In this document: positions 1 through 60,547 of the stretch, in pieces
How the letters are laid out: every line of letters starts with the position of its first letter
Numbering within the stretch: the stretch's first letter is position 1
Assembly (NCBI GenBank): GCA_964487135.1
Contig: CAZAOU010000003.1
Location: 1-60,547 of the forward strand
DNA length: 60,547 nucleotides
DNA from: an uncultured Candidatus Saccharibacteria bacterium
GTDB lineage: Bacteria > Patescibacteriota > Minisyncoccia > Phycocordibacterales > CAIRYW01
Direction of reading: 5' to 3'
The notes under the pieces: model-generated
Told to the model about the DNA's origin: nothing
Database searches by the model: none
What the model saw: only the letters and a program-made list of their open reading frames with translations
Translations under genes and position numbers: made by a program

Positions 1-801
1 CAGATATGCTTCCATCATTTTTTCTTCATTAGTATAAAATTTTATATATATTTCTTTTATGAATGGTAATCCAAGGGCGTATTGTTCAAAAGGAACTAAC
101 AGATAGTATTCTGGCAGTCCATTTTTTTGTCTTTTTACCTCTTTTATTTTATATGGACCAGAACCAATGGGTGAATAGTTAAGTTCGCTTAGAGGAAATG
201 CTTCAGAATCAACATCTTTCCAAATATGTTCCGGAAGAATCCCTAGAGTAAGATTTTCCATAAAAGGGGAGTAGGGTTTTTTGAGTATAAACTGAATAGT
301 CTTTTGATCGATGGCCGAAACAGTAATTCCTTCCCAGTTTGCCTCTTTTGGACTTTTTAGTGCCGGATCAACGGCCTTTTTTATAGTAAATTCAATATCT
401 TTTGCTAAAACCGGTGTTCCGTCATGAAAAGTTGCTTTATCTTTTATGTGTACTGTGTAAGTTAATCCATCTTCTGATATTTCATAATTTTTTGCTAGAT
501 CAGGAACGAGTGTTCCGTCAGAAGATGCTCTAAATAATCCAGAATAAACTAGTGTTGATATATCCCTACCGCTATCTGTTATTGATAATAGTGGATTTAT
601 ATATCTAGGATAACCGACAACGCCCTCAGTAAAACTACCTCCTGACGTTGGAATTTCACTTGAGATATATGAACTTAATTTAGACAGAATATAGCCAAAG
701 CTCAGAATAGCTATAAAAAGAAAACAAAAGAATATTGTTTTTTCTGTAAGGCCCAAAGACCTAAATGTATTAAGGAACTTTTTCTTAATATAGTCTTTCA
801 A
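1..801 (-). CDS. Peptide/oligopeptide ABC transporter substrate-binding protein (family 5), 3'-truncated by the window edge
   Basis: Manual translation from TTG at 801: N-terminal TM, then GGSFTEGVVGYPRYINPLL...LVYSGLLRA...ISEDGLTYT...FHDGTPV and PIGSGPYKI, typical of OppA/DppA-like proteins. Confidence 0.85.
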   Translation of the reverse strand, partial: MKDYIKKKFLNTFRSLGLTEKTIFFCFLFIAILSFGYILSKLSSYISSEIPTSGGSFTEGVVGYPRYINPLLSITDSGRDISTLVYSGLFRASSDGTLVPDLAKNYEISEDGLTYTVHIKDKATFHDGTPVLAKDIEFTIKKAVDPALKSPKEANWEGITVSAIDQKTIQFILKKPYSPFMENLTLGILPEHIWKDVDSEAFPLSELNYSPIGSGPYKIKEVKRQKNGLPEYYLLVPFEQYALGLPFIKEIYIKFYTNEEKMMEAYL

Positions 802-828
802 GATAGTAAGGTTCTAAAGGTTGAGTGG

Positions 829-1062
829 TTATCTTATAAGGAGTGCTACAAATGATGTTGCGGCAAATAGAACTGCAACAATAATAGTTATTATAAATAT
901 TACATTTTCCGCACCTCTTCTTGTGTGAAAAGAATTACTCCAGTTGTCGCTTTGTCCAAAAGCACCACCAGAACTTGCATCAGAATGTTGCATTAAAACA
1001 AGAACAATTAGAATTACTGACAATACTATCTGCGCATAAGGAAGAATGTAACTATAGTCCAT
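829..1062 (-). CDS. secG: Preprotein translocase subunit SecG
   Basis: Two TM helices with VLMQH..SSGGAFG..FHTRRGAE; ATG at 1062 preferred over the ORF-track start 1092. Confidence 0.9.
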   Translation of the reverse strand: MDYSYILPYAQIVLSVILIVLVLMQHSDASSGGAFGQSDNWSNSFHTRRGAENVIFIITIIVAVLFAATSFVALLIR

Positions 1063-1150
1063 AAATTTATCTTTTGTAGTTAACTCCCTCAATGCTGGCT
1101 AAAAATCAATTCAGCACATCTATATTTCAGGAGAAAATAATAACAGTAGT

Positions 1151-1178
1151 ATTATAGCATATCTGTAGTTCATTTCAA
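1151..1178 (-). promoter_or_regulatory. Sigma70-type promoter for secG
   Basis: TTGAAA-16nt-TATAAT with TGn extension on the minus strand, directly abutting repeat element A. Confidence 0.65.
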
Positions 1179-1291
1179 GGGGGCTTCAGAAAACAGGTTT
1201 TAAAGAATACGGATATCCGCTTGCTAGCGGATTCCTCGAGCTCGCCTCGGCCAGGCTCGCTAGTTTCTTTAAAACTTGTTTTCTTTCGCTA
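1179..1291 (-). repeat. Structured intergenic element, copy A
   Basis: TAGCGAA start, ~20-bp terminal stem, hairpins gcct-GGCCG-aggc and atccgct-AGCA-agcggat, GAAGCCCCC end. Confidence 0.8.
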
Positions 1292-1315
1292 ATATGTAAG
1301 ATATTATTTACTTTT

Positions 1316-1430
1316 TCAGCGGAGGAAATAACCTTTAAAAAGACTTCTGAGCATTGACCGAATGCGAAGGAAACAATTTTATAGCAATAAAATTGTGTGT
1401 CTTTTGAAAGGCTATTTCCGTAGCGCCCCC
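1316..1430 (+). repeat. Structured intergenic element, copy C
   Basis: CAGCGGA start, 21-bp stem ggaaataacctttaaaaagac/gtcttttgaaaggctatttcc, hairpins gcatt-GACCG-aatgc and aattttat-AGCA-ataaaatt, GTAGCGCCCCC end. Confidence 0.8.
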
Positions 1431-1458
1431 TTGAAATGGAGTTTAATCTTGATAGAAT
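1431..1458 (+). promoter_or_regulatory. Sigma70-type promoter for groESL
   Basis: TTGAAA-16nt-TAGAAT with TGn extension, directly abutting element C. Confidence 0.65.
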
Positions 1459-1506
1459 TCCAGTGCCTTTTAATAGGCACTTTAGTAGCTTAATTATTCT
1501 AGAAAT

Positions 1507-1839
1507 ATGTCTAAGTCAAAGAAAACATCAAAAAAGGCAAGTATAATTCCTTTAAGTGATAAAGTTTTAATAAAACCACTTTCATTAGAGGAAATAGAAA
1601 AAAAATCATTATCGGGAATTATTATTCCAGACACAATCTCTAAAGAAAAACCAGAACAAGGTATTGTTGTGGCTACTGGTGCTGGCAAATGGAATGAAGA
1701 TGGAGATAAAAGAATCCCTGTTTCTGTTAAGGTTGGAGATAGGGTTGTTTTTTCAAAATACGGATATGACGAAGTAAAACTCAATGACGAAGAATTTTAC
1801 CTTTTAAGCGAGTCGAGCATTCTTGCTGTCATTAAGTAA
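1507..1839 (+). CDS. groES: Co-chaperonin GroES
   Basis: IIPLSDKVLI..SGIIIPDT..KEKP..G.VVA.G.G..VKVGDRVVFSKYG. Confidence 0.97.
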   Translation: MSKSKKTSKKASIIPLSDKVLIKPLSLEEIEKKSLSGIIIPDTISKEKPEQGIVVATGAGKWNEDGDKRIPVSVKVGDRVVFSKYGYDEVKLNDEEFYLLSESSILAVIK

Positions 1840-1865
1840 TTTTTCTAGCAACTATTAAACTATAA

Positions 1866-3527
<1,662 letters not shown>

Positions 3528-3567
3528 AGAGCTTTTAGCTGATAGCTATTAGGAAAATACAAACACA

Positions 3568-3598
3568 AAAGCCGGCGAGGTTTAACCTCGCCGGCTTT
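3568..3598 (+). terminator. Hairpin terminator after groEL
   Basis: aaagccggcgagg-tttaa-cctcgccggcttt perfect stem. Confidence 0.75.
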
Positions 3599-3681
3599 GA
3601 ATTTTTGTGTTAGTTTAGGAAAGAATCGAGCCTAAAGTGGGCTTGAAAAACTACAACAGAAATCCAGCACAATAAAACAAA

Positions 3682-4377
3682 ATGAGAAAAAATCCTATCT
3701 TCGTCGCTCTCGACGTCGAGCCCTTGCGAGCTGTCGACCTTATCGATCAACTCCATGATCTGGGTGTTGGCTTCAAGGTTGGCACTGCAACGGGTATTCA
3801 ACATCAAGCGACAATCGTCAAAAACGCTAAACTTCGGGGAGCACCTGTTTTTCTCGATTGCAAGTGGGCAAATACGCCTGATGTGGTTGCAGCGGCGGTT
3901 CGTGAAGCGGTCGAAATGGGAATCGATCTCTGCAATGTGATGATTGGAGACAATGGCCCTGAATCAATCAAGTCTGCCGTCGAGGCGGCACGAGGAAGCC
4001 AGACGCAAGTCATTGGTGTGACGGTCCTCACGACGCGTGACAAACATTCACTTCAAGCCACCGGAGTTGAAGTCGATGATGTGTCGGCTCAGGTCATGCT
4101 TCTTGCCAATTTGGCCAATCGGATGGGGTTGCACGGCGTCGTTGCGAGTGCACAGGAAGTGAAAACTCTGCGTGCTCATTTGGGCCGAGGTTTTCGCCTC
4201 ACCATTCCCGGGATTACATTCGGAGGCACCACCGGCAGTGATCAGAAACGAACTGGCACACCGAGACAAGCATTGGATGATGGTGCAACCGATCTCGTGA
4301 TCGGGTCGGCTATTTACAAATCTGCTGATCCGCGTGCGACGACCGAAGCGATTATCGAGTCGCTTGAGCTCAGTTAG
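3682..4377 (+). CDS. pyrF: Orotidine-5'-phosphate decarboxylase-like protein (divergent, GC-rich)
   Basis: IFVALD, FKVG, FLDCKWANTPD, PGI..SDQKR..TP..A...GA..LVIG; several catalytic positions altered. Confidence 0.75.
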   Translation: MRKNPIFVALDVEPLRAVDLIDQLHDLGVGFKVGTATGIQHQATIVKNAKLRGAPVFLDCKWANTPDVVAAAVREAVEMGIDLCNVMIGDNGPESIKSAVEAARGSQTQVIGVTVLTTRDKHSLQATGVEVDDVSAQVMLLANLANRMGLHGVVASAQEVKTLRAHLGRGFRLTIPGITFGGTTGSDQKRTGTPRQALDDGATDLVIGSAIYKSADPRATTEAIIESLELS

Positions 4378-4531
4378 AGCGGGCACTGAATTACCGGTAA
4401 AGTTCTTACGGCGCGCGAAACTATTCGCGCAATTTTTATAATTGAATTTTAAAATATATAAGGTAGAGTTGTTTAGGTTGCCCGTTTGGGTGAGGTTGGT
4501 TTTGGTTCACATTCAAAAAAACACACCACAC

Positions 4532-5314
4532 ATGACAAAAAAAGCTAGTGCACTTCGGCCGATCAATGAGGTCTGGAGTTTCTTTGAAATCCTCAAGGCC
4601 TTAAACGGTCTTCTCATCAGACCACGCAATCCGGATGGATCATGGGATGGTCCGCTTTTCGGTTACGCGGCAACGGCTCCCGACGGCAAAAACTTCGTCG
4701 GTAACGTCTATGCCGACTGTTCCGTCATCGAAGAGTCGCTCCATGCTATGACACTTCTCGCGCGTCGATTGCTTGCTCTGCTCGGCGATCGCATCGATTC
4801 GATTGATGCTTTCTTGGGTATGCCGATGGGAGGTCTTGCTTTGGCACAGGAACTCGCACGTCTTAGCGACCGAATCTATCTCTTTCCCGAGAAGAATGTG
4901 TTGGTTGCCAAAACCCCCACTTCTCGCGAGCAGGCAGATCTCGCTTTTGGTCGCCACCGCGTCGAACCTGGCATGAACTGCGTTCTGGTTGAGGACGTGG
5001 TCAATAATGTCAGCACGACCGGACGAGCGATTACGAAAGTTCAGGAGCAAGGTGGAATAGTTCTCGCGATCGTCTGCATGCTGAATCGGTCGCTTATCGT
5101 GGAGACTTCGTATCACCATGAGCCGTCAGGGTTCAACATTCCGATTATTGCCCTTGAGCGTCGGCAGATCGAAGAGTTCCAGCAAAGCGATGCGGAAGTT
5201 GCTACGGATATCGCTGCGGGAAATCTTTTTCCGAAGCCCAAAGACAATCGAGCAGACATTCTGCGCATCATGCGCGAAGCTGGCCCTGACTCGACTTCCT
5301 GGTTTCGGCTCTAA
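4532..5314 (+). CDS. Orotate phosphoribosyltransferase-like type I PRTase (divergent, GC-rich)
   Basis: GMPMGGLALA and VLVEDVVNNVSTT (PRPP-loop-like); follows pyrF; ATG at 4532 preferred over 4442. Confidence 0.7.
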   Translation: MTKKASALRPINEVWSFFEILKALNGLLIRPRNPDGSWDGPLFGYAATAPDGKNFVGNVYADCSVIEESLHAMTLLARRLLALLGDRIDSIDAFLGMPMGGLALAQELARLSDRIYLFPEKNVLVAKTPTSREQADLAFGRHRVEPGMNCVLVEDVVNNVSTTGRAITKVQEQGGIVLAIVCMLNRSLIVETSYHHEPSGFNIPIIALERRQIEEFQQSDAEVATDIAAGNLFPKPKDNRADILRIMREAGPDSTSWFRL

Positions 5315-5436
5315 AGAGCTCTTTCGTCATCATCGCGGGCATAAAGCTCGCAATTTTTATATTCAAATCATATCCATGCTATAATTTAGGGGTCGGAATT
5401 CTCTAAAATATTAACTAAAAAATTTAAACTAATTTT

Positions 5437-5994
5437 ATGTCACCTCTAATTATTACTCTAATTGTTCTCGCCGTTCTTGTTGTCATAATTATTGGAATGT
5501 ATAACCGTTTTGTTTCTTTGGTAAATCGAACAAAAGAAGCATGGTCAGATATTGAGGTTCAACTAAAACGTCGTTACGACTTAATTCCAAATCTTGTGAA
5601 TTCTGTTAAAGGTTATGCAACTCATGAATCTGGAACTTTTGACAAAGTAACACAAGCAAGAAGCCAAGCAATGCAAGCTGGAAATCCTCACGACAAAGGC
5701 GAGGCAGAAAATATGCTTAGCGGAGCTTTGAAAAGTTTATTTGCTGTTGCAGAGGCGTATCCAGATCTAAAAGCGAATACAAACTTTCTTGAACTTCAGA
5801 GAGAGCTTTCTGATACAGAAAATAAAATTCAAGCAGCGCGAAGATTTTATAACGGCAATGTTCGCGATCTAAACATATCTGTAGAATCTTTCCCAAACAA
5901 TATCATTGCTAAATCTTTTGGTTTTTCAAAAATGGAATTGTTTGATCTACCAGACGGTTCCGATGCTCAAAACCCTGTTGAAGTTAAGTTCTAA
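5437..5994 (+). CDS. lemA: LemA family protein
   Basis: N-terminal TM, YN.FV..N..EAWSDIEVQLKRRYDLIPNLV, EAYPDLKAN..F..LQ, AARRFYN. Confidence 0.95.
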   Translation: MSPLIITLIVLAVLVVIIIGMYNRFVSLVNRTKEAWSDIEVQLKRRYDLIPNLVNSVKGYATHESGTFDKVTQARSQAMQAGNPHDKGEAENMLSGALKSLFAVAEAYPDLKANTNFLELQRELSDTENKIQAARRFYNGNVRDLNISVESFPNNIIAKSFGFSKMELFDLPDGSDAQNPVEVKF

Positions 5995-6036
5995 TTTAAA
6001 GCTCACGGCTAGAAGCTAATAGCTATCAGCTTTATT

Positions 6037-6945
6037 ATGGCAACACTTTATACACATCAATCAAGTAATATTTGGAAAACGTATCTCCTTATGTCTGTGT
6101 TTTTTGGATTTGTTGTTTTAATTGGTTGGTGGGTAAGTTATTACAACAATAATCCGTCAATATTATTTTTTGCAGTTATTTTTAGTGTTGTGATGAATAT
6201 TGGAAGTTATTGGTTTTCTGACAAAATCGCGCTTTCGGTTTCTGGTGCAAAAAAAATAGAAATGAAAGATAATCCCGAGCTTTGGAGAATCACAGAAAAT
6301 ATTGCAATTACAGCAGGTCTTCCAATGCCTTCACTTCATATAATAGAGGATTCGTCTCCAAACGCTTTTGCAACAGGTCGTGATAAAAATCATGCAGCTA
6401 TCGCTGTTACTACCGGTCTTTTAGAAAGGTTGGATCGCTCAGAGCTTGAGGGTGTTTTGGCTCACGAGTTCGCTCACATTGGCAATCGCGACATACTTCT
6501 TATGAGTGTAATTGCTGTGCTTGTTGGTTTGATTCAAATTTTGGCTGATTGGATTATCAGAATTTCTCTTCATAGCGATAACGACAACAAACATCCCGTA
6601 TTTGTTGTTTTGGGTTTTGTTCTTATGATTTTTTCTCCAATAATTGCTTTTATTATTCAGATGGCAATTTCTCGTAAGCGTGAATTTTTGGCAGACGCCA
6701 CCGGAGCTTTAATAACAAGGTATCCAGAAGGACTAGCTTCTGCTCTTGAAAAAATTTCTGATTATCACGGACCACTTCAAAAAGCTAACAAAGGAACTGC
6801 CCATCTATTTATTTCTAGTCCTTTTGGTGGAGATCAAGATGGTGATGGTATTCCAGATAAAAAACAAAAAAGAAGTTTTATCGCAAAGCTATTTTTGACA
6901 CATCCACCTGTAGAGGAGAGAATTAAGGCATTAAGAAATAATTAA
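6037..6945 (+). CDS. htpX: M48 zinc metalloprotease HtpX
   Basis: PNAFATG, ELEGVLAHEFAHI (HExxH), SRKREFLADA, THPPVEERI; adjacent to lemA. Confidence 0.93.
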   Translation: MATLYTHQSSNIWKTYLLMSVFFGFVVLIGWWVSYYNNNPSILFFAVIFSVVMNIGSYWFSDKIALSVSGAKKIEMKDNPELWRITENIAITAGLPMPSLHIIEDSSPNAFATGRDKNHAAIAVTTGLLERLDRSELEGVLAHEFAHIGNRDILLMSVIAVLVGLIQILADWIIRISLHSDNDNKHPVFVVLGFVLMIFSPIIAFIIQMAISRKREFLADATGALITRYPEGLASALEKISDYHGPLQKANKGTAHLFISSPFGGDQDGDGIPDKKQKRSFIAKLFLTHPPVEERIKALRNN

Positions 6946-6951
6946 AATATT

Positions 6952-7767
6952 ATGTTTCAAACAATTAAAAGAAGTTTTTTGGATCGTGAGTTTTATAATG
7001 AAATAAGTAATTTTTCTTACGGTCAGTCTGTAAAATTTTTTCTAAAAGTTGCGATTATTATTTCTCTTGTTCTCGGAATTATTTCTGGTATTACTGCGGG
7101 CTTTTCCTTTAAGTTTATTTCTGAGATGGCAGGTAAAAAAGTTCTTTCCTCTTTTCCTGAAGATTTGGTAATAACGATTAAAGATAAAAAGGTAAGCATG
7201 AATAAGAGTGAACCACTAGTTATACCTTTTGAAAAAGAGGTAACTATTAAAGAAGGTCTGACTTTTAAAAATATTTTAGTTGTAGATACTAATGCGCAAA
7301 ATTCAATAGATTCATACAAAAATTCTCAAGCGTTTTTTGTTGTTTCTAGTACTCATATCGCTTATACAGATGGTGATGGTCAAGTTGTTTTTACTCCTGT
7401 TTTAGCTGATATGGTTGTTAACAAATCTACAATTAATAAAATATTGTCTTATTCAAAATATATTCCATTTATATCAATGCTTTTATTTATAACCCTGTTT
7501 TTCTTTAGGGGAATATTTGCACTTTGTTCACTTATAATTGTTGCTCTAATTCTTTATTTTGTCTTCAAAGTTATTGGTTCAAAAAGAACTTATAAAGAAA
7601 GTTTCATAATTAGCTTGTATGCTTCTCTATTGCCATTCGTTGTTACTAGTTTTTTGTTTATAGTGTTTATCTCTATTCCTTCTATTTTTGGCTTCGCAAC
7701 ACTAATTATTGCTCTTTGGATGACTCGTAAAGATTCATCTACTGCGCCAGTTTCTGTTTCTGAGTAA
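6952..7767 (+). CDS. Membrane protein, DUF1189-like
   Basis: One N-terminal TM, a soluble domain and three C-terminal TMs. Confidence 0.5.
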   Translation: MFQTIKRSFLDREFYNEISNFSYGQSVKFFLKVAIIISLVLGIISGITAGFSFKFISEMAGKKVLSSFPEDLVITIKDKKVSMNKSEPLVIPFEKEVTIKEGLTFKNILVVDTNAQNSIDSYKNSQAFFVVSSTHIAYTDGDGQVVFTPVLADMVVNKSTINKILSYSKYIPFISMLLFITLFFFRGIFALCSLIIVALILYFVFKVIGSKRTYKESFIISLYASLLPFVVTSFLFIVFISIPSIFGFATLIIALWMTRKDSSTAPVSVSE

Positions 7768-7796
7768 ATAAAAATGCTCCGCTAAGTGGCGGAACT

Positions 7797-8216
7797 TTAT
7801 GAAAGGACAACGAGACAGACCTCGTAGTTGTTTTCTCCTCCAAGGAGGAGGGCTCCACGGTGATGACCTCGAACCTCACGGAACTTTCTCGGGAGGATTA
7901 AGCCTTGAAGGATTATTCCTTGAGGCGTTACCTCGAACAGGTCGGCGCTGATGCCGGGGGTTTCATCAGAAAACTCCTCGAGTCTTACGCTGCCATTCAG
8001 CCAGAGTTCGTGATGTTGCTTGCCACCAGTGAGTCGAAATGCGTGAATGACGATCCCATTTTGATGGGAAAGAATTTCGACCCTGTCTTCTCCTCTTGCT
8101 CGGTAAGGGTTGCCGATGTCGATGATGCTTCCGGGTTTGGCTTGTTTCAGAACTCCTGCGAGGTCCTGAACGTTGCAGGTGATTGGGATTGCTTGGAGTA
8201 ACGGGAGGGTATTCAT
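7797..8216 (-). CDS. Hypothetical protein (GC-rich accessory gene)
   Basis: 139-aa ORF with upstream TTGACA..TAAAAT and a downstream hairpin plus T-run. Confidence 0.55.
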   Translation of the reverse strand: MNTLPLLQAIPITCNVQDLAGVLKQAKPGSIIDIGNPYRARGEDRVEILSHQNGIVIHAFRLTGGKQHHELWLNGSVRLEEFSDETPGISADLFEVTPQGIILQGLILPRKFREVRGHHRGALLLGGENNYEVCLVVLS

Positions 8217-8298
8217 ATGTTTGTTCTGATTTTATTATCAAGACTTTCTTTGTCAATCAGTTTTCAAATTTGATTTTTTTGCTAGTATTGAGCACACT

Positions 8299-8385
8299 GG
8301 AGGCGTCGCATAGCGGTCTAGTGCGCTGCCTTGGAAAGGCAGTAAGGGAGAAATTCCTTCGCGAGTTCAAATCTCGCCGCCTCCG
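8299..8385 (+). tRNA. tRNA-Ser(GGA)
   Basis: GGAGGCG/CGCCTCC acceptor, ctgcc-ttGGAaa-ggcag anticodon arm, long variable arm, GTTCAAATC. Confidence 0.95.
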
Positions 8386-8406
8386 AAATAAATTTTAATC
8401 AAAATC

Positions 8407-8997
8407 ATGCCAAAAATAGCAATTGATGAATTAAAAAAAGACCTGGAGGTAAAGCATTCTTTTGGAGGTGAGTCTTTTTCTTTTTCTACAACATGGGGCC
8501 TTTTTAGTCCAGAAAAAATAGATGAAGGCTCAATTCTTCTTATCAACTCTTTGCTTCAAGAAAAAGCAGATTCAATACTCGACATTGGTTGTGGATGTGG
8601 GGTAATAGGAATTGTTTTGGGAAAACTATTAAAGGCAAAAGAAGTTCATCTTATCGATAAAGATTTTGTTGCGGTAGAATATTCAAAAAAGAATGCGCAT
8701 AAAAATAATTTAGAAAATGTTCAGGTATATTTAAGTAATGGTTTCAGTAATGTGCCGGAGGGAAAACAGTTTGATCTTATTGTTTCAAACTTGCCTGCAA
8801 AAGTTAGTAAAGAATTTTTCTGGATTCTCTTTGAAGAGGTGAGACAACATTTAAAGATTGGTGGAAAATTTGTTGTAGTGACAATTGCTGGTTTGGAATA
8901 CTTCACAAAAAAGAATTTTGAGAAGGTTTTTGGAAACTACAATCTTGTTTCAAGTTCAAGGTCATATTTTGTGGCGGAAGCTATAAAAACAGAGTAA
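8407..8997 (+). CDS. Class I SAM methyltransferase, RsmC/MTS family
   Basis: GLFSPEKIDEGS..L, ILDIGCGCGVIG, FDLIVSNLP. Confidence 0.85.
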   Translation: MPKIAIDELKKDLEVKHSFGGESFSFSTTWGLFSPEKIDEGSILLINSLLQEKADSILDIGCGCGVIGIVLGKLLKAKEVHLIDKDFVAVEYSKKNAHKNNLENVQVYLSNGFSNVPEGKQFDLIVSNLPAKVSKEFFWILFEEVRQHLKIGGKFVVVTIAGLEYFTKKNFEKVFGNYNLVSSSRSYFVAEAIKTE

Positions 8998-9009
8998 AAT
9001 ATCTTAACA

Positions 9010-9624
9010 ATGTCAAAAACACTTATCGTTACAGCTCACCCTAGCTCTAAGGGACTTACTCATGGAATTGCAAATTCTGTTGCTGAAGCTAGAAGAGAAA
9101 AGGGGGTAGAGGTTGAAATTTTAGATCTATACAAAACCAATTTGAGACAAGATTTTTTTGCTTTTGAGGATATACATGTAATTCCAGCCGATCCTAATCG
9201 TGATGCTTTACAAAAAAAGATTGCAGAAGCAGACGAACTAATTTTTGTTCATCCTATATGGTGGCTTTCTATGCCTGCCATAATGAAGAATTTTATTGAT
9301 AACAATATTCAAGCTAGATTTGCATATAGATACATAGAAGGTAAGAGAGTTGGACTTCTAAAAGGAAAAACTGCTAGAGTTTATGTAACTTGTGATGCGC
9401 CAAAAATGCTCTATCTATTTTTAGCCGTTCCATATTTTACCGTGTGGGTTGCTGGAATTTTGGTTTTTTGCGGCGTAAAAGTAAATTCTTTTACAGTAAT
9501 AAGAAATAGAGGTTTTAAAGACGATGCTGAGAGAGCAGTTTATCTTAGTAAATTAAAGAAAAAATCTTTCAGAAAACATCTAGTTTTGAGGATATTTAAT
9601 TTCTTAGCGGATATAATTCAATAA
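9010..9624 (+). CDS. NAD(P)H-dependent oxidoreductase, flavodoxin-fold (MdaB/KefF-like)
   Basis: AHPSS..LTH.IA, ADELIFVHPIWW..MPAIMKNFID, GLLKGK. Confidence 0.85.
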   Translation: MSKTLIVTAHPSSKGLTHGIANSVAEARREKGVEVEILDLYKTNLRQDFFAFEDIHVIPADPNRDALQKKIAEADELIFVHPIWWLSMPAIMKNFIDNNIQARFAYRYIEGKRVGLLKGKTARVYVTCDAPKMLYLFLAVPYFTVWVAGILVFCGVKVNSFTVIRNRGFKDDAERAVYLSKLKKKSFRKHLVLRIFNFLADIIQ

Positions 9625-9634
9625 ATATAATATT

Positions 9635-9955
9635 ATGACTGGAAATCCAGAAGATGAATTTTTGCAGGGCAGAACTCTTGAAAGAGAGGCAATTTATCGT
9701 TTTTGTAAAGACTTTCTTGTTTTGGAAGAAAATGGAAAGCCGTGGATAGAATGTTTTGATAATCAGACACATCATCTTTTTCTAATGTTGGGTAGAGATA
9801 TTTCTCCAAATGTTAGAGTTATTTTAGATAAAATCGTTGAAAAAATTGGAGAGGTAAAACAACATCGCGGAAAAAAAGGAGATGATGCAACTGCTTTTGA
9901 GCGTCTGGAATTAACAAATCTTGTTGTGTCCATCGCACCATATTATGAAAACTGA
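9635..9955 (+). CDS. Hypothetical protein
   Basis: 106-aa ORF in operon-like spacing; no motif recognised. Confidence 0.55.
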   Translation: MTGNPEDEFLQGRTLEREAIYRFCKDFLVLEENGKPWIECFDNQTHHLFLMLGRDISPNVRVILDKIVEKIGEVKQHRGKKGDDATAFERLELTNLVVSIAPYYEN

Positions 9956-10322
9956 CGAAGAGTTAAAAAAAGAAAACCCCGAGCTTTACAAAGTTGCTCG
10001 TGAAAAAGGTACAGAAGCACCTTTTACAAGCAAATTATTGTATACAAAAGAAAATGGAACTTTTACTTGTGCTGTCTGCGGACAAGAATTATTTAAGTCT
10101 AATGCAAAGTTTGATTCTGGAACAGGTTGGCCTTCTTTTGATCAGGCAATTGAAGGAAGTGTTAAGGAATTGGAGGATAGGTCTCATGGAATGTTAAGAA
10201 CTGAAGTTGTTTGCTCAAAATGTAATTCACATTTAGGACATGTGTTTAATGACGGTCCAACAGATACTGGTCTTAGATATTGTATGAACGGGGTTTGTTT
10301 GGATTTGGAAAAAAATAAATGA
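9945..10322 (+). CDS. msrB: Peptide-methionine (R)-S-oxide reductase MsrB
   Basis: GTEAPFT, CAVCG, KFDSGTGWPSF, RTEVVCSKC.SHLGHVFNDGP..TGLRYCMNG; ATG at 9945. Confidence 0.96.
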   Translation: MKTDEELKKENPELYKVAREKGTEAPFTSKLLYTKENGTFTCAVCGQELFKSNAKFDSGTGWPSFDQAIEGSVKELEDRSHGMLRTEVVCSKCNSHLGHVFNDGPTDTGLRYCMNGVCLDLEKNK

Positions 10323-11359
10323 AAAGAGAGGATATTAAATTTCTTGATGACACTATAGAAAATCGTGAACATACCGCTGGGGAGGTTATGGAATTTCTTG
10401 AAAGAACCGGCATCATGGAAATGTTTGCATCAACCGAAAACAAAGAGAAATTTATTGAAAATCTTACACCTGAAAAAGCAGAAGAATTTCTTGAAAGATT
10501 GAACGGCATCATCATAGGCGCTCCTATTAATCAAAGAGAAATTTACACGTATAGAAGCACTATTGGAAATAAACACGAAAAATATCCTGTGTATGTTTCT
10601 CCGGACGCTCAAACTCAAAAACAGATTATGAGAAGAATTATTATCCCTAGTCTCAAAAGAATTGCTCCTGAAAATCTTGATGCGGCGGCGGGGTTCGCAG
10701 CTGTTTCTATAAATCTTTTGCATGCTTTTCCTGATGGAAATGGAAGGTTGGCGCGATTAGTTTATCTTCTTCTTCATCCTGATGAAAAAATTACTTCAAC
10801 AGAAGAAGGTAAAAAAATTATTGAGGACTATCTGGGTCCACGCCAAGGTGTCTATAATTTTGATCCATCGCTTATTCAGGACCAAATAAATTCTATTGTT
10901 GTAACATCAATAATAGAGGGTGTATCACAAGAAAATGAAGTTGTAGAAATTGAGATTAAGGAAGACGGTGTTTTGTCAGATCAATCGGATTTTAAACAAC
11001 GAGGTGAGCTCGTGAATATATATAAAAGAGATAAAGGAGATTTTGTTTACGGAATTATAAAATTTTATCTCTCAGAAAATAAAGAGCTTACAAAAACACA
11101 AGACGGCAAGGTTTCGATCGATGTGAAGGAAGTTTTTGATAATTTGCATTCCCCGGATCAGATGAATAGACTGTATATGTGTTATCAATTAGTAAAAGCT
11201 CTTCGTTTTAAAGCTTTCGCTAAACTTTTTGAAAATCCACAACAGTTTGAAAGTCCTGTGCCTGATTTTAATCTCAAGGAATATTTTGAGGGAAAAATTA
11301 TCAATAGGGCAACAGGACATGGTCAACTTGGAGAAGATGACATGAATGTGTCGGGTTAA
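10319..11359 (+). CDS. Fic-domain protein
   Basis: HAFPDGNGRLAR matches the Fic motif HxFx(D/E)GNGRxxR. Confidence 0.85.
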   Translation: MKREDIKFLDDTIENREHTAGEVMEFLERTGIMEMFASTENKEKFIENLTPEKAEEFLERLNGIIIGAPINQREIYTYRSTIGNKHEKYPVYVSPDAQTQKQIMRRIIIPSLKRIAPENLDAAAGFAAVSINLLHAFPDGNGRLARLVYLLLHPDEKITSTEEGKKIIEDYLGPRQGVYNFDPSLIQDQINSIVVTSIIEGVSQENEVVEIEIKEDGVLSDQSDFKQRGELVNIYKRDKGDFVYGIIKFYLSENKELTKTQDGKVSIDVKEVFDNLHSPDQMNRLYMCYQLVKALRFKAFAKLFENPQQFESPVPDFNLKEYFEGKIINRATGHGQLGEDDMNVSG

Positions 11360-11378
11360 TAGCTTATAATTCTTAATA

Positions 11379-12032
11379 ATGAAAATTACTAAATTTGGTC
11401 ATTGTTGTATGTTGGTAGAAGAAAAAGGCAGTGGAGATACATTGCGAGTTTTAACTGACCCCGGAAGTTACACTGAAACTCAAAATGAGATTACAAATAT
11501 TGATGTGGTTTTGATTACTCACGAGCATGGAGATCATTTGCATATTGATTCGGTAAAAAAGATTTTAGAAAAAAATAAACCTTTAATAATTACAAATAGT
11601 TCTGTCGATGCGATTCTAAAAAAAGAGGGAATAAATGGAGCGCGAATTGTTGAAGATGGAGAAAGTTTTGAGTATAAAGGCTTACAATTTAAAGCTTTTG
11701 GAAAACTTCATGAAGTAATTCATAAAGAGTGGTCTATTGTTCAAAACACAGGGTATTCTATTGGAGAGCGATTATTTTATCCGGGAGATGCTTTTACAAA
11801 TCCTAAAATTCCGGTTGATATTCTCGCTCTTCCTGTTTCGGGGCCATGGGTAAAGATAAGTGATGCAATAGATTGTTGTATTGCAATTAATCCGAAAATT
11901 GCTTTTCCTGTTCATGATGGAGGATTAAATGAAAATGGTTTAGGATTTAATAGGAGAGTTGCTCCACAGATATTAGAAAAACACGGAATTAAATTTCAGG
12001 TGTTAGAAATTGGCAAAGAAACTGAACTATAA
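11379..12032 (+). CDS. MBL-fold metallo-hydrolase
   Basis: ITKFGHCC, LTDPG, ITHEHGDH, FYPGD, PVHD. Confidence 0.88.
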   Translation: MKITKFGHCCMLVEEKGSGDTLRVLTDPGSYTETQNEITNIDVVLITHEHGDHLHIDSVKKILEKNKPLIITNSSVDAILKKEGINGARIVEDGESFEYKGLQFKAFGKLHEVIHKEWSIVQNTGYSIGERLFYPGDAFTNPKIPVDILALPVSGPWVKISDAIDCCIAINPKIAFPVHDGGLNENGLGFNRRVAPQILEKHGIKFQVLEIGKETEL

Positions 12033-12034
12033 AA

Positions 12035-12859
12035 ATGTCAGAAACAAAAGGAAAAATTGGTGTTTTTGATTCTGGTTTTGGTGGACTTTCAATACTGAAA
12101 GACATTGTGGGTGTTTTGCCTCAGTACGATTATGTTTATCTTGGAGATACTGCCAGAACCCCATATGGATCAAGAAGTCAAGAGGTTATTTTAGAATTTA
12201 CAAAGCAAGGAGTTGATTTTTTGTTTGAGCATGGTGCTGAAATCATTATACTTGCCTGTAATACGGCTTCAAGCGAAGCTTTGCGAAAAATTCAACAAGA
12301 ATATTTACCAGAAAAATATCCTGATAAGAAAGTTTTGGGTGTAATTATTCCCACAGCAGAAGAAGCCGTATTAGAAACAAAAAATAAAAAAATCGGTATT
12401 TTGGCAACAGAGGCAACCGTCCGTTCGTGTGCGTTTGAAAGAGAAATAAAAAAAATTAACGGGCAAATTGAAGTCTTTCAAATTCCAGCTCCACTTTTAG
12501 TTCCCATAGTTGAAGCTGGAAATATTCAAACCGAGGCCACTTATCTTATTGTTAGAGATTATGTAAAAAATATTTTGGCTCACGATGTTGATACTATAAT
12601 TTTAGGATGCACACATTATGGAATTTTAGAATCTGTAATTAAAAAATACTCTGGTGAAGCAAAGATAATTTCTGAAGCACCTATAATTGCTAAAAAATTA
12701 AAAGAATACTTACTACGACATTCGGAGATTGAAGGTAAGTTGGTTAAAAATAATGTTGTGAAATTTTTTACCACAGATACAAAGGAAAAATTTGATACTC
12801 TAGGCTCAAGATTTTTTGGTAAAGATATTTTTTCTAATGTGGTAAATATAACCAGCTAG
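12035..12859 (+). CDS. murI: Glutamate racemase
   Basis: IGVFDSGFGGLSI, GDTARTPYG, LACNTAS, ILGCTHY. Confidence 0.97.
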   Translation: MSETKGKIGVFDSGFGGLSILKDIVGVLPQYDYVYLGDTARTPYGSRSQEVILEFTKQGVDFLFEHGAEIIILACNTASSEALRKIQQEYLPEKYPDKKVLGVIIPTAEEAVLETKNKKIGILATEATVRSCAFEREIKKINGQIEVFQIPAPLLVPIVEAGNIQTEATYLIVRDYVKNILAHDVDTIILGCTHYGILESVIKKYSGEAKIISEAPIIAKKLKEYLLRHSEIEGKLVKNNVVKFFTTDTKEKFDTLGSRFFGKDIFSNVVNITS

Positions 12860-12914
12860 AGCCGTTTTTTAGCGGTGTATACTATTTTAGTTTTTTGTGA
12901 TATAATATGGGGCA

Positions 12915-13287
12915 GTGCTGAGCAATCGCTATCCGCCAAGGCGGATAGAGGAAAGTCCGAACACATCCTTCTGCTTTTGCGGATTGAAAACGGTAGCGGG
13001 TAATTCCCGTCAAAAGCGAGTTATCGCTTTAGAGGTGCGAGCAGTGACGCTTTGAATTGAAAAGTTCAAAGCACCCATAATAGCGTAAGTTGTTAGGGTG
13101 AATTCTTTTGTAAGAAAGAAGTGAAACGGCTAAACCCTTACTTGTGTGCAAGGTCGTGTTCAATAATTTATCCCATGGCTAAATTATTGAGAGAACCGCT
13201 TGAGCCTAGTGGTAACATTAGGCCTAGATAAATGGTTGCTATCCGTAAATTATCTATTTTCGGATACAGAATTCGGCTTATAGGCAC
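12915..13287 (+). ncRNA. rnpB: RNase P RNA
   Basis: GAGGAAAGTCC (CR-I) near the 5' end, ACAGAATTCGGCTTAT (CR-V) near the 3' end, TGAAACGG.TAAACCC, GTGC/GCAC closing helix; ends approximate. Confidence 0.93.
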
Positions 13288-13291
13288 AAAT

Positions 13292-13319
13292 AAAAATCCC
13301 CTCGCAAGAGGGGATTTTT
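13292..13319 (+). terminator. Intrinsic terminator after rnpB
   Basis: aaaaatcccctc-gcaa-gaggggattttt. Confidence 0.85.
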
Positions 13320-13353
13320 TATTAAATGTATTTAATGTATAATTTAGTAACAA

Positions 13354-15702
13354 ATGAATTTGAAATCTATTTTTAAGGGCTACACTTTTGATAAGTATGC
13401 ATTCTATGTGGTTTGTGCAACGGTTTTTTTGGTTCCGATTATATTTGTTCCATCAGCATGGATGTCTGTAACAGCTTCTAAGTCACTTATTATTACTCTT
13501 GGTTCTGGTGTTGCATTCATATTAATTCTGATCGAAAGAATAAAAAGTAGAACAAGTATATTTAGTTTTAAATTACCTGTGTTTTTACTTACATTTCTGT
13601 TTATTTCTTACGCTCTATCATCTTTTTTTTCTATTACCCCTAAAACTTCTTTTTTTGGTACCGGATTTGATAGCGATACAGCCACTTTTATACTTTCTGT
13701 TTGTTTATTTTCATCCCTATTTTTTACATCAGTTTTAAAAAGTAAAAAAAATATTCAGACTATTTTAATCTATTTATTTTCGTCCCTGTTTTTATTGTTT
13801 TTGTATGAATTTATAAGGGTTTTTGTTCGTTTACCATTTCTATCTTTTGATTCTTTGGGTGGAATTGTGTCTATGGCCGGCAATATAAGTGAGATGGGAA
13901 TAATCGGTGCTATTTTTGCGGTAGTGTTATTTTTTGCCCTAGATGTTCTTCATTTTAATTGGTGGCAAAAAGTTCTTGTTTTCATAGTGGGGGTAGCGTC
14001 GGTATCTTTTGTGACCCTTACCAACTTGTTTTTTAATATTTTTTTATTTTCTTTTTCTATACACTGGTTAACAGCTATATTTTCTGGATTATTTGTATGG
14101 TTTTATTACAAATTTTCTTATAAAGGTGATTATTTCTTATCAAAGCCAAAAACACCTTTTTTCTCTATAGGACTAGTTTTGGTGTCAATCACTTTTGTAT
14201 TTTTTGGAAGTATGTTTTCACAACAATTATCCATGTATACAAAAGTTGTGTTTTTAGAAGTAAGACCGTCTTGGTTTGGAACAATTGCCGTTATAAATAA
14301 TAGTTTAAAAGATAATTTGGTGCTTGGTAGTGGTCCCGGTACATTTGAATTAGGGTGGAACAAACAAAAGATTAAAGAGTTTAATGAAACGCCGTTTTGG
14401 AATGCTGATTTTGGTGTTGGTGTTTCAACGATTGCCACAGCAGTTGGAAGTGTTGGTTTGTTGGGGCTGTCCGCGTGGCTAGCTATTATTACCTTGGCAA
14501 TATACTTAAGCATAAGATTAATCAGAATTGCGTTAATTGAAAATCAATCTAGAAATACTGATTCACTAATTTTATTTGTTAAAGGTGTTGTTTTGCTTTA
14601 TTCATCGGTAGTATTTTTACTTTATACACCCGGAGTCCTCTACATATTTCTTTTCTTTATCCTAATATCTTCTAGTTATCTATACAGTAGTAATCAAAAT
14701 ACTGGTGATGATGAATCCATTTCCAATTTTAAAAATATTTTTAATACTTCTGTGTGTTTGGTGCTTATTGCCTCAATATTGTTTTGGCAATTTTTTATAA
14801 TAAAAAAGGCGTCCGCATCAGTTTTCGTAGAAAAAGCTTTGAGAGCAGAAACATCGAATGAATCTATACAATATCTAAATAAAGCTCTTAGTTTGGATAA
14901 ACAATCAGAGTATTACATCATGCTTGCTCAGATTTCTTTGTTAGAGCTACAAAATATTGTTTCAAAATATGCAGATAACCCTAATATTTCTTCAGAAGAT
15001 AAAACAAAGATTACAAATATAATTACTGATATCGTTAAATCTGCGTCTTCTGCAGAAGAAATAGGTGGGGCAAATTACCGAACATTTCTGTCTGTCGGTT
15101 CAATATACGAGTCCTTGGCTTTTTATGGTTTACCAAATGTATACGATTCCGCTCTAGCAAAGTATAAAAAAGCTTCCACTTTATCAGAAACTCAGCCTTT
15201 ACCTTATTTATTATCTGCTCGAGTTGAAACATCGAGAGGGGATTATAATTCTGCAAAAAAATATATTCAAAAAGCATTAGATCTAAAACCTAATTATTCT
15301 GATGCTTTCATATTATTAAGTGATATAGCTGTAGCAGAAGGAAATCTAAAAGATGCAGAATTATATATGGAAAAAGCGCGTGATGTTTTTCCTGACTCAG
15401 CAGAAATTTATTTTGCTTTAGGAAAATTTAGATATAACGATAAAGATTATAAAAGTGCAACTAAACTTTTTAGTGAAAGTATTAAGCTCAATCCAAATTT
15501 AGTGGTTGCAAGAATGGCTCTTGCCTTATCTCTTTACTCAGCTGGTTTAAAAGATGAAGCAATAAGTGAAATGATGTCTGTCGCATCACAAAACCCATCC
15601 CAACAAGTAAATGTTTTTTTGGAGAAAATGAAAGACGGAACCTTGCTTAAAAGCGAGACTAAAATACCAGAATCTAAATCATCCGATAAGCCAAAAAAAT
15701 AG
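13354..15702 (+). CDS. Polytopic O-antigen-ligase-like membrane protein with C-terminal TPR repeats
   Basis: ~12 TM segments, GSGPGTF..W..F..G.S..T..G.LG (Wzy_C-like), TPR-type helices (KALDLKPNY, SIKLNPN). Confidence 0.7.
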   Translation: MNLKSIFKGYTFDKYAFYVVCATVFLVPIIFVPSAWMSVTASKSLIITLGSGVAFILILIERIKSRTSIFSFKLPVFLLTFLFISYALSSFFSITPKTSFFGTGFDSDTATFILSVCLFSSLFFTSVLKSKKNIQTILIYLFSSLFLLFLYEFIRVFVRLPFLSFDSLGGIVSMAGNISEMGIIGAIFAVVLFFALDVLHFNWWQKVLVFIVGVASVSFVTLTNLFFNIFLFSFSIHWLTAIFSGLFVWFYYKFSYKGDYFLSKPKTPFFSIGLVLVSITFVFFGSMFSQQLSMYTKVVFLEVRPSWFGTIAVINNSLKDNLVLGSGPGTFELGWNKQKIKEFNETPFWNADFGVGVSTIATAVGSVGLLGLSAWLAIITLAIYLSIRLIRIALIENQSRNTDSLILFVKGVVLLYSSVVFLLYTPGVLYIFLFFILISSSYLYSSNQNTGDDESISNFKNIFNTSVCLVLIASILFWQFFIIKKASASVFVEKALRAETSNESIQYLNKALSLDKQSEYYIMLAQISLLELQNIVSKYADNPNISSEDKTKITNIITDIVKSASSAEEIGGANYRTFLSVGSIYESLAFYGLPNVYDSALAKYKKASTLSETQPLPYLLSARVETSRGDYNSAKKYIQKALDLKPNYSDAFILLSDIAVAEGNLKDAELYMEKARDVFPDSAEIYFALGKFRYNDKDYKSATKLFSESIKLNPNLVVARMALALSLYSAGLKDEAISEMMSVASQNPSQQVNVFLEKMKDGTLLKSETKIPESKSSDKPKK

Positions 15703-15708
15703 GCATTT

Positions 15709-17391
15709 ATGGTAAAGCAGTTATGGAATATTATCGGTCGCGAAATCAGTGGTATACATAGTGCGGCATATCTTCTTGGTATTTTTGCTTTGCTATCACA
15801 ATTTTTAGGTCTTATAAGAGACAGAATGCTTGCTCATTATTTTGGTGCGGGGCAGGCGCTAGATATTTATTATGCAGCTTTTAGGATTCCTGATTTTATA
15901 TTTATTATGGGTGCGTCTTTGTTTTCGTTTTCGGTCTTAATCCCGTTTATAGAAGAAAAACGATCAGAGGGAAAAGAAGCTGTTAAATCTTTTATTGATG
16001 TTTGCTACACATCTTTTTTTATTTTTACCTCAGTCTTATGTTTAGGGGCATTTATATTGATGCCAGAACTTATCAAAACTTTGTTACCCGGATTTTCTGG
16101 TGAGGCTTTAGCAGAAGCTACATCACTATCAAGATTTCTTTTATTGTCACCAATATTTTTAGGTTTTTCAAATCTCATCGCTTCCATTACCCAAATGGAG
16201 AAAAGATTTTTATTGTATGCAATCACTCCGTTAATTTACAACGCGTGTACAATTTTTGGGATTTTGTTTTTAAAACCATCTCTTGGTCTTATGGGTATAG
16301 CGGGTGGTGTGGTGATAGGTGCAATTTTTCACGGACTAGTTCAAGTTCCGTTTGTAAAAAAAAGTGGTTTGCTACCAGATATAGTATTTCCATTTTCTTT
16401 TAAAGAAGTTTCAAGAGTAATAAAACATTCTTTGCCCAGAACGTTAGCTCTTTCGAGTGGTAATATTGCTCTAATTGCCTTAATTGCTTTGGCTTCCAAG
16501 ATGTCAGAAGGGTCAATTTCTGTTTTAACATTTGCAATGAACTTGCAATCAGTCCCACTTGCAATTATAGGTACCAGCTATTCTATGGCGGCTTTCCCAG
16601 TATTATCAAGTCTTTTTTCTTCAGGAAAGAACAAAGAATTTCAAAAATTAATTGCTACAACTCTGAGACATATAATTTTTTATGCCTTGCCAATAACAGC
16701 TCTGTTTATAACTCTCAGAGCTCAGGTTGTGAGAACTGTTTTAGGTTCTGGTGCATTTACGTGGAGTGATACAAGACTTACAGCCGCGTGTCTTGCAATA
16801 TTGTCTCTGTCGGTTGTTTTTCAATGCATAGCGTTACTTTTGGTCCGAGCTTATTACGCTTCTGGAAGGACAATTTTACCTTTTTATATAAGTTTAATTT
16901 CTTTGCCAATCACAATCGGTTTGCCGTATGTTTTTTATAAATTATTTATTATTTATCCAGAAATGTTGCAATTTTTGTCACGACTATTAAAGCTTGATGG
17001 GGTAAGTGGTTCAGAAATATTATCTATCCCAATTGGTTATACAATTGGAACTCTTGTTCAAGCACTAGCTTTTGTATATTTTGCTAGACAGGAATTTATA
17101 CCTATAAAAAAGGATATACTTAATACTACGTTTCAGAGTGCTATGGCATCAATTGTTGCAGGTGTTGTTTCTTATATAGGACTTAATATATTTAGTAATT
17201 TTTTCAATTTAGAAACATTGGTAGGTATATTTTTACAAGGTTTATGCGCGGGAATTTTAGGTGTTTTAGGAGCATCTATTGTTTTACTGGTCACAGGTAA
17301 TAATGAGTTAAAAGAAATTATTAAAGCTTTGAAGGTATCTATGTTCAAATCAAAACCCCTTCTTCCAGAACAGTCAGATCTTACTCCTTGA
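15709..17391 (+). CDS. murJ: Lipid II flippase MurJ (MviN)
   Basis: LSQFLGLIRDRMLAHYFGAG..LDIYYAAFRIPD, P.AIIG.S...AAFP.LS, RAYYA. Confidence 0.92.
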   Translation: MVKQLWNIIGREISGIHSAAYLLGIFALLSQFLGLIRDRMLAHYFGAGQALDIYYAAFRIPDFIFIMGASLFSFSVLIPFIEEKRSEGKEAVKSFIDVCYTSFFIFTSVLCLGAFILMPELIKTLLPGFSGEALAEATSLSRFLLLSPIFLGFSNLIASITQMEKRFLLYAITPLIYNACTIFGILFLKPSLGLMGIAGGVVIGAIFHGLVQVPFVKKSGLLPDIVFPFSFKEVSRVIKHSLPRTLALSSGNIALIALIALASKMSEGSISVLTFAMNLQSVPLAIIGTSYSMAAFPVLSSLFSSGKNKEFQKLIATTLRHIIFYALPITALFITLRAQVVRTVLGSGAFTWSDTRLTAACLAILSLSVVFQCIALLLVRAYYASGRTILPFYISLISLPITIGLPYVFYKLFIIYPEMLQFLSRLLKLDGVSGSEILSIPIGYTIGTLVQALAFVYFARQEFIPIKKDILNTTFQSAMASIVAGVVSYIGLNIFSNFFNLETLVGIFLQGLCAGILGVLGASIVLLVTGNNELKEIIKALKVSMFKSKPLLPEQSDLTP

Positions 17392-17424
17392 GTAAGGGGG
17401 GTCTTTAATGTATAGTCCTATCTC

Positions 17425-19221
17425 ATGGAAAGAAAAAATATAAGAAATTTTACTATCATAGCCCATATTGATCATGGCAAATCAACTCTGGCAGATAGAA
17501 TGCTTGAGATAACAAACACCGTTCCGTTGCGAAAGATGAAAGATCAAGTGTTGGATGATATGGAGTTGGAAAGAGAAAAGGGCATCACTATAAAAATGCG
17601 TCCCGTTAGAATGATTCATTCTTATAAAAATGAGTCTTTCCTTTTAAACTTAATTGATACTCCGGGACATATTGATTTTTCTTATGAAGTATCACGCGCT
17701 TTAAAAGCTGTTGAGGGTTCGGTTTTGCTTGTTGATGCAACTCAAGGCATACAAGCTCAAACAATTACTGTTCTCGAAATGGCGTTAAAAGCAGGTCTAG
17801 TTATTATTCCTGTGGTTACAAAAATTGATTCACCTATTGCCGATGTTCCAAAAGCAAAGCAAGAAATTTCAAAACTTTTAAATGTTTCTGCTGAGAGTGT
17901 TTTAGAAGTTTCAGGAAGAACAGGTGATGGTGTTTTAAATTTGATAAATAATATTATAGATATAATTCCGCCACCCTCAGCAACAGATAATAAAGGAGTT
18001 CAATCTTTGGTTTTTGATTTTCAATATTCTAATCATAAAGGTGTAATAGTTTTTGTTCGTATTGTAGAAGGCACTGTCAAGAAGGGTGACGAACTTATTT
18101 TTGTGGCATCCGGAGAAAAATTTCAGGCCTTAGAAGTTGGAGTTTTTGTACCAGAAGAAAAGTCTACAGATAGTCTTGTTGCCGGTCAGATTGGTTATAT
18201 TGTAACAGGTATAAAACAGCCGGGAGTAGCTTCTGTCGGTGATACAGTTACATCGTTAAAAAGACCGGAGCAGGCTTTAGAGGGGTATATGGATCCTCCG
18301 CCAGTAGTTTGGGCTTCTGTGTTTCCTCAAAATGCTGACGATTTTGAAACTTTAAAACAGGCACTTAAAAAACTTAGACTTTCAGATTCCGCCTTTTCTT
18401 TTGAGGAGGAATCATCAGGATCTTTAGGGAGAGGATTTAGGTGTGGTTTTTTAGGACTTCTTCATTTAGAGATAATAACCGAAAGATTAAAAAGAGAATT
18501 CCATTTGGAGCTTGTCATAGCAACTCCTAGCATTACATACGAAGTTTTATTCAAAAACGGGAAAAGAGAAACCATATACTCTCCATCTCTCTTTCCTGAA
18601 GATCATTTAATTCAAGAAATAAGTGAACCTTGGGTAAAGGTCACCATTATGTGTCCTGAAAAGTTTACTGGAAGTATTTACCAACTTCTTTACGATCATG
18701 AGGCAGAATTAGAAAATGCCGAGACTTTTGGTGATGGTAGAAATGCTCTCCACATAAGAATGCCACTTCGAGAATTGATGAGAAATTTTTTTGATGAATT
18801 AAAAAGTGTTTCGTCCGGTTTTGCATCTTTGTCTTATGAATTTGAGGGAATGAGGATTGCCGATGTTACAAAAATGGATATTTTAGTAGCCGATGAGATC
18901 GTGGAAGCTTTTAGTAAAGTTATTGCAAGACGAAGAATTGAAGAAGAATCTGAAAAAGCTGTAGAAAAACTTCACCATATTCTTCCAAGACAGTTGTTTG
19001 CCACAAAAATTCAGGCAAAAGTGGGTGGGCGAATCGTTTCTTCCAGATCCCTGTCAGCTCTCAGAAAAGATGTTACGGGTTATCTTTATGGTGGTGATAT
19101 AACAAGAAAAATGAAGCTTCTAGAGAAACAGAAAAAAGGAAAAAAGAAAATGAAAGCACAAGGAAAGGTAAACATTCCTCATGATGTTTTCCTAAAAATG
19201 ATGAAGCACGATAGCGAATAG
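17425..19221 (+). CDS. lepA: Elongation factor 4 (LepA)
   Basis: IRNFTIIAHIDHGKSTLADR, LNLIDTPGHIDF, GFRCGFLGLLH, KLLEKQKKGKKKMK. Confidence 0.98.
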   Translation: MERKNIRNFTIIAHIDHGKSTLADRMLEITNTVPLRKMKDQVLDDMELEREKGITIKMRPVRMIHSYKNESFLLNLIDTPGHIDFSYEVSRALKAVEGSVLLVDATQGIQAQTITVLEMALKAGLVIIPVVTKIDSPIADVPKAKQEISKLLNVSAESVLEVSGRTGDGVLNLINNIIDIIPPPSATDNKGVQSLVFDFQYSNHKGVIVFVRIVEGTVKKGDELIFVASGEKFQALEVGVFVPEEKSTDSLVAGQIGYIVTGIKQPGVASVGDTVTSLKRPEQALEGYMDPPPVVWASVFPQNADDFETLKQALKKLRLSDSAFSFEEESSGSLGRGFRCGFLGLLHLEIITERLKREFHLELVIATPSITYEVLFKNGKRETIYSPSLFPEDHLIQEISEPWVKVTIMCPEKFTGSIYQLLYDHEAELENAETFGDGRNALHIRMPLRELMRNFFDELKSVSSGFASLSYEFEGMRIADVTKMDILVADEIVEAFSKVIARRRIEEESEKAVEKLHHILPRQLFATKIQAKVGGRIVSSRSLSALRKDVTGYLYGGDITRKMKLLEKQKKGKKKMKAQGKVNIPHDVFLKMMKHDSE

Positions 19222-19395
19222 TTTTTTAGAATGATCCTATAAAGTATAGACCAACCATACTAACTATAACTAGGGCGCATATAACACCAAATACTATTTT
19301 TATTGCTTTTTGGGTTCTTTTTCCGTAAAGAAACATATAATTTAATGGTATAATGATGTTATCAGAATTGATTATATTGGCAAGTATATTGAAAG

Positions 19396-19773
19396 ATGAA
19401 ACAGTTTAGGGATAAAAAGAAAAGACGTGATATTTTGTACTCTTTTTGGAGTGTGTTTTTTTTAATATTATTGTTATTTCTTTTGCTTAAAGGTGTTGTA
19501 AATATATATATAAAGTCTCGAGAGAGTAGTTTATTAAAAAAGGAGGCAGAAATAAAATTGAGTGATCTAGAAAAAAGATATTCGGATTTAGAGTCGGATA
19601 TTGCTCATTTGTCTACCGAAGAAGGAATAGAAGAAGAGCTCCGCACTAAATTTGGTGTAGTTAAGCCGGGTGAAAAGGTAATTGTTGTCGTTAAAGATGA
19701 AGTTGTATCAACAACACCACCTAGCTTACCGGTCTATAAAAAAATAATTGATAAAATAAAAGGATTATTTTAG
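19396..19773 (+). CDS. Septum formation initiator FtsB/DivIC-like
   Basis: TM plus coiled coil, EEELRTKFGVVKPGEKVIVV. Confidence 0.75.
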   Translation: MKQFRDKKKRRDILYSFWSVFFLILLLFLLLKGVVNIYIKSRESSLLKKEAEIKLSDLEKRYSDLESDIAHLSTEEGIEEELRTKFGVVKPGEKVIVVVKDEVVSTTPPSLPVYKKIIDKIKGLF

Positions 19774-19842
19774 CAATAGTCGTTAATTAAAGTTTATTGA
19801 TATAATACTTTTGATTGTAATTATAAATATAAGATAAAAAAC

Positions 19843-20076
19843 ATGGCAAACGTAACTATATACAGCACGCCTTCATGCACATATTGCAAAATGGCCAAAG
19901 AATTTTTTACAGATAACAATGTTTCTTTTGAGGAATACAATGTTGCGTCAGATTTAGAAAAAAGAAAGGAGATGGTTGAAAAAAGCGGTCAGATGGGGGT
20001 GCCCGTAATTGATATTAAGGGTACTGTTATTGTTGGTTTTGATCAGGATAAAATCAAGTCTGCTTTAGGAATTTGA
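19843..20076 (+). CDS. Glutaredoxin-like protein (NrdH type)
   Basis: IYSTPSCTYC, SGQMGVPVIDI, VGFD. Confidence 0.92.
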   Translation: MANVTIYSTPSCTYCKMAKEFFTDNNVSFEEYNVASDLEKRKEMVEKSGQMGVPVIDIKGTVIVGFDQDKIKSALGI

Positions 20077-20080
20077 TTTA

Positions 20081-20114
20081 AAAGCCCCGTCGGCCTAGGC
20101 CGACATGGGGCTTT
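20081..20114 (+). terminator. Hairpin terminator containing a GGCCTAGGCC palindrome
   Basis: aaagcccc-gtcggcctaggccgac-at-ggggcttt. Confidence 0.7.
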
Positions 20115-20149
20115 TTATTTTGATGTCTTTTGGTATAGTTCCATCTACT

Positions 20150-20221
20150 GCCGCCGTAGTTTAATGGATAGAACGAAGGTTTCCTAAACCCTTGATCCAG
20201 GTTCGATTCCTGGCGGTGGCA
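20150..20221 (+). tRNA. tRNA-Arg(CCT)
   Basis: GCCGCCG/CGGTGGC acceptor, ttCCTaa loop, GGTTCGATTCC. Confidence 0.93.
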
Positions 20222-20228
20222 TAAAATT

Positions 20229-20630
20229 GTGGTACCATTGAATGACGTGAACAAAGCTTCAACTCCAATAAAAATTGTCTCAATTATTCTTATTCTTCCA
20301 GGATTTTTTTTGATTCCTGGTATGTTTGACACAATAAAACATGGTGAGTTACTGGATTTTTTTCGCATTGTTTCTATGGTTTTTACAAACTTTTTAATCG
20401 CTTGGGGGGTGTGGAATTTAAAAAAATGGGCTGTTCCAGTAGGTCTACTTTCACAAGTTGCTGTTCTGGCTAATTTTGCTGGTAGTTTCAATGTTCTCGC
20501 TTTAGTATCAAAACCTCTACCTCTAGTTTTTGTATATATTTTGGGAGTATCTGCAATATTGTTTGTTTTAGTTCCAATTTTGATTACAGTTAGTGTACTT
20601 ATTTGGAAACGTAAGGAATTTATATATTAA
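20229..20630 (+). CDS. Hypothetical membrane protein (4 TM)
   Basis: Hydrophobic 133-aa ORF. Confidence 0.6.
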   Translation: MVPLNDVNKASTPIKIVSIILILPGFFLIPGMFDTIKHGELLDFFRIVSMVFTNFLIAWGVWNLKKWAVPVGLLSQVAVLANFAGSFNVLALVSKPLPLVFVYILGVSAILFVLVPILITVSVLIWKRKEFIY

Positions 20631-20651
20631 TTTCTGCCGAGGGCAAAATTT

Positions 20652-21509
20652 ATGATTCAAATTACAAAACCACAAAAAGATTATGAGCTTTTAGATTCAG
20701 GTGAAGGTGAAAAACTTGAGCGTTACGGAGCTTATGTTTTGAGGCGTCCTGATCCACAGGCTCTCTGGCACAAAAAACTTTCCTTATCGGAATGGCAAAA
20801 AGCTGACGCCTCATTTGTAAGAAAAGACGGAAAGGGAAATTGGAAGGTTTCTAAAAATCTTCCCAAAGAGTGGAATATTATACTTGGCGGTGTTTCTTTT
20901 TTGATTTCACCAACATCTTTCAAACATACCGGTGTTTTTCCAGAACAGCTTTTAAACTGGGGGTGGATGGGGGAAAAGATCAAAAAAGTAGATAGACCTA
21001 TAAATGCGCTTAATTTATTTGGCTACACAGGTGGGGCAACTTTGGCAATGGCCCAAGCGGGAGCGGAAGTTGTTCATGTTGATGCTTCAAAACCTTCGAT
21101 TGGAATGGCAAAGAAAAATGCAGAAATTTCTGGGCTAAAGGATTCAAAAATTCGTTTTATTCTTGATGATGCTCATGAGTTTGTAAAGCGAGAAATTCGC
21201 AGGGGGAATAAGTACGACGCGATTGTAATGGACCCTCCATCTTTTGGTAGGGGAGCAAAAGGGGAAATTTGGAGAATCGAAGAAAACTTTTTATCTTTCT
21301 TAGCTGATGTATTTAAGTTGTTGTCTAAAAAACCTCTTTTTGTATTAATTAATGGGTATGCTGCGGGATATTCTTCTTTAGCATATAAACAAAATTTAGA
21401 CCATCTTCAAGATAAATTTGGAGGAGCTATAGAAGATGGTGAATTAGCAATAGAGAGCTCGTCCGGAACTATCTTGCCGGCGGGAATTTTTGCTCGGTGG
21501 AGTATATAA
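20652..21509 (+). CDS. SAM-dependent methyltransferase (RlmI/RlmK-related)
   Basis: YELLDSGEGEKLERYG, FKHTGVFPEQ..NW, LNLFGYTGGAT, DPPSFGRG. Confidence 0.85.
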   Translation: MIQITKPQKDYELLDSGEGEKLERYGAYVLRRPDPQALWHKKLSLSEWQKADASFVRKDGKGNWKVSKNLPKEWNIILGGVSFLISPTSFKHTGVFPEQLLNWGWMGEKIKKVDRPINALNLFGYTGGATLAMAQAGAEVVHVDASKPSIGMAKKNAEISGLKDSKIRFILDDAHEFVKREIRRGNKYDAIVMDPPSFGRGAKGEIWRIEENFLSFLADVFKLLSKKPLFVLINGYAAGYSSLAYKQNLDHLQDKFGGAIEDGELAIESSSGTILPAGIFARWSI

Positions 21510-21527
21510 ATAAAAAATCCCAGTCTT

Positions 21528-22004
21528 TCAACTGAGTATTGTGTAGAAAAGGCGACAATCTTTTGCAAAGTCGCGTTTCGCTTCAATTCCTATCACTCCA
21601 GAAGGTTGGCAGATTTTTTGCCAATTAACTGATTTTTGCCACCCCACAGCTTCATCCCAACCCCTTTTTAGTGCCTCGTGGACTATTTTTCTGCTTTTGG
21701 TGATTAGAAAAATAGTTGAGCCTTCTGAGGCAAGGGCGATTGTGGCGTCAAAAATTTTTCCAGACAGCCCTTGGTTCCGGAAGTCATTCCTAACCCACAA
21801 AGTTCCCAACTCAAACCAACTTTCATTATTGGTTGGCCACAGAGCTCCAAAGCCGATTATATTTTTTCGTCTTGTTACTATGTGACAGCGTTTCTCTCTT
21901 TTTAGTTTACGAATTGAGTCAGGGTTAACTCGTGACTTGAGGATTCTTCCTTCTTGCTTTAGGTTTAAGCAAAATTCTCGGAGACTTTTCGAAGTAACTC
22001 TCAT
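21528..22004 (-). CDS. GNAT family N-acetyltransferase
   Basis: ELGTLWVRNDFRNQGLS (acetyl-CoA motif A); ATG at 22004 preferred. Confidence 0.75.
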   Translation of the reverse strand: MRVTSKSLREFCLNLKQEGRILKSRVNPDSIRKLKREKRCHIVTRRKNIIGFGALWPTNNESWFELGTLWVRNDFRNQGLSGKIFDATIALASEGSTIFLITKSRKIVHEALKRGWDEAVGWQKSVNWQKICQPSGVIGIEAKRDFAKDCRLFYTILS

Positions 22005-22115
22005 TTCAGAGGTTATAGTATAGAATATTTTTATTTTGTAAATAAAAATATTCAAATTTGTTTAATTTAATGATCAATTGCTCAAAACCCTGATTTTTGG
22101 TATAAATAATGACGT

Positions 22116-22412
22116 ATGGATTTGGACGATGATATTAGAGATATTGTAGAGGACACCAGGAGACTCGTAAGAGAAAATAACGAGATGCTTTCCTCTATGA
22201 AAAGAAGGGCTAATTTTTCTCTGTTTGTTAAGTTTATTTACTGGATTGTTATAGTTGGCTTGGCTGTTGGAACATATGTTTATGTTCAGCCCTATGTAGA
22301 ACAACTTCTTTCTGTATATAAAAATATTCAAGAAACAAACAATAAGATTTCATCAAGTATTCCAAATCTAGACAGTGTAAAAGATTTTCTAGGAATTTCT
22401 CCTAAGAAATAA
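22116..22412 (+). CDS. Small single-TM hypothetical protein
   Basis: Coiled N-terminus (RLVRENNEML), one TM, polar tail. Confidence 0.65.
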   Translation: MDLDDDIRDIVEDTRRLVRENNEMLSSMKRRANFSLFVKFIYWIVIVGLAVGTYVYVQPYVEQLLSVYKNIQETNNKISSSIPNLDSVKDFLGISPKK

Positions 22413-22419
22413 AATATAT

Positions 22420-22495
22420 GCCGAGGTAGCTCAGTTGGTAGAGCATGTGCCTGAAGAGCATGGGGTCGGCGGTTCGAGCCCGCCCCTCGGCACCA
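22420..22495 (+). tRNA. tRNA-Phe(GAA)
   Basis: GCCGAGG/CCTCGGC acceptor, ctGAAga loop, encoded CCA. Confidence 0.96.
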
Positions 22496-22574
22496 AGTTG
22501 GAATTGGTAATGGACGGTATTGTTTTGTAAAGAAAATTTTTAATAATAATTCGAAAATATTAATTACAATATTT

Positions 22575-23213
22575 ATGAACATAAATCAAAAAGGATTTGC
22601 AAGCATTCCATTAATTGTTTTTGTTGTTTTATCTGGAGTGGCTGGGTACTTTGTTTTGGATAATAGCCGAATTAAATCAAAACCAACAACGCTTAATATT
22701 ACCAATGAACAACCAACACTTAATATATCTAATGAAGAACAAAAACCTACTGTTATTAGTGAACAACCAGTAAAGAAAGAACAATCTCCAACTAAATCGG
22801 TAAAAGATGATACTCCAATAGTCACGAATGAAACACCTGTAAATTGGCAATTTATTGATGCAAATTTATTTACACTCTCTTTGCCATCCAATTGGAAATT
22901 TAACAAACTACAAGGTACGGATTCTTATGTTGGCGAATTTGTTGGTGATGGAATAAAACTCAGTTTTGATTTCGGTTGGTATTCTAGTCGACTTGCAGAA
23001 GATGGTGATCCAAATTATGTTGTGACCTACGAGACTATTGGTGGTTACAGGGCAAAAATAGTAGAACCAAAAGTTGTGGGTAGCGGAATTACGGGTATAT
23101 ATTTTGGCGATCTTGGGAATCAAAATAGATTTAATTTGTACGGAAACGACATTTCTAGTTCTCAAAAAGAAACAGTTTTGAAAATATTTCGAACAATCAA
23201 ATTTAAAAAATAA
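22575..23213 (+). CDS. Membrane-anchored secreted protein
   Basis: QKGFASIPLI (pilin-like N-terminus) plus TM, Thr/Pro/Glu/Gln low-complexity linker, beta-rich C-domain. Confidence 0.65.
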   Translation: MNINQKGFASIPLIVFVVLSGVAGYFVLDNSRIKSKPTTLNITNEQPTLNISNEEQKPTVISEQPVKKEQSPTKSVKDDTPIVTNETPVNWQFIDANLFTLSLPSNWKFNKLQGTDSYVGEFVGDGIKLSFDFGWYSSRLAEDGDPNYVVTYETIGGYRAKIVEPKVVGSGITGIYFGDLGNQNRFNLYGNDISSSQKETVLKIFRTIKFKK

Positions 23214-23231
23214 AATCCCGCAAGGGATTTT
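23212..23231. terminator. Short hairpin terminator
   Basis: aaaatccc-gcaa-gggatttt. Confidence 0.65.
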
Positions 23232-23248
23232 CTCTTACTTAGAGTGTT

Positions 23249-23277
23249 TTGACTATTTTAATAAAATATGGTAAAAT
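23249..23277 (+). promoter_or_regulatory. Sigma70 promoter for the 23367 gene
   Basis: TTGACT-17nt-TAAAAT. Confidence 0.65.
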
Positions 23278-23366
23278 CCACGAAATTTTAAGATAGATCG
23301 TTACAAAGAGTTGGAGTAAATTGCAGATATTTTTAGAGGTTTTTCATCTCAAGATATCTGCAATTT

Positions 23367-23912
23367 ATGAAAAACAAAATCCAAAACCACACACTGGTAG
23401 ACATCATTATTATCATTGCCATCGTTCTGTTGGTGGTGTGGGCAGTGTCCCAAATCCACCATTGCAACCAGAAATTGCCAAAACAAAACGCTCAAAAGGC
23501 CGAGCTTCTTCGTCTCTGCATTAACGATGTGGAGGAGGTGTTTGTTGCCGTGGAGCAGCAAACAGGAGCAACTCGGTTTGAGATTTTTGGTGGAGACTCC
23601 GTCGCGCGGTTTCGTCGCGCGGTTTCTAACTGGGAGAAGAGCAATCGGTCTCCCAGCATCAAACATCAAGAGTTTGACAGCATCTTCTTTGCGGTAAGGC
23701 AGGAGATGCGATACGCCATGCAGGCGTTTCAAACAATCGCTGGCCGACGTGCAACTAAAGCTGAATTTCTTCTCGTCCTAAAAAAGAGGTATGAAATTAT
23801 GGAGCCTGATGGTTGGGTTGAATGGTCAACTCACAAGCACCACCTCCTAGATGCAATTCAGGCAGGGAAGAGTCTGAATTTTGCCACCAACTCGCAACAC
23901 AAGACGCTGTAG
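23367..23912 (+). CDS. Hypothetical TM-anchored protein (GC-rich accessory gene)
   Basis: N-terminal TM, 181 aa, own promoter. Confidence 0.6.
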   Translation: MKNKIQNHTLVDIIIIIAIVLLVVWAVSQIHHCNQKLPKQNAQKAELLRLCINDVEEVFVAVEQQTGATRFEIFGGDSVARFRRAVSNWEKSNRSPSIKHQEFDSIFFAVRQEMRYAMQAFQTIAGRRATKAEFLLVLKKRYEIMEPDGWVEWSTHKHHLLDAIQAGKSLNFATNSQHKTL

Positions 23913-23954
23913 GAAATCCTCCTCCAGCGCCATTTTTTTTATTTATAAATAAAA

Positions 23955-24401
23955 CTATAAAGATTTAATCTTGAGTTTTGTCTGTCTTTCTTTATCAATC
24001 TTAGGAAGTTTTATTGTAAGAAGTCCTTGATTTTCATAAGCCTCAGCTTTTTCTATATCTACCTCTTGAGGAAGAAGGATTGTTCTTGAAAAACTTCCCC
24101 AATATAATTCTTTATGAAAATAATCTCCATCGCCTACATTGTGTTCAGATTCTCTTTTTCCTTTTATTGACACCATATCGCGTGAGAGGGCTACATCGAG
24201 ATCTTCTTTTTTTACACCTGCCACTATTGTTTTTACAACAATATGATTTGGAGTTTCGTATACATCAACAGTAAGCTCACCATCTACATCATCAGAATCA
24301 TTCCAATCTTTTGCTGGAGTAAGAGATTGTTCGTTTGAATCGTCTTCATCTGGCGAAATTGCTCCAGTAAGTTTTTTAAAAAATGACCGCTTTGTACTCA
24401 T
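23955..24401 (-). CDS. Hsp20/alpha-crystallin family protein
   Basis: VDVYET..IVV...AGVKKED, IKGKR, WGSFSRTILLP.EVD, NQGLLTIKLPK. Confidence 0.93.
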   Translation of the reverse strand: MSTKRSFFKKLTGAISPDEDDSNEQSLTPAKDWNDSDDVDGELTVDVYETPNHIVVKTIVAGVKKEDLDVALSRDMVSIKGKRESEHNVGDGDYFHKELYWGSFSRTILLPQEVDIEKAEAYENQGLLTIKLPKIDKERQTKLKIKSL

Positions 24402-25090
24402 AGATGTTGAATGTGTTTAATTTTTTTAATTTTTTCCAAAATAAGTATAACGGCGATCACCCCAAGCCATACACCTGCAAATATAACCATTACACCGAAC
24501 TTGCTTGTAATTATAAGATGATTAAAGACTGCGTGCAACAAAACTCCAAGACTAAATCCTAAAATACCGTATATTATTTTAATTATTTTTTTCTCAAAAA
24601 ATGTAGATGCTAGAGCGAGACCTATAATTCCTGAAGAGAGAACATGAAGAAGTGATGCTCCAATAAATCTTAGGTTAAGTGTGGCGAAACTTTTTGCAAT
24701 ATCACCATCTGCAAAAGGTCCTAGCAAGAAGAGTGTGTTTTCTAAAGCAGCAAAACCTAAGGATGCTGTTACTAGATATATCACCGCGTCCACCGGTTCA
24801 TCCGCAAACCTTGTTTTTAGGGCTATCATATAGGCCGCAAATAATTTTAGACCTTCTTCAATAACAGACCACATTACAAATGATGGAAAGGAGAAATCTG
24901 GTAATATTTTTCCAACTATTTTTTCTAATGGAATTGCAATTAAAACCATTCCCATGCCGGCAAAAAATGTTCCGGTAATAAGACTTCGGGGTTCCATGTG
25001 TTTTTCTTCTTTTAGCCAAAATTTAAGCCAAAAAATTGCTGGAATGATACCCCCCAAAAGAGCATACGCTATAACTTCTAAGTCAATCAT
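24398..25090 (-). CDS. PrsW family intramembrane metalloprotease
   Basis: VIEEGLK, LGFAALEN, LLHVLS, LLHAVFN. Confidence 0.88.
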   Translation of the reverse strand: MIDLEVIAYALLGGIIPAIFWLKFWLKEEKHMEPRSLITGTFFAGMGMVLIAIPLEKIVGKILPDFSFPSFVMWSVIEEGLKLFAAYMIALKTRFADEPVDAVIYLVTASLGFAALENTLFLLGPFADGDIAKSFATLNLRFIGASLLHVLSSGIIGLALASTFFEKKIIKIIYGILGFSLGVLLHAVFNHLIITSKFGVMVIFAGVWLGVIAVILILEKIKKIKHIQHL

Positions 25091-25092
25091 TT

Positions 25093-27249
25093 TTAATTAG
25101 GCCACTTTTGAACCATCAAAAGAGAATCCTTATTCATATTTTGCCATATTTCTTCAGTTACGAAAGGCATAAATGGGTGGAGAAGTTTTAATATTGTTTC
25201 AAGGGTTGATAATAGAAACTGTTTTCTAGATTCTTTTTCCTCTTCGGTTCCATTTTCCAAAATTTTTTTACTTTCTTCTATAATTTTGTCTGCAAGAGTG
25301 TGCCAGATATAGTGGTATAACTTTTCCGCAACAATATGAAGTTTGTATTCTTCTAACTCTTTTGTAATTTCTTTTATAAATTCGTTATGGTCACTAAAGA
25401 GTTTTTTATCGTTATCATTAAGATTACTAATTTTTTCCTTAATTTTAATACCCTCTGTTGAACTTAAAACAAATCTAGAAATATTCCAAAGTTTATTCGC
25501 AAAATTTTTATATGCTTTTAGTTTTTCTTCAGACATTTTGCTGTCGTTTCCTGGACCTGTTCCTACAATGAGAGACATTCTTACGGCATCGGCGCCGTAT
25601 TTTGCAATCATCTCAAGCGGTTCAACATTATTTCCGAGGGATTTACTAATTTTTTGTCCTTTACTATCTCTTACAAGACCATGAAGATAAATTGTTTTAA
25701 AAGGAATTTCTCCAAGTAAATATTTACTCATCAAAATCATACGAGCAATCCAGAAAAAGATAATATCGTAGCCAGATTCTATAAGGGTGGTGGGGTGATA
25801 AGTTTTTAAATCTTCTGTCTGATCTGGCCAGCCTAGTGTAGAAAACGTCCAGAGGCCTGAAGAAAACCAAGTATCTAGAGTATCATGGTCTTGCTCAAAA
25901 CCTTCTTCTTTAGGAGCTTCTGTACCAACATAGATCTCATTGTTTTTATACCAAACAGGAATTCGATGTCCGTACCAAATTTGACGAGAAATACACCAAT
26001 CGCGCAGATTTTCTATCCAATTAAAATAAACCCTTTCAAATCTATCTGGAATAATTTTTATTCCATCTTTTCTAACAGCCTCTAACATGAGCTCTTTTAG
26101 ACTTTTATTTTCTCTTGATGGGATTTTTTTATTTACATCAATGAACCATTGGAGTTTGGGAAGGGGTTCAATTACTGCACCGGTTCTTTCTGCGGTTGAA
26201 ATATTTTGAACAACCTCTTCTTCTTTGATGAGAAGATTTTCCTTTCTAAGCCACTCCACAATTATTTCTCTTGCTTCAGATGTTTTTTTGCCTGAGAGAG
26301 TTGGCTCCTCAATAGACATCTTTGCAAACTCATTTATTACTTGAATTGTAGGTAGATTATGTCTTTTAGCAATTTCTGCATCTATCATGCTGTGGGCTGG
26401 AGTTACTCCTACGGCCCCAGTTCCATATTCTGGATCAACTGCATCATCCCCAACTATTTTTATTGAAAGGGGAACTCCAGCAAAATTTAGTTTAAATTCC
26501 TTCCCGATATATTTTTTGTATCTTTCATCGTTTGGATGAACCGCAACCGCCACATCACCTACTTTTGTTTCTGGTCTAGTGGTTGCGATAGGAATAGGGA
26601 AGTCGCTTGAATATTTGAATGTATAAATTTTACCTTTTCTTTCCTCGTATACTATTTCATCATCAGAAATCGTTGTTTGCCCTTTTGGGTCCCAGTTAAT
26701 AATTCTGTGAGCACGATAAATGAGTCCGTCATCAAACATTGTTTTAAATGCAGTGTATACAGCTCTCTCTCTTTTTTTATCTAAAGTAAATGCTTCACGA
26801 CTCCAATCGAGAGATGATCCAAGTGCTTTAAGCTGGTGAGTCATTGTTTCTTTATTATTTTGTGCAAATACTTCAACACGCTTTAGAAATTCTTCTCTTC
26901 CGAGATCTGTTTTTCTTTTACCTTCCTCTTTTTCAAGAATTTTTTCAACTTTTGATTGTGTGGCAATAGCAGCATGATCCATACCAGGAATCCATAATGT
27001 TTTATATCCTTTCATTCTGTTAAATCGAACAAGGGTGTCTTCAATTGCGAGCATAAAGGAACTTCCCATATGAAGTGTTCCTGTAACATTTGGAGGTGGT
27101 AAAACTATAGAAAATGCCGCAGCATCTTTTTCTGTAATGCCTTTTTCTACACAAACATCTGGGTTAAAAAAACCGCTCTCTTCCCAGAGCTTGTATATAC
27201 GACCCTCAGTTTCTTTTGGGTCGTAAGGTTTCAGAAATTTTTCATTCAT
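25093..27249 (-). CDS. valS: Valine--tRNA ligase (lacks the C-terminal coiled-coil domain)
   Basis: PPPNVTGTLHMG (HIGH), DWCISRQIWYGHRIP, KISKSLGN (KMSKS); ATG at 27249 preferred because 27258 overlaps the -10 box. Confidence 0.97.
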   Translation of the reverse strand: MNEKFLKPYDPKETEGRIYKLWEESGFFNPDVCVEKGITEKDAAAFSIVLPPPNVTGTLHMGSSFMLAIEDTLVRFNRMKGYKTLWIPGMDHAAIATQSKVEKILEKEEGKRKTDLGREEFLKRVEVFAQNNKETMTHQLKALGSSLDWSREAFTLDKKRERAVYTAFKTMFDDGLIYRAHRIINWDPKGQTTISDDEIVYEERKGKIYTFKYSSDFPIPIATTRPETKVGDVAVAVHPNDERYKKYIGKEFKLNFAGVPLSIKIVGDDAVDPEYGTGAVGVTPAHSMIDAEIAKRHNLPTIQVINEFAKMSIEEPTLSGKKTSEAREIIVEWLRKENLLIKEEEVVQNISTAERTGAVIEPLPKLQWFIDVNKKIPSRENKSLKELMLEAVRKDGIKIIPDRFERVYFNWIENLRDWCISRQIWYGHRIPVWYKNNEIYVGTEAPKEEGFEQDHDTLDTWFSSGLWTFSTLGWPDQTEDLKTYHPTTLIESGYDIIFFWIARMILMSKYLLGEIPFKTIYLHGLVRDSKGQKISKSLGNNVEPLEMIAKYGADAVRMSLIVGTGPGNDSKMSEEKLKAYKNFANKLWNISRFVLSSTEGIKIKEKISNLNDNDKKLFSDHNEFIKEITKELEEYKLHIVAEKLYHYIWHTLADKIIEESKKILENGTEEEKESRKQFLLSTLETILKLLHPFMPFVTEEIWQNMNKDSLLMVQKWPN

Positions 27250-27289
27250 AGAAGGCATTTTAGCAGAAATGAGCTGGTTTATAAAGGTA

Positions 27290-27435
27290 ACAACCCCTCT
27301 GGTGACCTCCAGAGGGGTTGAAAAATCTTGTCCTATTTGCGCATATCTAAGGCGCTATGTCGGTCTTTGTATTCGGGCAAGATCGCAGCATTTTAGAGGG
27401 TCAAAACCCCGCTGGGTAACGATCTAACGTTACTG
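27290..27435 (-). ncRNA. Candidate structured small RNA (unassigned)
   Basis: Minus-strand TTGCAA-17nt-TAGTAT promoter, nested helices, ends in the 27291-27320 hairpin; no family recognised. Confidence 0.35.
27291..27320. terminator. Strong hairpin between tsaD and valS
   Basis: caacccctctgg-tgacct-ccagaggggttg. Confidence 0.7.
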
Positions 27436-27474
27436 TAAGCATACTAATACGAATAGCTTTTTTTTGCAAGTGAA

Positions 27475-28608
27475 TTATAAAGACAGATTTCCCTGGGCAT
27501 TTTTTGGCGCTTTTAGTTTTTTTGATTTTATTCCCAAATATCCGGCAACAGCAATCATTAAAGCATTATCAGTTGATTGTTTCTTTTTTGGCAGAAGGAG
27601 TTTTATTTTGTGTGTCTTAGCAAGTTTTTTTATATTTTTTTGCAAAAATTTATTTGCAGAAACACCTCCGCCAACAATAAGTGTTTTTAGTTCATATTTT
27701 TCAATGGCTTTTTGGGTTTTGTATAAAAGTGTTTCTACAACCGCGTTTTCAAATTCTCTAGCAATTTTTAGTTTTATTTCTTCAGTAATTTCTCCTAAAT
27801 CTCTAATCAAATAAAGAACGGCGGTTTTTATTCCAGAAAAAGAAAAATTAAAATCAGGGCTTTTTATCATGGGGCGTGGCAATGACCAGCTACTAGCTTC
27901 TAGTTTTAAGCTCCTAGCTTTTTCTGCTAAGGCAGAAATTTGTGGTCCTCCTGGATAGGGAAGATTAAGCATTCTTGCCACTTTATCAAACGCTTCGCCT
28001 ACAGCATCATCAAGAGTTTTTCCTATAATTTGATAATTTAGAGGTTTTTTAGAATATACAAGTTCGGTGTGTCCGCCACTTACTAAAAGGGCTAGGGCAG
28101 GGTAAGAAATATATTCTTTATTAAGTAGAGGGGTAAGAAAGTGACCTTCCATATGATTTACTCCATATACTGGAATTTTCCAAAGTTCGCCAAGAGCTCT
28201 TGCAAAATTTATTCCAACCCAAAGAGTTGGCTCTAGTCCTGGGCCTTCAGTAACAACAATCGCATCAATTTTTGGTTTTGAAATATTGATTATGTGTTTT
28301 TCAAATTGTTCAAAGAGAAATGTCTCCTTCATTAATATTTTTTGAATTTTATTTTTTATTTTAGAATCAGCGTCTTTGTTTTTTGTTTTTTGATTTTTTA
28401 AAACTCTCAAAAAAAGTGGAATAAGATTTTTTTGATGCTCTCTTTTTGCCATCATAGGAAACACCCCTCCATATTGTTCATGAAGTTTTATTTGTGAATG
28501 TAAAGCTTGCGCAATAATATTAAAATTTGGTTTTAAAACTGTTCCCGATGCATCAACTAAAGCCACAGCCGTCTCATCACAACTTGTTTCAATTGCTAGT
28601 ATTTTCAT
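27475..28608 (-). CDS. tsaD: tRNA N6-adenosine threonylcarbamoyltransferase TsaD
   Basis: ILAIETSCDETAVA, GVNHMEGH, LLVSGGHT, DDAVGEAFDKVAR, STDNALMIA. Confidence 0.97.
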   Translation of the reverse strand: MKILAIETSCDETAVALVDASGTVLKPNFNIIAQALHSQIKLHEQYGGVFPMMAKREHQKNLIPLFLRVLKNQKTKNKDADSKIKNKIQKILMKETFLFEQFEKHIINISKPKIDAIVVTEGPGLEPTLWVGINFARALGELWKIPVYGVNHMEGHFLTPLLNKEYISYPALALLVSGGHTELVYSKKPLNYQIIGKTLDDAVGEAFDKVARMLNLPYPGGPQISALAEKARSLKLEASSWSLPRPMIKSPDFNFSFSGIKTAVLYLIRDLGEITEEIKLKIAREFENAVVETLLYKTQKAIEKYELKTLIVGGGVSANKFLQKNIKKLAKTHKIKLLLPKKKQSTDNALMIAVAGYLGIKSKKLKAPKNAQGNLSL

Positions 28609-28615
28609 ATATGTG

Positions 28616-28688
28616 TGGGCGGTAGAGGATTCGAACCTCTGACATCAACAACGTCAATGTTGCGCTCTACCAACTGAGCTAACCGCCC
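28616..28688 (-). tRNA. tRNA-Val(GAC)
   Basis: GGGCGGT/ACCGCCC acceptor, caaca-ttGACgt-tgttg. Confidence 0.95.
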
Positions 28689-28716
28689 TTATTTTAAGCC
28701 TACTAAGCTCAAATTT

Positions 28717-28788
28717 TGACCCCACGGAGAGTCGAACTCCGCTTAACAGATTGAAAACCTGCTGTCCTAACCGATAGACGATGGGGCC
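28717..28788 (-). tRNA. tRNA-Glu(TTC)
   Basis: GGCCCCA/TGGGGTC acceptor, ttTTCaa loop, GTTCGACT. Confidence 0.93.
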
Positions 28789-28905
28789 GTCCTAGCTGAG
28801 AAAATATAGCAATTTTTTGTAATTTTGGCAAAAAATAAATTAAAAATAACAACTATGTATATTTTATGATACAATGGAGACATAATAGATAACTAACTAA
28901 AATAT

Positions 28906-29178
28906 ATGAGATACGGAATTGGACATATGTCATATAACTACGGGATGCCTTTTGATAACGTTTTAGGCCTTCTCCCGTTGTTCTCGGTTTTATTCTTAAT
29001 AGCAATAGCTCTCAAAGCTTATTGTCTTTGGCATGCAGCAAGACGAGATGAGAAATGGTGGTTTATTGCATTAGTTTTAATAAACTCTCTAGGGCTTGTT
29101 GAACTAATTTATATCCTTTTTGTTCTCAAAAAGGTTCCATTTGCTAAAAAAGAGATTCACCACTTTCCAAAAGAATAA
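28906..29178 (+). CDS. Small membrane protein, DUF5652-like
   Basis: LKAYCLWHAARRDEKWWFIALVLINSLGLVELIY. Confidence 0.7.
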   Translation: MRYGIGHMSYNYGMPFDNVLGLLPLFSVLFLIAIALKAYCLWHAARRDEKWWFIALVLINSLGLVELIYILFVLKKVPFAKKEIHHFPKE

Positions 29179-29272
29179 AACAATTAGTATTTATATGTTG
29201 ATTAATCATACAAGATCAGTTTGGGCAAGTTTTAACTAAAGAATATTTTTCTTTAGTAGCCTTAACTTATGT

Positions 29273-29905
29273 ATGATTATGAATACCAAGATCTCTATTT
29301 GTCTTGCTGTATATATTACAGCGCTTCTAGCCTCTAATACTTTAGGAATAAAACTTCTACCATTTTTGTTTGGTGGAAGTATTTCTGTCGCCATATTCTT
29401 TTTTCCAATAGTTTTTCTTATGACTGATGTAATTTCCGAAGTTTATGGAAGAGAAACTGGCAGAATGTTTGTTAGGTGCGGTTTTTATTCAACTGCCATT
29501 TTTACTTTTTTTGTTTTTATTGCAGGAATATTACCAGCAGGACCTCGCTTTGAAATTAATAATAGCTTTAACGATGTTTTTTCTCTGTCGTCTAGATTTT
29601 TAATTGCGTCTTTTATTGCTTATGCAATAGGAGAATTTCAGGATGTTAAGCTGTTCAATTATCTCAAAATAAAATTCCATAAATTTTTCTTGTTTAGGTC
29701 TTTTCTCTCAAATTTATGGAGTCAGTTTCTTGACAGTGCTCTGTGGTTTTCTATTGCCTACGGAGGACTTATGCCTGTAAGCACAATACTGTCTATTATG
29801 ATCCCGTGGTGGCTTTATAAGGTTGGAATGGGTCTTGTGTACAGCCCACTTGCATTACTAGGAGTAAAAATTCTCAAATATGAAAGTGAAGGCAATAAAA
29901 ACTAG
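29273..29905 (+). CDS. Queuosine-precursor (VUT/YhhQ family) transporter
   Basis: LASNTLGIK, FPIVFLMTDVISEVYG, ASFIAYAIGEFQDV, RSFLSNLWSQFLDS. Confidence 0.85.
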   Translation: MIMNTKISICLAVYITALLASNTLGIKLLPFLFGGSISVAIFFFPIVFLMTDVISEVYGRETGRMFVRCGFYSTAIFTFFVFIAGILPAGPRFEINNSFNDVFSLSSRFLIASFIAYAIGEFQDVKLFNYLKIKFHKFFLFRSFLSNLWSQFLDSALWFSIAYGGLMPVSTILSIMIPWWLYKVGMGLVYSPLALLGVKILKYESEGNKN

Positions 29906-30575
29906 AGTTTTTAGGGAGCATGAAAATCTTGTTGATTTTATAAAAGAACATCTGAGGAAAATTTCTGAGAATTCAGTTTTGGTGGTTACCTCTAAAATAG
30001 TTGCCCTTTCTGAAGGACGAGTTGTAGATGTCTCTTCTCAAAAACAAAAAGAAAAAATTATTAAAAAAGAATCATCCTTTGCTATAAAAACAAAATGGGC
30101 TTGGCTTACCATAAAAGATGGTGTTGTTATGGCCTCGGCTGGAATTGATGAGTCAAATGCAAATGGCAAGTTGATTTTGTTGCCAAAGAACAGTTTCAAA
30201 TCTGCTTTTACGCTTAGAAATGAATTAAAGAAAAAATACGGATTAAAAAATTTTGGAATTCTAATTACTGATAGTAGAACTACTCCTTTACGGAAAGGTG
30301 TAACGGGGCAGGCCATAGGATACGCTGGTTTTAAAGGCCTGAAATCTTATATTGGAAAACCAGATATTTTTAAAAGAAAATTTTCTTTCTCAACAGTTAA
30401 TATTGCGGATAGTTTGGCCACATCGGCGGTGCTAGAAATGGGCGAGGGAAACGAGAAGTGTCCACTGGCAATTATTCAATCCAATAAAATTAAATTTATA
30501 GAGAGGACAAACAAAGATGAAATAAAAATATCAATAAAGGATGATATGTATAGGCCTTTGTTTAAAAGATTATAG
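29880..30575 (+). CDS. CofE-like gamma-glutamyl ligase
   Basis: VVTSKIVALSEGR, ASAGIDESN, ILITDSRTTPLRKG..G.AIG, NIADSLA..AVLEMGEGNE..P. Confidence 0.85.
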   Translation: MKVKAIKTRVFREHENLVDFIKEHLRKISENSVLVVTSKIVALSEGRVVDVSSQKQKEKIIKKESSFAIKTKWAWLTIKDGVVMASAGIDESNANGKLILLPKNSFKSAFTLRNELKKKYGLKNFGILITDSRTTPLRKGVTGQAIGYAGFKGLKSYIGKPDIFKRKFSFSTVNIADSLATSAVLEMGEGNEKCPLAIIQSNKIKFIERTNKDEIKISIKDDMYRPLFKRL

Positions 30576-30587
30576 TCACAGATGGGG

Positions 30588-31520
30588 CTATTTTGTGTGA
30601 AGATTTATATAGATGTCTTCTAATGCTTTTACAGCGTCTCCTGATGCAATGTTGTTTTGGTGGTAAAGCCCATCTGTGCAATCTCCAGCTGCCCAGATTC
30701 CAGAGGTAGAAGTTTGTTGGGTTTTAGGATCCACCACAACCTGTCCTCCCGCTGTAAGATTTATTATATTCTTTGCAAATTCTGTATTTGGTAATAATCC
30801 AATTTCTACAAATATTCCTGTAACGGGAAGTTTAACAATTTCTCCGGATGTGGTTTGATAAGAAATTCCATTAACAAATTTGTCACCAGAAACTTCTATA
30901 ATTTTTGCTTCTGTAACTGATTTTACATTTGGTTTTGCTAAAACTTTTTCAACGGTGATTGCATCAGCTCTAAATTTTTCGCTTCGATGAAGGAGTGTTA
31001 CAGATTTACAATAGGCAGATAACTGAGCCACTGTTTCAAAAGCAGCATTTCCGCCTCCAATTACCACAACATCCTGATTGTCATAAAGAGGTCCATCGCA
31101 AGTTGCGCAGTAGGTGAGACCTTTGTGTTCAAATTCTTTTGCGCCTTTTGCATCTAGTTTTCTTCGAACACTTCCTGTAGCTATTAAAATTGTTTTCGAA
31201 AGAATTTTTTTGCCATCATCTGTATGTGTTGCGAATAATTCTCCTTCTTTTGTAATATTTTCTACTTTTACTCCCGTAACAATATTTAAAAAATCGCCAG
31301 CGTATGCTTTGAGGTGATTTTCTAGTGATTTTGCAAAGTCTATTCCAGAAATAGAAGGGGTTCCAATCCAGTTTTGAATGTTTTCTGATACAGAACTTTG
31401 ACTTTCAAAAGAGTAGGTTACAAAAGCTGTTTTTATTCTTTTGCGAGCAGCATAAACACCCGCTGACACTCCAGCAGGCCCACCTCCAATTATTGTGAGT
31501 TCAAAAGGTTCTGTGTTCAA
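30588..31520 (-). CDS. trxB: Thioredoxin reductase-like FAD oxidoreductase
   Basis: IIGGGPAG, YCATCDGP, VIGGGNAA, GIWAAGDCT. Confidence 0.88.
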   Translation of the reverse strand: MNTEPFELTIIGGGPAGVSAGVYAARKRIKTAFVTYSFESQSSVSENIQNWIGTPSISGIDFAKSLENHLKAYAGDFLNIVTGVKVENITKEGELFATHTDDGKKILSKTILIATGSVRRKLDAKGAKEFEHKGLTYCATCDGPLYDNQDVVVIGGGNAAFETVAQLSAYCKSVTLLHRSEKFRADAITVEKVLAKPNVKSVTEAKIIEVSGDKFVNGISYQTTSGEIVKLPVTGIFVEIGLLPNTEFAKNIINLTAGGQVVVDPKTQQTSTSGIWAAGDCTDGLYHQNNIASGDAVKALEDIYINLHTK

Positions 31521-31521
31521 A

Positions 31522-32658
31522 TTATTTTAATTTAGATCTTCGTAGAAAAGCTGGCACTGCACCCCAGTCATCGTCATCATCAGTTTTTTTATTTTCTACA
31601 GCAGGTTCAGGGACATCTTTTTTTATTTCAGCTGATTTTTCATCTTTTCCTGGAACACTATTAAATATTTTTCCTTCAAATAAACTTTTCTTTTGTGATC
31701 CGTCAGGAAATCCTGCTGCCACAACTGTTACGCGAAGTTCTCCTTTTTTAAGTTTTTCATCATGAACTGTTCCAAAAATTATTTTTGCATTAGGATCAAC
31801 AGATTCTGTTACAACTTTTGCAGCATCCTGAATTTCAAACATTGTAAGATCATCACTTCCCGCGATAGAAAATAGGACACCTTTTGCTCCGTGGATTGAG
31901 AGGTCGATAAGAGGAGAGTTTATAGCTGCTCTTGCTGCTTCTGCCGCTCTGTTTTCTCCACTAGCAGAACCTATTCCCATAAGTGCTGATCCAGCATTTT
32001 CAAGAACAGCTCTGATGTCTGCAAAGTCAATGTTTCCAATTGCTCCGGGAGTAGTGATAAGGTCAGAAATTCCTTCAACGGCTTGTTTTAAAACCTCATC
32101 ACACATCATAAATGCGTGTTTGGCTGTTGTTTCTTTACTCACAGCAGAAAGAAGTTTATCATTTGGAATTATAATTATTGCGTCCACCGATTTTCTGAGT
32201 TCTTCAATTCCTTGATCAGCAAGACGAGTTCTTTGTTGTCCTTCAAATGAAAATGGTTTTGTAACAACTGCAATTGTAAGGACGCCCAATTCTTTTGCCG
32301 TCTTAGCAACAATAGGTGCTGCGCCTGTGCAAGTTCCTCCACCTTCTCCTCCCGCAATAAAAACCATATCCGCTCCTTTTAGAGCTTCTTGTATTTCTTC
32401 TTTAGTTTCTTCGGCTGCACGTTTGCCAACCTCAGGATTCATTCCTGCACCAAGTCCTTTGGTGAGATTTTTTCCAATATGAATTTTTCTTTTTGCTTGA
32501 GAATGATGAAGATCTTGAGCATCTGTATTTACAGCAATAAAATCAACACCACGAACTTTTGAGTTCATCATGTGATTGAGGGCATTTTTTCCAGAACCTC
32601 CAACGCCAACAACTTTTATTCGTGCAAATGTTTCTACTTCGGGCTTGATTTGTGCCAT
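31522..32658 (-). CDS. ftsZ: Cell division protein FtsZ
   Basis: IKVVGVGGSG, NTDAQ, GGEGGGTCTGAAP, DFADIRAVL, C-terminal VPAFLRR. Confidence 0.99.
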   Translation of the reverse strand: MAQIKPEVETFARIKVVGVGGSGKNALNHMMNSKVRGVDFIAVNTDAQDLHHSQAKRKIHIGKNLTKGLGAGMNPEVGKRAAEETKEEIQEALKGADMVFIAGGEGGGTCTGAAPIVAKTAKELGVLTIAVVTKPFSFEGQQRTRLADQGIEELRKSVDAIIIIPNDKLLSAVSKETTAKHAFMMCDEVLKQAVEGISDLITTPGAIGNIDFADIRAVLENAGSALMGIGSASGENRAAEAARAAINSPLIDLSIHGAKGVLFSIAGSDDLTMFEIQDAAKVVTESVDPNAKIIFGTVHDEKLKKGELRVTVVAAGFPDGSQKKSLFEGKIFNSVPGKDEKSAEIKKDVPEPAVENKKTDDDDDWGAVPAFLRRSKLK

Positions 32659-32790
32659 ATCTTTCTTTTATTTCTTCCTATAAATTATGCCTAGTATACG
32701 CCCAAGTTTTAAACAAATAAAGTCTTTACAAACCTTATTTTGAGCCGTTTACTATTATCTCTTTGTAAGCAACTTTGTGCCTATAGCACC

Positions 32791-32818
32791 ATCATATCAA
32801 GAGGGAAAATACCAGCAA
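32791..32818 (-). promoter_or_regulatory. Putative promoter facing ftsZ
   Basis: TTGCTG-16nt-TATGAT with TGn extension, abutting element B. Confidence 0.5.
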
Positions 32819-32932
32819 GGGGAGCTTCAGAAACTACTATTTTAAAAGACACGCAAATTTTTTGCTAAAAATTTGCTGCCTCCGTCGCCAGTCGCGCCTC
32901 CAGAGTTTTTCAAAACGATGGTTTCTTCGCTA
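32819..32932 (-). repeat. Structured intergenic element, copy B
   Basis: TAGCGAA start, ~21-bp imperfect stem, cgc-GACTG-gcg and gcaaattttt-AGCA-aaaaatttgc hairpins, GAAGCTCCCC end. Confidence 0.8.
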
Positions 32933-32998
32933 GAAAATAAGAATTTACATCTTATTTAAAATAGATAATTAACGTATAAATGTTTATAATTTTATTTA

Positions 32999-33406
32999 AT
33001 GAATAAATACAAGATCAATGTTATTGCCCTTATAAAGAAAGATAATGTCTTTATTTTGGGTAAAAAAAAGAAACAAGAAAACCATCCATTGAGTGGTTTG
33101 TGGCATATTCCTGGAGGCAAAGTATGTGAAGACGAAAACGAAGAAGACGCTTTAAAAAGAGAAATGAAAGAGGAGATTGGTGTTGAAATAAAAGTAGATA
33201 AATTCCTTGGTGAAAGAATAGATGAGAATAATCGACTAAAATTTAAGTGGTATCTTTGTAGTCTGCCATCAAACAATGTAACAGCTGGAGGTGATTTAAC
33301 CGAAATAAAGTATGTATCGGCAAAAAATCTAATCAAAGAATCTTCTGTTAATGAAGGACGGTATTGGCCACGGGAGGTTCATGAATATATAAGTTCTTTA
33401 CTTTAA
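32999..33406 (+). CDS. NUDIX hydrolase
   Basis: WHIPGGKVCEDENEEDALKREMKEEIG (Nudix box). Confidence 0.9.
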   Translation: MNKYKINVIALIKKDNVFILGKKKKQENHPLSGLWHIPGGKVCEDENEEDALKREMKEEIGVEIKVDKFLGERIDENNRLKFKWYLCSLPSNNVTAGGDLTEIKYVSAKNLIKESSVNEGRYWPREVHEYISSLL

Positions 33407-34593
33407 GGCAAGATTTTTTTAATGAATCCCCAAATACTTGTTTTTGCTCCTTTGAAAAATCTAAGCCCAAATAAGTTAATAGGAGAGTCTTCTTTTGAAG
33501 AGCTCATTCCAAGAATTGCTAATCCGTAAGACACAGCCCAAGTTCCGTCTTTTGGAATCATAGAGTTTTTATGTTCAAATTTTATTGCAGATTTTTTTGC
33601 TGGAAGTTTTAGTTGTTGTTTTGCCAGAGCTTCAATGTGAGGGCATAATGCTCCTCCTCCTGTGATTATTATTCCAGCAGGCAAAAGTCCGTTTCGGCCA
33701 ATTTTTTTAAGATGTGATTCAACGAGGTCAAAAATGTCTGATAATCGTGCACTTATTATTTCTTCTAATTTTTTGCGAGGATAGGGTACACTTTCGGGTT
33801 TTGCTAGTTTTATTCTTTCTGCTTCTTCTAGTGAAACTTTTAATCCCAAAGCAATGTCGTTTGTTATATCACTTGATCCAATCGGCAATACTTCAAGAGA
33901 AATAGGCACGCCATTTTCATAAGTACTAATTGATGTTGTTTCTCCCCCAATATTAAGAAGAACACATCCAGCGACTTGTTGAGATTTGTTTAATGCTCCC
34001 AAGCTTGCTGCGAAAGGTGAGGCGGTTACGTCTTCTATGTCAATTCCTGCTAAACTTGCGACCTCCAAAAAATCTTTTATATGGTGTGCGAGACAAGTTA
34101 CGAAAAGACATTTTCCTTCTATTTTTGAACCAAACATTCCCCATGGTTTTCCTAAAACCGGTTTGCCGTCTATTTTGTAAGAAAGATTAACCGCGTGGAG
34201 TATTTCTCTATTTAATGTAAAAGATTCTGGAATTTCACTTTCTATTAAATCGGTTAATTTTAAAATATCGCTTGAAGTAATTTCAATGTCTTTTTCTCCT
34301 AGATTTATTGAGCCAGAAAAAGATCCTGAAGATAATCCTATTCCTCCAACAGCAAGATATGCTTTGTTTATTTTGTAGCCAGAGCTTTTTTCAGCTTGAG
34401 CTAACGCCTCTTTTAATGCGTTAGATGCCTCTTCTACATTTGCCACATATCCATGTCTCATGCCACGGGCCTCTGCATAACCAAGACCAATAACCCGAGG
34501 TTTTATTCTCTCTTCTGGTGTTTCTGCTTCGGCAACCAGCACTTTTATAGTGTGGCTTCCTATGTCTATTCCAACCGCAATTCTTTGCGACAT
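33403..34593 (-). CDS. ftsA: Cell division protein FtsA
   Basis: VGIDIGSHTIK, GMRHGYV, VLLNIGGETT, ITNDIALGL, ITGGGA. Confidence 0.95.
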   Translation of the reverse strand: MSQRIAVGIDIGSHTIKVLVAEAETPEERIKPRVIGLGYAEARGMRHGYVANVEEASNALKEALAQAEKSSGYKINKAYLAVGGIGLSSGSFSGSINLGEKDIEITSSDILKLTDLIESEIPESFTLNREILHAVNLSYKIDGKPVLGKPWGMFGSKIEGKCLFVTCLAHHIKDFLEVASLAGIDIEDVTASPFAASLGALNKSQQVAGCVLLNIGGETTSISTYENGVPISLEVLPIGSSDITNDIALGLKVSLEEAERIKLAKPESVPYPRKKLEEIISARLSDIFDLVESHLKKIGRNGLLPAGIIITGGGALCPHIEALAKQQLKLPAKKSAIKFEHKNSMIPKDGTWAVSYGLAILGMSSSKEDSPINLFGLRFFKGAKTSIWGFIKKILP

Positions 34594-34615
34594 TTATGTA
34601 AAAAGGCGAAGAGGG

Positions 34616-35005
34616 TTATATTCCAAAAAATTTGCGAATTTTCTCTTCCTCGCTCTCCATTGTACTCCCATGCGCCATTCCTTTCAAATGAAAAAGGCCG
34701 TGGATAAATAAAAAAACAAGGTAATTTTTTGGTGATCGTTTAAATTCTTTAGCTTTTCTTATTAAAGGTTTTTCACAAAAAATTATTTCACCTGAATCTT
34801 TATCTAAAGGAAAACTTAAGATGTCTGTAGCATAATCTTTTTTACGCCATTGTTTATTTAGTATTCTGGCTTTTTTTTCTCCAACAAAAGTCACACTTAG
34901 GCAGTACTTTTTTCCTAAAACTTTGTTTTTTATACGCAAAAAAAGCTCCTCATTATATTGAGGAACTTTTTTTGTTGTTTTTGAGAATTCTAAAGATTTG
35001 AGCAT
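34616..35005 (-). CDS. ybeY: rRNA maturation RNase YbeY
   Basis: LNKQWRKKDYATDILSF, IHGLFHLKGMAH. Confidence 0.93.
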   Translation of the reverse strand: MLKSLEFSKTTKKVPQYNEELFLRIKNKVLGKKYCLSVTFVGEKKARILNKQWRKKDYATDILSFPLDKDSGEIIFCEKPLIRKAKEFKRSPKNYLVFLFIHGLFHLKGMAHGSTMESEEEKIRKFFGI

Positions 35006-35247
35006 TATCTGCGAGAAGTTTCAGGAGCTTTTCCAAGTTTTACAAGCTCCTCCATTTTCGATCTTCTTTCAAGTGAAGAAAGTGTTTTCTTTTTTGTTAC
35101 AAATTTAGATTTATTTCTATCTTTGTATCTAATGCTTCTAACACGCCTAAGAATTCCAGCTTCTTGGACTTTTTTTGTGAATTTTCTTATGAGGCTTGTA
35201 TTATGCTCGCCTCCGTTTTTTGTTACTTCAACATTTACTGTTTGCAT
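35005..35247 (-). CDS. Probable divergent 30S ribosomal protein bS21
   Basis: Basic ~80-aa protein, VEV.KN..E...LIRKFTKKVQEAGIL..VR..RY resembles the bS21 pattern; ATG at 35247 preferred over the TTG at 35256. Confidence 0.55.
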   Translation of the reverse strand: MQTVNVEVTKNGGEHNTSLIRKFTKKVQEAGILRRVRSIRYKDRNKSKFVTKKKTLSSLERRSKMEELVKLGKAPETSRR

Positions 35248-35304
35248 AGGGAGCAATTATATCACAATTAGCCATTTTTGCAATCACCCCATATCTACCT
35301 ATAT

Positions 35305-36552
35305 CTAAGGCAGTTTTTTAAGATGGGATATTAGATTGTCTAATAAGACTGTTTCTTGGGACATAGTAGACATCTTGCGCACAACCACACTTCCTTCCAT
35401 AGCTTCTCTTTGTCCCATCATAATGATGTAAGGAATACCTATTTTTTCTGCATGCGCGAGTTGTAAAGAAAGTTTATCTTTTGAAAGAGCTTGATGAACA
35501 TGAATATTGGCTTTTCTAAGATTTTCAAGTAGTGACAAGCTTTTTAATTTTGCATCAAAGCCAATTTGTATGTAATAAAACTTTATTTTTTGTTCTCGTT
35601 TTTTCTTTTCTACTTGTTTTATGAAGTGGGGATGTATAAGAAGGGCCATTCCAAATGCTGGAACATCTTTTTTACCAAGAGCTTTTTTGGCTAGAGAGTT
35701 GTATCTTTCACCAATTCCAAAAATTGTTGTCTTTCCATTTTTTTCTCCTCTAATTTCGCAAATTGTTTCGGAGCAATAACTTCGTGAACCAATAAGTGAG
35801 TGACATATTTCGTAAGGAATTCCGAGGGATTCAATATATTCAAGAACTTGTTTAAAGTGGTTTCTGCTAGATTCTGAAAGATATGTCATTGGTTTTGGTG
35901 CATTTTCTTGAACCTCTTTGCATTTCTCGTGTGAACAGTTAAAAAGAGAAGTAATATCTTTTTTTATTATATTTCGGCAATTTTTTTCTAGTTTTAGTCC
36001 TTCTTTTGATACATATGTTGTTAATTCTCTTAAGAATTTTGCATACGACTCTTTGTCGCCAATAGAATTTATGGCTATTGAAAAATTTGTATCAGGATAC
36101 CTATCTTTAAGTATTACAAAAGATGTTTCTATGGCTATTGCTTCTGAAACACTTCCACTACCGCCAATTATTTCTAGGTTAAATGTTTCTTCTTCAGCAC
36201 TTTTTTTCATGTGAGGGTTACCCGAAAGAGGTCCTTCATAAAAACCCATTATTGGAAATGGTAAATCTGCGAATTTTTTATCAGTAAAAGATCTAAGTAG
36301 TGCTAATTTTTCTTCCAAAAATCCACCAAACCTCTCACTTTTTTCAAAGAAAGGGTGGAGTGTTTTGAGATGAGATTCATTAAATTTTTTAGCCACAGAA
36401 ATGTCGGCTTTTTCTACTTCTACATGTGGGAGGGGTGAAAAAGCGTAATGAGATGCTATTTCTGTTGCTTTTATTATTTCTGGCGAGACGATTCTAACTT
36501 CTTTTTTAATATTTTTTTTATTTATCTTAGACGGTTGTTTTTTTGTTTTCAT
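35305..36552 (-). CDS. Degenerate histidyl-tRNA synthetase-like protein
   Basis: HisRS layout with GIGERYNSL and an intact anticodon-binding domain, but catalytic motifs eroded. Confidence 0.75.
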   Translation of the reverse strand: MKTKKQPSKINKKNIKKEVRIVSPEIIKATEIASHYAFSPLPHVEVEKADISVAKKFNESHLKTLHPFFEKSERFGGFLEEKLALLRSFTDKKFADLPFPIMGFYEGPLSGNPHMKKSAEEETFNLEIIGGSGSVSEAIAIETSFVILKDRYPDTNFSIAINSIGDKESYAKFLRELTTYVSKEGLKLEKNCRNIIKKDITSLFNCSHEKCKEVQENAPKPMTYLSESSRNHFKQVLEYIESLGIPYEICHSLIGSRSYCSETICEIRGEKNGKTTIFGIGERYNSLAKKALGKKDVPAFGMALLIHPHFIKQVEKKKREQKIKFYYIQIGFDAKLKSLSLLENLRKANIHVHQALSKDKLSLQLAHAEKIGIPYIIMMGQREAMEGSVVVRKMSTMSQETVLLDNLISHLKKLP

Positions 36553-36555
36553 GAA

Positions 36556-37155
36556 TTATTTGTTGAATTCTGCTTTACCCGGAAATGTTCCCGCTTCTGC
36601 TAGTGGAAACAATCTAAATACTGCTCGCCCTGTTATTTTATCTAATGATAGAGGTCCCCATATTCTTGAATCTGAACTCGCTTCTCTGTTGTCACCCATC
36701 ACAAAATATTCATCTTCACCAAGACTTACAGTGACGCGAGTATCTCTTAGAGAGTGAACATAATCTTCTTCTAACATGAATCCATCAGGATATTTTTCGT
36801 TTGTTATGAACACTTTATTTCCATTAACTGAAACAGTTTCTCCTGGGAGGCCTATAACTCTTTTTATGTAGTGTTCGTTTGGAGCTGTTGGCGGTTTAAA
36901 AACAACAACATCACCTCTTGAAGGCTTTTCAAAACGATATGAAATTTCATCTACGATAAGGTAGTCACCGTTTTGAAAAGTGGGTTGCATTGAACTTCCA
37001 ACAACTATAAAAGGTTGGGCTATGAATATTCTTATTGGAATTAGAATAAAGATGACGATAAATGCAACTTCTTTAACTTCTTTGAAAAATTCTCCCACTA
37101 AACTTTTTTTAGGTGTGGTATTTTTTTCTACTCCGAATATTGCTTCGTCTTCCAT
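36556..37155 (-). CDS. lepB: Signal peptidase I
   Basis: VVGSSMQPTF, RGDVVVF, YIKRVIGLPGE, MGDNREASSDSR; ATG at 37155 preferred. Confidence 0.96.
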   Translation of the reverse strand: MEDEAIFGVEKNTTPKKSLVGEFFKEVKEVAFIVIFILIPIRIFIAQPFIVVGSSMQPTFQNGDYLIVDEISYRFEKPSRGDVVVFKPPTAPNEHYIKRVIGLPGETVSVNGNKVFITNEKYPDGFMLEEDYVHSLRDTRVTVSLGEDEYFVMGDNREASSDSRIWGPLSLDKITGRAVFRLFPLAEAGTFPGKAEFNK

Positions 37156-37240
37156 ACGACAACATGATAATATAGTAGAGCTTCTTGACACAAGGGCATA
37201 TAGAATTTTCAATTTTAAATTAGAATTTTTTTAAAAATAA

Positions 37241-37822
37241 ATGGCAGTAATAATTGTTGGATTAGGAAATCCCGGAGAGGAATATAAATACACAAGACAC
37301 AACACAGGAATGATTGTTGTTGATGCTCTAGCAAAAGAATTTGATGCGGGAGAATTTAAGATGGATAAAATAACATCTTCAATGCGTTCTAAAACAGAAG
37401 ATTTTATTTTTCTTAAACCTCAAACTTTTATGAATAAATCTGGGGTTGCTGTTAAACCTTTAATAAAATCAGAGAAAGGCGCTGAAAAATTAATTGTAAT
37501 TCACGACGATCTAGATTTGCCTCTAGGAAGTATCAGAATTTCTTTTAATAGAGGATCTGGTGGGCACAGGGGAGTAGAATCAATTGTTCGTGCTATTAAA
37601 ACAGAAGCTTTTGTGCGCATTAGGGTTGGGGTTTCTCCTCAAACTGCTTCTGGAAAAACCAAAAAACCAAAAGGTGAAGAGAAAGTAGTGAATTTTATTT
37701 TGAAAAAGTTTAAAGATGATGAATTAAAAGAACTTAAAAAGGTTTCCAAAAAAATTGCAGAGGCAATAACTGTAATTGTTGAAGAAGGAAGACCAAAAGC
37801 AATGAGTCTCTATAATAGTTAG
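37241..37822 (+). CDS. pth: Peptidyl-tRNA hydrolase
   Basis: IVGLGNPG..Y..TRHN.G, KPQTFMNKSG, IHDDLDL, GSGGHRGVES. Confidence 0.97.
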   Translation: MAVIIVGLGNPGEEYKYTRHNTGMIVVDALAKEFDAGEFKMDKITSSMRSKTEDFIFLKPQTFMNKSGVAVKPLIKSEKGAEKLIVIHDDLDLPLGSIRISFNRGSGGHRGVESIVRAIKTEAFVRIRVGVSPQTASGKTKKPKGEEKVVNFILKKFKDDELKELKKVSKKIAEAITVIVEEGRPKAMSLYNS

Positions 37823-37830
37823 TTTTAGAT

Positions 37831-38751
37831 ATGTCAGAATCTCAAGAAAGAAAAAATCCTGCTACAGGAAGAGTGTACGATGCAAGAGCATCTCTTTCTG
37901 AGTTTGTTCAGGATTTTAATGTTCCTGTTGGAGAGATAATTGAATTTACGGGCGCAGAAACTGCGAGTGTTTATGAGCGAAACTCCAAGGTTAGAATAGA
38001 TCGTATTGTTGCGCCACTTGGTTGGGGGTATTTTTCTAAATATGTTGCAGAGGTGGAGGCGAGTGTTGCTCTTGGAAATGATGAATACAGTCCTAGACAT
38101 AATTTTGTTATTAAACAATTTAATGATGCAAAACAGCTTATTGATGGACAGCTGACTCTTGATGCAAAAAGTAAGGCAGAAGACTGCTTTAGATCTTGGC
38201 AAATGTTGCGTGAATTAGGCTTAAGAACTTGGCAAACGTTTAGAATTAACCCAGAAAGAGGAATGGCTTTAATGACGTCCGGAAATTTAGATGGAAAGTT
38301 GGCGATAATGCCTAATAATGAAAATTTTATAACCAAAATAAGAGGTGTTGAAAATTTTAAAATAAGTGAAGAAATTTTTGGTTCGCTTATTGAATCTATG
38401 ATTTCTGAAATAAAAAAAGCTAACGGTTTTGGTGTTTTTGTTAATACAGATGCTTATACTTTCATAGTTAGTGTTGATAGTGGAAATCTTAAAGATGTTG
38501 ATTTTGTGTTGGGTGATTTGGACTGGGTTTTTAGGCCAGAAGATAGGGGCGATGCGGAAAAATACAAACTAGGAATTTCTAATCTTTCTAAATTAAGAAA
38601 ATCCTTAAGAATGTTTGTATATGAATATGTTTTACCCTCAGATAGAACGACTTTTAGTAAAATTATTGATGAAAAATTTAGACCACTTCATATTCCATTT
38701 GACCCTGATGGTTTGGAAGACGAGTTAGGTGATGGGGAAGAATTATTATAA
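37831..38751 (+). CDS. Hypothetical protein, possibly kinase-like fold
   Basis: FVIKQF, LMTSG, DAYTF, DFVLGDLD loosely resemble protein-kinase-like motifs. Confidence 0.45.
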   Translation: MSESQERKNPATGRVYDARASLSEFVQDFNVPVGEIIEFTGAETASVYERNSKVRIDRIVAPLGWGYFSKYVAEVEASVALGNDEYSPRHNFVIKQFNDAKQLIDGQLTLDAKSKAEDCFRSWQMLRELGLRTWQTFRINPERGMALMTSGNLDGKLAIMPNNENFITKIRGVENFKISEEIFGSLIESMISEIKKANGFGVFVNTDAYTFIVSVDSGNLKDVDFVLGDLDWVFRPEDRGDAEKYKLGISNLSKLRKSLRMFVYEYVLPSDRTTFSKIIDEKFRPLHIPFDPDGLEDELGDGEELL

Positions 38752-38785
38752 AAACACCCGCGAGGCCTGGCCTCGCGGGTGTTTT
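38751..38785. terminator. Bidirectional hairpin terminator
   Basis: aaaacacccgcgagg-cctgg-cctcgcgggtgtttt between convergent genes. Confidence 0.8.
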
Positions 38786-38791
38786 TATGTG

Positions 38792-38901
38792 TAGCGAAGA
38801 TTATTTTTTCGAAAAAAACTTGCGGAGCGCTTGGCGCGAGCGGGAGCAGAAATTCAACAGAATTTCATGCGTTTTTTTGAGAAAAACTAATCCGGAGCGA
38901 C
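38792..38901 (+). repeat. Structured intergenic element, copy E
   Basis: TAGCGAA start, ~21-bp imperfect stem, gcgc-TTG-gcgc and gaaattc-AACA-gaatttc hairpins, CGGAGCGAC end touching the rpsA stop codon. Confidence 0.7.
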
Positions 38902-40043
38902 TACTTTTTCTCTCCCTGATAAGAAAGTGCCATTTTCTGATCTTTTGGATCAAAAAGAGTAATCTTAAATGGATATGTTTTTCCGAGTTCAAGAGTAGAT
39001 CTTAATTTTTCTTCACTTCCAAATTCTGAAACATGAACCAATCCAGCAACACCTTCCTCAATAGAAGCCAAAGCTCCGTGTCTGTTGAATTTTATAACTA
39101 CAGCTTCAACAGTTTCGTCTTTCTTGAATTTCTTTGATGCTTCAACCCAAGGGTTTTGTTTTAGTGCTTTGATAGAAAGAGAAATTTTTCCATCTTTTAT
39201 TTCAATGACTTTTGCTTTTACCTTGTCTCCAACTTTAAATAGAAGTCTTGGATCTTCAACAAGTCCCCAATCAAGTTCTGAGATGTGAACTAGTCCTTCA
39301 AGACCGTCTTCAACTTTGATAAATACTCCAAAATCTACGACACCTGTAATTTCTCCGTCCAAAACATCACCAATTGCATATTTGCTGACAACTCTTTCTC
39401 TGTCTTTTTCACCAGGATTCTTTTCTGAGAAAATAAGTTTTCCATCTTTTGGATTTGTTCCGATGATACAAACTTCAATTTTTGTTCCAACAAGCTTTTT
39501 CAATTCTTCTAGAATTCTGTCTTTGTCGCCATCCATTACTCTTGGATAGTGATCACTCTTAAGCTGTGAAGCAGGAAGAAATCCGTGAATTCCTTGCCAT
39601 GAGATAAGAAGACCTCCTTTGTTTGCCTCAATCACTGGAAGTTCAAAAACCTTCTTCTCTTTCATTGCTTTTTCAGCATCAGACCAAAGAAGAGCTTGTT
39701 TAGCTTCTTTTAGTGAAAGCTCTATATATCCTTCTGGATTTTTTAGATCAACAACTTTTGCAGCAACAGTATCTCCTGGGTTTATTTTTCTTACGATATC
39801 TCTTACCGCTAAATACTCTCTTCCAAAAATAATTCCTGTTCCATAAGGATAAAGGTCAATATAAACTGCTCCTTTATCAACAGTAATAACAGGACCTTCA
39901 ACAATATCTCCGATTGAAGGTGGATTACTAATCTGACTCATCAGACGTCCCATAGGACCGTCTTTCTTTTTTGCTTCCGCTATAGATTCTTCAGAATCTA
40001 TAGCCACAGAAGAAACTTCTGTATCATCTACTTTTTTTACCAT
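38901..40043 (-). CDS. rpsA: 30S ribosomal protein S1
   Basis: Four S1 domains: GDIVEGPV, NKGGLL..GFLPASQL, DFGVFI..GLVHISELDW, GLVHVSEF. Confidence 0.9.
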   Translation of the reverse strand: MVKKVDDTEVSSVAIDSEESIAEAKKKDGPMGRLMSQISNPPSIGDIVEGPVITVDKGAVYIDLYPYGTGIIFGREYLAVRDIVRKINPGDTVAAKVVDLKNPEGYIELSLKEAKQALLWSDAEKAMKEKKVFELPVIEANKGGLLISWQGIHGFLPASQLKSDHYPRVMDGDKDRILEELKKLVGTKIEVCIIGTNPKDGKLIFSEKNPGEKDRERVVSKYAIGDVLDGEITGVVDFGVFIKVEDGLEGLVHISELDWGLVEDPRLLFKVGDKVKAKVIEIKDGKISLSIKALKQNPWVEASKKFKKDETVEAVVIKFNRHGALASIEEGVAGLVHVSEFGSEEKLRSTLELGKTYPFKITLFDPKDQKMALSYQGEKK

Positions 40044-40233
40044 ATCTATTTAATCAAAAGAGGTGTTCGCCTGAGTATCTCGTGGCCCGTGGAGCGGGAC
40101 GCCATAACAATGGGCGAGGATAAGCCTCTTTCGTACTAATAATTAAGTACAATCTTAGTATACAAGAAATTGTGATTTTGTGAAGTGTTTATGCCCTTAA
40201 AAAACAATTATTTTGTGATAGAATATCCGAACT

Positions 40234-40839
40234 ATGATTATTACGCGTCACGGAGAATTTCAAATAAAACTTCAGGCAGGCGATACGGTTGCATCTTTTA
40301 ATCCACCTCTTAAGGATTCAAAACTGAAAGGTGCTAAATTTGGTGCTGACGTTGCTTTTGTTTCTGTTCAACATGAAGATATGAACGGCGTTGAAGAACT
40401 GGTTTTCGGGAATAGAGCACCTTTTATTGTTTCTGGGCCCGGAGAATATGAAGTAAAGGGTATTTTTGCAAAAGGTTTTTTGTCTAAAACTTCATATAAA
40501 GGAGAAGAAAAGTTCAATACTATTTATGCAATATCAATGGACGGTATGAATGTTGTTCATCTGGGGGCGTTTTCAGAAGAAAAAATTCCCGACGAAGCTC
40601 TTGAAGCCATTGATGAAGTTGATATTTTAATTATGCATTTAGATAAAGAAACATTGTCTCCAGCTAAGGCCTCAAAAATCGCAGTGTTCCTTGAACCAAA
40701 GCTTATAATTCCTCTCGGAGACGATTCGTTACAAAAACAGTTTGCAAAGGAGGTGGGTGCAAAGCCAGAAGAAATGGAAAAACTTACTCTCAAGAAAAAA
40801 GATCTCGATGGAAAGAGTAATGCAGTGGTATTTTTGTAA
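40234..40839 (+). CDS. MBL-fold (Lactamase_B_3-like) protein, metal motif degenerate
   Basis: GPGEYEVKGI, NTIY.ISMDGMNVVHLG, DILI, LEPKLIIPL. Confidence 0.7.
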   Translation: MIITRHGEFQIKLQAGDTVASFNPPLKDSKLKGAKFGADVAFVSVQHEDMNGVEELVFGNRAPFIVSGPGEYEVKGIFAKGFLSKTSYKGEEKFNTIYAISMDGMNVVHLGAFSEEKIPDEALEAIDEVDILIMHLDKETLSPAKASKIAVFLEPKLIIPLGDDSLQKQFAKEVGAKPEEMEKLTLKKKDLDGKSNAVVFL

Positions 40840-40844
40840 AGTTT

Positions 40845-41108
40845 ATGAACGAAGAAGAATTATCAGTTGATAATACGAATGATCAGAAGAAAAAAAAAGC
40901 AATTTTGATATCAGGAATAATTACAGCTGTAATATTTCTAGTTTGGATTGTGTTTTTTATAAAAGATTCAGAGAAAAAATTAAACGATACAGCTTCTTCT
41001 AGGGTTGCCATTTTCGGTCCTTTAGAAGAGAATGTGAGCAAGGCGGTTAATGATTTAAAAACGGAGATTTCAAAATTTAAATTAATATTCAATGTCGGAC
41101 AAGAATAA
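40845..41108 (+). CDS. Small single-TM hypothetical protein
   Basis: 87-aa ORF between 40234 and gyrA. Confidence 0.6.
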
Positions 41109-43557
41109 AAAAACAGAAGAAAACGGAAATGTAGAAATAAAAAATGTTGTATCTCGCAACATTGTTTCTGAAATGCGAGAAGCATATATAGATTATGCGA
41201 TGTCTGTTATCACTGACAGAGCACTTCCTGACGTGCGCGATGGTCTCAAGCCAGTTCATCGAAGAATTCTTTATACAATGTATGAGTTGGGACTTAATCC
41301 GGGAGGAAAAACAAGAAAGAGTGCAAAAATTATTGGAGATGTTACTGGTAATTACCATCCTCACGGAACCGCCGCTGCTTATGAAGCACTTGTAAAACTT
41401 GCTCAAGAATTTTCTATCAGGTATCCATTAGTGATTGGTCAGGGAAACTTCGGATCAATTGATGGTGATCCTCCTGCTGCAGACAGATACACAGAAGCTA
41501 AGATGTCTAAGGTTTCGGTTGAAATGCTTCAGGATATACAAAAGGATTCTGTTGATTGGCGTTCAAACTATGAAAACACAAGAAAAGAACCGGCAGTTTT
41601 GCCCGCAGCTGTTCCAAATTTAATTTTAAATGGAACTCTTGGTATTGCTGTTGGTATGGCAACTAATATTCCTCCTCATAATTTAGGAGAGGTTTGTTCA
41701 GCGGTTGAATATTTGGTTGATCATAAAGATGCAACTAGTGAAGATTTGCATCAGTTTATAAAAGCTCCAGATTTTCCAACAGGAGGAATGATATTTGGAA
41801 AAAAAGATTTACTCCAAGCTTATAATACCGGAAGAGGAAGTGTTGTTGTTAGAGGTGAAGCAGAAATTGTTGAAGAAAAGGCGGGAACGTCAATAGTTGT
41901 TACATCTCTTCCTTATAGAGTAAATAAAGCAGAGCTTATTGTTGCCATCGCTGATTTGGTTAGAGATAAAAAACTTGAGGGAATCAGAGACATAAGAGAC
42001 GAATCAGCAAAAGATATAAGAATTGTTATAGAACTTAAAAAAGGAGGACATCCACAAACGGTTCTGAATTATCTTTACAAGCACACTCGTCTTGAAGAGC
42101 CTTTCCATTTTAATATCGTTGCTCTAGTTGACGGAGTTCCTCAAACACTTTCGCTTAAATCTGTTTTGGAATCTTTTATTGCCCACAGAAGAGAAGTTGT
42201 AAAAAGAAGAACAGAATTTGATTTAAATAAAGCTTTAGATAGAGAGCATATTCTTTCTGGACTCAAAAAAGCCCTTGATCATATTGATGAAATAATCAAA
42301 CTTATAAAAAAATCCAAAACTGTTGAAGAGGCTCGTGAAGGTTTAATGAAGACATTCAAGTTTTCAGAGCGTCAAGCAAATGCAATTTTGGAAATGAAAT
42401 TGCAAAAACTCGCTGGTCTTGAAAGAAAAAAAATAGAAGAAGAATTAGATGCTGTTAGAGTTCTTATTAAAGATTTAAAAGATATTTTGGAAAATCCTAA
42501 AAGAATTCCCCAGATAATAAAATCCGAAATAAAAGCTGTTGGAGAGAAACATGGAGATGATAGAAGAACAAAAGTGTATGCTCACGAGGCAAAATCTTTC
42601 TCAATGGAAGATTTAGTTCCAGATGAAGAAAATGTTTTGGTATATACTGCCGGTGGATATGTAAAAAGAACTCATCCAGACGAATACAGAAAACAAAAAA
42701 GAGGAGGAGTTGGGGTTATTGACCTAGATACAAAAGAAGAGGATTTTATTACTCATCTTGTGACAACAACAACTCATAGCGACATGCTCTTCTTTACCGA
42801 TAAAGGAAAGGCATACCAAATAAAAATGTATGAGCTTCCAGAAGGTAGACGCGCAACAAAAGGAAAATCAATAATGAACTTCCTTTCACTTTCAGATGAT
42901 GAAAAAGTAACATCAATACTTCCAATGCCTAAAAATATTAAAAAAGGTAGCGGACTTTCTTTAATGCTTGTGACAAAGCAGGGAACTGGTAAAAAAGTTT
43001 CTGCTGACAGTTTTACTGATGTAAGAAGAAGTGGAATTATGGCCATAAGATTAGATTCAGGAGACGAACTCTCATCCGCTCTTCTTGTAGAAAAAGGCGA
43101 CAGCATTATGACAGTTTCTTCTGGGGGGCAGTCTATTAGATTTGCCGAAAAAGATGTTAGAGAAATGGGACGAGCAGCTGGAGGAGTTAGGGTTATGAAA
43201 CTTTCTAAAGGTGAAACAGTTGTTGGTGCAGATGTTGTTAAAAAGGATTCAAAAGATGCAAAAGTTTTTGTGGTATCTTCAAAAGGATTCGGAAAAAAGA
43301 CAGAAATTGATGAGTATAAAATTCAAGGAAGAGGTGGTTCAGGAATAAAAACAATTAAAGTTACTGACAAAACAGGTTCTCTAATATCTGCCAAAGTTGT
43401 TACCGAAGAATTTGAAGAAGCTGTTGCAATTTCTAAGAAAAGTCAGGTTATCAGATGCTCTTTAGGGGAAATTCCAAATCTAGGACGAGATACTCAGGGT
43501 GTTAGAATCATGAAATTGCGCGAAGGAGATTCTTTGGCATCAGTAATTTGTTTATAA
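41092..43557 (+). CDS. gyrA: DNA gyrase subunit A
   Basis: [41 protein letters not shown], GyrA-box QKRGGVG, beta-pinwheel repeats. Confidence 0.98.
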
Positions 43558-43646
43558 AGTGGTTAGTTGTTAGTGAATAGTGGATAGTATAATAGTAATG
43601 TTTTATTTGTTTTTTACTTAAGACTATAAACTATTCACTTTTAACT

Positions 43647-44174
43647 ATGTTTAGTAATCCTCAAAAAAATTTATTACAAACAGGTATTGCTCCCGGTGCT
43701 GTTGTTGCTGATTTTTCTGCCGGTCTCGGACACTACACTTTAGAAGTTGCTTCTCTGGTTGGAAATCATGGTGAAGTTTTTGCGATAGATATAAGAGATG
43801 ATCTGCTTAAACTTCTCGCTAAAGAAGCTAAAGAAAAAAAACTAAAAAATATCCATTTTATATCTGGAAATATAAGTAAAGTTGGAGGTTCCGGAATAAA
43901 AGATAATTCTATAGATTTGGTGATTATTGCCAATACTTTTTTTACCATCAAAAACAAAGCTCACACTACTGAGGAGATAAAAAGAGTGTTAAAAGACAAA
44001 GGCAGAATTTTGTTTATTGAATGGAGTGATTCTTTTGCAGGTATTGGGCCTCATAGAGATCATGTTTTTCCCAAACAAAAAGCTTTAGCGTTTTTTCAAA
44101 GTCACAATTTTGCTTTGGTAAGAGAAATTGAAGCGGGAGATCATCATTACGGATTTATTTTCAGAAAAAAATAA
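43647..44174 (+). CDS. Class I SAM-dependent methyltransferase
   Basis: VVADFSAGLGHY, VFAIDIR, DLVIIAN, EAGDHHYG. Confidence 0.85.
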   Translation: MFSNPQKNLLQTGIAPGAVVADFSAGLGHYTLEVASLVGNHGEVFAIDIRDDLLKLLAKEAKEKKLKNIHFISGNISKVGGSGIKDNSIDLVIIANTFFTIKNKAHTTEEIKRVLKDKGRILFIEWSDSFAGIGPHRDHVFPKQKALAFFQSHNFALVREIEAGDHHYGFIFRKK

Positions 44175-44222
44175 TTTTTATTCCTAGCTTATTTTTGTTT
44201 TGCGTTTTACAATAATATAGTC

Positions 44223-45530
44223 ATGCAAAATAATAGCACCACTATACAATATGTAATTATCGGAATTTTTATTGTGTTTGCTTTGATTGGTGTTGTTATT
44301 TTTGCTGGTTTTGCTCCTTCTGGCTCTAGTGAGGTAGGAGATGAGAGGGTGATTGTGTGGGGATTGGTTCCACAAAGTATTATTGTTCCTGTAATTGAAC
44401 AAATAAATGTTGATGCACCAAATACCATCAACATGGACTATATAGAAAAAAAAGAAGAAAACTTTGGTATTGAATTAGCTAATGCTATTGCAGAGGATGT
44501 CGGTCCTGATCTTGTAATAATTCCTCACGATATGCTAATTAGTCAGGCCAGAAAATTGATTCCCATTCCTTACTCAGTAATTCCAGAGCGGATGTTTAAA
44601 GATACTTTTGTTGAGGCAGGAGAAATATTTCAAACTGCACAAGGTTTTTGGGGTATTCCTTTTATAATTGATCCAATTGTTTTGTATTGGAACAGGGATA
44701 TGTTCTCAAATATTGGTTTGACCTCTCCTCCGAAAGAATGGAATGAATTAACGGCTCTTGTTCCAAAACTTGTTAAGATTAGCGGTAATAAGACAATAAC
44801 AAAGTCCGCTGTATCTTTTGGTGAATTTTCAAATGTTAAAAATGCAAAAGAAATTATTTCAACACTCGCTATGCAGGCCGGGTCTCCTATGGTCTCTTGG
44901 CAAAACGGAGCCATAACAAACGGCTCTCTTCAGGGTGGCAATGCTGAGTCCGGAGGGGCTTTGGAGTCTGCTTTATCTTTTTATACACAATTTTCTGATG
45001 CTTCTCGTCCAACTTACTCATGGAATAAATCTCTTCAACCTTCAGACAGCATGTTTTTAAGAAATAATTCGGCAATGTATATAGGTTTTGCTAGTGAAAT
45101 AAACACACTTCGTTCAACAAATCCAAATCTTAATTTTGATGTAGCAATGATTCCTCAAGCCTCAGGAACAGAAAGAAAAATGACCTTTGCGCGAGTGTAT
45201 GGAATATCAATTGTTGGAAGTTCCAAATTAAAATCGGCTGCTTTAAAGACAATAACAACTCTTTTGAATAAGGATGTTGTTGGGGCTTTTTCTCAAAACA
45301 CTCTTCTACCTCCTGTAAGAAGAGATTTACTCAGTGTCGCTCAAGACTCTGCTTCCAAAGAAACTTTTTATCGTTCGGCTGTAATAAGTAAGGCGTGGCT
45401 TGATCCAAATCCTTTGGTAACAAATGAAGCTTTTAAAGATATGATTGAGTCTGTAACAACTGGAAGAAGTTCTGTTGCTGAATCAACCAAAATCTTTTCA
45501 AGAAAATTATCAGATCTTTTAGGAAATTAA
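44223..45530 (+). CDS. Extracellular solute-binding protein (carbohydrate family 1-like)
   Basis: N-terminal TM, GPDLV, GIPF.IDP.VLYWNRDMF, PP.EWNEL, FD.A.IPQ. Confidence 0.85.
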   Translation: MQNNSTTIQYVIIGIFIVFALIGVVIFAGFAPSGSSEVGDERVIVWGLVPQSIIVPVIEQINVDAPNTINMDYIEKKEENFGIELANAIAEDVGPDLVIIPHDMLISQARKLIPIPYSVIPERMFKDTFVEAGEIFQTAQGFWGIPFIIDPIVLYWNRDMFSNIGLTSPPKEWNELTALVPKLVKISGNKTITKSAVSFGEFSNVKNAKEIISTLAMQAGSPMVSWQNGAITNGSLQGGNAESGGALESALSFYTQFSDASRPTYSWNKSLQPSDSMFLRNNSAMYIGFASEINTLRSTNPNLNFDVAMIPQASGTERKMTFARVYGISIVGSSKLKSAALKTITTLLNKDVVGAFSQNTLLPPVRRDLLSVAQDSASKETFYRSAVISKAWLDPNPLVTNEAFKDMIESVTTGRSSVAESTKIFSRKLSDLLGN

Positions 45531-46061
45531 ATGATACAAAAAACAAAAATATTATTTTTATTTTCCCTACTAGTTTTTTTGTGTATTCCATTTAGTGTTT
45601 TTGCTGCTAATAGTGCTATCCAAGAAGCTGAAAAATCTGGCTTTAGTATTGTTAAGCCCTGCACCAAAGGAAGTGGACAGGGAACAGATGAGAAAAAGTC
45701 TTATTCTGTACAAGGTTCAAAAGGTACGCAAACAGAAATTTCTGAGCAAAATACTTTCGTAGAGTGTGGTTACGCCGATCTAATCAATCTTATAAATAGA
45801 ATTATCGGCTTCGCCATATTTTTTGGAACTACCGCAGGAGTTATTTCAATAGCTTATGCTGGATTTTTATATGCGAGTGCTGCGGGTAACTCAGGACAAG
45901 TAGAGAAAGCTCACCATATATTTACGATGGTGGTTATAGGACTTTGTTTTATGTATGGAGGTTGGCTCATTGTTGCAACAATTATGAAAACTTTGGGTGT
46001 AACAAATGGGTTTGATTATTTAATTAATACAAAAGAAGTTCAAGAGGTTAAAGAGGGATAA
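45531..46061 (+). CDS. VirB2/TrbC-like (T4SS) pilin 1
   Basis: Signal peptide, Cys pair, two TMs around YASAAGNSGQVEKAH. Confidence 0.7.
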   Translation: MIQKTKILFLFSLLVFLCIPFSVFAANSAIQEAEKSGFSIVKPCTKGSGQGTDEKKSYSVQGSKGTQTEISEQNTFVECGYADLINLINRIIGFAIFFGTTAGVISIAYAGFLYASAAGNSGQVEKAHHIFTMVVIGLCFMYGGWLIVATIMKTLGVTNGFDYLINTKEVQEVKEG

Positions 46062-46114
46062 GGGTTGTTAATAAACAAATGGATATATTAAGAAAGCACC
46101 TATATAATAATAGT

Positions 46115-46480
46115 ATGAATCGTTTAAAACTTCATATTCAGTATTCTTTTTTTATATACATGTTCACACCCCTGCTTTCTTTTGCAGGTGATGTTGATAT
46201 AAAAGACGCTACTGGAAGAATTACTATTGATAATCCAATTGCCGCAAAAAGTCTACCCGAATTTTTTAAGGCAATGATAATGGCTTTTACCCAGTTGGGA
46301 ACCATTGTAGCTGTTTTAGCTATAATGTATGGAGGTTTTCAGTATGCAACAGCTCAAGGCAACGAAGAAAAGTTGGCTCAGGCCCAAAAAACAGTTACTT
46401 GGGCTCTTGTTGGTACAGCTTTGCTTATTGGAGCACAAGTTATTATGACTGCTGTAACAGGAACTATTAAAAAATTATAA
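46115..46480 (+). CDS. VirB2/TrbC-like pilin 2
   Basis: IDNPI, IMYGGFQYATAQGNEEKLAQAQKTVTWALVG; ATG at 46115 follows TATAAT. Confidence 0.8.
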   Translation: MNRLKLHIQYSFFIYMFTPLLSFAGDVDIKDATGRITIDNPIAAKSLPEFFKAMIMAFTQLGTIVAVLAIMYGGFQYATAQGNEEKLAQAQKTVTWALVGTALLIGAQVIMTAVTGTIKKL

Positions 46481-46481
46481 T

Positions 46482-46961
46482 ATGAAAAAAATATTTTTTG
46501 TTTTAGCTTTAGTGGCACTCACAATTCCAAACCTTTCTTTTGGAGCTGGTGCTGCTACAACTGAATCTTGGGGAAATAACAATGATTTTGTTGAGAATTA
46601 TAATCCTTATGACCAAGCTAGTGCTACAACAGGTAATACTGTCAGTAGTAGCGATTGTAAAAAACCAAAAGATATTACTACTTTATTTGAGTACGGTATT
46701 TGTGTTTTAAGTGGTGCGGTAATTCCATTTTTGTTTGGTATTGCACTTCTAATCTTTCTTATCGGGGCTCTCAATTTTGTGGGAGCAGGAGACAATGAAG
46801 AAAAAAGAGAGGGAGGTAGACATATGATGATTTTTGGAATAATTTGTTTGTTTGTGATGGTTTCTGTTTGGGGATTTGTAAAGATATTAACAACAAGTTT
46901 TGGTTTTGAATTTGAGTTACCTTCTTTACCTAAAAAAGCTACTGGAATTTATGCGAAATAG
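46482..46961 (+). CDS. VirB2/TrbC-like pilin 3
   Basis: GAGDNEEKREGGRHMMIFGII.LFVMVSVWGFV. Confidence 0.8.
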   Translation: MKKIFFVLALVALTIPNLSFGAGAATTESWGNNNDFVENYNPYDQASATTGNTVSSSDCKKPKDITTLFEYGICVLSGAVIPFLFGIALLIFLIGALNFVGAGDNEEKREGGRHMMIFGIICLFVMVSVWGFVKILTTSFGFEFELPSLPKKATGIYAK

Positions 46962-47313
46962 TTTTAAGATAATATTTTTTATTTATCTGTTGGCTCCTTT
47001 AATTTCTTTCGCTGCCCAGCCAACAACTATAAATGAGATATTTTCAGGGTTTGTGGAGGGAAACATGTCAGGACTTATTCCCGCATGTATTTTGGTAGGA
47101 CTTATAACATTTCTTGCTGGTGTAATAAATTATGTTAGAGCGGGGGATGATGAGGAATCTAGATCAAAAGGTAGGGCTGTTATGATATACGGTGTAATAA
47201 TTATGTTTGTTATGGTTTCCGCTTGGGGATTTGTGCGAATTTTATACTATTCATTTTTCTCAGAAGAAATGACTCTGCCAAATTATTTACCAAATCTACT
47301 AGAAGCAAGATGA
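46951..47313 (+). CDS. VirB2/TrbC-like pilin 4
   Basis: RAGDDEESRSKGRAVMIYGVIIMFVMVSAWGFV; ATG at 46951. Confidence 0.8.
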   Translation: MRNSFKIIFFIYLLAPLISFAAQPTTINEIFSGFVEGNMSGLIPACILVGLITFLAGVINYVRAGDDEESRSKGRAVMIYGVIIMFVMVSAWGFVRILYYSFFSEEMTLPNYLPNLLEAR

Positions 47314-47753
47314 GGAAGAAAATATTGATCCCAATATTTGCATCTCTATTTGTGTTCCCATTATTTGTTTCCGCGGCAAGTGGATTTCCAGCACCAAAAG
47401 AATTGAAAGACATTCTTTGTTATATGGTTTTTTTGGCTCTTGATTTTGTTCCTCTAATTGTTGTATTTGCACTTGGAGCAATGATTCAGGGACTTATTAA
47501 ATATGTATCACACGGAGACGACGAAGAAAAACGCTCAGAAGGAAGAATGCTTATGATTTATGGAATTGTTGGACTGTTTTTTATTGTTTCAGTTTGGGGA
47601 ATATTAAAAATATTCGCGAATAGTTATAGTATTCCGTTTGGTATACCTCAATTTAAGCAAGATAGTTCTAGCACAAAAACTTGTGGCTCAAAACCTAATT
47701 CTGGCAGTAGTCAACAAAGTGAAAATTGCGAATTAGGGGAAACCGATTGCTAA
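47310..47753 (+). CDS. VirB2/TrbC-like pilin 5
   Basis: HGDDEEKRSEGRMLMIYGIVGLFFIVSVWGIL; ATGA overlap with pilin 4. Confidence 0.8.
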   Translation: MRKKILIPIFASLFVFPLFVSAASGFPAPKELKDILCYMVFLALDFVPLIVVFALGAMIQGLIKYVSHGDDEEKRSEGRMLMIYGIVGLFFIVSVWGILKIFANSYSIPFGIPQFKQDSSSTKTCGSKPNSGSSQQSENCELGETDC

Positions 47754-47787
47754 GGTATTTTTTAAGTTATATAGGTATTTCTTTTTC

Positions 47788-47850
47788 TAGCGAAAGGAAT
47801 CAGACTTTTTCAAGAGTTTTGAATTTGTATTTATTCTTAGCAAAATAAAG
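47788..47850 (+). repeat. Decayed partial copy (D') of the structured element
   Basis: tagcgaaaggaatcagactttttcaagag resembles the start of copy D; residual AGCA hairpin; right boundary approximate. Confidence 0.6.
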
Positions 47851-47888
47851 AAGAATTTTTCCATATTTTGAATTTCATTTTCTTTTCT

Positions 47889-48000
47889 TAGCGGAAGGAA
47901 TCAGGCTTTTTCCAGACTCTTGAGTGCGACTGGCACGAAAGTGAAGAAAATTTCAGTAGAAATTTTCTGTACTGGAAAAAGCCTGATTCCTGAAGCGCCC
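47889..48000 (+). repeat. Structured intergenic element, copy D
   Basis: Perfect 20-bp stem 47896-47915/47972-47991, gtgc-GACTG-gcac and agaaaatttc-AGTA-gaaattttct hairpins, GAAGCGCCC end. Confidence 0.85.
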
Positions 48001-48083
48001 TGTGTATTACTTTTTCCCCCACTCTGTTATATAATTAACACGCGAATTTAAAGGTCATTTAGTAGTTATTATAAATTTTATTT

Positions 48084-48398
48084 ATGCAAAATTTTACAAG
48101 TTTTCAAAATGCTATTACCAGCATTTCAAATCTAATAGGACAGGTAATACCTCTTATCATTGGTATTGCTGTTCTCCTCTTTCTTATTGGTTTGCTTCGT
48201 TATGTAACAGCTGGAGCTGATGAAGAAGCAAAAGAGGCCGCTAGAGGAATGATTATATACGGTATAATCGTAATTTTCGTGATGGTTACAGTGTGGGGAT
48301 TCGTTAGAATTCTTGCTAGAACTTTCTTCCAAGATTCAAGTTATGCAACTCCTCTTAGAGGTCCTGGTGTTCCTACTCCTAATAGTCCAATTTTCTAA
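48084..48398 (+). CDS. VirB2/TrbC-like pilin 6
   Basis: TAGADEEAKEAARGMIIYGIIVIFVMVTVWGFV. Confidence 0.8.
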   Translation: MQNFTSFQNAITSISNLIGQVIPLIIGIAVLLFLIGLLRYVTAGADEEAKEAARGMIIYGIIVIFVMVTVWGFVRILARTFFQDSSYATPLRGPGVPTPNSPIF

Positions 48399-48406
48399 AG
48401 AATTAA

Positions 48407-48724
48407 ATGGATATTATTGGTGCGGCAGCCGCTAATCCGGCAACAGAGCTTATTCTAAAAATTAACGCTCTAATAGTTAATCCAATAATAATTGTTATGT
48501 TTTCTTTTGCTCTTGTCGGTTTTCTCTGGGGTGTTAGAGGATATGTCTCTCATGCCGATGACCACGAAGCAAGAGTAAAGGGGGCACAGCATATTTTGTG
48601 GGGAATTATTGGAATGATGCTTATGATAAGTGCGTTTACTCTCGTTAGAATTGTTTTGGGAACATTTGGATTAAACGATACTAAAACAACTGAGGCAGTT
48701 GATTCAATCTTAGGTTCAAAATAG
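48407..48724 (+). CDS. VirB2/TrbC-like pilin 7
   Basis: INALIVNPII..FLWG..YVSHADDHEARVKGAQHILWGIIG. Confidence 0.75.
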   Translation: MDIIGAAAANPATELILKINALIVNPIIIVMFSFALVGFLWGVRGYVSHADDHEARVKGAQHILWGIIGMMLMISAFTLVRIVLGTFGLNDTKTTEAVDSILGSK

Positions 48725-48737
48725 AAGACTCTAAACA

Positions 48738-48765
48738 ACCCTCATCCGCCTAGGCGGATGAGGGT
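48738..48765. terminator. Palindromic hairpin after the pilin array
   Basis: accctcatccgcc-ta-ggcggatgagggt. Confidence 0.65.
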
Positions 48766-48888
48766 GGTTTGCTATTTAAAATTTAAATTTCATATAAAAA
48801 GGGAAGGGGCGCGCTCGACATGTAGTCTCGCGCGCCCCAATCCAATCCACTCCACTCCACAACAAATTTTCCCAGCTACTGCGCCGGA

Positions 48889-49617
48889 TCAGGGGATTCC
48901 CTGGTCTCGGCGAAGGACGAAGAGCGAAGTGCTCTCCTCCTTCTCGTCGGGCCCATTCCAGATGTGGCCCGTTACGATAGCTTGCAAATCCGCGAACTGC
49001 GGATTTGGGTCAAATTTGAAACCGCCGGAGTGAGTTCCGTCACTCCAAGTCCCTACGGCGCTTCCTCTGGGAAGAAGGAAGAGGTGCTTTCCGCCATCGC
49101 CCGTCTGTGCCTCAAACGAAATGTCCTCAGCAGACCAACTCGCGTTGGTGAACCGGATTCCTTTGATTGAGGCGTCGCCTTTGGTGGGGCGATGAACCGT
49201 CATTGTCCATGTTCCGTGGGCGGGGTTTGTCCGCCTCTCGATGCTCTCATCGATGGCTTTTCGGCCACTGATGTGAGCGTTTTCCACGGTGCACCTCGTG
49301 ACGAGGCAGAACACCGCGATGAACCCACCTCCAAAGACAACCCACAGGATGACCTTCAACCACATCTCATTCCGCCGATGACCCTCGTGCCCATCGAGTT
49401 GATGGGGAGGGTTTCCTCCGCCGGCGCTTGCCGGTGCGGGGTGGTTGTGTTGCTGGTCACCTTGGCCAGCTCCCGTGTTCCCCCCAGCGGGCGCTGGAGG
49501 TGTTGCGGGTGTAGTTGGGGGCTGGTTGGTATTCCTCCGAGCTGGCGCAATCCACCGAAACCAGATGATTAGTCCGAGGGGGACTAATCCGAGCAAAACA
49601 ATAATTAAGGTTTCCAT
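48889..49617 (-). CDS. Hypothetical membrane protein with Pro/Gly-rich linker (GC-rich)
   Basis: TM, PPTTPATPPAPAGG linker, second TM, beta-rich C-domain. Confidence 0.65.
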   Translation of the reverse strand: METLIIVLLGLVPLGLIIWFRWIAPARRNTNQPPTTPATPPAPAGGNTGAGQGDQQHNHPAPASAGGGNPPHQLDGHEGHRRNEMWLKVILWVVFGGGFIAVFCLVTRCTVENAHISGRKAIDESIERRTNPAHGTWTMTVHRPTKGDASIKGIRFTNASWSAEDISFEAQTGDGGKHLFLLPRGSAVGTWSDGTHSGGFKFDPNPQFADLQAIVTGHIWNGPDEKEESTSLFVLRRDQGIP

Positions 49618-49629
49618 ATTTTCTTCTCC

Positions 49630-50799
49630 TTAAGGATTGTTTCTTCCACCGCTGCCTCCGGAGTTGCTCGGAGGATTCGGGTTACTCGCAGCCTTTTGGA
49701 GAAAGATGTCCGCGACACTTCCTCCGACTACTTGGGCATTTTCGAACCCTCGGACAACTTTTGCTCCGAGGATTAGATCAACTGTTGCAGTCATTGTGTC
49801 GCCGTCCATTCCTTTTAGCGCCGCCGCCCTTGTGGTAATAGCGGATGCATCTCCTTGGGCTTCCAGCTCTTTTGCCGCCTTGCTTCCTTCCGCCCTGATT
49901 TTCATGGCATCTCTGTCCCCTTCAGCCTCTGTCCTCTTTACATCAGCCGCCGCCGCCGCCGCCTTTTTTTCAGCTTCTTTTGCTTCGACTGCCGCCGCCG
50001 CCACCACAACCTTCGCTTGCTCCGCTTTGATTGAGCTCGGCAAAACCAGGTCTGCGATTCTCACTGTCTGGATGGTTAGTCCATAAGCTTCGAATTCGTC
50101 CTTGAGAGCCTTTTCCATCGCGAGGCTGATGTCCAGTAGTTTGTCCAGGATCTCGCGGACGCTCAACTTTCCGATTTCTTGACGGAACGCGGTTTGCACC
50201 GGTTCACACAGGAAAGTGACAACCTCGTCGAGGTTGTCTACGGCCTCCGACAATTTGACTGTGTCAGTGGTCTCGAAATTGACAATGATCACGGGTGTGA
50301 CTTGCATCGGCTGATCCAGGATGTGGCCAGTTGGACTTTGAGCTGCATTGACTTGCACCGATTCCACGGGGCAGAAGAGCTCGTTTTTGTTTTGAGCTTC
50401 TCCTGACGGAGAGCTTGCGAACCTCATTTGGCCTTCGCGGTCGAAGATTTCGATCCCGCAAATTCCAAACGGGGTGAATTGCAACCCAGCTCCAACAGTG
50501 TGTTTTCCTTTTTTGAAGAGGGTATGAAGCCCCTTCTCGGACTGTTTTAATGTCCGAAAGCTTGCCAACGTGTGGGCGAGCAACACAACCTGAAACACAA
50601 TGGTCACAGGTAGGAACAGTGTTCCAACTTCGATCGCCAAACACAAGGCGATCCCGATACCGCCAACCCAGTTTGTAACTTCCGGGCTAGGGTAGAGGGT
50701 GATGCCTCCGAGGACTTTAGCCCCGCAGGCAACCATGGTGAAAAACACCAGGAGCAGTAGTGTAATCGTTGCTCCAACGATTTCGATCAAGGTGATCAT
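49630..50799 (-). CDS. SPFH/band-7 domain membrane protein (GC-rich)
   Basis: N-terminal TMs, GLHTLF.K....GAGLQF, YGLTIQTVRIADLVLP, Ala-rich coiled coil with AEGD/AEGS/AQGD. Confidence 0.8.
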   Translation of the reverse strand: MITLIEIVGATITLLLLVFFTMVACGAKVLGGITLYPSPEVTNWVGGIGIALCLAIEVGTLFLPVTIVFQVVLLAHTLASFRTLKQSEKGLHTLFKKGKHTVGAGLQFTPFGICGIEIFDREGQMRFASSPSGEAQNKNELFCPVESVQVNAAQSPTGHILDQPMQVTPVIIVNFETTDTVKLSEAVDNLDEVVTFLCEPVQTAFRQEIGKLSVREILDKLLDISLAMEKALKDEFEAYGLTIQTVRIADLVLPSSIKAEQAKVVVAAAAVEAKEAEKKAAAAAADVKRTEAEGDRDAMKIRAEGSKAAKELEAQGDASAITTRAAALKGMDGDTMTATVDLILGAKVVRGFENAQVVGGSVADIFLQKAASNPNPPSNSGGSGGRNNP

Positions 50800-50919
50800 T
50801 TCTTTTTTGGTGCCTTTCTAAACACCAGTTTTTTGTTGTGGAGTGTCAACGAACTGAACTCTCGTGGGGCGTGGCCCCGCGAGCAATTCGCTGAGCAACC
50901 CCTTGAGTTGATTGTGCGT

Positions 50920-50948
50920 ATTCTATCACATTTTTGCTAAAAAGTCAA
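50920..50948 (-). promoter_or_regulatory. Sigma70 promoter for the SPFH operon
   Basis: TTGACT-17nt-TAGAAT with TG extension. Confidence 0.7.
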
Positions 50949-51099
50949 ATATATGGTGTCCAAAAAAGAGCTCAACAGAGCCATTTTTTGATATTTCATT
51001 TAGATATTAATTAAGCATGATATTTTTATAGTTTCGTGTATTTACTGAGGTTCCGCCTTAGTTGGGGATAAAAATGAGATTTTTTTAGAATTATGAAAT

Positions 51100-51137
51100 A
51101 AAGGCGGTCAATTTTATGTTCAAAATTGACCGCCTTT
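51100..51137. terminator. Hairpin downstream of tRNA-Leu(TAG)
   Basis: aaaggcggtcaatttt-atgttc-aaaattgaccgccttt. Confidence 0.7.
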
Positions 51138-51200
51138 AAAATATTTTTGTGAATACAAAAATAAAAAATAATCCTTATTTTCTAAGGATTATTTTTGCTG

Positions 51201-51283
51201 TGGGCAAGGGGGGACTCGAACCCCCATGGATTGCTCCACTGGTTCCTAAGACCAGCGCGTCTAGCCAATTTCGCCACTCGCCC
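51201..51283 (-). tRNA. tRNA-Leu(TAG)
   Basis: GGGCGAG/CTTGCCC acceptor, ctggt-ctTAGga-accag, variable arm. Confidence 0.94.
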
Positions 51284-51353
51284 GATTGAGACATCATAAA
51301 TCATTATGGTTTTTTTTCCAACACCTTTTTGTAAAAAGTTAAAATCTAACTGT

Positions 51354-51825
51354 ATGAAATATCCCACTATCGTTTCCGTCGTCGTGTTCTTTTTTACTAC
51401 TTTGTTTGCAAAGGGAGAGGAGTTGTTGCCTCAAGCAGTTTTTTTCTTCTACAGCGCAAGGGTCAGAACTTTTGCTTCAGGGCAATACCTTTACTGCAAA
51501 GTTTAAGGTTCGCGTTTCTGTTCCTCCCGGAAGAATTATCAGATTGCCAAAGCACGGCGCCTTTGTTGTTGGACTCTTCAACAACGAAGGAAAGCTGATT
51601 GAAGAAAAAATAGCAATAATTTCTTCAACAACTGCGATGGCTTCCGGATCCTATCTGAAATTTGAAAAGGGGAGGATGGTTACAATAAACACCTTCTTTA
51701 AGGTTGGTGAAGCTCTGAAGGGAGAGTTTGATGCTCGGATTACAAAAATCTTTTGGCATGAAAACTCTTTCGTAAGAATTTACGAGCCCACTCCCCCAAT
51801 CAAGACAAACAAAGTTTCAAAGTAG
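51354..51825 (+). pseudogene. Secreted hypothetical protein split by a frameshift at a T7 tract
   Basis: Signal peptide MKYPTIVSVVVFFFTTLFA in one frame; body continues in the +1 frame after T7 at 51439-51445. Confidence 0.55.
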
Positions 51826-51991
51826 AATCCTTGCTGAGGTAGAACCCTCAGTATTTTTTTGCAAATGTTTGTTTTTTTGATATATTCTCTCTGTAGTGAA
51901 GAGGAATGAATGATGTTTGATAATGTGTTTTTGTTAAAAAATATATTTTATTATTCACTAGCCACTCGTCACTAATCACTTTCCAATTTTT

Positions 51992-52064
51992 CCACCCATA
52001 GCTCAGCTGGTAGAGCAGATCCCTCTTAAGGATAAGGTCGTAGGTTCGATCCCTACTGGGTGGA
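51992..52064 (+). tRNA. tRNA-Lys(CTT)
   Basis: CCACCCA/TGGGTGG acceptor, ctCTTaa loop, gtagg-TTCGATC-cctac. Confidence 0.92.
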
Positions 52065-52229
52065 TATGTTATGCATTGTGTAAGCGTATTGTGTAAGCGA
52101 TAGCTTACACGTAGGGATCGAACAGCGGAGTATATTTTTTCCAGCAGGAAAAAATACGAGCTGGTGCCCAATCCGAGCTTTGCGACGGCAAAGCGAGAGA
52201 TGAGGGAGATCCCTACTGGGTGGATATGT
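52048..52229 (+). mobile_element. Small structured insert flanked by a 22-bp duplication of the tRNA-Lys 3' end
   Basis: gatccctactgggtggatatgt at 52048-52069 and 52208-52229; internal AGCA and GACG hairpins and an inverted copy of the T-arm. Confidence 0.6.
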
Positions 52230-52329
52230 ATTGTATAAGCTATAAAAATCTCCGCTAGGCCTGGCCCCGCGGAAGCCAAAAATAACTAACTACTCGTCAC
52301 TTTCTTTTGCAAAATGTTATAATCTCGCA

Positions 52330-53325
52330 ATGATTTCAGTTAGAGAGATAACACAAAAAGAAGAGTGGGAAGCTTTTTCTAATAAGTATGGTTTTCCTTT
52401 TACTCAGTCTTTTGAATACGGTAAATGGCAAGAAATATCAGGTAGAGATGTTTACAGGTTTGTTGTAGAGGGTGATGGTATTCCAGCACTTTTTTGTCAG
52501 ACTATAAAATATTCTTTGCCGTTTGGATTACATTATTGGTATGTTCCGTATGGCCCCATTGTTTTAGATAATAAAAAAGAGATATTTGATGAATTTATAA
52601 ATTATATTTCTCATAATAAATTATTTTCTGGCAGTTTATTTTTTAGAGTTGATTCTCAATTGTTCAATAAAAAATCTGGTTTTGTATTGTCGTCTTTTGA
52701 CACATCTTTTACTCAACCAAAAAATGAGTGGTGTCTTGATATCAGTAAATTCTCAGAGGAAATTCTTGGAGCAATGCACGAAAAACATAGATATAGTATT
52801 CGTTTAGCTGAAAAAAAAGGTGTTAAAGTTTCTTTAATTACCGAAAAATTTTCAGATTATTTAGAAAATTTTCTTTCTTTAATGAAGGAAACCGCTTCTC
52901 GTAATAGTTTTTCTTTACACTATCAATCGTATTACAAAAATATTTTTGCACGTTTGGATGAAAATAAAAGTCGTAGTTTTTTAGCTGTTGCATCACACGA
53001 AATGGATATTTTAGCTATACATCTTATTATTGTTGAAGGAGATACAGCCCATTATATTTTTGGTGCTTCATCGGATAATAAAAAAAACTTATGCGCGCCA
53101 CACAAAACACACTTTGAATCAATTTTATTTGCCAAAAATCTAGGTGTAAAAATATATAATTTTGGGGGTATTTCCGATGATAAATCTTCGTGGCAGGGCA
53201 TAACCAGCTTTAAGAAAAGATTTGGTGGTTATGAGGTAATTCATGATAAATCATACGATATGCCAATAAAGCCATTTTTTTATAAAATATATAAACTATA
53301 TAAATTGATAAGAAAATTTGTATGA
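52330..53325 (+). CDS. FemAB/FemX family peptidoglycan bridge aminoacyltransferase
   Basis: FTQSFEYGKWQ, YVPYGP, KHRYSIRLAEKKGV, YIFGAS, YNFGGI, ITSFKKRFGG. Confidence 0.9.
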   Translation: MISVREITQKEEWEAFSNKYGFPFTQSFEYGKWQEISGRDVYRFVVEGDGIPALFCQTIKYSLPFGLHYWYVPYGPIVLDNKKEIFDEFINYISHNKLFSGSLFFRVDSQLFNKKSGFVLSSFDTSFTQPKNEWCLDISKFSEEILGAMHEKHRYSIRLAEKKGVKVSLITEKFSDYLENFLSLMKETASRNSFSLHYQSYYKNIFARLDENKSRSFLAVASHEMDILAIHLIIVEGDTAHYIFGASSDNKKNLCAPHKTHFESILFAKNLGVKIYNFGGISDDKSSWQGITSFKKRFGGYEVIHDKSYDMPIKPFFYKIYKLYKLIRKFV

Positions 53326-54626
53326 AAAATATAATTAAAAAAATAATTCCCAAAGTTTTTTTTAATTTTTATTATTTCTTCTTGGCAGAACTAGGTGCTT
53401 TTATTTATGGATATCCATCAAAAAAAATTATTGTAATTGGTATTACTGGCACCAAAGGAAAAACCTCAACCTCAAATTTTCTGTGGAGTGCTCTTAATTC
53501 TGCTCAAATAAAAACCGGTATTATTTCAACTGCAAACATAAGAATCGGAAATAAAGAAAAAATTAATGATTTTCATATGACAATGCCGGGGCGTTTTGTT
53601 ATACAAAAATATTTAAGAGAGATTGTAAAAGAGGGGTGTGAAGTGGCTATTGTGGAGGTTACTTCGCAAGGAATTTTGCAGTATAGACACAAAGGAATAG
53701 ATTTTGATGTAGCGATATTTACTAATCTTACTCCAGAGCACATAGACGCACATGGTTCTTTTGAAAATTATAAAAAAACAAAAGGAAAATTTTTTGAATG
53801 TCTTTCAAAATCTAAACATAAAAAATTTAGAGGGAAGGCTTTTCCAAAAATTATTGTGACAAATGCCGATAGTTCTGAAGAAGAATATTTTAAAAAATTT
53901 AATGCCGATCAAAAATATTCTTTTGGAATAAAAAACAATGCTTCGTATAAAGCAAATGATGTTAAAACTGAAAATGGAGTAGTTTCATTTGATGTTGATT
54001 CAAAAATATATGAGCTTTCTTTGCCCGGAGTTTTTAATATTTATAATGCTCTTCCGGCTGTATCTTTAGCAAAATCTTTTGGTATTTCTTATGAAGATGT
54101 TTTTTGTGGACTAAAAAAAATAAGTAATATTCCGGGGAGGATGGAGGAAATTAATGCTGGACAAAATTTTAAAGTTTTTGTTGACTATGCTCACGAAAAA
54201 GCCAGTATGACAGCTTGTGTTGAAACAGCGCGTTCTCTTGCACTAAATAATAAAATTATTATTTTGCTTGGAGCCGAGGGAGGTGGAAGAGACAAAGGTA
54301 AAAGAAGTGCTATGGGTGAAGTTGTTGGAAAATATGCTGATCATGTTGTTGTTTCAAATGTCGATCCGTATGACGATGATCCTATGCCTATTGCTGAGGA
54401 TATTGCAGTAGTTGCCGAAAAACACGGCAAAAAAAGAAATGAAAATCTTTTTGTAATTTTGGATAGACGCCAGGGTATTAATAAGGCCCTTTCTTTGGCC
54501 AACGAGGGTGATGTAGTGATGATTACCGGAAAAGGGGCTGAGCAGTCTATGATTATTGGAAATCAAACTATTGACTGGGATGATAGAAAAGTTGTTAGAG
54601 AAGAATTGTTAAAAATAAATGGATAA
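53322..54626 (+). CDS. murE: UDP-N-acetylmuramyl-tripeptide synthetase MurE
   Basis: GITGTKGKTST, EVTSQG, FTNLTPEHIDAH, PGRMEE, VDYAH, GAEGGGRD, DRRQGI, GKGAE. Confidence 0.9.
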   Translation: MKNIIKKIIPKVFFNFYYFFLAELGAFIYGYPSKKIIVIGITGTKGKTSTSNFLWSALNSAQIKTGIISTANIRIGNKEKINDFHMTMPGRFVIQKYLREIVKEGCEVAIVEVTSQGILQYRHKGIDFDVAIFTNLTPEHIDAHGSFENYKKTKGKFFECLSKSKHKKFRGKAFPKIIVTNADSSEEEYFKKFNADQKYSFGIKNNASYKANDVKTENGVVSFDVDSKIYELSLPGVFNIYNALPAVSLAKSFGISYEDVFCGLKKISNIPGRMEEINAGQNFKVFVDYAHEKASMTACVETARSLALNNKIIILLGAEGGGRDKGKRSAMGEVVGKYADHVVVSNVDPYDDDPMPIAEDIAVVAEKHGKKRNENLFVILDRRQGINKALSLANEGDVVMITGKGAEQSMIIGNQTIDWDDRKVVREELLKING

Positions 54627-56493
54627 GAGTAAATCATCACTTATAATTATTTGTTTATTTTTTTTGGGAATATTTTTTTTAATTATAGGAGTGGGTTCTG
54701 TTTTTAATATTGGTTATGTTTCTAATATTTTAGAAACCAAAGAAACTGAAAAGGTTTTTAATCCCGATCGGTATGGTTGGAAGGAAGTTGTCTCTACAAA
54801 TAAATGGAGTAAGAGAGATTCGCATACGGAGTATCAATTTGGAGGAAAGTTGTTTATTTTGGGTGGTTTAAATGGTGAACCGGGAATTGTTGCTCATCAC
54901 ACTGTTGTATACGAAAATGTGCCACATTACAACGATATATGGGTTAGTGATGATGGGGCTTCGTGGACTATGGCTTTAGAACATGCAAAATTTCCTCCAG
55001 TAAGATCAGCGTCTGTTGTTGAATACGGTGGAGCTCTTTATATGTATGGAGGATGGAGTCCAGAAATTGGATACACACTTGGTATTTGGAAATCATTGGA
55101 TGGAATAAATTGGGAACAAATTTTAAAAAAACCAGATTATGATGAAAGAGAAGGTCAGATTGTAAGAGTCTTTAAAGGTAAAATTTATTTGATAGGCGGA
55201 GTAAATTATGGGCTCAAAAAAACTTTTAATGATGTTTGGGAATCAAGTGACGGAATTAATTTTAAAAAAATTACAGACGCTCCTTGGGCTTCAAGATGGG
55301 ATCATGATGTGGCGGAATTGAATGGGGAACTTTATTTAGCTTCTGGCATGAGTTCTGCAACGGTTGGATATCACGATCTCTGGAAATCTTCTGACGGAAT
55401 AAATTGGATTGAGGTTTCATCTTCTACTCCATGGGGATTAAAACAGGGGCACGGTCTCGTAAATTATAAAGGCTATTTATGGTTTGTGGGTGGACTTAAC
55501 ACTTCAAATGATGAAGGAAGAAGTGATACTTGGTATTCAAAAGATGGGACAAATTGGAACAAACTCCCATTTGACGGGGAGTGGACTGGTAGGGAAGATA
55601 TGTCGGTTTATATTTTTAAGGACAAAATTTATATAAATGGTGGGATGGGGGCAGATTGGAGGTGGCAAGATGACGCTTGGGTTTTAGATGAAATATCTTG
55701 TGGAGATGGTCTTCAAGAAAAAATAAGGTCTATTGATAAAAATTATATTTCAAGTGATGAGTGGGCTTTATATTGTTTAGACAAAACGGGAGAACCTTTT
55801 TATATGGCTGGGACAAATGTGGCACATACTCCACATGCCATTGCTAGTGTCACAAAATTGATGACAGCATTGATTGCTTCCGAAAAAATAAAAGATGAAG
55901 ATGTTATTGAGGTCAAAAAAGAAACTATAGGGGTAGGAAGTCTAAATAGGTATAAAGTAGGAGAGAGATTTTATTTTTATCAAGCGTTAAGCTCTCTTTT
56001 GCTGGAGTCTGACAATGATATTGCTAGGAGTATTTCTTATTTTGTTGGAGATAATTATTTTTTGGAATTGATGAATAATAAAGCGAGGGAAATTGGGATG
56101 AAGGATACTACTTTTAAAAATTCTTCCGGTTTAGATTTGTCTGTTCAAATTCAAAGCAATACATCTAGTCCTTATGATTTAGCTAAATTGGTTACTTACA
56201 TACTTAAAAATAAATCTCTGATATTTGATATAGGAAAAAAGAATTTTATGGAAGTAAAAGATATATCTGGTAAAACCCATCATATTGCAAACTCAACCAA
56301 TGAATTACTTAAAGATTTAGAAGTTAAAGATTTTATTGTTGGAGCTAAAACTGGTGAAACCCCACTCGCAAAGAAAAATTTAGTGACTGTTTTTAAGGAT
56401 ATAGGTGGAAACAAGTTTATTTCTATTGTGTTAGGGTCAGCTGATCATTTCTCTGACACTAAAAAAATTATGGGATTGGTGTTACAGAAATAA
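54619..56493 (+). CDS. Kelch/Asp-box beta-propeller fused to a D-Ala-D-Ala carboxypeptidase (S11)
   Basis: Six Kelch-like repeats, then ASVTKLMTA (SxxK), ESDN (SxN), AKTG. Confidence 0.88.
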   Translation: MDKSKSSLIIICLFFLGIFFLIIGVGSVFNIGYVSNILETKETEKVFNPDRYGWKEVVSTNKWSKRDSHTEYQFGGKLFILGGLNGEPGIVAHHTVVYENVPHYNDIWVSDDGASWTMALEHAKFPPVRSASVVEYGGALYMYGGWSPEIGYTLGIWKSLDGINWEQILKKPDYDEREGQIVRVFKGKIYLIGGVNYGLKKTFNDVWESSDGINFKKITDAPWASRWDHDVAELNGELYLASGMSSATVGYHDLWKSSDGINWIEVSSSTPWGLKQGHGLVNYKGYLWFVGGLNTSNDEGRSDTWYSKDGTNWNKLPFDGEWTGREDMSVYIFKDKIYINGGMGADWRWQDDAWVLDEISCGDGLQEKIRSIDKNYISSDEWALYCLDKTGEPFYMAGTNVAHTPHAIASVTKLMTALIASEKIKDEDVIEVKKETIGVGSLNRYKVGERFYFYQALSSLLLESDNDIARSISYFVGDNYFLELMNNKAREIGMKDTTFKNSSGLDLSVQIQSNTSSPYDLAKLVTYILKNKSLIFDIGKKNFMEVKDISGKTHHIANSTNELLKDLEVKDFIVGAKTGETPLAKKNLVTVFKDIGGNKFISIVLGSADHFSDTKKIMGLVLQK

Positions 56494-56552
56494 AGGAAAA
56501 CTACTAAGTACTATTAGTTTTTACCTCTACCTTATATGTTATAATATTAAGT

Positions 56553-57074
56553 GTGAGAAAAAGAGGTTGGACAATAAAAGAATTGAATATTGCTGTAGGA
56601 AAATCTAAAAGCATAAGACAAGTAATATCAAAGTTGGGACTTGTTGAAGCGGGAGGAAACTATGAACAAATAAAAAGAGAAATCAAATCTAATAATATTT
56701 CTACTAAGCATTTTACGGGTAAGGGTTGGCGAAAAGGTTTAACAATTCCCACAGTGCCAGTAATAAGTTTAAAAAAAATTTTGGTTAAAAACAGTTCTTT
56801 TCAAAGTCACAAGTTAAAGAAAAGATTGTTTTTAGAAAAAATAAAAAAACAAAAATGTGAAATTTGTGGATGGAACAAACAAAGTATTGATGGTAGGATT
56901 CCAGTCGAGCTGGACCATATCAACGGTAACAGGTATGATAATCGTCTAGAGAATTTAAGGATTTTGTGTCCAAACTGTCATAGTTTACAGCCAACACACA
57001 GAGGATTAAATAAGAGAAAATGCCCGAGTGGCGTAATTGGTAGCCGCAGGAGACTTAAAATTTCCCGACCGTAA
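56553..57074 (+). CDS. HNH endonuclease
   Basis: CEICG, ELDHINGNRYDNRLENLRILCPNCH; 3' end overlaps tRNA-Leu(TAA). Confidence 0.9.
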   Translation: MRKRGWTIKELNIAVGKSKSIRQVISKLGLVEAGGNYEQIKREIKSNNISTKHFTGKGWRKGLTIPTVPVISLKKILVKNSSFQSHKLKKRLFLEKIKKQKCEICGWNKQSIDGRIPVELDHINGNRYDNRLENLRILCPNCHSLQPTHRGLNKRKCPSGVIGSRRRLKISRP

Positions 57075-57105
57075 GGTCATGTGGGTTCGACTCCCACCTC
57101 GGGCA
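57022..57105 (+). tRNA. tRNA-Leu(TAA)
   Basis: GCCCGAG/CTCGGGC acceptor, ggaga-ctTAAaa-tttcc, variable arm. Confidence 0.93.
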
Positions 57106-57148
57106 TAATTAAAAAAATATAAAAAACATGCTACACTAGGCCGAAAAA

Positions 57149-57212
57149 TGGCGTGGTGGCGAAGTGCATAAAAAGATAGACTAGAGCTGAAGTCTGTACA
57201 AACAATTCCATA
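57149..57212 (+). pseudogene. Degenerate partial copy of tRNA-Cys
   Basis: aaatggcgtggtggcgaagtg identical to 57240-57260; gctgaagtctg..ttccat also shared; no T-arm. Confidence 0.65.
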
Positions 57213-57243
57213 AGGATTGAGGTCATTTATAATATGGAGAAAT

Positions 57244-57315
57244 GGCGTGGTGGCGAAGTGGTAACGCTGAAGTCTGCAAAACTTCCATGCGCGGGTTCGA
57301 TTCCCGCCCACGCCT
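57244..57315 (+). tRNA. tRNA-Cys(GCA)
   Basis: GGCGTGG/CCACGCC acceptor, U73, gaagt-ctGCAaa-acttc. Confidence 0.95.
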
Positions 57316-57322
57316 TAAGTCA

Positions 57323-57649
57323 TTATCCCAAAGACAAACCGTCAATTTTTATACGGTTTTTTTCTCCTAGATCTATTTCAAAATCTACATAGGGAATTCG
57401 TGCCAGCGAAGATTCTTTTTTTATAAACTCCCTAAAATCACTTCGTTTTCTTTTACAAAAATTTAGGGCATTTTCTTCTGCGCTGTCTGGAAAAGTGGTG
57501 AAATAAATAATCGCACGACCGCCTTTATCAATAAGTTTTGCACGAGTAACTGTTATAAGACTTTCTCTTCCGGCTTCTTCTGCAATAAATTTTGAAGCCA
57601 GTTCAACTAAAAGACTTTCTTCTCTTTTTTCGTGAAAAGGACTTAACAT
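57323..57649 (-). CDS. rbfA: Ribosome-binding factor A
   Basis: LITVTRAKL..A.IYF, RIPYVDFEID; directly downstream of infB. Confidence 0.8.
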   Translation of the reverse strand: MLSPFHEKREESLLVELASKFIAEEAGRESLITVTRAKLIDKGGRAIIYFTTFPDSAEENALNFCKRKRSDFREFIKKESSLARIPYVDFEIDLGEKNRIKIDGLSLG

Positions 57650-57650
57650 A

Positions 57651-59168
57651 TTATTTTTCTACAATCTTATATGCTTCTATTTTGTCTCCTGGAGCCAATT
57701 CAATCTTTGATTCAATTGTTGCTCCAAACTCCCCATCTTTTATTTCTTTGGTTTCAACTCGTGATTGTTGTAAAATTTTAATCTTTCCTTTTCCAATTTC
57801 TGTATCTCTTCTTAATATTTTTACTTCACTATCAACAGAGATGGATCCATCTTCCACTCTAGCACCTACGACTTGCTTGTCTTTTGTTTTGCTAAAATAC
57901 TTTAATATTTTGGCTCTACCTGTCATTTCTTCCACTTTCATTTTTGGAGTTTTATTTTTAACAAATTCATCCATCCATTCAGTAAGTTTATATATAATGT
58001 TAAAAGATTCTATGGGCACAATAAGTCTCTCTGCTAATGTTTTTGCCGCAGTATCAATTTTTGTTTCAAAACCAACAATAACACTGCCCGGAGTTGAGCC
58101 AGCAGTTTTTACATCATTCTCTGATATAAATCCAACGCCCGTATAAAGAATTTTTAATGCCACTCTTTCGCTTTTTATTTTTTTTAGTTCATGGATTATT
58201 GCTTCTATTACATCGGTTGTAGATGCCTTAATTATCATAGGAATTGTGATTGCGTTTTCAGTTTCGCCACCTATTACTATTGTTGTTGGAATCTTTGGCC
58301 CACTTAATTTAAATTGTTCTGTTTTTTCTTCCGCCTCTTTTTTTGAATTTACAACTTCAAAGATACTTCCAACTGGAGGTAATGTAGAAAAGCCCACTAT
58401 TTTTACTGGATCGCTTGGATGTGAACTCTCAATTTTTTTTCCTTGAAAATCTTCCATAATTCTTGTTGGAGCAAAAGAACTTTCACACACAACAAATTGG
58501 CCTGTTTTTATGGATCCATCCTTTATAATCAAAGTAGCGCTGATTCCTTTATTTTTGTCATTAAATGCTTCAATAACTACACCTTCTGCATTTTTTGAGT
58601 CATCTGCTTTTAGATCAAGAATATCAGAAAGTAGGATTATCATCTGTAGTAATTCTTCTACACCTTCTCCGGTAATGGCCGAAACGGGAACAGCTGGAAC
58701 TTCTCCTCCGTATCCCTCTACATAAACTTCAGCTTCTGCAAGTTGTTGTTTTACTTTATCAATATTTGCGTTAGGGCGATCTATTTTGTTCATCGCGATA
58801 ATTAAAGGAAGATTTGCCTTCTTTATACAATCAAGAGCCTCAACTGTTTGAGGTTTTATTCCTTCATCTGCTGCAACAACCAAGATTGCTATATCTGCAA
58901 CACTTGCTCCTCTGCTTCGTAGCTCACAGAAAGCTTCGTGTCCTGGCGTATCTAAAAAGGTTATAGATCGGATTTTTTTGTCTTCGTCGGCTTTCTGGAC
59001 TTTGTAAGCACTCATTTTTTGAGTAATACCTCCAGCTTCTTTCTCGGTAATATTTGTTTTTCTAATGTAATCCAAAAGAGAAGATTTGCCATGGTCAATA
59101 TGACCCATCACCGCAACAACAGGTGGGCGCGACAAATTTGTATTGGTTTTTGGGGGAGTTGAGGACAT
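57651..59168 (-). CDS. infB: Translation initiation factor IF-2 (short form)
   Basis: RPPVVAVMGHIDHGKSSLLD, FLDTPGHEAF, VVAADEG, NKID. Confidence 0.97.
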   Translation of the reverse strand: MSSTPPKTNTNLSRPPVVAVMGHIDHGKSSLLDYIRKTNITEKEAGGITQKMSAYKVQKADEDKKIRSITFLDTPGHEAFCELRSRGASVADIAILVVAADEGIKPQTVEALDCIKKANLPLIIAMNKIDRPNANIDKVKQQLAEAEVYVEGYGGEVPAVPVSAITGEGVEELLQMIILLSDILDLKADDSKNAEGVVIEAFNDKNKGISATLIIKDGSIKTGQFVVCESSFAPTRIMEDFQGKKIESSHPSDPVKIVGFSTLPPVGSIFEVVNSKKEAEEKTEQFKLSGPKIPTTIVIGGETENAITIPMIIKASTTDVIEAIIHELKKIKSERVALKILYTGVGFISENDVKTAGSTPGSVIVGFETKIDTAAKTLAERLIVPIESFNIIYKLTEWMDEFVKNKTPKMKVEEMTGRAKILKYFSKTKDKQVVGARVEDGSISVDSEVKILRRDTEIGKGKIKILQQSRVETKEIKDGEFGATIESKIELAPGDKIEAYKIVEK

Positions 59169-59238
59169 GGGCAGGATTATACACTAATTTTGTAAAAAAT
59201 CATTGATTTTTAGTTTTTATCGTCTAGTATGAGGCATT

Positions 59239-60423
59239 ATGAATCTTAAGAATAAAAGAATATATTTAGACTACGCTAGTGCAACTCCAATAGGTAAAAA
59301 AGCAGCGAAAGCTTTGACTTCAAGTGGGGGTGATTTTTTTAATCCTTCGTCTTTGTATAAAGAGGGGGTTGATACAAAGAAAAAATTAGAAGAGGCGCGC
59401 AAAAGCGTGGCCACGCTTTTGCGCGCCCGCCCAGAAAGTATCTTTTTTACTTCATCCGGCACAGAATCAAATAATATTGCAATTCAAGGTGTTGTTAAAT
59501 CTGTTTCTGCCACTATCAAAAATCCTCATATTATAATTTCTGCGATTGAGCATTCCTCAATAAAAGAATTAATTCCTTATTTAAAAAGTTTGGGTGCGGT
59601 TGTCGATGAAATATTTCCTGATGAAAATGGAATTATTGATCCAAAAAAAATTTCAGAAAAAATCCGCAAAGAAACAATTTTGGTATCAGTGATGCATGTC
59701 AATAATGAAACCGGTGTAATACAGCCAATAAAAGAAATTTCTAGAGTCATAAAAAAATCTCGTCAAAATTTTGAACATAATTTTCCCATTTTTCACTGTG
59801 ATATGTGTCAGTCAATAAATACTTTGCCAATAGATTTAATTTCTATGGGGGTTGATATGGCAACTCTCGATAGTCTTAAATTTTATGGTCCAAAAGTTGG
59901 TATTTTATATAAAAAGATTGATTTAAAAATTAATCCTTTAGTCTATGGTGGAGGGCAAGAGAAGGGTTTGAGAAGTGGTACTGAAAATGTGTCAAATATA
60001 TTTGCTTGTGCTGAGGCACTATCTGAGACCATTTCTTTTCAAAAGAAAGAAGCTAAAAGATTGAGTGTTATTCAGAACTATTTTGAGAAAAAAATAAAAA
60101 AAATTTCAGAAGATTTTATTATAAATTGTTCAAATTCTCCCAGAGTTCCAAATATATCTAGTATTTCAATAAAAGGACTGGATGCAGAGTTTGCAGTTTT
60201 GCAAATGGATGCTATGGGTTTTGCAATAAGTTCAGGAAGTGCCTGCTTATCTTCTAAAGAAGATTCTTATTCTTATGTTATAAAGGCTCTCGGAAGAGAT
60301 GATGGAAGTGAAAAATCAACATTAAGATTTTCTTTTGGAAGAGGAACTACAAAAAAACACATAGATGATTGTATAGAATCTTTAAAAAAGGTATTATTAA
60401 TTCAAGGAATAAGAAGTGTATAG
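59239..60423 (+). CDS. iscS: Cysteine desulfurase (IscS/NifS type)
   Basis: IYLDYASATP, NPSS, GTESNN, HVNNETG, SLKFYGPK, RSGTEN, SSGSAC. Confidence 0.92.
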   Translation: MNLKNKRIYLDYASATPIGKKAAKALTSSGGDFFNPSSLYKEGVDTKKKLEEARKSVATLLRARPESIFFTSSGTESNNIAIQGVVKSVSATIKNPHIIISAIEHSSIKELIPYLKSLGAVVDEIFPDENGIIDPKKISEKIRKETILVSVMHVNNETGVIQPIKEISRVIKKSRQNFEHNFPIFHCDMCQSINTLPIDLISMGVDMATLDSLKFYGPKVGILYKKIDLKINPLVYGGGQEKGLRSGTENVSNIFACAEALSETISFQKKEAKRLSVIQNYFEKKIKKISEDFIINCSNSPRVPNISSISIKGLDAEFAVLQMDAMGFAISSGSACLSSKEDSYSYVIKALGRDDGSEKSTLRFSFGRGTTKKHIDDCIESLKKVLLIQGIRSV

Positions 60424-60478
60424 TGTATGGTGAATAGTTGTTGGAGAGATAAACATAAAATTATTGATTCTAATTTTT

Positions 60479-60547
60479 TTCACTATAAACTATTCACTAT
60501 AAACTATTCACTATAAACTATTCACTATAAACTATTCACTATAAACT
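60479..60547 (+). repeat. Tandem 14-bp repeat (TTCACTATAAACTA), about 5 copies, runs off the window
   Basis: Four perfect units plus 13/14 of a fifth; each unit is two ACT-heptamers. Confidence 0.95.

Follow-up and report, generated by a model that had tools for sequence, protein, structure and literature searches.

Heptamer repeat arrays of a Candidatus Saccharibacteria genome compared with the hairpin arms of rRNA intervening sequences

The intervening sequences (IVS) of bacterial rRNA genes are the closest described counterpart of the repeats analysed here. IVS that carry an open reading frame of the S23p/PF05635 type are known from Coxiella burnetii (helix 45), Leptospira, Brucella and Xanthomonas (PMC4990558). 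The stem of the Coxiella 23S IVS contains two to four tandem GACAGAT heptamers upstream of the S23p ORF, a number that differs from strain to strain, and the first of them is where RNase III cleaves; PF05635 proteins themselves are toroidal homopentamers (PMC4990558). Short uncharacterised insertions, together with 23S_rRNA_IVP ORFs, have also been described in the 16S and 23S rRNA genes of CPR bacteria (PMC11270868). Dispersed heptanucleotide repeats form a second group, in which the GGGAATC repeats of Xanthomonas occur as 70-75 convergent pairs per genome (PMC4692102).

We analysed a stretch of 60,547 nucleotides from an uncultured Candidatus Saccharibacteria bacterium (the window) within the 711 kb, 35-contig genome to which it belongs. 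Every heptad array that the first-pass annotation had listed in the window was found at its site by direct reading of the coordinates, and two more were added (27888-27922 and 52285-52305). One array had been said to start at 43623 and to run into an ATG; it does run into one, at 43647, but its start lies at 43616. The arrays of the window are the following:

1851 to 1877, plus strand: loose ACT-type array (AACTATT AAACTAT AAACTAC TAAACTT, spacing 8/7/8) in the groES-groEL spacer
3530 to 3550, no strand assigned: AGCT-type array of three units (AGCTTTT AGCTGAT AGCTATT)
6000 to 6034, no strand assigned: AGCT-type array of five AGCT/GGCT units
27888 to 27922, no strand assigned: AGCT-type array of five units (four exact cores) inside the tsaD coding sequence
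43558 to 43592, plus strand: 5' arm of a hairpin, AGT-type array of five units, beginning right at the end of the gyrA stop codon
43593 to 43615, plus strand: T-rich loop between the arms
43616 to 43650, plus strand: 3' arm of the same hairpin, ACT-type array of five units, entering the ATG of a methyltransferase gene
51957 to 51984, plus strand: solo ACT-type array of four units
52285 to 52305, plus strand: solo ACT-type array of three units
60415 to 60442, plus strand: 5' arm of a hairpin, AGT-type array of four units
60482 to 60547, plus strand: 3' arm of the same hairpin, perfect 14-bp repeat (ACTATAA ACTATTC) in at least 4.9 copies

These arrays lie very close to genes. The first stops 6 nt short of the groEL ATG (1884). 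The second follows the groEL stop codon after 2 nt and is succeeded by a GC-rich terminator hairpin (~3570-3598), so it is located within the 3' UTR. The spacer that separates htpX from a LemA/MamQ-like gene (stop at 5994) is filled by the array at 6000-6034, which ends 2 nt before the htpX ATG (6037), and the ACT-type arm at 43616-43650 overlaps the ATG of a gene for a class I methyltransferase. The two solo ACT-type arrays precede tRNA-Lys(CTT) (51991-52065) by 7 nt and a FemAB-like gene (ATG 52330) by 24 nt, respectively. At the end of the window, the array at 60415-60442 overlaps the final codons of a NifS/IscS-like cysteine desulfurase gene (stop 60421-60423), and its partner enters a scaffold gap of 100 N, continues beyond it and ends in ...ATTCACTAATTAA, immediately 5' of the next ATG (position 60661 of contig C3). 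The array inside tsaD (27475-28608, minus strand) is read in frame and encodes EKARSLKLEASSW within a variable loop that has a GGP motif on one side and a PRPM motif on the other.

Across the genome, arrays in which the same 3-mer recurs at least four times at a lag of 7 number 99, against 18.4 in block shuffles; the same search at other periods returns 30-79 arrays, nearly all of them AAA or TTT. Arrays with at least three exact cores count 21 for AGT, 18 for ACT and 12 for AGC(T) (5, 1 and 1 after shuffling), and AGCTNNN repeated four times occurs nine times while the pattern read backwards never occurs. They form two families, one of AGCTnnn and the other of AGTGRAT and its reverse complement. 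As had been proposed from the window, the first three to four bases of the unit are fixed and the remainder varies: in genome-wide position matrices the core A/G/T or A/G/C/T stands at 0.96-1.00, positions 5-7 are variable, and the commonest unit accounts for just 17/143 units in the AGT family and 7/51 in the AGCT family. The reported position at gene boundaries holds too, and 36 of 44 strong arrays lie outside long ORFs, in 13% of the DNA (binomial p=8e-25). Periodicity at lag 7 does exceed that of shuffled non-ORF DNA, by a small margin (z ~2.6-3.4) that is confined to 51 arrays and disappears when these are masked (z=-0.1). The word pervasive was therefore too strong, as arrays are present in 29 of 455 non-ORF stretches, or ~6% of spacers: they are discrete elements rather than a pervasive periodicity.

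Most arrays are arms of inverted pairs, with the AGT type on the left and the ACT type on the right, and are predicted to form long imperfect hairpins. In the window, the stems of 43558-43592 with 43616-43650 and of 60415-60442 with 60482-60547 have predicted minimum free energies of -25.7 kcal/mol (z=-4.5) and -31.8 kcal/mol (z=-5.1). Seven loci paired as AGT...ACT or AGCT...AGCT were found in all, six of which fold with z from -4.0 to -9.0. The best complementary partner lies to the right of 16 of 21 AGT arrays and to the left of 12 of 18 ACT arrays; about half of the genome's arrays are solo arms lacking a convincing partner. In 27 of 35 hairpins the duplex of the sense strand is more stable than that of the antisense strand (mean difference -3.4 kcal/mol, Wilcoxon p=0.004), with 220 against 171 G-U pairs, a bias that could partly reflect strand composition.

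One copy of the element is inserted in rRNA. At a helix tip of the 16S rRNA, a 108-nt insertion (AGCT-armed hairpin, C4:57826-57895) replaces the loop at SSU model positions ~1158-1161. Two relatives, G112 and G113, carry ATGAGTn and ATAACTn arms at the same tip, and others have a plain 40-nt hairpin there. The 23S gene is assembled as a 3' fragment only, which does not include the classical IVS sites. This 16S copy and the sense-strand bias of the stems point to a structure at the RNA level, over a DNA lattice.

The arrays are further linked to PF05635. The sole PF05635 gene of the genome ("23S rRNA intervening-sequence protein", C12:24889-25005, 45.6 bits) is truncated by the end of its contig, its remainder is absent from the assembly and the 3' arm would lie beyond the contig. 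Directly 5' of it, at 24835-24862, stands an AGT-type array, AGTGAAT AGGGGTA AGTGAAT AGTGAAA; the remaining heptamer elements of this genome are gene-less. Among 24 PF05635 loci of relatives over the Pfam cut-off, 20 have periodic arms on both sides (period 7 in 15, period 8 in three more and period 9 in a further two), two are borderline and two have none, and flanking arrays of period 5 or 6 were found at none of the 24. Flank-to-flank duplexes of these cassettes reach -29 to -74 kcal/mol. In G112 (contig C69), AGCT-family arms at 1243-1267 and 1636-1660 bracket the PF05635 gene at 1301-1615, and in G035 a TAGTGGC family does so. PF05635 is present in 9 of 12 genomes with arrays at the gyrA locus and in 19 of 68 without (Fisher p=0.003, kinship ignored; array presence was scored in 10-kb samples of that locus).

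We favour, with moderate confidence, the reading that the arrays are paired or solo arms of hairpin elements resembling IVS, most of them without a gene, which are transcribed and which RNase III probably cuts. The hairpin arms, which the first-pass annotation had missed, are the key feature, and they tie the arrays to the PF05635/rRNA intervening-sequence type of element. Such an element would consist of two inverted runs of a 7-nt (sometimes 8-9 nt) unit, forming a long imperfect stem, and of a loop that is either short, as in nearly all copies here, or would hold a gene for a PF05635 four-helix bundle. The sites of insertion are ones that tolerate additional RNA: spacers between the genes of operons, 3' UTRs ahead of terminators, the 5' leaders of both mRNAs and tRNAs, the 16S rRNA helix tip and variable protein linkers, in which the elements are read in frame. 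That they occur between genes, in a 16S helix and in frame within proteins of this ultra-small CPR/Paceibacteria organism and its relatives may help to account for the frequency of 7-base repeats among bacteria. Co-transcribed with the host gene, the stem would form in the sense RNA. As in IVS, it would probably be cut by the RNase III of the host, for which the genome has a gene (C9:2362-3018, 246 bits), and this would separate cistrons or remove the rRNA insert. The number of units may shift through slipped-strand mispairing. We know of no mechanism of spread for IVS-type elements, and the PF05635 protein would be the first to consider as a trans-acting partner.

A bolder extension, which we regard as speculative and rather doubtful, would see in PF05635 genes with short-period inverted arms the autonomous members of a widespread class of hairpin elements that has so far escaped notice, and in the gene-less heptamer hairpins their miniature derivatives; the protein would recognise or propagate the arms, and most unexplained heptamer repeats of bacteria would have been seeded in this way, among them the STRR, the Xanthomonas GGGAATC repeats and the arrays of CPR bacteria, whether in spacers, in rRNA helices or in protein linkers.

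An unlikely alternative is that the core, with its period of 7 nt, serves as a phased landing site for an oligomeric protein that binds nucleic acids, either the PF05635 pentamer or an RNA binder of the HutP/TRAP kind that reads spaced triplets, the inversion reflecting symmetric binding and not base pairing. The near-invariant core beside variable positions 5-7 and the many solo arrays are what such a lattice would give. True partner arms match only modestly better than non-partners from their own family, ranking 2-10 of 18; recognition of the core at family level could explain the partner pattern as well as pairing does. Each genome also has its own set of cores, as expected if cores co-evolve with a genome-encoded reader, and the PF05635 proteins, toroidal pentamers, are related to Avd, an accessory protein of DGRs that binds nucleic acids. 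However, a single reader would not explain several unrelated cores in one genome (AGCT and AGTG here, up to three or four in G003 and G049), arrays are present in three genomes that lack PF05635 (G017, G047 and G109), and the sense-strand G-U bias is typical of RNA pairing.

Very unlikely, in our judgement, is that the arrays are plain microsatellites, arising by slippage at any spacer with 7 nt favoured and then decaying by point mutation, with no identity or function as elements. Slippage clearly acts, given that the perfect 14-bp repeat at 60482-60547 is long enough to break the assembly. It had been argued earlier that ordinary slippage would give identical units; a perfect repeat is found only in this array, and there with a 14-bp unit, and elsewhere positions 4-7 or 5-7 differ. 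Heptamer simple-sequence repeats, over-represented in many prokaryotes, are attributed to slippage in the summary of Mrazek 2007 given by PMC4692102, and the strain-variable heptamer number of the Coxiella IVS (PMC4990558) fits the same process. Slippage alone, however, leaves inverted pairs of fixed polarity unexplained, as it does two core families common to ~50 dispersed loci with no case of the reversed pattern and PF05635 genes bracketed by arrays. The comparison of relatives also stands against it and supports the hairpin-element reading. Between gyrA and the methyltransferase gene, L008-L010 have a spacer of 10-17 nt with no element, and eight other sequences (G000, L002, L003, L004, L035, L037, L043 and L047) have heptamer hairpins of differing cores; L003 and L035 share array families and an identical 29-nt arm although their gyrA DNA is just 66% identical. 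Sites in the UvrC linker are either empty or hold arrays of different cores in different genera, and the same is true of the 16S helix tip. Array families come and go among related genomes. The system had been thought to be lineage-specific, but the same architecture with other cores is found in many Paceibacteria.

It is equally improbable that the hairpins are cis-regulatory punctuation of the host, kept as signals of mRNA processing or stability or as terminators, with the ACTATAA units of the 3' arm giving the genes and tRNAs that follow a TATAAA box of the -10 kind, in an organism that has no Shine-Dalgarno system. The distance from the end of an ACT-type arm is 1-7 nt to a start codon and 5-10 nt in the case of three tRNA genes, units containing TATAAA are frequent near the gene-proximal end, the 16S 3' end of this genome (GGAUUAUCUCAAAU) lacks CCUCC, the empty gyrA junctions of relatives have TATAAT 6-7 nt before the ATG and look leaderless, and some loops enclose bidirectional terminators (C9 8096-8151, L043, L047). 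Nevertheless, the hairpin region at 43400-43800 yielded neither a consensus sigma-70 promoter nor a terminator, the distance from TATAAA to ATG is inconstant, close relatives manage the gyrA junction without any element, and arrays also occur within protein genes and within 16S rRNA, places in which a promoter or a terminator would have no purpose.

Among known systems, one likeness, of working only, is to the attenuation proteins HutP and TRAP, which read phased triplets, HutP reading UAG every 7 nt. The arrays share with their targets a short fixed core at a short fixed spacing, and many of the present units read UAGUGnA or UAGCUnn; they differ in that relatives have cores such as CGAAAT, GATTTAA and AATTAGG and that arrays are genome-wide instead of in one leader. 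REP/REPIN sequences, mobilised by RAYT, and the Rickettsia palindromic elements (RPE) are likewise short, species-specific extragenic repeats, often inverted doublets that form hairpins at gene ends within operons, and RPE also insert in frame into protein genes. Tandem 7-nt arms with a fixed core and a variable remainder, on the other hand, are unlike near-identical palindromes of 20-40 bp. The genome does have a RAYT-like gene (Y1_Tnp, 43 bits, C10:26961-27623), which is flanked by a GC-rich REP-like hairpin, GGCGAGGTTTARCCTCGCC, present in eight copies; since its flanks are these hairpins and not heptamer arrays, we rejected a REPIN/RAYT identity for the latter.

The likeness to heptamer repeats of other bacteria, noted at first pass, is real. 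Here, as in the STRR of Calothrix and Nostoc, the period-7 'long SSRs' of Mrazek 2007 and the Xanthomonas repeats, imperfect 7-nt units stand head to tail, dispersed and mostly in intergenic, non-coding DNA, with turnover of length and sequence between close relatives; frequent convergent pairs are shared with Xanthomonas. The arrays differ in their AT-rich cores (AGCT, AGTG), the lack of G-quadruplex potential, the several families per genome, the link to a PF05635 cassette, the rRNA insertion and the in-frame copies in proteins.

With rRNA IVS, finally, the elements share a long terminal inverted repeat that forms a stem built partly of tandem heptamers, and a position at an rRNA helix tip with a patchy distribution among relatives. 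A PF05635 ORF in the loop fits 20-22 of 24 loci in relatives and may fit the one truncated copy here. They differ in that nearly all copies here are gene-less, that the rRNA copy is in 16S, and that the others lie in mRNA spacers, UTRs, tRNA leaders and in-frame protein linkers, not in 23S rRNA. We know of no account of heptamer arms as a general feature, or of a dispersed gene-less form. IVS are excised from the precursor by RNase III and the ends are not rejoined, whereas for the elements here such excision is predicted.

The arrays were surveyed across the genome that contains the window (711-kb, 35% GC, 35 contigs, 97% complete), whose gyrA groups with metagenome-assembled genomes of Patescibacteria/Paceibacteria that carry the labels Zambryski-, Taylor- and Nomurabacteria. 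Direct reading recovered every array listed in the first-pass annotation, at coordinates exact or within a few bases, and added two more in the window (27888-27922 and 52285-52305). The same 3-mer recurred at least four times at lag 7 in 99 cases genome-wide, against 18.4 in block shuffles, while the remaining periods between 4 and 12 gave no genome-wide excess beyond AAA/TTT or codon multiples. By core, we counted 21 AGT, 18 ACT and 12 AGC/GCT arrays (5, 1 and 1 in the shuffle), belonging to two families, AGTGRAT (whose reverse complement is the ACT type) and AGCTWTT. Position matrices bore out the earlier description of units with a fixed start and a variable remainder, the core being 96-100% fixed in both families. 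Four successive AGCTNNN units occur 9 times in this genome and the backwards pattern 0 times; across 21 genomes of the same family the count ranged from 0 to 51 per genome and the backwards control was 0 in all.

Strong arrays are concentrated outside long ORFs (36/44, in 13% of the genome; p=8e-25). The lag-7 autocorrelation excess of non-ORF DNA, whose absence the first-pass annotation had named as refuting, was present but weak (z about 2.6-3.4), and it disappeared after masking 51 arrays (z=-0.1). Since the excess is gone on masking and arrays occupy just 29 of 455 non-ORF stretches, they are discrete elements and not the pervasive periodicity that had been proposed. Overall, the arrays are genuine and the first-pass annotation was right in its description, but its interpretation as a lineage-specific heptamer system was incomplete. 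The window itself stops at 60547 because a perfect 14-bp repeat, the 60482 array, meets a 100-N scaffold gap there.

The arrays have a consistent polarity, with the AGT-type lying 5' of the ACT-type on either strand, which produces inverted pairs.

Heptamer arrays by setting (C numbers are other contigs of the same genome; L043 and L047 are loci from relatives)
C1 1743/1774: inverted pair
Window 43558/43616: inverted pair
Window 60415/60482: inverted pair
C4 57826/57875: inverted pair of AGCT type, within the 16S gene (C4:57826-57895)
C9 8061/8152: inverted pair
C12 1608/1658: inverted pair
C12 23543/23659: inverted pair
C6 2283: eighth pair, degenerate left arm, -43 kcal/mol
Window 3530: array between stop codon and intrinsic terminator, after groEL
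C24 2970: array between stop codon and intrinsic terminator
Window 51957: array before a tRNA gene (tRNA-Lys at 51991)
C2 31274: array before a tRNA gene
C16 12099: array before a tRNA gene
UvrC (two), KsgA, RsmE (two) and TsaD (window 27888): in-frame arrays within genes
C9:8061-8186, L043 5170-5290 and L047 3699-3800: heptamer hairpins enclosing a terminator-like hairpin

Folding of the seven clear pairs gave z between -4.0 and -9.0 in six, and the best complementary partner lay to the right of AGT arrays in 16/21 cases and to the left of ACT arrays in 12/18. Complementarity was at most modestly partner-specific, since true partners took ranks 2-10 of 18 when compared with the family's other arms, and we therefore dropped arm co-variation as strong evidence. 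The polarity accounts for AGT arrays coming after stops and ACT arrays before starts, an inverted pair merely occupying the short space between two genes. Those arrays that follow a stop codon but precede the intrinsic terminator would be transcribed as 3' UTR. The loop of some heptamer-armed hairpins holds a GC-rich, bidirectional terminator-like hairpin, e.g. AAAAAACCGCCTCTGGCGGTTTTTT. A promoter or terminator reading of the hairpin between gyrA and the class I methyltransferase gene was rejected, as a consensus scan gave no match. In a separate observation, tRNA-Lys(CTT) runs on into ~140 nt repeating the tRNA 3' end, with a 22-bp duplicate (52048-52069 / 52208-52229), and this entire block (window 51991-52230) is flanked by two ACT-type arrays (51957 and 52285) in direct orientation.

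One of these hairpins is an rRNA insertion. The AGCT pair on C4 lies within the 16S gene, where Infernal assigns a 108-nt insertion to the loop at model positions about 1158-1161. At the same helix tip, two relatives carry heptamer-armed inserts (136 nt with ATGAGTn arms in G112; ATAACTn arms in G113) and three others a plain 40-nt hairpin. The 23S gene is represented by a 3' fragment only (model positions 2541-2925; C20:7693-8393, locus L087, minus strand); a whole-genome LSU search yielded nothing, and the remainder of the gene is missing from the assembly. An insertion of 331 nt interrupts this fragment near model position 2621; it has no heptamer periodicity and may represent a group I intron or some other rRNA insertion of CPR type. 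We also noted that the 16S 3' tail (C4:57441-57455; locus L082 2441-2455, minus strand) reads GGAUUAUCUCAAAU instead of the consensus GGAUCACCUCCUUU, and thus contains no CCUCC anti-Shine-Dalgarno.

Arrays of this kind also flank genes of PF05635, the S23p / 23S_rRNA_IVP four-helix-bundle family. The sole PF05635 gene of the genome (C12:24889-25005; 45.6 bits, over the cut-off) is interrupted by the contig end, its remainder being in no contig of the assembly, and directly 5' of it stand the units AGTGAAT AGGGGTA AGTGAAT AGTGAAA. Among 24 loci over the cut-off in relatives, both flanks carried arrays of period 7 in 15, of period 8 in 3 and of period 9 in 2; two were borderline and two had no arrays. 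Periods 5 and 6 were never seen on both sides of any of the 24, and four further matches, weak and below the threshold, lacked arms. AGCT arms surround PF05635 in G112 (contig C69, arms 1243-1267 and 1636-1660, gene 1301-1615), G002 and G016, and TAGTGGC arms do so in G035. G112, the relative with by far the highest AGCT array number (51 pattern matches), has three tandem PF05635 genes on that contig (1301-3681: 1301-1615, 2239-2553 and 3367-3681). PF05635 was present in 9/12 genomes with arrays in the 10-kb gyrA locus versus 19/68 without (Fisher p=0.003, uncorrected for phylogeny); within the family, the gene was found in 6/6 genomes with at least 3 AGCT arrays and in 8/15 others, giving only p=0.06.

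Elements also differ between relatives at fixed sites. The gyrA-methyltransferase junction is syntenic, yet it spans 10-17 nt in L008-L010 and contains a terminator hairpin in three others (L006, L007 and L016). In the studied genome and in L002, L003, L004, L035, L037, L043 and L047 its hairpins have heptamer arms, with six different cores among them. At 85% identity of gyrA DNA, L003 and L004 have different cores; at 66%, L003 and L035 share an identical 29-nt arm. In the closest relative, L001, the junction (6476-6596) measures 122 nt and lacks a heptamer hairpin, its spacer being bounded instead by terminal inverted repeats of 15 bp (CAGAAAAAATAGTTC ... GAACTATTTTTTCTG); this palindrome is a different element at the same junction. 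In relatives with an empty junction, a TATAAT 6-7 nt 5' of the ATG suggests that mRNAs may be leaderless. The first UvrC linker carries, in frame, an ACT-type array in the studied genome, AGCT-type arrays in L119, L123, L128 and L129, and an AATTG-type array in L126. Within genus g7, AGCT array counts were 0, 51, 1, 0, 0, 3, 2 and 6. As to the UvrC-like protein itself (C1:54998-56239), it has 413 aa, in a family of short homologues (about 410-440 aa) with three hypervariable linkers, at which relatives (L119-L131) have insertions of 8-16 residues; in G056 and G060 the match is broken into two parts at about residue 167, and in G074 it is interrupted by a gap at about residues 256-268.

Together, the junction, linker and patchy family patterns indicate that elements have been gained, lost and replaced among relatives. 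They do not fit in-situ slippage as the sole source of the arrays, although slippage also acts, as the perfect 14-bp array at 60482 attests. Identical 25-mers in non-orthologous AGCT arrays of this genome and G051 were not retained as a sign of transfer, as they are compatible with chance given the small unit vocabulary. RAYT/REPIN mobilisation was rejected, since the hairpin that borders the RAYT-like gene is another repeat, REP-like and GC-rich. This Y1 transposase gene (C10:26961-27623, HUH motif PNHFHLL) has GGCGAGGTTTARCCTCGCC on both sides (C10:26847-27650); the hairpin has 8 genome copies, one being the groEL terminator in the window (3570-3598) and others lying at C9 24992, C13 18954, C15 9174, C16 504 and C19 9453, and the whole looks like a small, putative REP/RAYT system that is distinct from the heptamer elements. 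TIGR-Tas arrays, with repeat units far longer than 7 nt, were set aside on unit length.

We then compared strands in 35 hairpins, comprising PF05635 cassettes, gyrA-junction hairpins and the pairs of this genome. The sense duplex was more stable than the antisense in 27/35 (mean difference -3.4 kcal/mol; Wilcoxon p=0.004), with 220 versus 171 G-U pairs. Such a bias is what a stem with a role in the transcript should show, although strand composition is a possible confounder. In Coxiella, the stem of the 23S intervening sequence (IVS) contains tandem GACAGAT heptamers whose number varies by strain, the first of them being the site of RNase III cleavage (PMC4990558). The architecture of the elements, their 16S copy, their link to PF05635 and their turnover are seen directly in the sequences. 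Given the sense bias, this precedent and the RNase III gene encoded here, we think it rather probable that the arrays are transcribed, mostly gene-less hairpin elements of IVS type with stems that are RNase III substrates. Every copy would then be transcribed and its stem cleaved by RNase III, and the PF05635 protein may have some role.

The record of heptamer tandem repeats in bacteria goes back to 1990 (STRR), and that of their statistical over-representation to 2007. To our knowledge they have no accepted origin or function, and the same holds for rRNA IVSs and their PF05635 ORF. In this genome and its relatives the two are connected: the same families occur in the stems around PF05635 genes, in the 16S insertion, in gene-less hairpins between cistrons and in in-frame segments of UvrC, KsgA, RsmE and TsaD. 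In the literature searched, we found no paper describing heptamer arrays as general arms of PF05635 cassettes, nor any that describes gene-less copies scattered through spacers and protein linkers. If the link holds, bacterial heptamer repeats have a testable origin and IVS-type elements are not restricted to rRNA; as structured RNA elements, they would shape operon processing in ultra-small CPR genomes devoid of Shine-Dalgarno sequences. The arrays also break short-read assemblies, as at the end of the window and at the contig end that interrupts the PF05635 gene. The closest known things are ORF-bearing rRNA IVSs, bacterial heptamer repeats such as STRR and the Xanthomonas GGGAATC repeats, which form 70-75 convergent pairs (PMC4692102), and, in CPR bacteria, 23S_rRNA_IVP ORFs together with short rRNA insertions of uncharacterised nature (PMC11270868).

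What the first reader, a model, noticed from the sequence alone, without database searches (positions are those of the whole stretch)
3682..5314. GC-rich pyrF/pyrE-like pair with altered catalytic motifs
Seen: the decarboxylase has DCKWANTPDV where ODCases have DxKxxDIxxT (second Asp to Asn, Thr to Val), PGIT for PGIR, and VIGSAI for the phosphate-binding VGR. The PRTase has VEDVVNNVST for VEDVxTTGxS and an extended C-terminus. Established: PyrE plus PyrF convert orotate to UMP, and most CPR lack de novo nucleotide synthesis. Inference: either an orotate-salvage module or a repurposed pair acting on a different base or nucleotide; coordinated changes in both enzymes favour altered specificity.
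Basis: partly seen in the sequence, partly recalled or inferred. Interest (0 to 1): 0.65.

Follow-up and report, generated by a model that had tools for sequence, protein, structure and literature searches.

The report
Variant pyrF-pyrE pair in CPR bacterium
A tiny-genome (CPR) bacterium carries a GC-rich gene pair for the last two steps of UMP synthesis, and its OMP-decarboxylase belongs to a rare clade that has replaced three residues held to be universal or essential in that enzyme, so it is either a rewired natural version of a textbook enzyme or an enzyme with a new substrate.

Summary
ORF 3682-4377 is an OMP-decarboxylase-fold protein (PF00215, 128 bits; model pLDDT 93.5). It reads DCKWANTPDV, PGIT and VIGSAI where relatives have DxKxxDIPNT, PGIR and VIGRPI. 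ORF 4532-5314 is a divergent type I phosphoribosyltransferase with VEDVVNNVST. Both lie in a 1.7-kb islet with GC3 of 0.50-0.55, against 0.20-0.24 in the neighbouring genes.

The decarboxylase changes are not noise. They define a clade of six known members, all with Asn for the interface Asp, Val for the 2'-OH Thr and no gripper Arg. Among the 141 nearest cluster representatives, 139 keep the Asp and 137 keep the Arg.

The "coordinated change" argument fails. The variant decarboxylase sits beside canonical Thermus-type PyrE in two other genomes. The "EDVxNN" PRTase family sits beside canonical OMP decarboxylases in five loci.

One complete relative (G007) keeps PyrD, PyrE and only the variant decarboxylase. 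My best reading (about 0.5) is therefore a working orotate-to-OMP-to-UMP pair with a rewired ribose/phosphate grip. An altered substrate (about 0.3) is not excluded.

The genome lacks pyrB, pyrD, PRPP synthase, upp and udk. The PRPP source is unknown.

The parts
3600..5350 (.). GC-rich islet (GC about 0.52) between groEL and lemA
   Evidence: Composition profile. GC3 is 0.50 and 0.55 in the two genes against 0.20-0.24 in groEL, lemA and htpX.
3568..3598 (+). groEL terminator-like hairpin (14 pairs plus T run), upstream boundary of the islet
   Evidence: (I1).
3682..4377 (+). OMP-decarboxylase-fold gene (PyrF-like, 231 aa), member of the rare DxK(W/Y)xNT..V clade
   Evidence: PF00215 128 bits. 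TIGR01740 109.5 bits (cut-off 92.3). NF001273 170 bits (cut-off 193). AF2 pLDDT 93.5; TM 0.93-0.94 to 8cso and 1eix. Clade support 100%.
3856..3885 (+). DCKWANTPDV in place of DxKxxDIPNT: first Asp and catalytic Lys kept; interface Asp to Asn64, Ile to Thr65, Asn to Asp67, 2'-OH Thr to Val68
4207..4218 (+). PGIT in place of PGIR. This Arg is present in 141/141 nearest representatives and is kept as Arg or Lys in the other clade members.
4297..4314 (+). VIGSAI in place of V(I/V)GRPI: the phosphodianion-gripper Arg (ScOMPDC R235) is replaced by Ser209. Lys213 follows and is invariant in five of the six clade members.
   Evidence: PMC12874384.
4413..4430 (+). Terminator-like hairpin after the decarboxylase gene, with tail CGCAATTTTTATA. 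The tail recurs after the PRTase gene.
   Evidence: (D1).
4532..5314 (+). Divergent type I phosphoribosyltransferase gene (PyrE-like, 260 aa from ATG 4532; frame open from TTG 4442), 'EDVxNN' subfamily
   Evidence: PF00156 16 bits (cut-off 26.3). TIGR01367 pyrE_Therm 45 bits (cut-off 150). Twelve to fourteen family members found. AF2 pLDDT 87.6; best solved fold 4paw, then OPRTases.
4988..5017 (+). VEDVVNNVST: PRPP-loop with the acidic pair kept and the TTGGS 5'-phosphate loop replaced by NNxxT
5335..5351 (+). Terminator-like hairpin after the PRTase gene; a promoter-like site for lemA follows at 5356-5385

Best explanation
The islet is a two-gene module for the last two steps of UMP synthesis. 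It was assembled from two separately evolving CPR lineages.

Inferred mechanism:
1. The PRTase belongs to a divergent offshoot of the Thermus/Helicobacter type of PyrE. It joins orotate, or a very close analogue, to PRPP to give OMP.
2. The decarboxylase removes the 6-carboxylate to give UMP. It uses the retained core: Asp11, Lys32, Asp59, Lys61 (the proton donor), Thr118 and Gln188.

The decarboxylase belongs to a rare clade, long resident in the Taylorbacteria-like family of Paceibacteria. In this clade the three residues that grip the ribose 2'-OH and the 5'-phosphate are replaced: the interface Asp, the interface Thr and the gripper Arg.

I infer that the grip was rewired rather than lost. 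Candidate replacement residues are the clade-specific Asp67, Arg119 and Lys213.

Shown here: the fold, the motifs, the clade, the gene pairings and the gene content of the genomes. Inferred: the substrates, the activity and the compensation. The source of PRPP in this genome is unknown.
For: 1. Fold and family.
- PF00215 and TIGR01740 match above cut-off.
- The model has pLDDT 93.5 and TM 0.93-0.94 to E. coli and Klebsiella ODCase.
- The core catalytic residues D11, K32, D59, K61 and Q188 are invariant in the clade.

2. The clade is conserved and old.
- Six intact members share 33-54% identity in alignment A2 (57% for P0002 by BLASTP) with invariant N64, T65 and V68.
- The four-member core has 100% support.
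- G005 and G007 carry it at a syntenic site, and it is 52% identical there, like the neighbouring genes at 52-73%.

3. It stays next to OPRTase-type genes.
- The partner is a canonical Thermus-type PyrE in G007 and L048, another PRTase in G005 and the NN type here.

4. G007 is 100% complete and has a strong PyrD (235 bits), a PyrE and only the variant decarboxylase.

5. The NN PRTase family sits directly beside canonical ODCases in L047, L045, L002, G130 and G047. G130 and G047 also have PyrD. This argues that the family makes OMP.
- Its best solved fold match is 4paw (deposited as hypothetical protein HP1257 of H. pylori, which I recall is annotated pyrE), followed by OPRTases and APRTs.

6. 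No upp or udk is present in G000, G005, G007, G130 or G047. The pair is therefore the only recognisable route to UMP.

7. Charge covariation in the clade.
- Members with Ser or Thr at 209 have Lys213.
- The one member without Lys213 (P0070) has Lys at 209.
Against: - In yeast OMPDC the D96'A variant has no detectable activity, R235A costs 5.6 kcal/mol and T100'A about 2.5 kcal/mol. The DXKXXD motif is reported for OMPDC of all organisms (PMC12874384). The window protein lacks all three side chains and also the PGIR Arg.
- The genome lacks PRPP synthase, pyrB and pyrD. Neither substrate has a visible internal source.
- NF001273 and all pyrE models score below their cut-offs.
- About two thirds of related genomes manage without any ODCase, so the pair is dispensable.
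Confidence: 0.5

Rival explanations
1. Altered specificity. The DxK(W/Y)xN clade is a working decarboxylase, or related carbanion-forming enzyme, whose substrate is not OMP. The substrate could be an orotidine-like compound that differs at the ribose 2' position or at the 5' group (for example 2'-deoxy or 2'-modified, non-phosphorylated or differently esterified), or one that carries a different carboxylated base made by the neighbouring PRTase.
For: - The clade-wide replacements fall exactly on the side chains that contact the 2'-OH (D96', T100') and the phosphodianion (R235) in ScOMPDC, while the pyrimidine and carboxylate core is kept.
- Val at the Thr position and Asn at the Asp position remove polar contacts to a 2'-OH.
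- The stem of the clade is long, at 0.65 changes per site.
- The window genome and G005 have no PyrD, PyrB or PRPP synthase.
- The PRTase partner is unusually volatile: the G005 and G007 PRTases are only 24% identical although their decarboxylases are 52% identical.
Against: - The variant sits beside ordinary Thermus-type PyrE genes in G007 and L048, and is the only ODCase in a genome that keeps PyrD.
- No extra tailoring genes recur next to it. The neighbours differ at every locus.
- A positive charge is kept near the phosphate site in all members.
Confidence: 0.3
2. Non-catalytic or decaying copy. The decarboxylase, and perhaps the PRTase, has lost its enzymatic function. It is either drifting towards loss or kept as a binding or regulatory protein.
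For: - Loss of D96', T100', R235 and the PGIR Arg would be crippling by published mutant data.
- The window copy is the most stripped member, being the only one without a basic residue at position 179.
- The genome lacks the enzymes that would feed the pair.
- pyrF genes do decay in CPR: L002 has an in-frame TAG.
Against: - Both ORFs are intact.
- The variant residues are invariant across six proteins of 33-54% identity to the window protein, which is purifying selection, not drift.
- All residues conserved in the PRTase subfamily are kept.
- The models are confident.
- There is no DNA-binding domain. GfcR and PurR-type matches are negligible, at 19.8 bits against a cut-off of 300.
Confidence: 0.13
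3. Phage-derived or defence-related nucleotide-modifying module, or an assembly chimera that placed foreign GC-rich DNA into a CPR contig.
For: The composition is foreign-looking. Other GC-rich islets in the window lie next to tRNA genes.
Against: - There are no PADLOC matches, and only insignificant PHROG matches (E 0.09 and 0.42).
- No relatives were found in 2.9 million viral contigs.
- The same gene types lie in the same kind of islet in independent assemblies (G005, G007, L047, L045, L048) with host-like AT-rich spacers and terminators.
Confidence: 0.03

Closest known systems
Orotidine 5'-phosphate decarboxylase, bacterial type 1 PyrF (PF00215, TIGR01740; solved examples E. coli 1EIX, K. 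pneumoniae 8CSO, V. cholerae 3LDV)
   Same: The TIM-barrel fold matches at TM 0.93-0.94, with about 35-40% identity. It keeps Asp11, Lys32, Asp59, Lys61, Ser/Thr118, Pro-Gly and Gln188, has the same length, and lies next to an OPRTase-type gene.
   Different: The second Asp of DxKxxD is Asn. The 2'-OH Thr is Val. The gripper Arg is Ser, and in this copy the PGIR Arg is Thr. His87 is Met, with a one-residue insertion nearby. Trp62, Thr65, Asp67, Arg119 and Lys213 are clade-specific. It scores below the NF001273 equivalog cut-off.
Thermus/Helicobacter-type orotate phosphoribosyltransferase (NCBIfam TIGR01367 pyrE_Therm; nearest solved fold 4PAW, H. pylori HP1257)
   Same: It has the type I PRTase fold, the acidic E-D pair of the PRPP loop, the GxPxGG strand-loop and the NRS motif. 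The conserved Arg of the KRGY/FGRH loop aligns. It is placed next to pyrF.
   Different: The N-terminal (L/Y)TSGxHS motif is replaced by GPxVGYAG...VGxxY. TTGGS is replaced by NNxxT. The C-terminal CPLC motif is replaced by Q(D/S)DxE(V/I)A...KPK. It scores 45 bits against a cut-off of 150.
Site-directed variants of yeast and M. thermautotrophicus OMPDC (D96'A, T100'A, R235A; reviewed in PMC12874384)
   Same: The natural clade carries substitutions at exactly these three studied positions.
   Different: The laboratory variants are single changes in an optimised enzyme and are crippling. Here the changes are combined, conserved in nature and accompanied by other clade-specific residues. The activity is unknown.

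Membership tests
OMP decarboxylase (PyrF, PF00215 / TIGR01740) | Profile match above the curated cut-off, and the ODCase TIM-barrel fold | tested here: met
   PF00215 128.2 bits (cut-off 27). TIGR01740 109.5 (92.3). The equivalog NF001273 scores 170.1, below 193. The model matches 8cso and 1eix at TM 0.93-0.94.
OMP decarboxylase (PyrF, PF00215 / TIGR01740) | Charged network K-D-K-D': Lys (Sc K59), the first Asp and Lys of DxKxxD, and the second Asp from the partner subunit | tested here: not met
   K32, D59 and K61 are present. The second Asp is Asn64 in all six clade members, whereas 139 of the 141 nearest representatives have Asp. D96'A is inactive in yeast.
OMP decarboxylase (PyrF, PF00215 / TIGR01740) | Ribose hydroxyl contacts: Asp (Sc D37) and interface Thr (Sc T100') | tested here: not met
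   D11 is present. The Thr position is Val68 in the whole clade; Thr occurs in 128/141 representatives and Val in 6.
OMP decarboxylase (PyrF, PF00215 / TIGR01740) | Phosphodianion gripper: Gln (Sc Q215) and Arg (Sc R235) | tested here: not met
   Q188 is present. Position 209 is Ser here (Ser, Thr or Lys in the clade), against Arg in 137/141. The PGIR Arg is also lost in this copy, against 141/141.
OMP decarboxylase (PyrF, PF00215 / TIGR01740) | Genomic association with OPRTase and with the orotate-forming enzyme | tested here: inconclusive
   A PRTase is adjacent in the window, G005, G007 and L048. PyrD is present in G007 but absent from the window genome and G005.
OMP decarboxylase (PyrF, PF00215 / TIGR01740) | Catalyses OMP to UMP plus CO2 | not testable with these tools
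   This needs an enzyme assay or complementation.
Orotate phosphoribosyltransferase (PyrE; TIGR01367 Thermus type, TIGR00336) | Profile match above the curated cut-off | tested here: not met
   TIGR01367 44.9 bits (cut-off 150.25). TIGR00336 22.4 (106.8). PF00156 16.3 (26.3).
Orotate phosphoribosyltransferase (PyrE; TIGR01367 Thermus type, TIGR00336) | Type I PRTase fold, most similar to OPRTases | tested here: met
   The AF2 model has pLDDT 87.6. The best Foldseek hit is 4paw (E 5.6e-12, TM 0.74 on the target), followed by APRT and OPRTases from Aeropyrum, Burkholderia, Bacillus and human.
Orotate phosphoribosyltransferase (PyrE; TIGR01367 Thermus type, TIGR00336) | PRPP loop: acidic pair followed by a T/S/G-rich 5'-phosphate loop (EDVxTTGGS) | tested here: inconclusive
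   E154 and D155 are present. The loop reads NNVST, and NN is conserved in all 12 subfamily members.
Orotate phosphoribosyltransferase (PyrE; TIGR01367 Thermus type, TIGR00336) | N-terminal xTSGxHS motif and C-terminal CPLC motif of the Thermus-type CPR PyrE | tested here: not met
   They are replaced by GPLFGYAA...VGNVY and QSDAEVA...KPK.
Orotate phosphoribosyltransferase (PyrE; TIGR01367 Thermus type, TIGR00336) | Sits beside a bona fide pyrF | tested here: met
   Subfamily members lie directly next to canonical ODCases in L047, L045, L002, G130 and G047.
Other ODCase-suprafamily enzymes (3-hexulose-6-phosphate synthase, KGPDC) | Profile match to HxlA/HPS-type models | tested here: not met
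   TIGR03128 scores 23.4 bits against a cut-off of 200, and NF041755 23.2 against 500. All top fold matches are ODCases.

The most novel reading that the evidence does not exclude
The DxK(W/Y)xN clade is not an OMP decarboxylase. It is an ODCase barrel re-tuned to a nucleotide-like substrate that differs at the ribose 2' position or the 5' group, so that the CPR pair makes a nucleotide other than UMP by the ordinary route. A milder but still notable version, which my best explanation implies, is that it is a natural OMP decarboxylase working without the interface Asp, the 2'-OH Thr and the gripper Arg. That would contradict the reported universality of DxKxxD.
Probability: 0.3. Interest if true: 0.8.

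Novelty: new variant of a known kind. Interest (0 to 1): 0.52.

Why it matters
OMP decarboxylase is a benchmark for enzyme proficiency, and a 2025 review treats its DxKxxD motif and phosphodianion gripper as universal and essential. The clade described here is naturally selected and conserved. It has swapped out exactly the residues that hold the ribose 2'-OH and the phosphate, while keeping the carboxylate and carbanion core.

If active on OMP, it shows an alternative way to close and activate the barrel, and it gives ready-made compensating residues to test. If inactive on OMP, it points to a new reaction on this scaffold.

For CPR biology, the data show that pyrF-pyrE pairs are common in this order (48 of 151 genomes). 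Forty of those 48 genomes lack PRPP synthase. The pairs are mosaic and GC-rich. Where these cells get PRPP and orotate is therefore an open and testable question.

Tried and rejected
- **Defence or phage origin.** PADLOC gave no match and PHROGs only insignificant ones. Two scans of viral contigs gave no relatives.
- **Other ODCase-suprafamily functions (HPS, KGPDC).** Scores are far below the cut-offs.
- **PRTase-fold regulators (GfcR, PurR).** Matches are negligible and there is no DNA-binding domain.
- **A second PRTase or PRPP synthase in the genome.** The only other PF00156 hit (C10) is ComF-like and lies next to pilM. PF13793 is absent.
- **Wider membership of the variant clade.** A motif scan of 185,579 species genomes found only G005 and G007. 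A metagenome scan found one real member (L042) and three chance matches. The exhaustive profile search added only P0066 (identical to the G005 protein) and P0070.
- **Independent origin of the two variant subclades.** The free tree separates them, but the AU test does not reject a single clade (p 0.52). This is left open.
- **Target-site duplication.** A 12-nt repeat at the groEL and PRTase stop codons could be chance. Relatives do not share a groEL-lemA junction that could serve as an empty site.
- **Literature.** Searches for CPR plus OPRTase or dihydroorotate, and for D75N, gave nothing usable.
Full report
**1. What is there**

The window is contig C3 of a 711-kb, 35-contig genome. The genome is 97% complete and has 35% GC. 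Its relatives are small Paceibacteria-type CPR genomes, and one family member is deposited as Candidatus Taylorbacteria.

Between groEL (1884-3527) and lemA (5437-5994) lie two plus-strand ORFs:
- 3682-4377, 231 aa.
- 4442-5314, whose real start is most likely ATG 4532 (260 aa), because all homologues align from there.

The stretch 3600-5350 has GC 0.51-0.55. The two genes have GC3 of 0.50 and 0.55, against 0.20-0.24 in groEL, lemA and htpX.

Each gene is followed by a G+C-rich hairpin with the same tail, CGCAATTTTTATA. The spacers are AT-rich like the host.

**2. The decarboxylase**

It matches PF00215 (128 bits) and TIGR01740 (109.5 bits, cut-off 92.3). It falls below the equivalog NF001273 (170 bits against 193).

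It is about 35-40% identical to gamma-proteobacterial PyrF.
- FLDCKWANTPDV against FLDLKFHDIPNT.
- PGIT against PGIR.
- VIGSAI against VIGRPI.

The AlphaFold model is confident (pLDDT 93.5). It superposes on K. pneumoniae and E. coli ODCase with TM 0.93-0.94.

These residues are kept: Asp11, Lys32, Asp59, Lys61, Thr118 (Ser in most relatives), Pro176-Gly177 and Gln188. These are changed: Asn64 for the second Asp of DxKxxD, Thr65 for Ile, Val68 for Thr, Met87 for His, Thr179 for Arg and Ser209 for Arg.

A 2025 review gives the yeast equivalents (PMC12874384):
- D96' from the partner subunit belongs to the K59-D91-K93-D96' network, and D96'A has no detectable activity.
- T100' contacts the 2'-OH, and T100'A costs about 2.5 kcal/mol.
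- R235 grips the phosphodianion, and R235A costs 5.6 kcal/mol.
- The DXKXXD motif is reported for OMPDC of all organisms.

**3. The changes define a clade, not an accident**

A word-indexed search of 5.8 billion proteins found one close relative, P0002 (57% identity by BLASTP). It has the same KWANTPDV and lies in another GC-rich gene between AT-rich flanks.

A search of 151 related genomes found two more members, in G007 and G005, both in the same family.

A back-translated motif scan of 185,579 species genomes returned only those two. The same scan of 241 million metagenome records returned one real member, L042, and three chance hits.

An exhaustive profile search of 1.84 billion cluster representatives gave only two high scorers: the window protein and P0066, which is the G005 protein. 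It also gave one further member, P0070, which reads DLKYHNTANV and GKPI. The remainder of the best 150 are canonical at this motif.

In the 141 nearest representatives the canonical residues are almost invariant:

| Position | Canonical residue | Count |
|---|---|---|
| 64 | Asp | 139/141 (both exceptions are clade members) |
| 65 | Ile | 138/141 |
| 68 | Thr | 128/141 |
| 87 | His | 140/141 |
| 179 | Arg | 141/141 |
| 209 | Arg | 137/141 |

In a maximum-likelihood tree the window, P0002, G007 and G005 form a clade with 100% support on a long stem (0.65 changes per site). L042 and P0070 group separately, but an AU test does not reject a single origin of all six (p 0.52).

G005 and G007 carry the gene at a syntenic site: nucleotidyltransferase, cysS, decarboxylase, PRTase, ctpA, rplI, rpmA. 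Their decarboxylases are 52% identical, like the neighbouring genes at 52-73%. The variant has therefore been inherited and kept intact over at least genus-level divergence. That is purifying selection.

**4. The PRTase**

It is below every curated cut-off: PF00156 16 bits, TIGR01367 pyrE_Therm 45 bits.

It belongs to a coherent subfamily, comprising P0053-P0063 plus the G130 and G047 proteins. The subfamily signature is GPxVGYAG, GxPMGG, FGRH, EDVxNNxxT, NRS, Q(D/S)DxE(V/I)A and KPK. The window protein keeps all subfamily-conserved residues.

Compared with the Thermus-type PyrE common in these CPR genomes, the subfamily differs in three ways:
- The xTSGxHS motif is lost.
- The TTGGS loop is replaced by NN.
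- The CPLC motif is lost.

Its model (pLDDT 87.6) is most like 4paw, deposited as hypothetical protein HP1257 of H. pylori, and then OPRTases and APRTs. From memory, HP1257 is annotated as pyrE.

**5. The two sets of changes are not coordinated**

The variant decarboxylase is followed by different PRTases at different loci:
- A PRTase with CEDTITTGGS in G007.
- A PRTase with VEDVTTAVAS in G005.
- A textbook Thermus-type PyrE (TSGKHGS, EDILNTGGS, CPLC) in L048.
- No PRTase in L042. The L001 contig is too short to tell.

Conversely, NN-type PRTases lie directly beside canonical decarboxylases:
- L047: DGKFHDIPNT, PGIR, IGRAI.
- L002: the same type, but with an in-frame TAG.
- L045: a different ODCase type that retains the Asp-Ile-Pro-x-Thr stretch and the Gly-Arg phosphate motif.
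- G130 and G047.

The window's pair is a mosaic of two lineages. The argument that joint change implies joint re-specialisation does not hold.

**6. Gene content**

The window genome has none of the following:
- DHO_dh (pyrD), OTCace_N (pyrB) or the PRPP-synthase N domain.
- UPRTase or uridine kinase.
- Another real PRTase; the C10 hit is ComF-like.

Among 151 relatives:
- 48 have an ODCase match above cut-off. In nearly all of the 30 loci examined, a PRTase gene is adjacent or fused.
- 28 of these 48 also have a DHO_dh match.
- Only 8 of the 48 have PRPP synthase.

G007 is 100% complete. It has a strong PyrD (235 bits), a PyrE and the variant as its only ODCase. It has no PyrB and no PRPP synthase.

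A published survey agrees that Paceibacteria lack the full UMP pathway (PMC9166423).

**7. Reading**

The persistent pairing with OPRTase-type genes points to a module that still runs orotate to OMP to UMP. So do the G007 trio of PyrD, PyrE and variant PyrF, the NN family's pairing with canonical PyrF, and the absence of upp and udk. I put this at about 0.5.

There are hints of compensation in the decarboxylase:
- Members with Ser or Thr at 209 carry an invariant Lys213. The one member without Lys213 (P0070) has Lys at 209.
- Arg119 and Asp67 are clade-specific.

The main rival, at about 0.3, is a changed substrate. The replaced residues are precisely the 2'-OH and phosphate contacts, while the base and carboxylate core is untouched. 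A dead or non-catalytic protein is less likely (about 0.13), given the conservation.

Only an assay can decide between these readings.

**8. Composition and mobility**

In every host examined, the decarboxylase and PRTase genes have GC 0.52-0.58 and GC3 0.50-0.68, above their neighbours. This holds even at the vertically inherited G005/G007 site. I cannot explain this.

Within the one family there are at least three ODCase types: the variant, the 'AADF' type and the long type 2. The G005 and G007 PRTases are only 24% identical. Replacement is therefore frequent.

The region upstream of lemA is variable in the family and often holds GC-rich nucleotide genes:
- SAICAR-synthetase-like genes in G005, G011 and G004.
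- A PyrE-like gene in G016.
- A PRTase-ODCase pair about 2.3 kb upstream of lemA in G004 (coordinates).

Earlier notes of this scan, which are unchecked AI notes, describe similar GC-rich and swappable pyrF-pyrE cassettes in other CPR groups. They also describe other clades that lost the interface Asp and the gripper Arg. They agree with my reading, but I did not test them.

**9. Verdict**

The finding is a new variant of a known kind.

The interesting part is the decarboxylase clade. The PRTase is an unmodelled but probably ordinary CPR OPRTase family.

Noticed in passing
window 7797-8216 (-), beside tRNA-Ser 8298-8386: A second GC-rich islet (GC about 0.50) holds a 139-aa ORF with no Pfam, NCBIfam, PADLOC or PHROG match. 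It lies directly beside a tRNA gene.
   Followed up: partly
window 48889-50799 (-), beside tRNA-Leu 51200-51283: A third GC-rich islet (GC 0.50-0.61) holds two minus-strand ORFs. One is a 242-aa protein with a Pro/Gly-rich N-terminus and no family match. The other is a 389-aa SPFH/Band 7 protein (PF01145, 50 bits).
   Followed up: partly
window 46900-48724 (+): Four consecutive small paralogous membrane proteins (104-176 aa) share a ...Y(V/I)xxGDDEExxxxGRxxMIYG... core. This looks like a tandem family of pilin-like or VirB2-like proteins.
   Followed up: no
L056 (G005), L051 (G011), L053 (G004), L050 (G016): upstream of lemA: The slot upstream of lemA is variable in this family and often holds a GC-rich orphan nucleotide-metabolism gene. 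SAICAR-synthetase-like genes (PF01259, 113-115 bits scored for G005 and G011) occur in G005, G011 and G004, and a PyrE-like PRTase occurs in G016. In G002 and G008, secG abuts lemA directly. The window genome has no SAICAR-synthetase-like gene.
   Followed up: partly
L002 about 9333 (GCA_900089805.1, FLOH01001207.1): The canonical ODCase next to the NN-type PRTase has an in-frame TAG (…NWLIQ*ECIIFLDGKFGDIPNT…). The orthologue in L047 is intact.
   Followed up: partly
P0096 (753 aa, from the exhaustive search): This is a triple fusion. It has an N-terminal ODCase-like domain with a degenerate motif (FLHMNLIETPDN: Asp to His, Lys to Asn), a central PRTase domain (VVDDLITTAGT), and a C-terminal ODCase domain (FDLKFCDIGDT, IGTDL).
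   Followed up: no
window 3525-3536 and 5312-5323; 4428-4447 and 5349-5368: A 12-nt direct repeat, TAAAGAGCT(T/C)TT, starts at the stop codon of groEL and again at the stop codon of the PRTase gene, bracketing 1787 bp. A 20-nt repeat forms the tail of the terminator-like hairpin after each of the two genes. These could be an insertion scar or chance.
   Followed up: partly
L035/L036 (G007, G005) and all other loci with the pair: GC3 of the decarboxylase and PRTase genes stays at 0.50-0.68 in hosts whose neighbouring genes have GC3 0.20-0.52. This holds even where synteny and equal divergence indicate vertical inheritance between two genera. No explanation was found.
   Followed up: partly
151 related genomes (G000-G150): Forty of 48 ODCase-positive genomes lack any PRPP-synthase N-domain match. 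Eight of the 11 Prs-positive genomes are ODCase-positive. The PRPP source for these PRTases is unknown.
   Followed up: partly
L048 3815-6839 (GCA_964418085.1): Here the variant decarboxylase is preceded by a PfkB-family kinase. It is followed by a 61-aa CxxC...CxxC zinc-ribbon ORF and then a canonical Thermus-type PyrE.
   Followed up: no

What the first reader, a model, noticed from the sequence alone, without database searches (positions are those of the whole stretch)
29273..30575. VUT/YhhQ transporter coupled to a CofE-like glutamyl ligase
Seen: the two genes overlap by 26 bp and stand as an isolated pair. Established: YhhQ imports preQ0/preQ1; CofE adds glutamates to F420-0, and CofE homologs in Chlamydia act in folate glutamylation. 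No tgt, fol or cof genes are in this window. Inference: an import-and-trap salvage module for a pterin, deazaflavin or deazaguanine-type cofactor taken from a host, implying a non-queuosine substrate or a new glutamylated product.
Basis: partly seen in the sequence, partly recalled or inferred. Interest (0 to 1): 0.55.

Follow-up and report, generated by a model that had tools for sequence, protein, structure and literature searches.

The report
Folate import-and-trap gene pair, Patescibacteria
A tiny-genome bacterium that cannot make the vitamin folate carries two overlapping genes that most likely import folate and add glutamate tails so it stays in the cell; the importer belongs to a family known only for carrying queuosine precursors, so databases probably misname it.

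Summary
The pair is real: a 210-aa VUT/YhhQ transporter overlaps a 231-aa CofE-family ligase by 26 bp, in a 712-kb Patescibacteria genome. The ligase is FolC2-like (Chlamydia CT611 type), not F420 CofE: GTP/metal residues kept, F420-stacking arginine replaced, no cofD, and in 261 Patescibacteria it excludes canonical FolC (1 overlap, 8.6 expected). This genome has thyA, a DHFR-like reductase, glyA, folD and fmt but no folE, folK, folP or folC; it also has tgt. The transporter falls in a well-supported VUT clade whose 12 sampled genomes all have FolC2 or FolC (other VUTs 8/20). Folate genes flank 49/56 metagenome homologues, tgt or queF none; all deazaguanine-linked VUTs tested lie outside the clade; several genomes keep a second, queuosine-type VUT; VUT-FolC2 fusions exist. 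Best reading: folate import and glutamylation (about 0.7). The substrate is inferred, not measured; queuine transport or dual specificity remains possible because this is the genome's only VUT. Deazaflavin or glutamylated deazaguanine is not supported. No paper linking VUT to folate was found. The scan noted the same module earlier in at least seven other genomes.

The parts
29273..29905 (+). VUT/YhhQ (COG1738, PF02592) membrane transporter, 210 aa, of a folate-linked clade; predicted folate importer with an ECF S-component-like fold
   Evidence: family; clade; model pLDDT 88.8; 15 of the top 16 fold matches are ECF S-components
29880..30575 (+). FolC2-like (CofE/COG1478 family, PF01996) gamma-glutamate ligase, 231 aa; predicted folylpolyglutamate synthase
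   Evidence: family and residues; mutual exclusion with FolC; relative fused to the CADD folate protein
29880..29905 (+). 26-bp overlap between the transporter's end and the ligase's start, consistent with translational coupling
   Evidence: short overlaps or gaps recur in homologous loci

Best explanation
A folate salvage unit. (1) The VUT protein, a stand-alone S-component-like carrier, takes up an intact folate (most likely a mono-glutamyl folate, possibly pteroate) from the host or surroundings [inferred from genomic context; not measured]. (2) The DHFR-like reductase, encoded on another contig here and between the two genes in many relatives, reduces it to tetrahydrofolate [inferred]. (3) The FolC2-like ligase activates the terminal carboxylate with GTP and metal ions and adds gamma-linked glutamates, as CofE does on F420 [chemistry by homology; FolC activity shown genetically only for Chlamydia CT611]. 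The tail keeps the cofactor inside and could pull uptake forward without an ECF ATPase [inferred]. (4) The trapped folate feeds ThyA, GlyA, FolD and Fmt, all present in this genome [genes shown].
For: Need: thyA, DHFR-like gene, glyA, folD, fmt present; folP, folC, folE, folK, thyX and ECF-type FolT not found in a 97%-complete genome. Ligase: TIGR04132 is the best model; A. fulgidus CofE D109, D150, E208 align with invariant D90, D131, E189, while F420-stacking R234 aligns with a conserved Ile217; 48 ligase genomes and 47 folC genomes of 261 overlap in one (expected 8.6, Fisher p 6e-4); a relative is fused to the CADD folate protein. Transporter: one clade (100/95 to 100/99) holds every folC2-, glyA- and one canonical folC-adjacent VUT, and no tgt- or queF-adjacent one; E. 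coli YhhQ and four phage deazaguanine-cluster VUTs fall outside. 12/12 clade genomes have FolC2 or FolC against 8/20 with other VUTs only and 94/261 overall (p 6e-4). 49/56 metagenome homologues have a folate gene within 3 kb, none tgt or queF. In 31 close relatives the clade VUT is in 8, always beside the ligase, while tgt is in 30. Two clade genomes lack tgt. Four phylum-sample genomes, two same-family genomes and both fusion carriers keep a second VUT from another clade. Seven VUT-FolC2 fusions form the sister clade; two carriers lack folP and folC and have thyA.
Against: No transport or ligase assay exists for these proteins. All tested VUT proteins carry preQ0, preQ1 or queuine (PMC5372724, PMC11570991, PMC11130926). 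This genome has tgt without queA, queC or queF and only this one VUT, so it could use a queuine importer. A cassette inherited as a unit gives co-occurrence whatever the function, and kin are not independent, so the p values overstate. The ligase stays below the TIGR04132 cut-off (230.8 of 350). The module is dispensable: 8 of 18 same-family genomes have thyA without the ligase. One VUT outside the clade also sits next to folC (L113). The fold match does not single out FolT (Z 9.2-10.2 against 12.2 for RibU). The Chlamydia queuine transporter could not be placed on the tree.
Confidence: 0.7

Rival explanations
1. The transporter is still a queuine or preQ importer serving tgt, and rides in a cassette with an unrelated folate ligase because of an old rearrangement.
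For: Passes TIGR00697 'queuosine precursor transporter'; all characterised family members carry deazaguanines; the genome has tgt, no preQ synthesis and no second VUT.
Against: tgt is in 228/261 genomes but VUT in 32, so most feed tgt without any VUT. The clade is never beside tgt or queF (0/56, 0/12), occurs in genomes without tgt, coexists with queuosine-type paralogues, and pairs with several unrelated folate genes including canonical folC, in tandem, convergent and fused layouts, which one inherited cassette does not explain.
Confidence: 0.12
2. Dual specificity: the carrier imports folates but still passes queuine or preQ1, since pterin and 7-deazaguanine share the 2-amino-4-oxo-pyrimidine edge.
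For: Shared ring chemistry (own knowledge); most core VUT residues are kept in the clade (K27, P45, D52, E56, R108, S113, D154, K183); sole VUT in a tgt-bearing genome; relaxed specificity is known in Bartonella QPTR (PMC11570991).
Against: Many genomes keep a separate second VUT; the clade has its own conserved residues in the first hairpin region (G25, S38, V39); no positive link to tgt.
Confidence: 0.1
3. The carrier moves another folate-pathway compound (p-aminobenzoyl-glutamate, a free pterin, or glutamate for the ligase), or exports folate breakdown products.
For: Context links it to the pathway but cannot name the molecule; one clade genome (G162) has folP.
Against: 11 of 12 clade genomes and both fusion carriers lack folP, so pterin or pABA pieces could not be joined; S-component folds bind vitamins for import.
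Confidence: 0.05
4. One reading: salvage of F420-0/deazaflavin, or glutamylation of an imported deazaguanine into a new product.
For: The ligase has the CofE fold (PDB 2PHN, 7ULD; E 6e-22); the aromatic at CofE F92 is kept as W75.
Against: No cofD in this genome or four other clade genomes; score below all CofE cut-offs; R234 replaced and the 151-155 segment changed; no F420 or que gene recurs in 136 neighbourhoods; preQ0, preQ1 and queuine have no carboxylate for CofE chemistry (own knowledge); exclusion with folC points to the same job as FolC.
Confidence: 0.03

Closest known systems
FolC2 (Chlamydia trachomatis CT611; COG1478; NCBIfam TIGR04132), de Crecy-Lagard et al. 2007 (PMC1971073), Adams et al. 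2014 (PMC4161248)
   Same: CofE-fold ligase standing in for FolC; clusters with DHFR and other folate genes; genomes lack folC and cof genes; best NCBIfam model over 236 of 241 positions.
   Different: Chlamydia uses it in a de novo operon (folB-folKP-folA-folC2-ct610); here folP, folK, folE and CADD are not found and the partner is a transporter. Score is below the model's cut-off.
QPTR/YhhQ (COG1738, PF02592, TC 2.A.88), Zallot et al. 2017 (PMC5372724), Quaiyum et al. 2024 (PMC11570991)
   Same: Same family and size, core residues kept, no ECF T component in the genome.
   Different: Separate clade; tied to folate genes rather than tgt, que genes or preQ1 riboswitches; fused to FolC2 rather than TGT; coexists with queuosine-type paralogues.
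FolT, folate S-component of ECF transporters (PDB 5D0Y, 4Z7F)
   Same: Predicted job (folate import in auxotrophs) and overall S-component fold (Z 10.2, rmsd 3.8 A over 151 residues; Z 9.2).
   Different: No sequence match (PF12822 not hit; 9-13% identity in the structural alignment); no EcfT in 12 clade genomes; fold match no better than to RibU, PanT or BioY.
CofE/FbiB F420:gamma-glutamyl ligase (A. fulgidus CofE, PDB 2PHN, 7ULD), Bashiri et al. 2024 (PMC10861534)
   Same: Fold and the acidic GTP/metal residues.
   Different: Below cut-offs of TIGR01916 and PRK13293/4; F420-stacking R234 is Ile; no cofD in the genome.

Membership tests
VUT/YhhQ family (PF02592, COG1738) | Match to PF02592 and TIGR00697 above cut-off | tested here: met
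   123.7 vs 27.2 bits; 109.5 vs 50.95 bits
VUT/YhhQ family (PF02592, COG1738) | About six membrane helices, stand-alone (no ECF T/A module) | tested here: met
   Model with six long helices, pLDDT 88.8; PF02361 not found in 12 clade genomes
QPTR (queuosine-precursor transporter function) | Clustering with tgt or que genes, or a preQ1 riboswitch upstream | tested here: not met
   0/56 metagenome loci and 0/12 clade genomes beside tgt or queF; no preQ1 riboswitch at E<=10 in 28500-30700
QPTR (queuosine-precursor transporter function) | Genome has tgt or a deazaguanine DNA-modification system | tested here: inconclusive
   Met in this genome but tgt is in 87% of the phylum; not found in clade genomes G162 and G088, where dpd genes were not searched
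QPTR (queuosine-precursor transporter function) | Groups with characterised or deazaguanine-cluster members | tested here: inconclusive
QPTR (queuosine-precursor transporter function) | Transports preQ0, preQ1 or queuine | not testable with these tools
   Needs complementation of E. coli queD yhhQ
FolC2 (CT611, TIGR04132) | TIGR04132 above cut-off | tested here: not met
   230.8 vs 350 bits; it is still the best model by 100 bits, and Cardinium (328.6) and CADD-fused (320.5) relatives also miss the cut-off
FolC2 (CT611, TIGR04132) | Clusters with folate genes | tested here: met
   Of 80 ligase loci: DHFR/RibD_C reductase 20, thyA 14, glyA 11, folD 4; CADD fusion
FolC2 (CT611, TIGR04132) | Replaces folC in genomes without cof genes | tested here: met
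   No folC or cofD here; 1 overlap with folC among 48 and 47 of 261 genomes
FolC2 (CT611, TIGR04132) | Complements a folC mutant or glutamylates folate | not testable with these tools
   Shown only for CT611 (PMC1971073)
CofE F420-0:L-glutamate ligase | TIGR01916 or PRK13293/13294 above cut-off | tested here: not met
   130.3 vs 180.65; 126.2 vs 274; 119.8 vs 304
CofE F420-0:L-glutamate ligase | Acidic GTP/metal residues (Af D109, D150, E208; roles from own knowledge) | tested here: met
   D90, D131, E189, invariant in 34 homologues
CofE F420-0:L-glutamate ligase | F420 ring contacts (Af R234, F92, G153-C155) | tested here: not met
   R234 aligns with I217 (>=90% conserved); G153-C155 with T134-T135-P136; F92 with W75. 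From pairwise alignment only
CofE F420-0:L-glutamate ligase | cofD in the genome | tested here: not met
   None over cut-off in this and four other clade genomes; cofC, cofG, cofH not searched
FolT (ECF folate S-component) | PF12822 match and an ECF T/A module | tested here: not met

The most novel reading that the evidence does not exclude
A distinct clade of the YhhQ/VUT family, spread across Patescibacteria and fused to FolC2 in Oligoflexia-type predators, is an undescribed class of bacterial folate importer that works without an ECF ATPase and is driven by glutamylation trapping; it is the first non-deazaguanine substrate for the family.
Probability: 0.65. Interest if true: 0.7.

Novelty: new variant of a known kind. 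Interest (0 to 1): 0.55.

Why it matters
Bacterial folate importers are poorly covered: many folate auxotrophs have no known carrier (PMC1971073, PMC5615194). A folate-specific YhhQ clade would add a family, correct the 'queuosine precursor transporter' name that NCBI and JGI give these proteins, and name a metabolite that host-dependent Patescibacteria take from their hosts. It extends FolC2, shown in one Chlamydia protein, to a salvage role in about a fifth of sampled Patescibacteria. Both predictions can be tested with standard E. coli mutants.

Tried and rejected
Rfam scan of 28500-30700 found only two tRNAs; no preQ1 or THF riboswitch. Promoter-like sites were at chance level, 6 against 7.8. 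tgt presence was tried as a test and is nearly uninformative (228/261). folP absence is also the background (15/261 have it). No solved structure matches the transporter by sequence; Foldseek gave no E<=0.001 match; the fold match cannot name a substrate. A fusion search with the single VUT sequence found nothing; the ligase alignment found seven fusions. The ESM Atlas only returned Vut_1 clusters. Paper searches for YhhQ+CofE, PF02592+folate, Patescibacteria+folate+queuosine and CPR+folate salvage+FolC gave no paper; VUT+folate and COG1738+folate gave none that links them in the passages read; the library lacks most subscription papers. Yuan et al. 2019 was not held, and CT611 and the Chlamydia QPTR sequences could not be fetched. 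No complex prediction was run because binding is not claimed. GC content of both genes (0.33-0.34) is close to the window (0.36), giving no sign of recent transfer.

Full report
Observation. Both ORFs are as described: 29273-29905 (+, 210 aa) and 29880-30575 (+, 231 aa), overlapping by 26 bp. The first is Vut_1/TIGR00697; the second is PF01996, with TIGR04132 (putative folate metabolism gamma-glutamate ligase, 230.8 bits, cut-off 350) well ahead of CofE TIGR01916 (130.3, cut-off 180.65). A DUF5652 ORF lies 94 bp upstream on the same strand and a thioredoxin-reductase-like gene converges 12 bp downstream. No riboswitch was found. The genome is 712 kb, 35 contigs, 97% complete; its closest ligase relatives come from Nomurabacteria and Paceibacteria records, so it is a Patescibacteria (CPR) genome.

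What the genome can do. It has thyA, dcd, a DHFR-like reductase, glyA, folD and tmk together on contig C5, fmt on C2 and tgt on C1. Not found: folP, folC, folE, folK, thyX, 5-formyl-THF cyclo-ligase, queA, queC, queF, cofD, ECF S-component PF12822 and EcfT (folE, folK, queC, queF and the cyclo-ligase were tested with single E. coli queries only). So it needs folate, cannot build it, and has no other recognised glutamylase or folate carrier. It also needs queuine if its tgt is active, and this is its only VUT.

The ligase. It aligns with A. fulgidus CofE (E 6e-22). CofE D109, D150 and E208, which bind metal and GTP (own knowledge), map to D90, D131 and E189, invariant in 34 homologues. The arginine that stacks on the F420 ring (R234; PMC10861534) maps to a conserved Ile217, and the 151-155 segment is changed. 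Among 80 ligase loci the recurring neighbours are VUT (22), DHFR/RibD_C reductases (20), thyA (14), glyA (11) and folD (4). In 261 Patescibacteria, 48 have a strong PF01996 match (E<1e-20, my tally; a few may be other subfamilies) and 47 have folC, but only one has both, against 8.6 expected. A relative is fused to CADD, the CT610 folate protein. This matches FolC2: Chlamydia CT611 complements an E. coli folC mutant (PMC1971073; PMC4161248). I put folate glutamylation at about 0.9.

The transporter. VUT is in 32 of 261 genomes while tgt is in 228, so tgt alone says little. Trees built with and without the ligase-selected sequences give one clade (96/99, 100/99, 100/95) that holds the query. 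In the transporter-first sample it has 12 members from 10 families: six beside folC2, one beside glyA, one overlapping canonical folC, four elsewhere. All 12 genomes have FolC2 or FolC, against 8 of 20 genomes with other VUTs only and 94 of 261 overall (Fisher p 6e-4, overstated by kinship); G218's ligase match is in two pieces and less certain. VUTs beside tgt or queF, E. coli YhhQ and four phage VUTs from que/tgt clusters all fall outside. Two clade genomes, one with a VUT-reductase-folC2 operon, have no tgt found. Of 56 metagenome homologues, 42 have folC2, one folC and 49 some folate gene within 3 kb; none has tgt or queF (some loci are duplicates). Among 31 close relatives the clade VUT is in 8, always next to the ligase, while tgt is in 30. 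Four of five two-VUT genomes in the phylum sample carry one clade and one non-clade copy. Seven VUT-FolC2 fusion proteins, one named from an Oligoflexia genome, form the sister group (94/87, 95/88); two carriers lack folP and folC, have thyA, and keep a second VUT that groups with queF- and tgt-linked ones. The predicted structure (pLDDT 88.8) has the ECF S-component fold: 15 of the top 16 matches, RibU Z 12.2 (rmsd 3.7 A, 162 residues), FolT Z 10.2 (rmsd 3.8 A, 151 residues). That shows a vitamin-carrier scaffold, not the substrate.

Mechanism. Most likely the carrier imports an intact folate or pteroate (pieces would be useless without folP), the reductase makes tetrahydrofolate, and the ligase adds gamma-glutamates through a GTP-derived acyl phosphate, which retains the cofactor for ThyA, GlyA, FolD and Fmt. 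Gene content and linkage are shown; substrate, direction and energetics are inferred. With no EcfT in 12 clade genomes, trapping by glutamylation may itself drive net uptake; this is speculation.

Limits. Nothing was assayed. Co-inherited cassettes inflate co-occurrence, though the links to canonical folC, glyA, thyA and folD, convergent layouts (L142, L154) and unlinked cases argue against simple hitch-hiking. One non-clade VUT also sits beside folC (L113). The unit is accessory: 8 of 18 same-family genomes have thyA without the ligase. The Chlamydia queuine carrier could not be placed. Queuine transport (0.12) or dual specificity (0.10) remains open.

Novelty. The ligase is a further member of a known kind. 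The transporter would be a new variant: all characterised YhhQ/QPTR proteins carry deazaguanines (PMC5372724, PMC11570991, PMC11130926), sources name these proteins queuosine precursor transporters, and no paper tying the family to folate was found in the held library. Earlier notes of this scan reached the same reading in at least seven other genomes; I stated my reading before looking, took the fusion lead from one note and checked it, and do not count them as evidence. Verdict: real, conserved, probably a folate import-and-trap pair; interest 0.55.

Noticed in passing
own genome contig C1:62818-64014 (-); L081: The tgt has GFGIGGSYTK where E. coli has GGLAVG and queuine-using enzymes have GG[LS][AS]G; with no queA, queC or queF its substrate is open. 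tgt is in 228/261 Patescibacteria but VUT in 32, so most must get the base by an unknown route.
   Followed up: partly
window 28906-29178 (+): DUF5652 small membrane protein 94 bp upstream of the pair; not seen upstream in the seven same-family loci, probably a bystander.
   Followed up: partly
window 28615-28788 (-): tRNA-Glu(TTC) and tRNA-Val(GAC) lie directly before tsaD (27475-28608); tRNA-Val ends 6-7 nt before the start codon.
   Followed up: no
proteins P0122-P0124; L009:3190-4209, L010:5820-6836, L159, L161: A RimK/cyanophycin-synthetase-like ATP-grasp ligase lies beside or is fused to FolC2 in some genomes; a distant homologue is on own contig C14:3556-4761. It may extend or cap folate tails.
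   Followed up: partly
protein P0121: CADD (CT610)-FolC2 fusion deposited as a rotifer (Rotaria) protein; probably from a bacterial endosymbiont or contaminant.
   Followed up: partly
L009:1982-2506, L031:4466-5020, L104:788-1492; own C5:27266-27829: The reductase placed between VUT and folC2 is RibD_C-type rather than classical FolA and can coexist with a classical FolA; the own genome's only DHFR-like gene is also divergent (64 bits on PF00186).
   Followed up: partly
own genome contig C5:24867-25736: ThyA is of a divergent type (177 bits on PF00303 against about 400 in other family members); two ThyA types are mixed within the family.
   Followed up: no
L190 (G269:C2:196550-197255): The folC2 beside an intact clade VUT is split by a frameshift; could be an assembly error or decay.
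   Followed up: no
L113 (G040:C2:103127-105043): A VUT from a different clade sits directly after canonical folC; a possible second recruitment to folate, or chance.
   Followed up: partly
G068, G150, G224, G249: PF01996 proteins of about 400 aa with a long insertion in one Patescibacteria family; G101, G114 and G148 carry two copies.
   Followed up: no
window 25093-27258 (-): ValRS is only 721 aa, short for the family.
   Followed up: no

Follow-up and report, generated by a model that had tools for sequence, protein, structure and literature searches.

The window, that is, the whole stretch of 60,547 nucleotides analysed here, carries in a Candidatus Saccharibacteria genome at 35305-36552, on the minus strand, a single open reading frame of 415 amino acids (P0001, hereafter D) that resembles a histidyl-tRNA synthetase (HisRS) without the motifs required for its chemistry. 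The question raised by this locus is what such a protein is kept for, and which protein charges tRNA-His in its place. The original prediction described D as a HisRS paralog with eroded catalytic motifs and an intact anticodon-binding domain (ABD), and the strings that it quoted are all found in D: LEEKLALLR at amino acids 79-87, YEGPLSGNPHMKK..TFNLEIIG at 105-130, LIGSRSYC at 253-260, GERYNSL at 281-287, and AFGMALLIHP at 299-308.

Among Pfam families, D is matched by HGTP_anticodon (PF03129) alone, at amino acids 338-413, and tRNA-synt_His is unmatched. The NCBIfam hisS model TIGR00442 gives 130.8 bits, which is below its cut-off of 286.75, and aligns only over profile positions 123-404. The solved structures nearest to D are those of bacterial HisRS, with S. 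aureus 1QE0 at 1.9e-27, and with a family profile the bacterial HisRS structures match D at 1e-47 over amino acids 30-414. A structure model, which had been suggested as a check, was obtained with AlphaFold2 (pLDDT 85, pTM 0.82) and displays the full HisRS fold, matching 4rdx in Foldseek at 1.6e-24 and reaching Z scores of 21-25 in VIA-align. The rmsd of approximately 19-20 Å to the crystals, measured over both domains, reflects an orientation of the ABD that a monomer model cannot fix. The domains of D and the genes that surround it are listed in Table 1. D starts 3 nucleotides past the stop codon of lepB, within the same operon, and is followed by the bS21-like ORF, ybeY, and ftsA; a Pfam search with the bS21-like ORF returned no match. 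The N-terminal tail varies between 0 and approximately 45 amino acids among homologues. In the N part of the core, which includes the motif 1 region and FNLEIIG, LEEK replaces the RPE-T box and a GPxxGNPH loop replaces the motif 2 loop.

Table 1. Domains of D and neighbouring genes, with positions counted from the first letter of the window
Feature	Position	Strand	Basis or remark
Dead HisRS ortholog D, whole gene	35305..36552	-	415 aa, stop 35305-35307
Lys-rich, variable, disordered N-terminal tail of D (aa 1-22)	36487..36552	-	pLDDT <50 at aa 5-15
Pseudo-catalytic core of D, N part (aa 23-155)	36088..36486	-	Alignment to E. coli and S. aureus HisRS
Bacterial-type HisRS insertion domain of D (aa 156-250; INSIGDK...KKD...HFKQVLEYIESLGIPY)	35803..36087	-	Full-length alignment to S. 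aureus and E. coli HisRS
Pseudo-catalytic core of D, C part (aa 251-312)	35617..35802	-	LIGSRSYC is the HisA box without R259; GERYN is the HisB box; motif 3 without arginine
HGTP-type ABD of D (aa 324-415)	35308..35583	-	Pfam PF03129 6.8e-15; invariant residues
lepB, signal peptidase I, upstream operon gene of D	36556..37212	-	Pfam Peptidase_S26 6.7e-48
Basic bS21-like ORF, 83 aa, downstream of D	35005..35256	-	ORF; same position in relatives
ybeY endoribonuclease	34616..35005	-	Pfam YbeY 2.2e-23; synteny conserved
pth, peptidyl-tRNA hydrolase, divergent from the lepB-D operon	37241..37822	+	Pfam Pept_tRNA_hydro 3.3e-54; synteny conserved

The fate of the catalytic residues was followed in a profile alignment, using E. 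coli HisRS numbering. The motif 2 arginine (R113) is without counterpart in D, where the loop reads GPLSGNPHMKK; the arginine of the HisA box (R259, in LVRGLDYY) has become G255, which is invariant across the D family; and the motif 3 arginine (R311) has become P308. The RPE-T box (E83 and T85), which binds the alpha-amino group of histidine, is absent, with K82 in the place of E83 in a box that reads L-E80-E81-K82-L-A, and Q127 is replaced by T123. The alignment leaves D with neither the RPE-T box nor any of the three ATP/adenylate arginines, so that activation of histidine by the known mechanism is not expected from it. The erosion that had been described is, therefore, real. E131 and Y288, which we take from the E. 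coli structures to be the imidazole contacts, are both kept, as E127 and Y284, which would be compatible with some remaining subsite for imidazole or a histidyl group in the pocket. In the close subfamily of D, the old pocket is invariant at E80, E81, K82, P108, G111, N112, H114, E142, E282, R283, and Y284 (alignment A1), and its character has shifted from basic to more acidic, which is remodelling rather than randomisation. In the distant D lineages (G058, G038, G027, and G023), the pocket residues differ from those of the close subfamily, and what is kept is only an [ED]-[EQ]-[KR] pattern, R-Y/F, and, in most of these lineages, an acidic equivalent of E131. A conserved ligand site in the old pocket is, therefore, uncertain.

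The ABD, which had been predicted to be intact, is indeed the best-conserved domain of D. The frequency of the top residue is 0.74 in the ABD, 0.66 in the C part of the core, 0.65 in the insertion domain, 0.62 in the N part of the core, and 0.28 in the Lys-rich tail. Within the ABD, the residues G380, Q381, E383, R392, Q399, and T401 are invariant in the family alignment, and the spacing of E383, R392, and Q399 (9 and 7 residues) equals that of E388, K397, and Q404 of T. thermophilus HisRS, a correspondence of motif register and not of a printed alignment. In the T. thermophilus enzyme, these three residues read G34, G36, and U35 of tRNA-His, respectively (PMC4357726). From this conservation it appears most likely that D still binds tRNA-His specifically. 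The original reading of D as a pseudo-synthetase is, thus, supported.

It is clear that the motif erosion in D is not the result of chance decay and that the gene is under strong purifying selection, because dN/dS among close relatives is between 0.02 and 0.07 and the pattern of erosion is common to more than 470 homologues. The reading frame is unbroken in every genome examined, the database holds 470 proteins that match D at E<=1e-5, and the homologues are 390-439 amino acids long in all 120 matches listed. The mean column identity in the family is 57% (alignment A1, 55 sequences). In G028 the insertion domain seems at first to be missing, but the gap is a masked stretch that is read as X in the translation, and there is no deletion.

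A search of the whole genome with TIGR00442 (711 kb in 35 contigs, with a completeness of 97%) gave, besides D at 130 bits, a second, canonical hisS on contig C9, the gene whose presence it had been proposed to look for. Its product (P0002, hereafter L) has 258 amino acids from MSEEKK and contains the motifs RPEMT, FRYERPQRGRRREHWQ, FRYERPQRGRRREHWQLNCD, RGQTYY (the R-G-x-x-Y-Y signature), GGGRYD, and the motif 3 variant GFGMGD, with motif 2 reading FRYERPQRGR. L reaches 251 bits with TIGR00442, over profile positions 2-165 and 246-320, and 2e-38 with Pfam tRNA-synt_His. Profile positions 166-245 and 321-406 are absent, meaning that L has neither the insertion domain nor the ABD; the ORF ends just past the motif 3 helix, 3 nucleotides ahead of the next gene, and no separate ORF for an L-type ABD or insertion domain was found elsewhere in the 97%-complete assembly. 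The model of L is a compact class II core (pLDDT 76, pTM 0.78). The structures nearest to the full-length L allele of a relative are those of the HisRS of T. acidophilum (1WU7, 252 bits) and then T. brucei (3HRI, 242 bits). Given this closeness to the T. acidophilum and trypanosomatid enzymes, together with the unusual GFGxGD motif 3, L is an archaeal-type xenolog and presumably active. The motif 3 variant occurs in the solved active enzymes 1WU7 and 3HRI as well, and L also has RPEMT and QxNxD in common with the archaeal/kinetoplastid-type enzymes, but it has 258 amino acids in this genome versus approximately 430, lacks the insertion domain, and ends after the motif 3 helix. L lies in a conserved locus (truB/L-exonuclease) that is distinct from the slot of D, and many of its homologues are named by NCBI as "ATP phosphoribosyltransferase regulatory subunit". 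The tRNA-His of this genome has the anticodon GUG, an encoded G-1, C73, and CCA. No match to hisG (TIGR00070) was found in the 97%-complete genome, with all 14 of 14 control genomes being positive, and for this reason neither D nor L is a HisZ.

With a live archaeal-type enzyme in the same genome, the origin of D can be approached through its relatives. In G043, G053, and G031, the only HisRS is a fully canonical, active bacterial-type enzyme (B) that occupies the slot of D, in the order pth/lepB-hisS-bS21-like-ybeY-ftsA. The insertion domain of these enzymes is the same as that of D, and their ABD is nearly identical to it in pattern. Because relatives without the dead form carry an active B-type hisS at this very position, D is the positional ortholog of the ancestral bacterial-type hisS of the order, which was displaced by the archaeal-type xenolog, and not a duplicate; the designation as a paralog has to be abandoned. 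For the same reason, the bS21-like gene and ybeY, which the original prediction had noted beside D, are inherited hisS synteny and no clue to function, given that they flank the active hisS of relatives in the same way. D is, thus, like the B-type enzymes of its order and the bacterial HisRS (S. aureus 1QE0, E. coli 1KMM, T. thermophilus 4RDX) in its three-domain architecture, fold, insertion domain, and the anticodon-reading residues of its ABD, and differs from them in being without R113, R259, R311, and the RPE-T box, for which reason formation of histidyl-adenylate is not expected. The D-family profile built from A1 cannot split dead from active B-type HisRS by E-value, since the scores form a continuum, and the two were, therefore, separated by TIGR00442 score and coverage. 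Some families (G058 and G038) combine D with a live HisRS of yet another, third type.

The reduction of L can be followed among its relatives. In its own GTDB family, the gene was recovered in 19 of 21 genomes, the other two being only 71% and 84% complete. L is full length (404-424 amino acids) in seven of these genomes, without the ABD (298-347 amino acids) in nine, and reduced to the core (258-270 amino acids) in three, including the present one, and every truncated form has the same end point. A survey of 301 sampled genomes of the order adds 19 ABD-less L genes from 12 more families, which brings the total to 31 sampled genomes in 13 GTDB families, with D kept in all 31. These tallies include the unpublished genome G267, on which no specific claim beyond the counts depends. 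The best 120 database relatives of P0002 are likewise all without ABD. In the tree of L, all alleles without ABD group together in a single clade (SH-aLRT 100), inside which the core-only forms cluster (SH-aLRT 93). Convergent evolution of this clade was considered and is ruled out by the fact that the allele classes differ along the whole core, and not just near the deletion. The tree of D follows taxonomy, as given by genus labels, whereas that of L does not, and AU tests, with groups that were named after the trees had been seen, reject congruence of the two (p = 1.7e-4, 1e-64, and 2.7e-4). The flanking genes are the same for all L alleles. Incongruent trees with the same flanks point to vertical inheritance of D and, most likely, to a spread of the truncated allele in which it replaced the resident L in place.

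What D does in these cells is best explained, with about half of our confidence, by a free-standing, non-catalytic binder or sensor specific for tRNA-His, the role of which would predate the shrinkage of L. The lineage's own bacterial-type hisS would have stopped activating histidine after the archaeal-type HisRS took over charging. D would bind tRNA-His in the canonical manner, with the anticodon GUG on its own ABD, as the conserved residues suggest, and the acceptor arm against its own acceptor-arm-clamping insertion domain and the remodelled pocket; it would probably act as a homodimer, and the tRNA would not be charged by it. It may serve as a holder, buffer, or sensor of tRNA-His, a job independent of the shrinking of L and older than it, and may possibly also sense a histidyl or imidazole group, given that the equivalents of E131 and Y288 survive. 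Since the 258-residue L is a bare core that would read only the G-1:C73 end, D would be the sole HisRS-type anticodon reader of the cell. Mini- and microhelices with G-1:C73 are charged by HisRS, and in A. pernix, an archaeon, the enzyme ignores the anticodon (PMC9976931), so that a bare archaeal-type core may suffice to charge alone. In the HisRS-tRNA complex of T. thermophilus, the subunit that binds the anticodon also binds the acceptor end, with the partner touching only G-1 and the D-stem (PMC4357726), and by this geometry a tRNA bound to D would point into the dead pocket of D itself. An obligate subunit role of D for L is, on balance, less likely than a free-standing factor. Nothing was found through which a sensor could signal, be it an output domain, a fusion, or a conserved partner gene; for fusions the search, which gave no homologue of 728-2075 amino acids at E<=1e-30, is weak evidence. 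The results speak neither for nor against the uncharged-tRNA sensor of the original prediction.

The main rival reading, which we consider possible but rather unlikely, is that D and L together make up one HisRS. D would be a non-catalytic subunit that grips the anticodon and the acceptor arm for the 258-residue core, acting in trans, and its help would have let L lose first the ABD and next the insertion domain. In its full form, to which we attach the same limited confidence, this would be a class II synthetase rebuilt from two unrelated genes, in which the dead bacterial-type D grips tRNA-His and the archaeal-type core does the chemistry, an alpha-beta enzyme resembling PheRS or GlyRS that arose by recent xenolog capture and reciprocal domain loss, and the truncated allele of which then spread laterally over at least 13 Patescibacteria families. 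The anatomy of the two proteins is indeed complementary, since the two tRNA-binding modules missing from L are precisely those that D has retained, which fits such an enzyme at least as well as it fits a free-standing D, and the assembly has no free-standing ORF that could replace them. The retention of D in all ABD-less genomes, the conservation of its ABD above its other domains, and its Lys-rich N-terminal tail, of a kind that occurs on tRNA-binding cofactors, point in the same direction. However, D is kept equally beside full-length L: a gene of the B/D lineage is present in nearly all 301 sampled genomes and is absent beside full-length L only in G069, G137, and G101, so that the co-occurrence has no discriminating power. 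No alignment column of D tracks the architecture of L (with or without ABD), the sole column with disjoint residue sets being a variable one, and the trees of the two proteins are significantly incongruent. D is bacterial-type and L archaeal-type, with approximately 24% identity over the alignable part, and in G058 and G038 the live enzyme beside D is of a different type; such xenologs would not be expected to share a conserved class II heterodimer interface. In the canonical HisRS geometry, moreover, the ABD serves the active site of its own subunit. A complex prediction for D and the 258-residue L gave a score of 0.00 ("no answer") and counts neither way.

It would be improbable, although compatible with some features of the pocket, that D is still an enzyme that performs other chemistry on tRNA-His or His-tRNA-His (e.g., transfer, hydrolysis, or modification) or a non-canonical aminoacylation. 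The remodelling of the pocket to a new invariant set in the close subfamily, its shift from basic to acidic, and the retention of the imidazole-site residues E127 and Y284 speak for such an activity. Nonetheless, the new "invariant" residues are not conserved in G058, G038, G027, and G023, and this variation argues against a conserved new catalytic activity; the three ATP-binding arginines are lost, and no known catalytic motif is recognisable with Pfam or NCBIfam. That D is a decaying relic without function, as the loss of its catalytic motifs beside a live xenolog might suggest, is very improbable, given that the selection data contradict it, with intact frames, the low dN/dS, retention in nearly all sampled genomes of the order, and the mean column identity of the family. 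Finally, a HisZ-like regulator of histidine biosynthesis deserves hardly any credence: D gives weak matches to NCBIfam HisZ models (E ~1e-3) and some HisZ keep an ABD, but the genome lacks hisG, D stays far below the cut-off of every HisZ model, with the best reaching 17.3 bits against a cut-off of 643 (PRK12292 series) and TIGR00443 having no match, and the ancestry of D lies in the B-type hisS of the order itself.

HisZ is the classical dead HisRS paralog, the regulatory subunit of the short-form ATP phosphoribosyltransferase. D is likewise catalytically dead and HisRS-derived, with VIA Z scores of approximately 16 to 1usy, 8oy0, and 6ftt, but it has no hisG partner, arose independently, out of the hisS of its own order, and has conserved anticodon readers. 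The original statement that HisZ lacks the anticodon domain needs the qualification that there are exceptions, with the HisZ of Geobacteraceae keeping the domain (PMC2923632), and in this genome it is the missing hisG that excludes HisZ. The HisRS-like pseudoenzyme domain of the eukaryotic kinase GCN2 reportedly binds uncharged tRNA (PMC11363354). D is like this domain in combining a dead HisRS body with an ABD-like domain (VIA Z of approximately 16 to 8t7t, 9cbs, and 9f58). In GCN2 this domain is part of a larger protein with a kinase and further domains, and it has no specificity for tRNA-His, whereas D is bacterial, apparently free-standing (on the weak evidence of the fusion search), and carries His-specific anticodon readers. 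The combination of a small catalytic protein with a larger protein that carries tRNA-binding modules recalls PheRS beta and bacterial GlyRS beta, an analogy drawn from anatomy that does not imply membership in these families. PheRS beta itself contains a dead class II core. D and L differ from these systems in being xenologs with incongruent trees.

In the literature on HisRS of Patescibacteria/CPR, no description was found of a dead family or of a minimal partner, and the ABD-less and core-only state of L, together with its lateral spread, is new here. HisZ and the HisRS-like domain of GCN2 show that scaffolds for binding tRNA or amino acids can be reused. In the present case, the original hisS of a whole CPR order persists as a dead protein that is very strongly constrained by purifying selection and has His-specific anticodon readers, which implies some function around tRNA-His. 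For annotation, this means that in such genomes the name hisS marks a gene that is not the synthetase, and the synthetase itself goes under the name hisZ. The core-only L, with 254-260 amino acids and without insertion domain or ABD, is the smallest natural HisRS as far as found, and it is widespread. If this minimal core charges tRNA-His alone, nature would have provided a test of the "operational code" hypothesis, according to which the acceptor end suffices for identity; if the core needs the dead ortholog, the two proteins would represent a newly evolved two-subunit synthetase.

The gene for a 258-aa archaeal-type HisRS core is the only one in the genome's own assembly that carries the canonical HisRS catalytic motifs, and its product lacks both the insertion domain and the anticodon-binding domain (ABD). 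Many homologues of this core are named "ATP phosphoribosyltransferase regulatory subunit" by NCBI, despite the absence of hisG from the assembly.

The trees of live and dead HisRS were compared for the relatives in the family set (G000-G020; loci L005-L023 versus L035-L052). Full-length and ABD-less alleles form separate clades in the tree of live HisRS, which is strongly incongruent with both the dead-HisRS tree and the genus labels. The truB and exonuclease genes that flank live HisRS are unchanged across these genomes, and a full-length allele seems to have been laterally replaced by a truncated one at the same locus. Some genomes have two live-type matches each (G099, G240, G293, and G141), both copies being full-length in G099 and G141 and ABD-less in G293. 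Genuine duplication or contaminated bins (contamination of 1-5%) may explain such pairs.

In the window, the basic ORF directly 3' of hisS, whether active or dead, keeps this position in all relatives checked. It looks like ribosomal protein bS21, and the Pfam search gave no match at E<=1e-3. Separately, a stand-alone Nudix hydrolase gene adjoins ftsA.

Location of live HisRS genes and of two window genes
Feature	Length (aa)	Location	Strand
Archaeal-type HisRS catalytic core	258	own genome C9:23908-24681 (= L005:1501-2274)	-
Basic bS21-like ORF	83	window 35005-35256	-
Stand-alone Nudix hydrolase	135	window 32999-33406	+
Third-type live HisRS, partner of dead hisS		G058:C12:10422-11687 (among L055, L056)	
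Third-type live HisRS, partner of dead hisS		G038:C1:35609-36889 (among L055, L056)	

A third type of HisRS, found in the families of G058 and G038, has GISIGLTR or GVSVGVDR as motif 3, and RFDQT or RFDLT replaces RPE-T. Recognisable HisRS of all three types appears to be missing from two genomes of the same order, G107 (99% complete) and G022 (92% complete), where neither the hisS model TIGR00442 (E<=1e-18) nor the profile for the lineage of dead and active bacterial-type HisRS (E<=1e-10) gave a match. In the G058 and G038 families the live partner of dead hisS is the third-type enzyme, so at least two different synthetases of imported origin occur alongside the dead ortholog.
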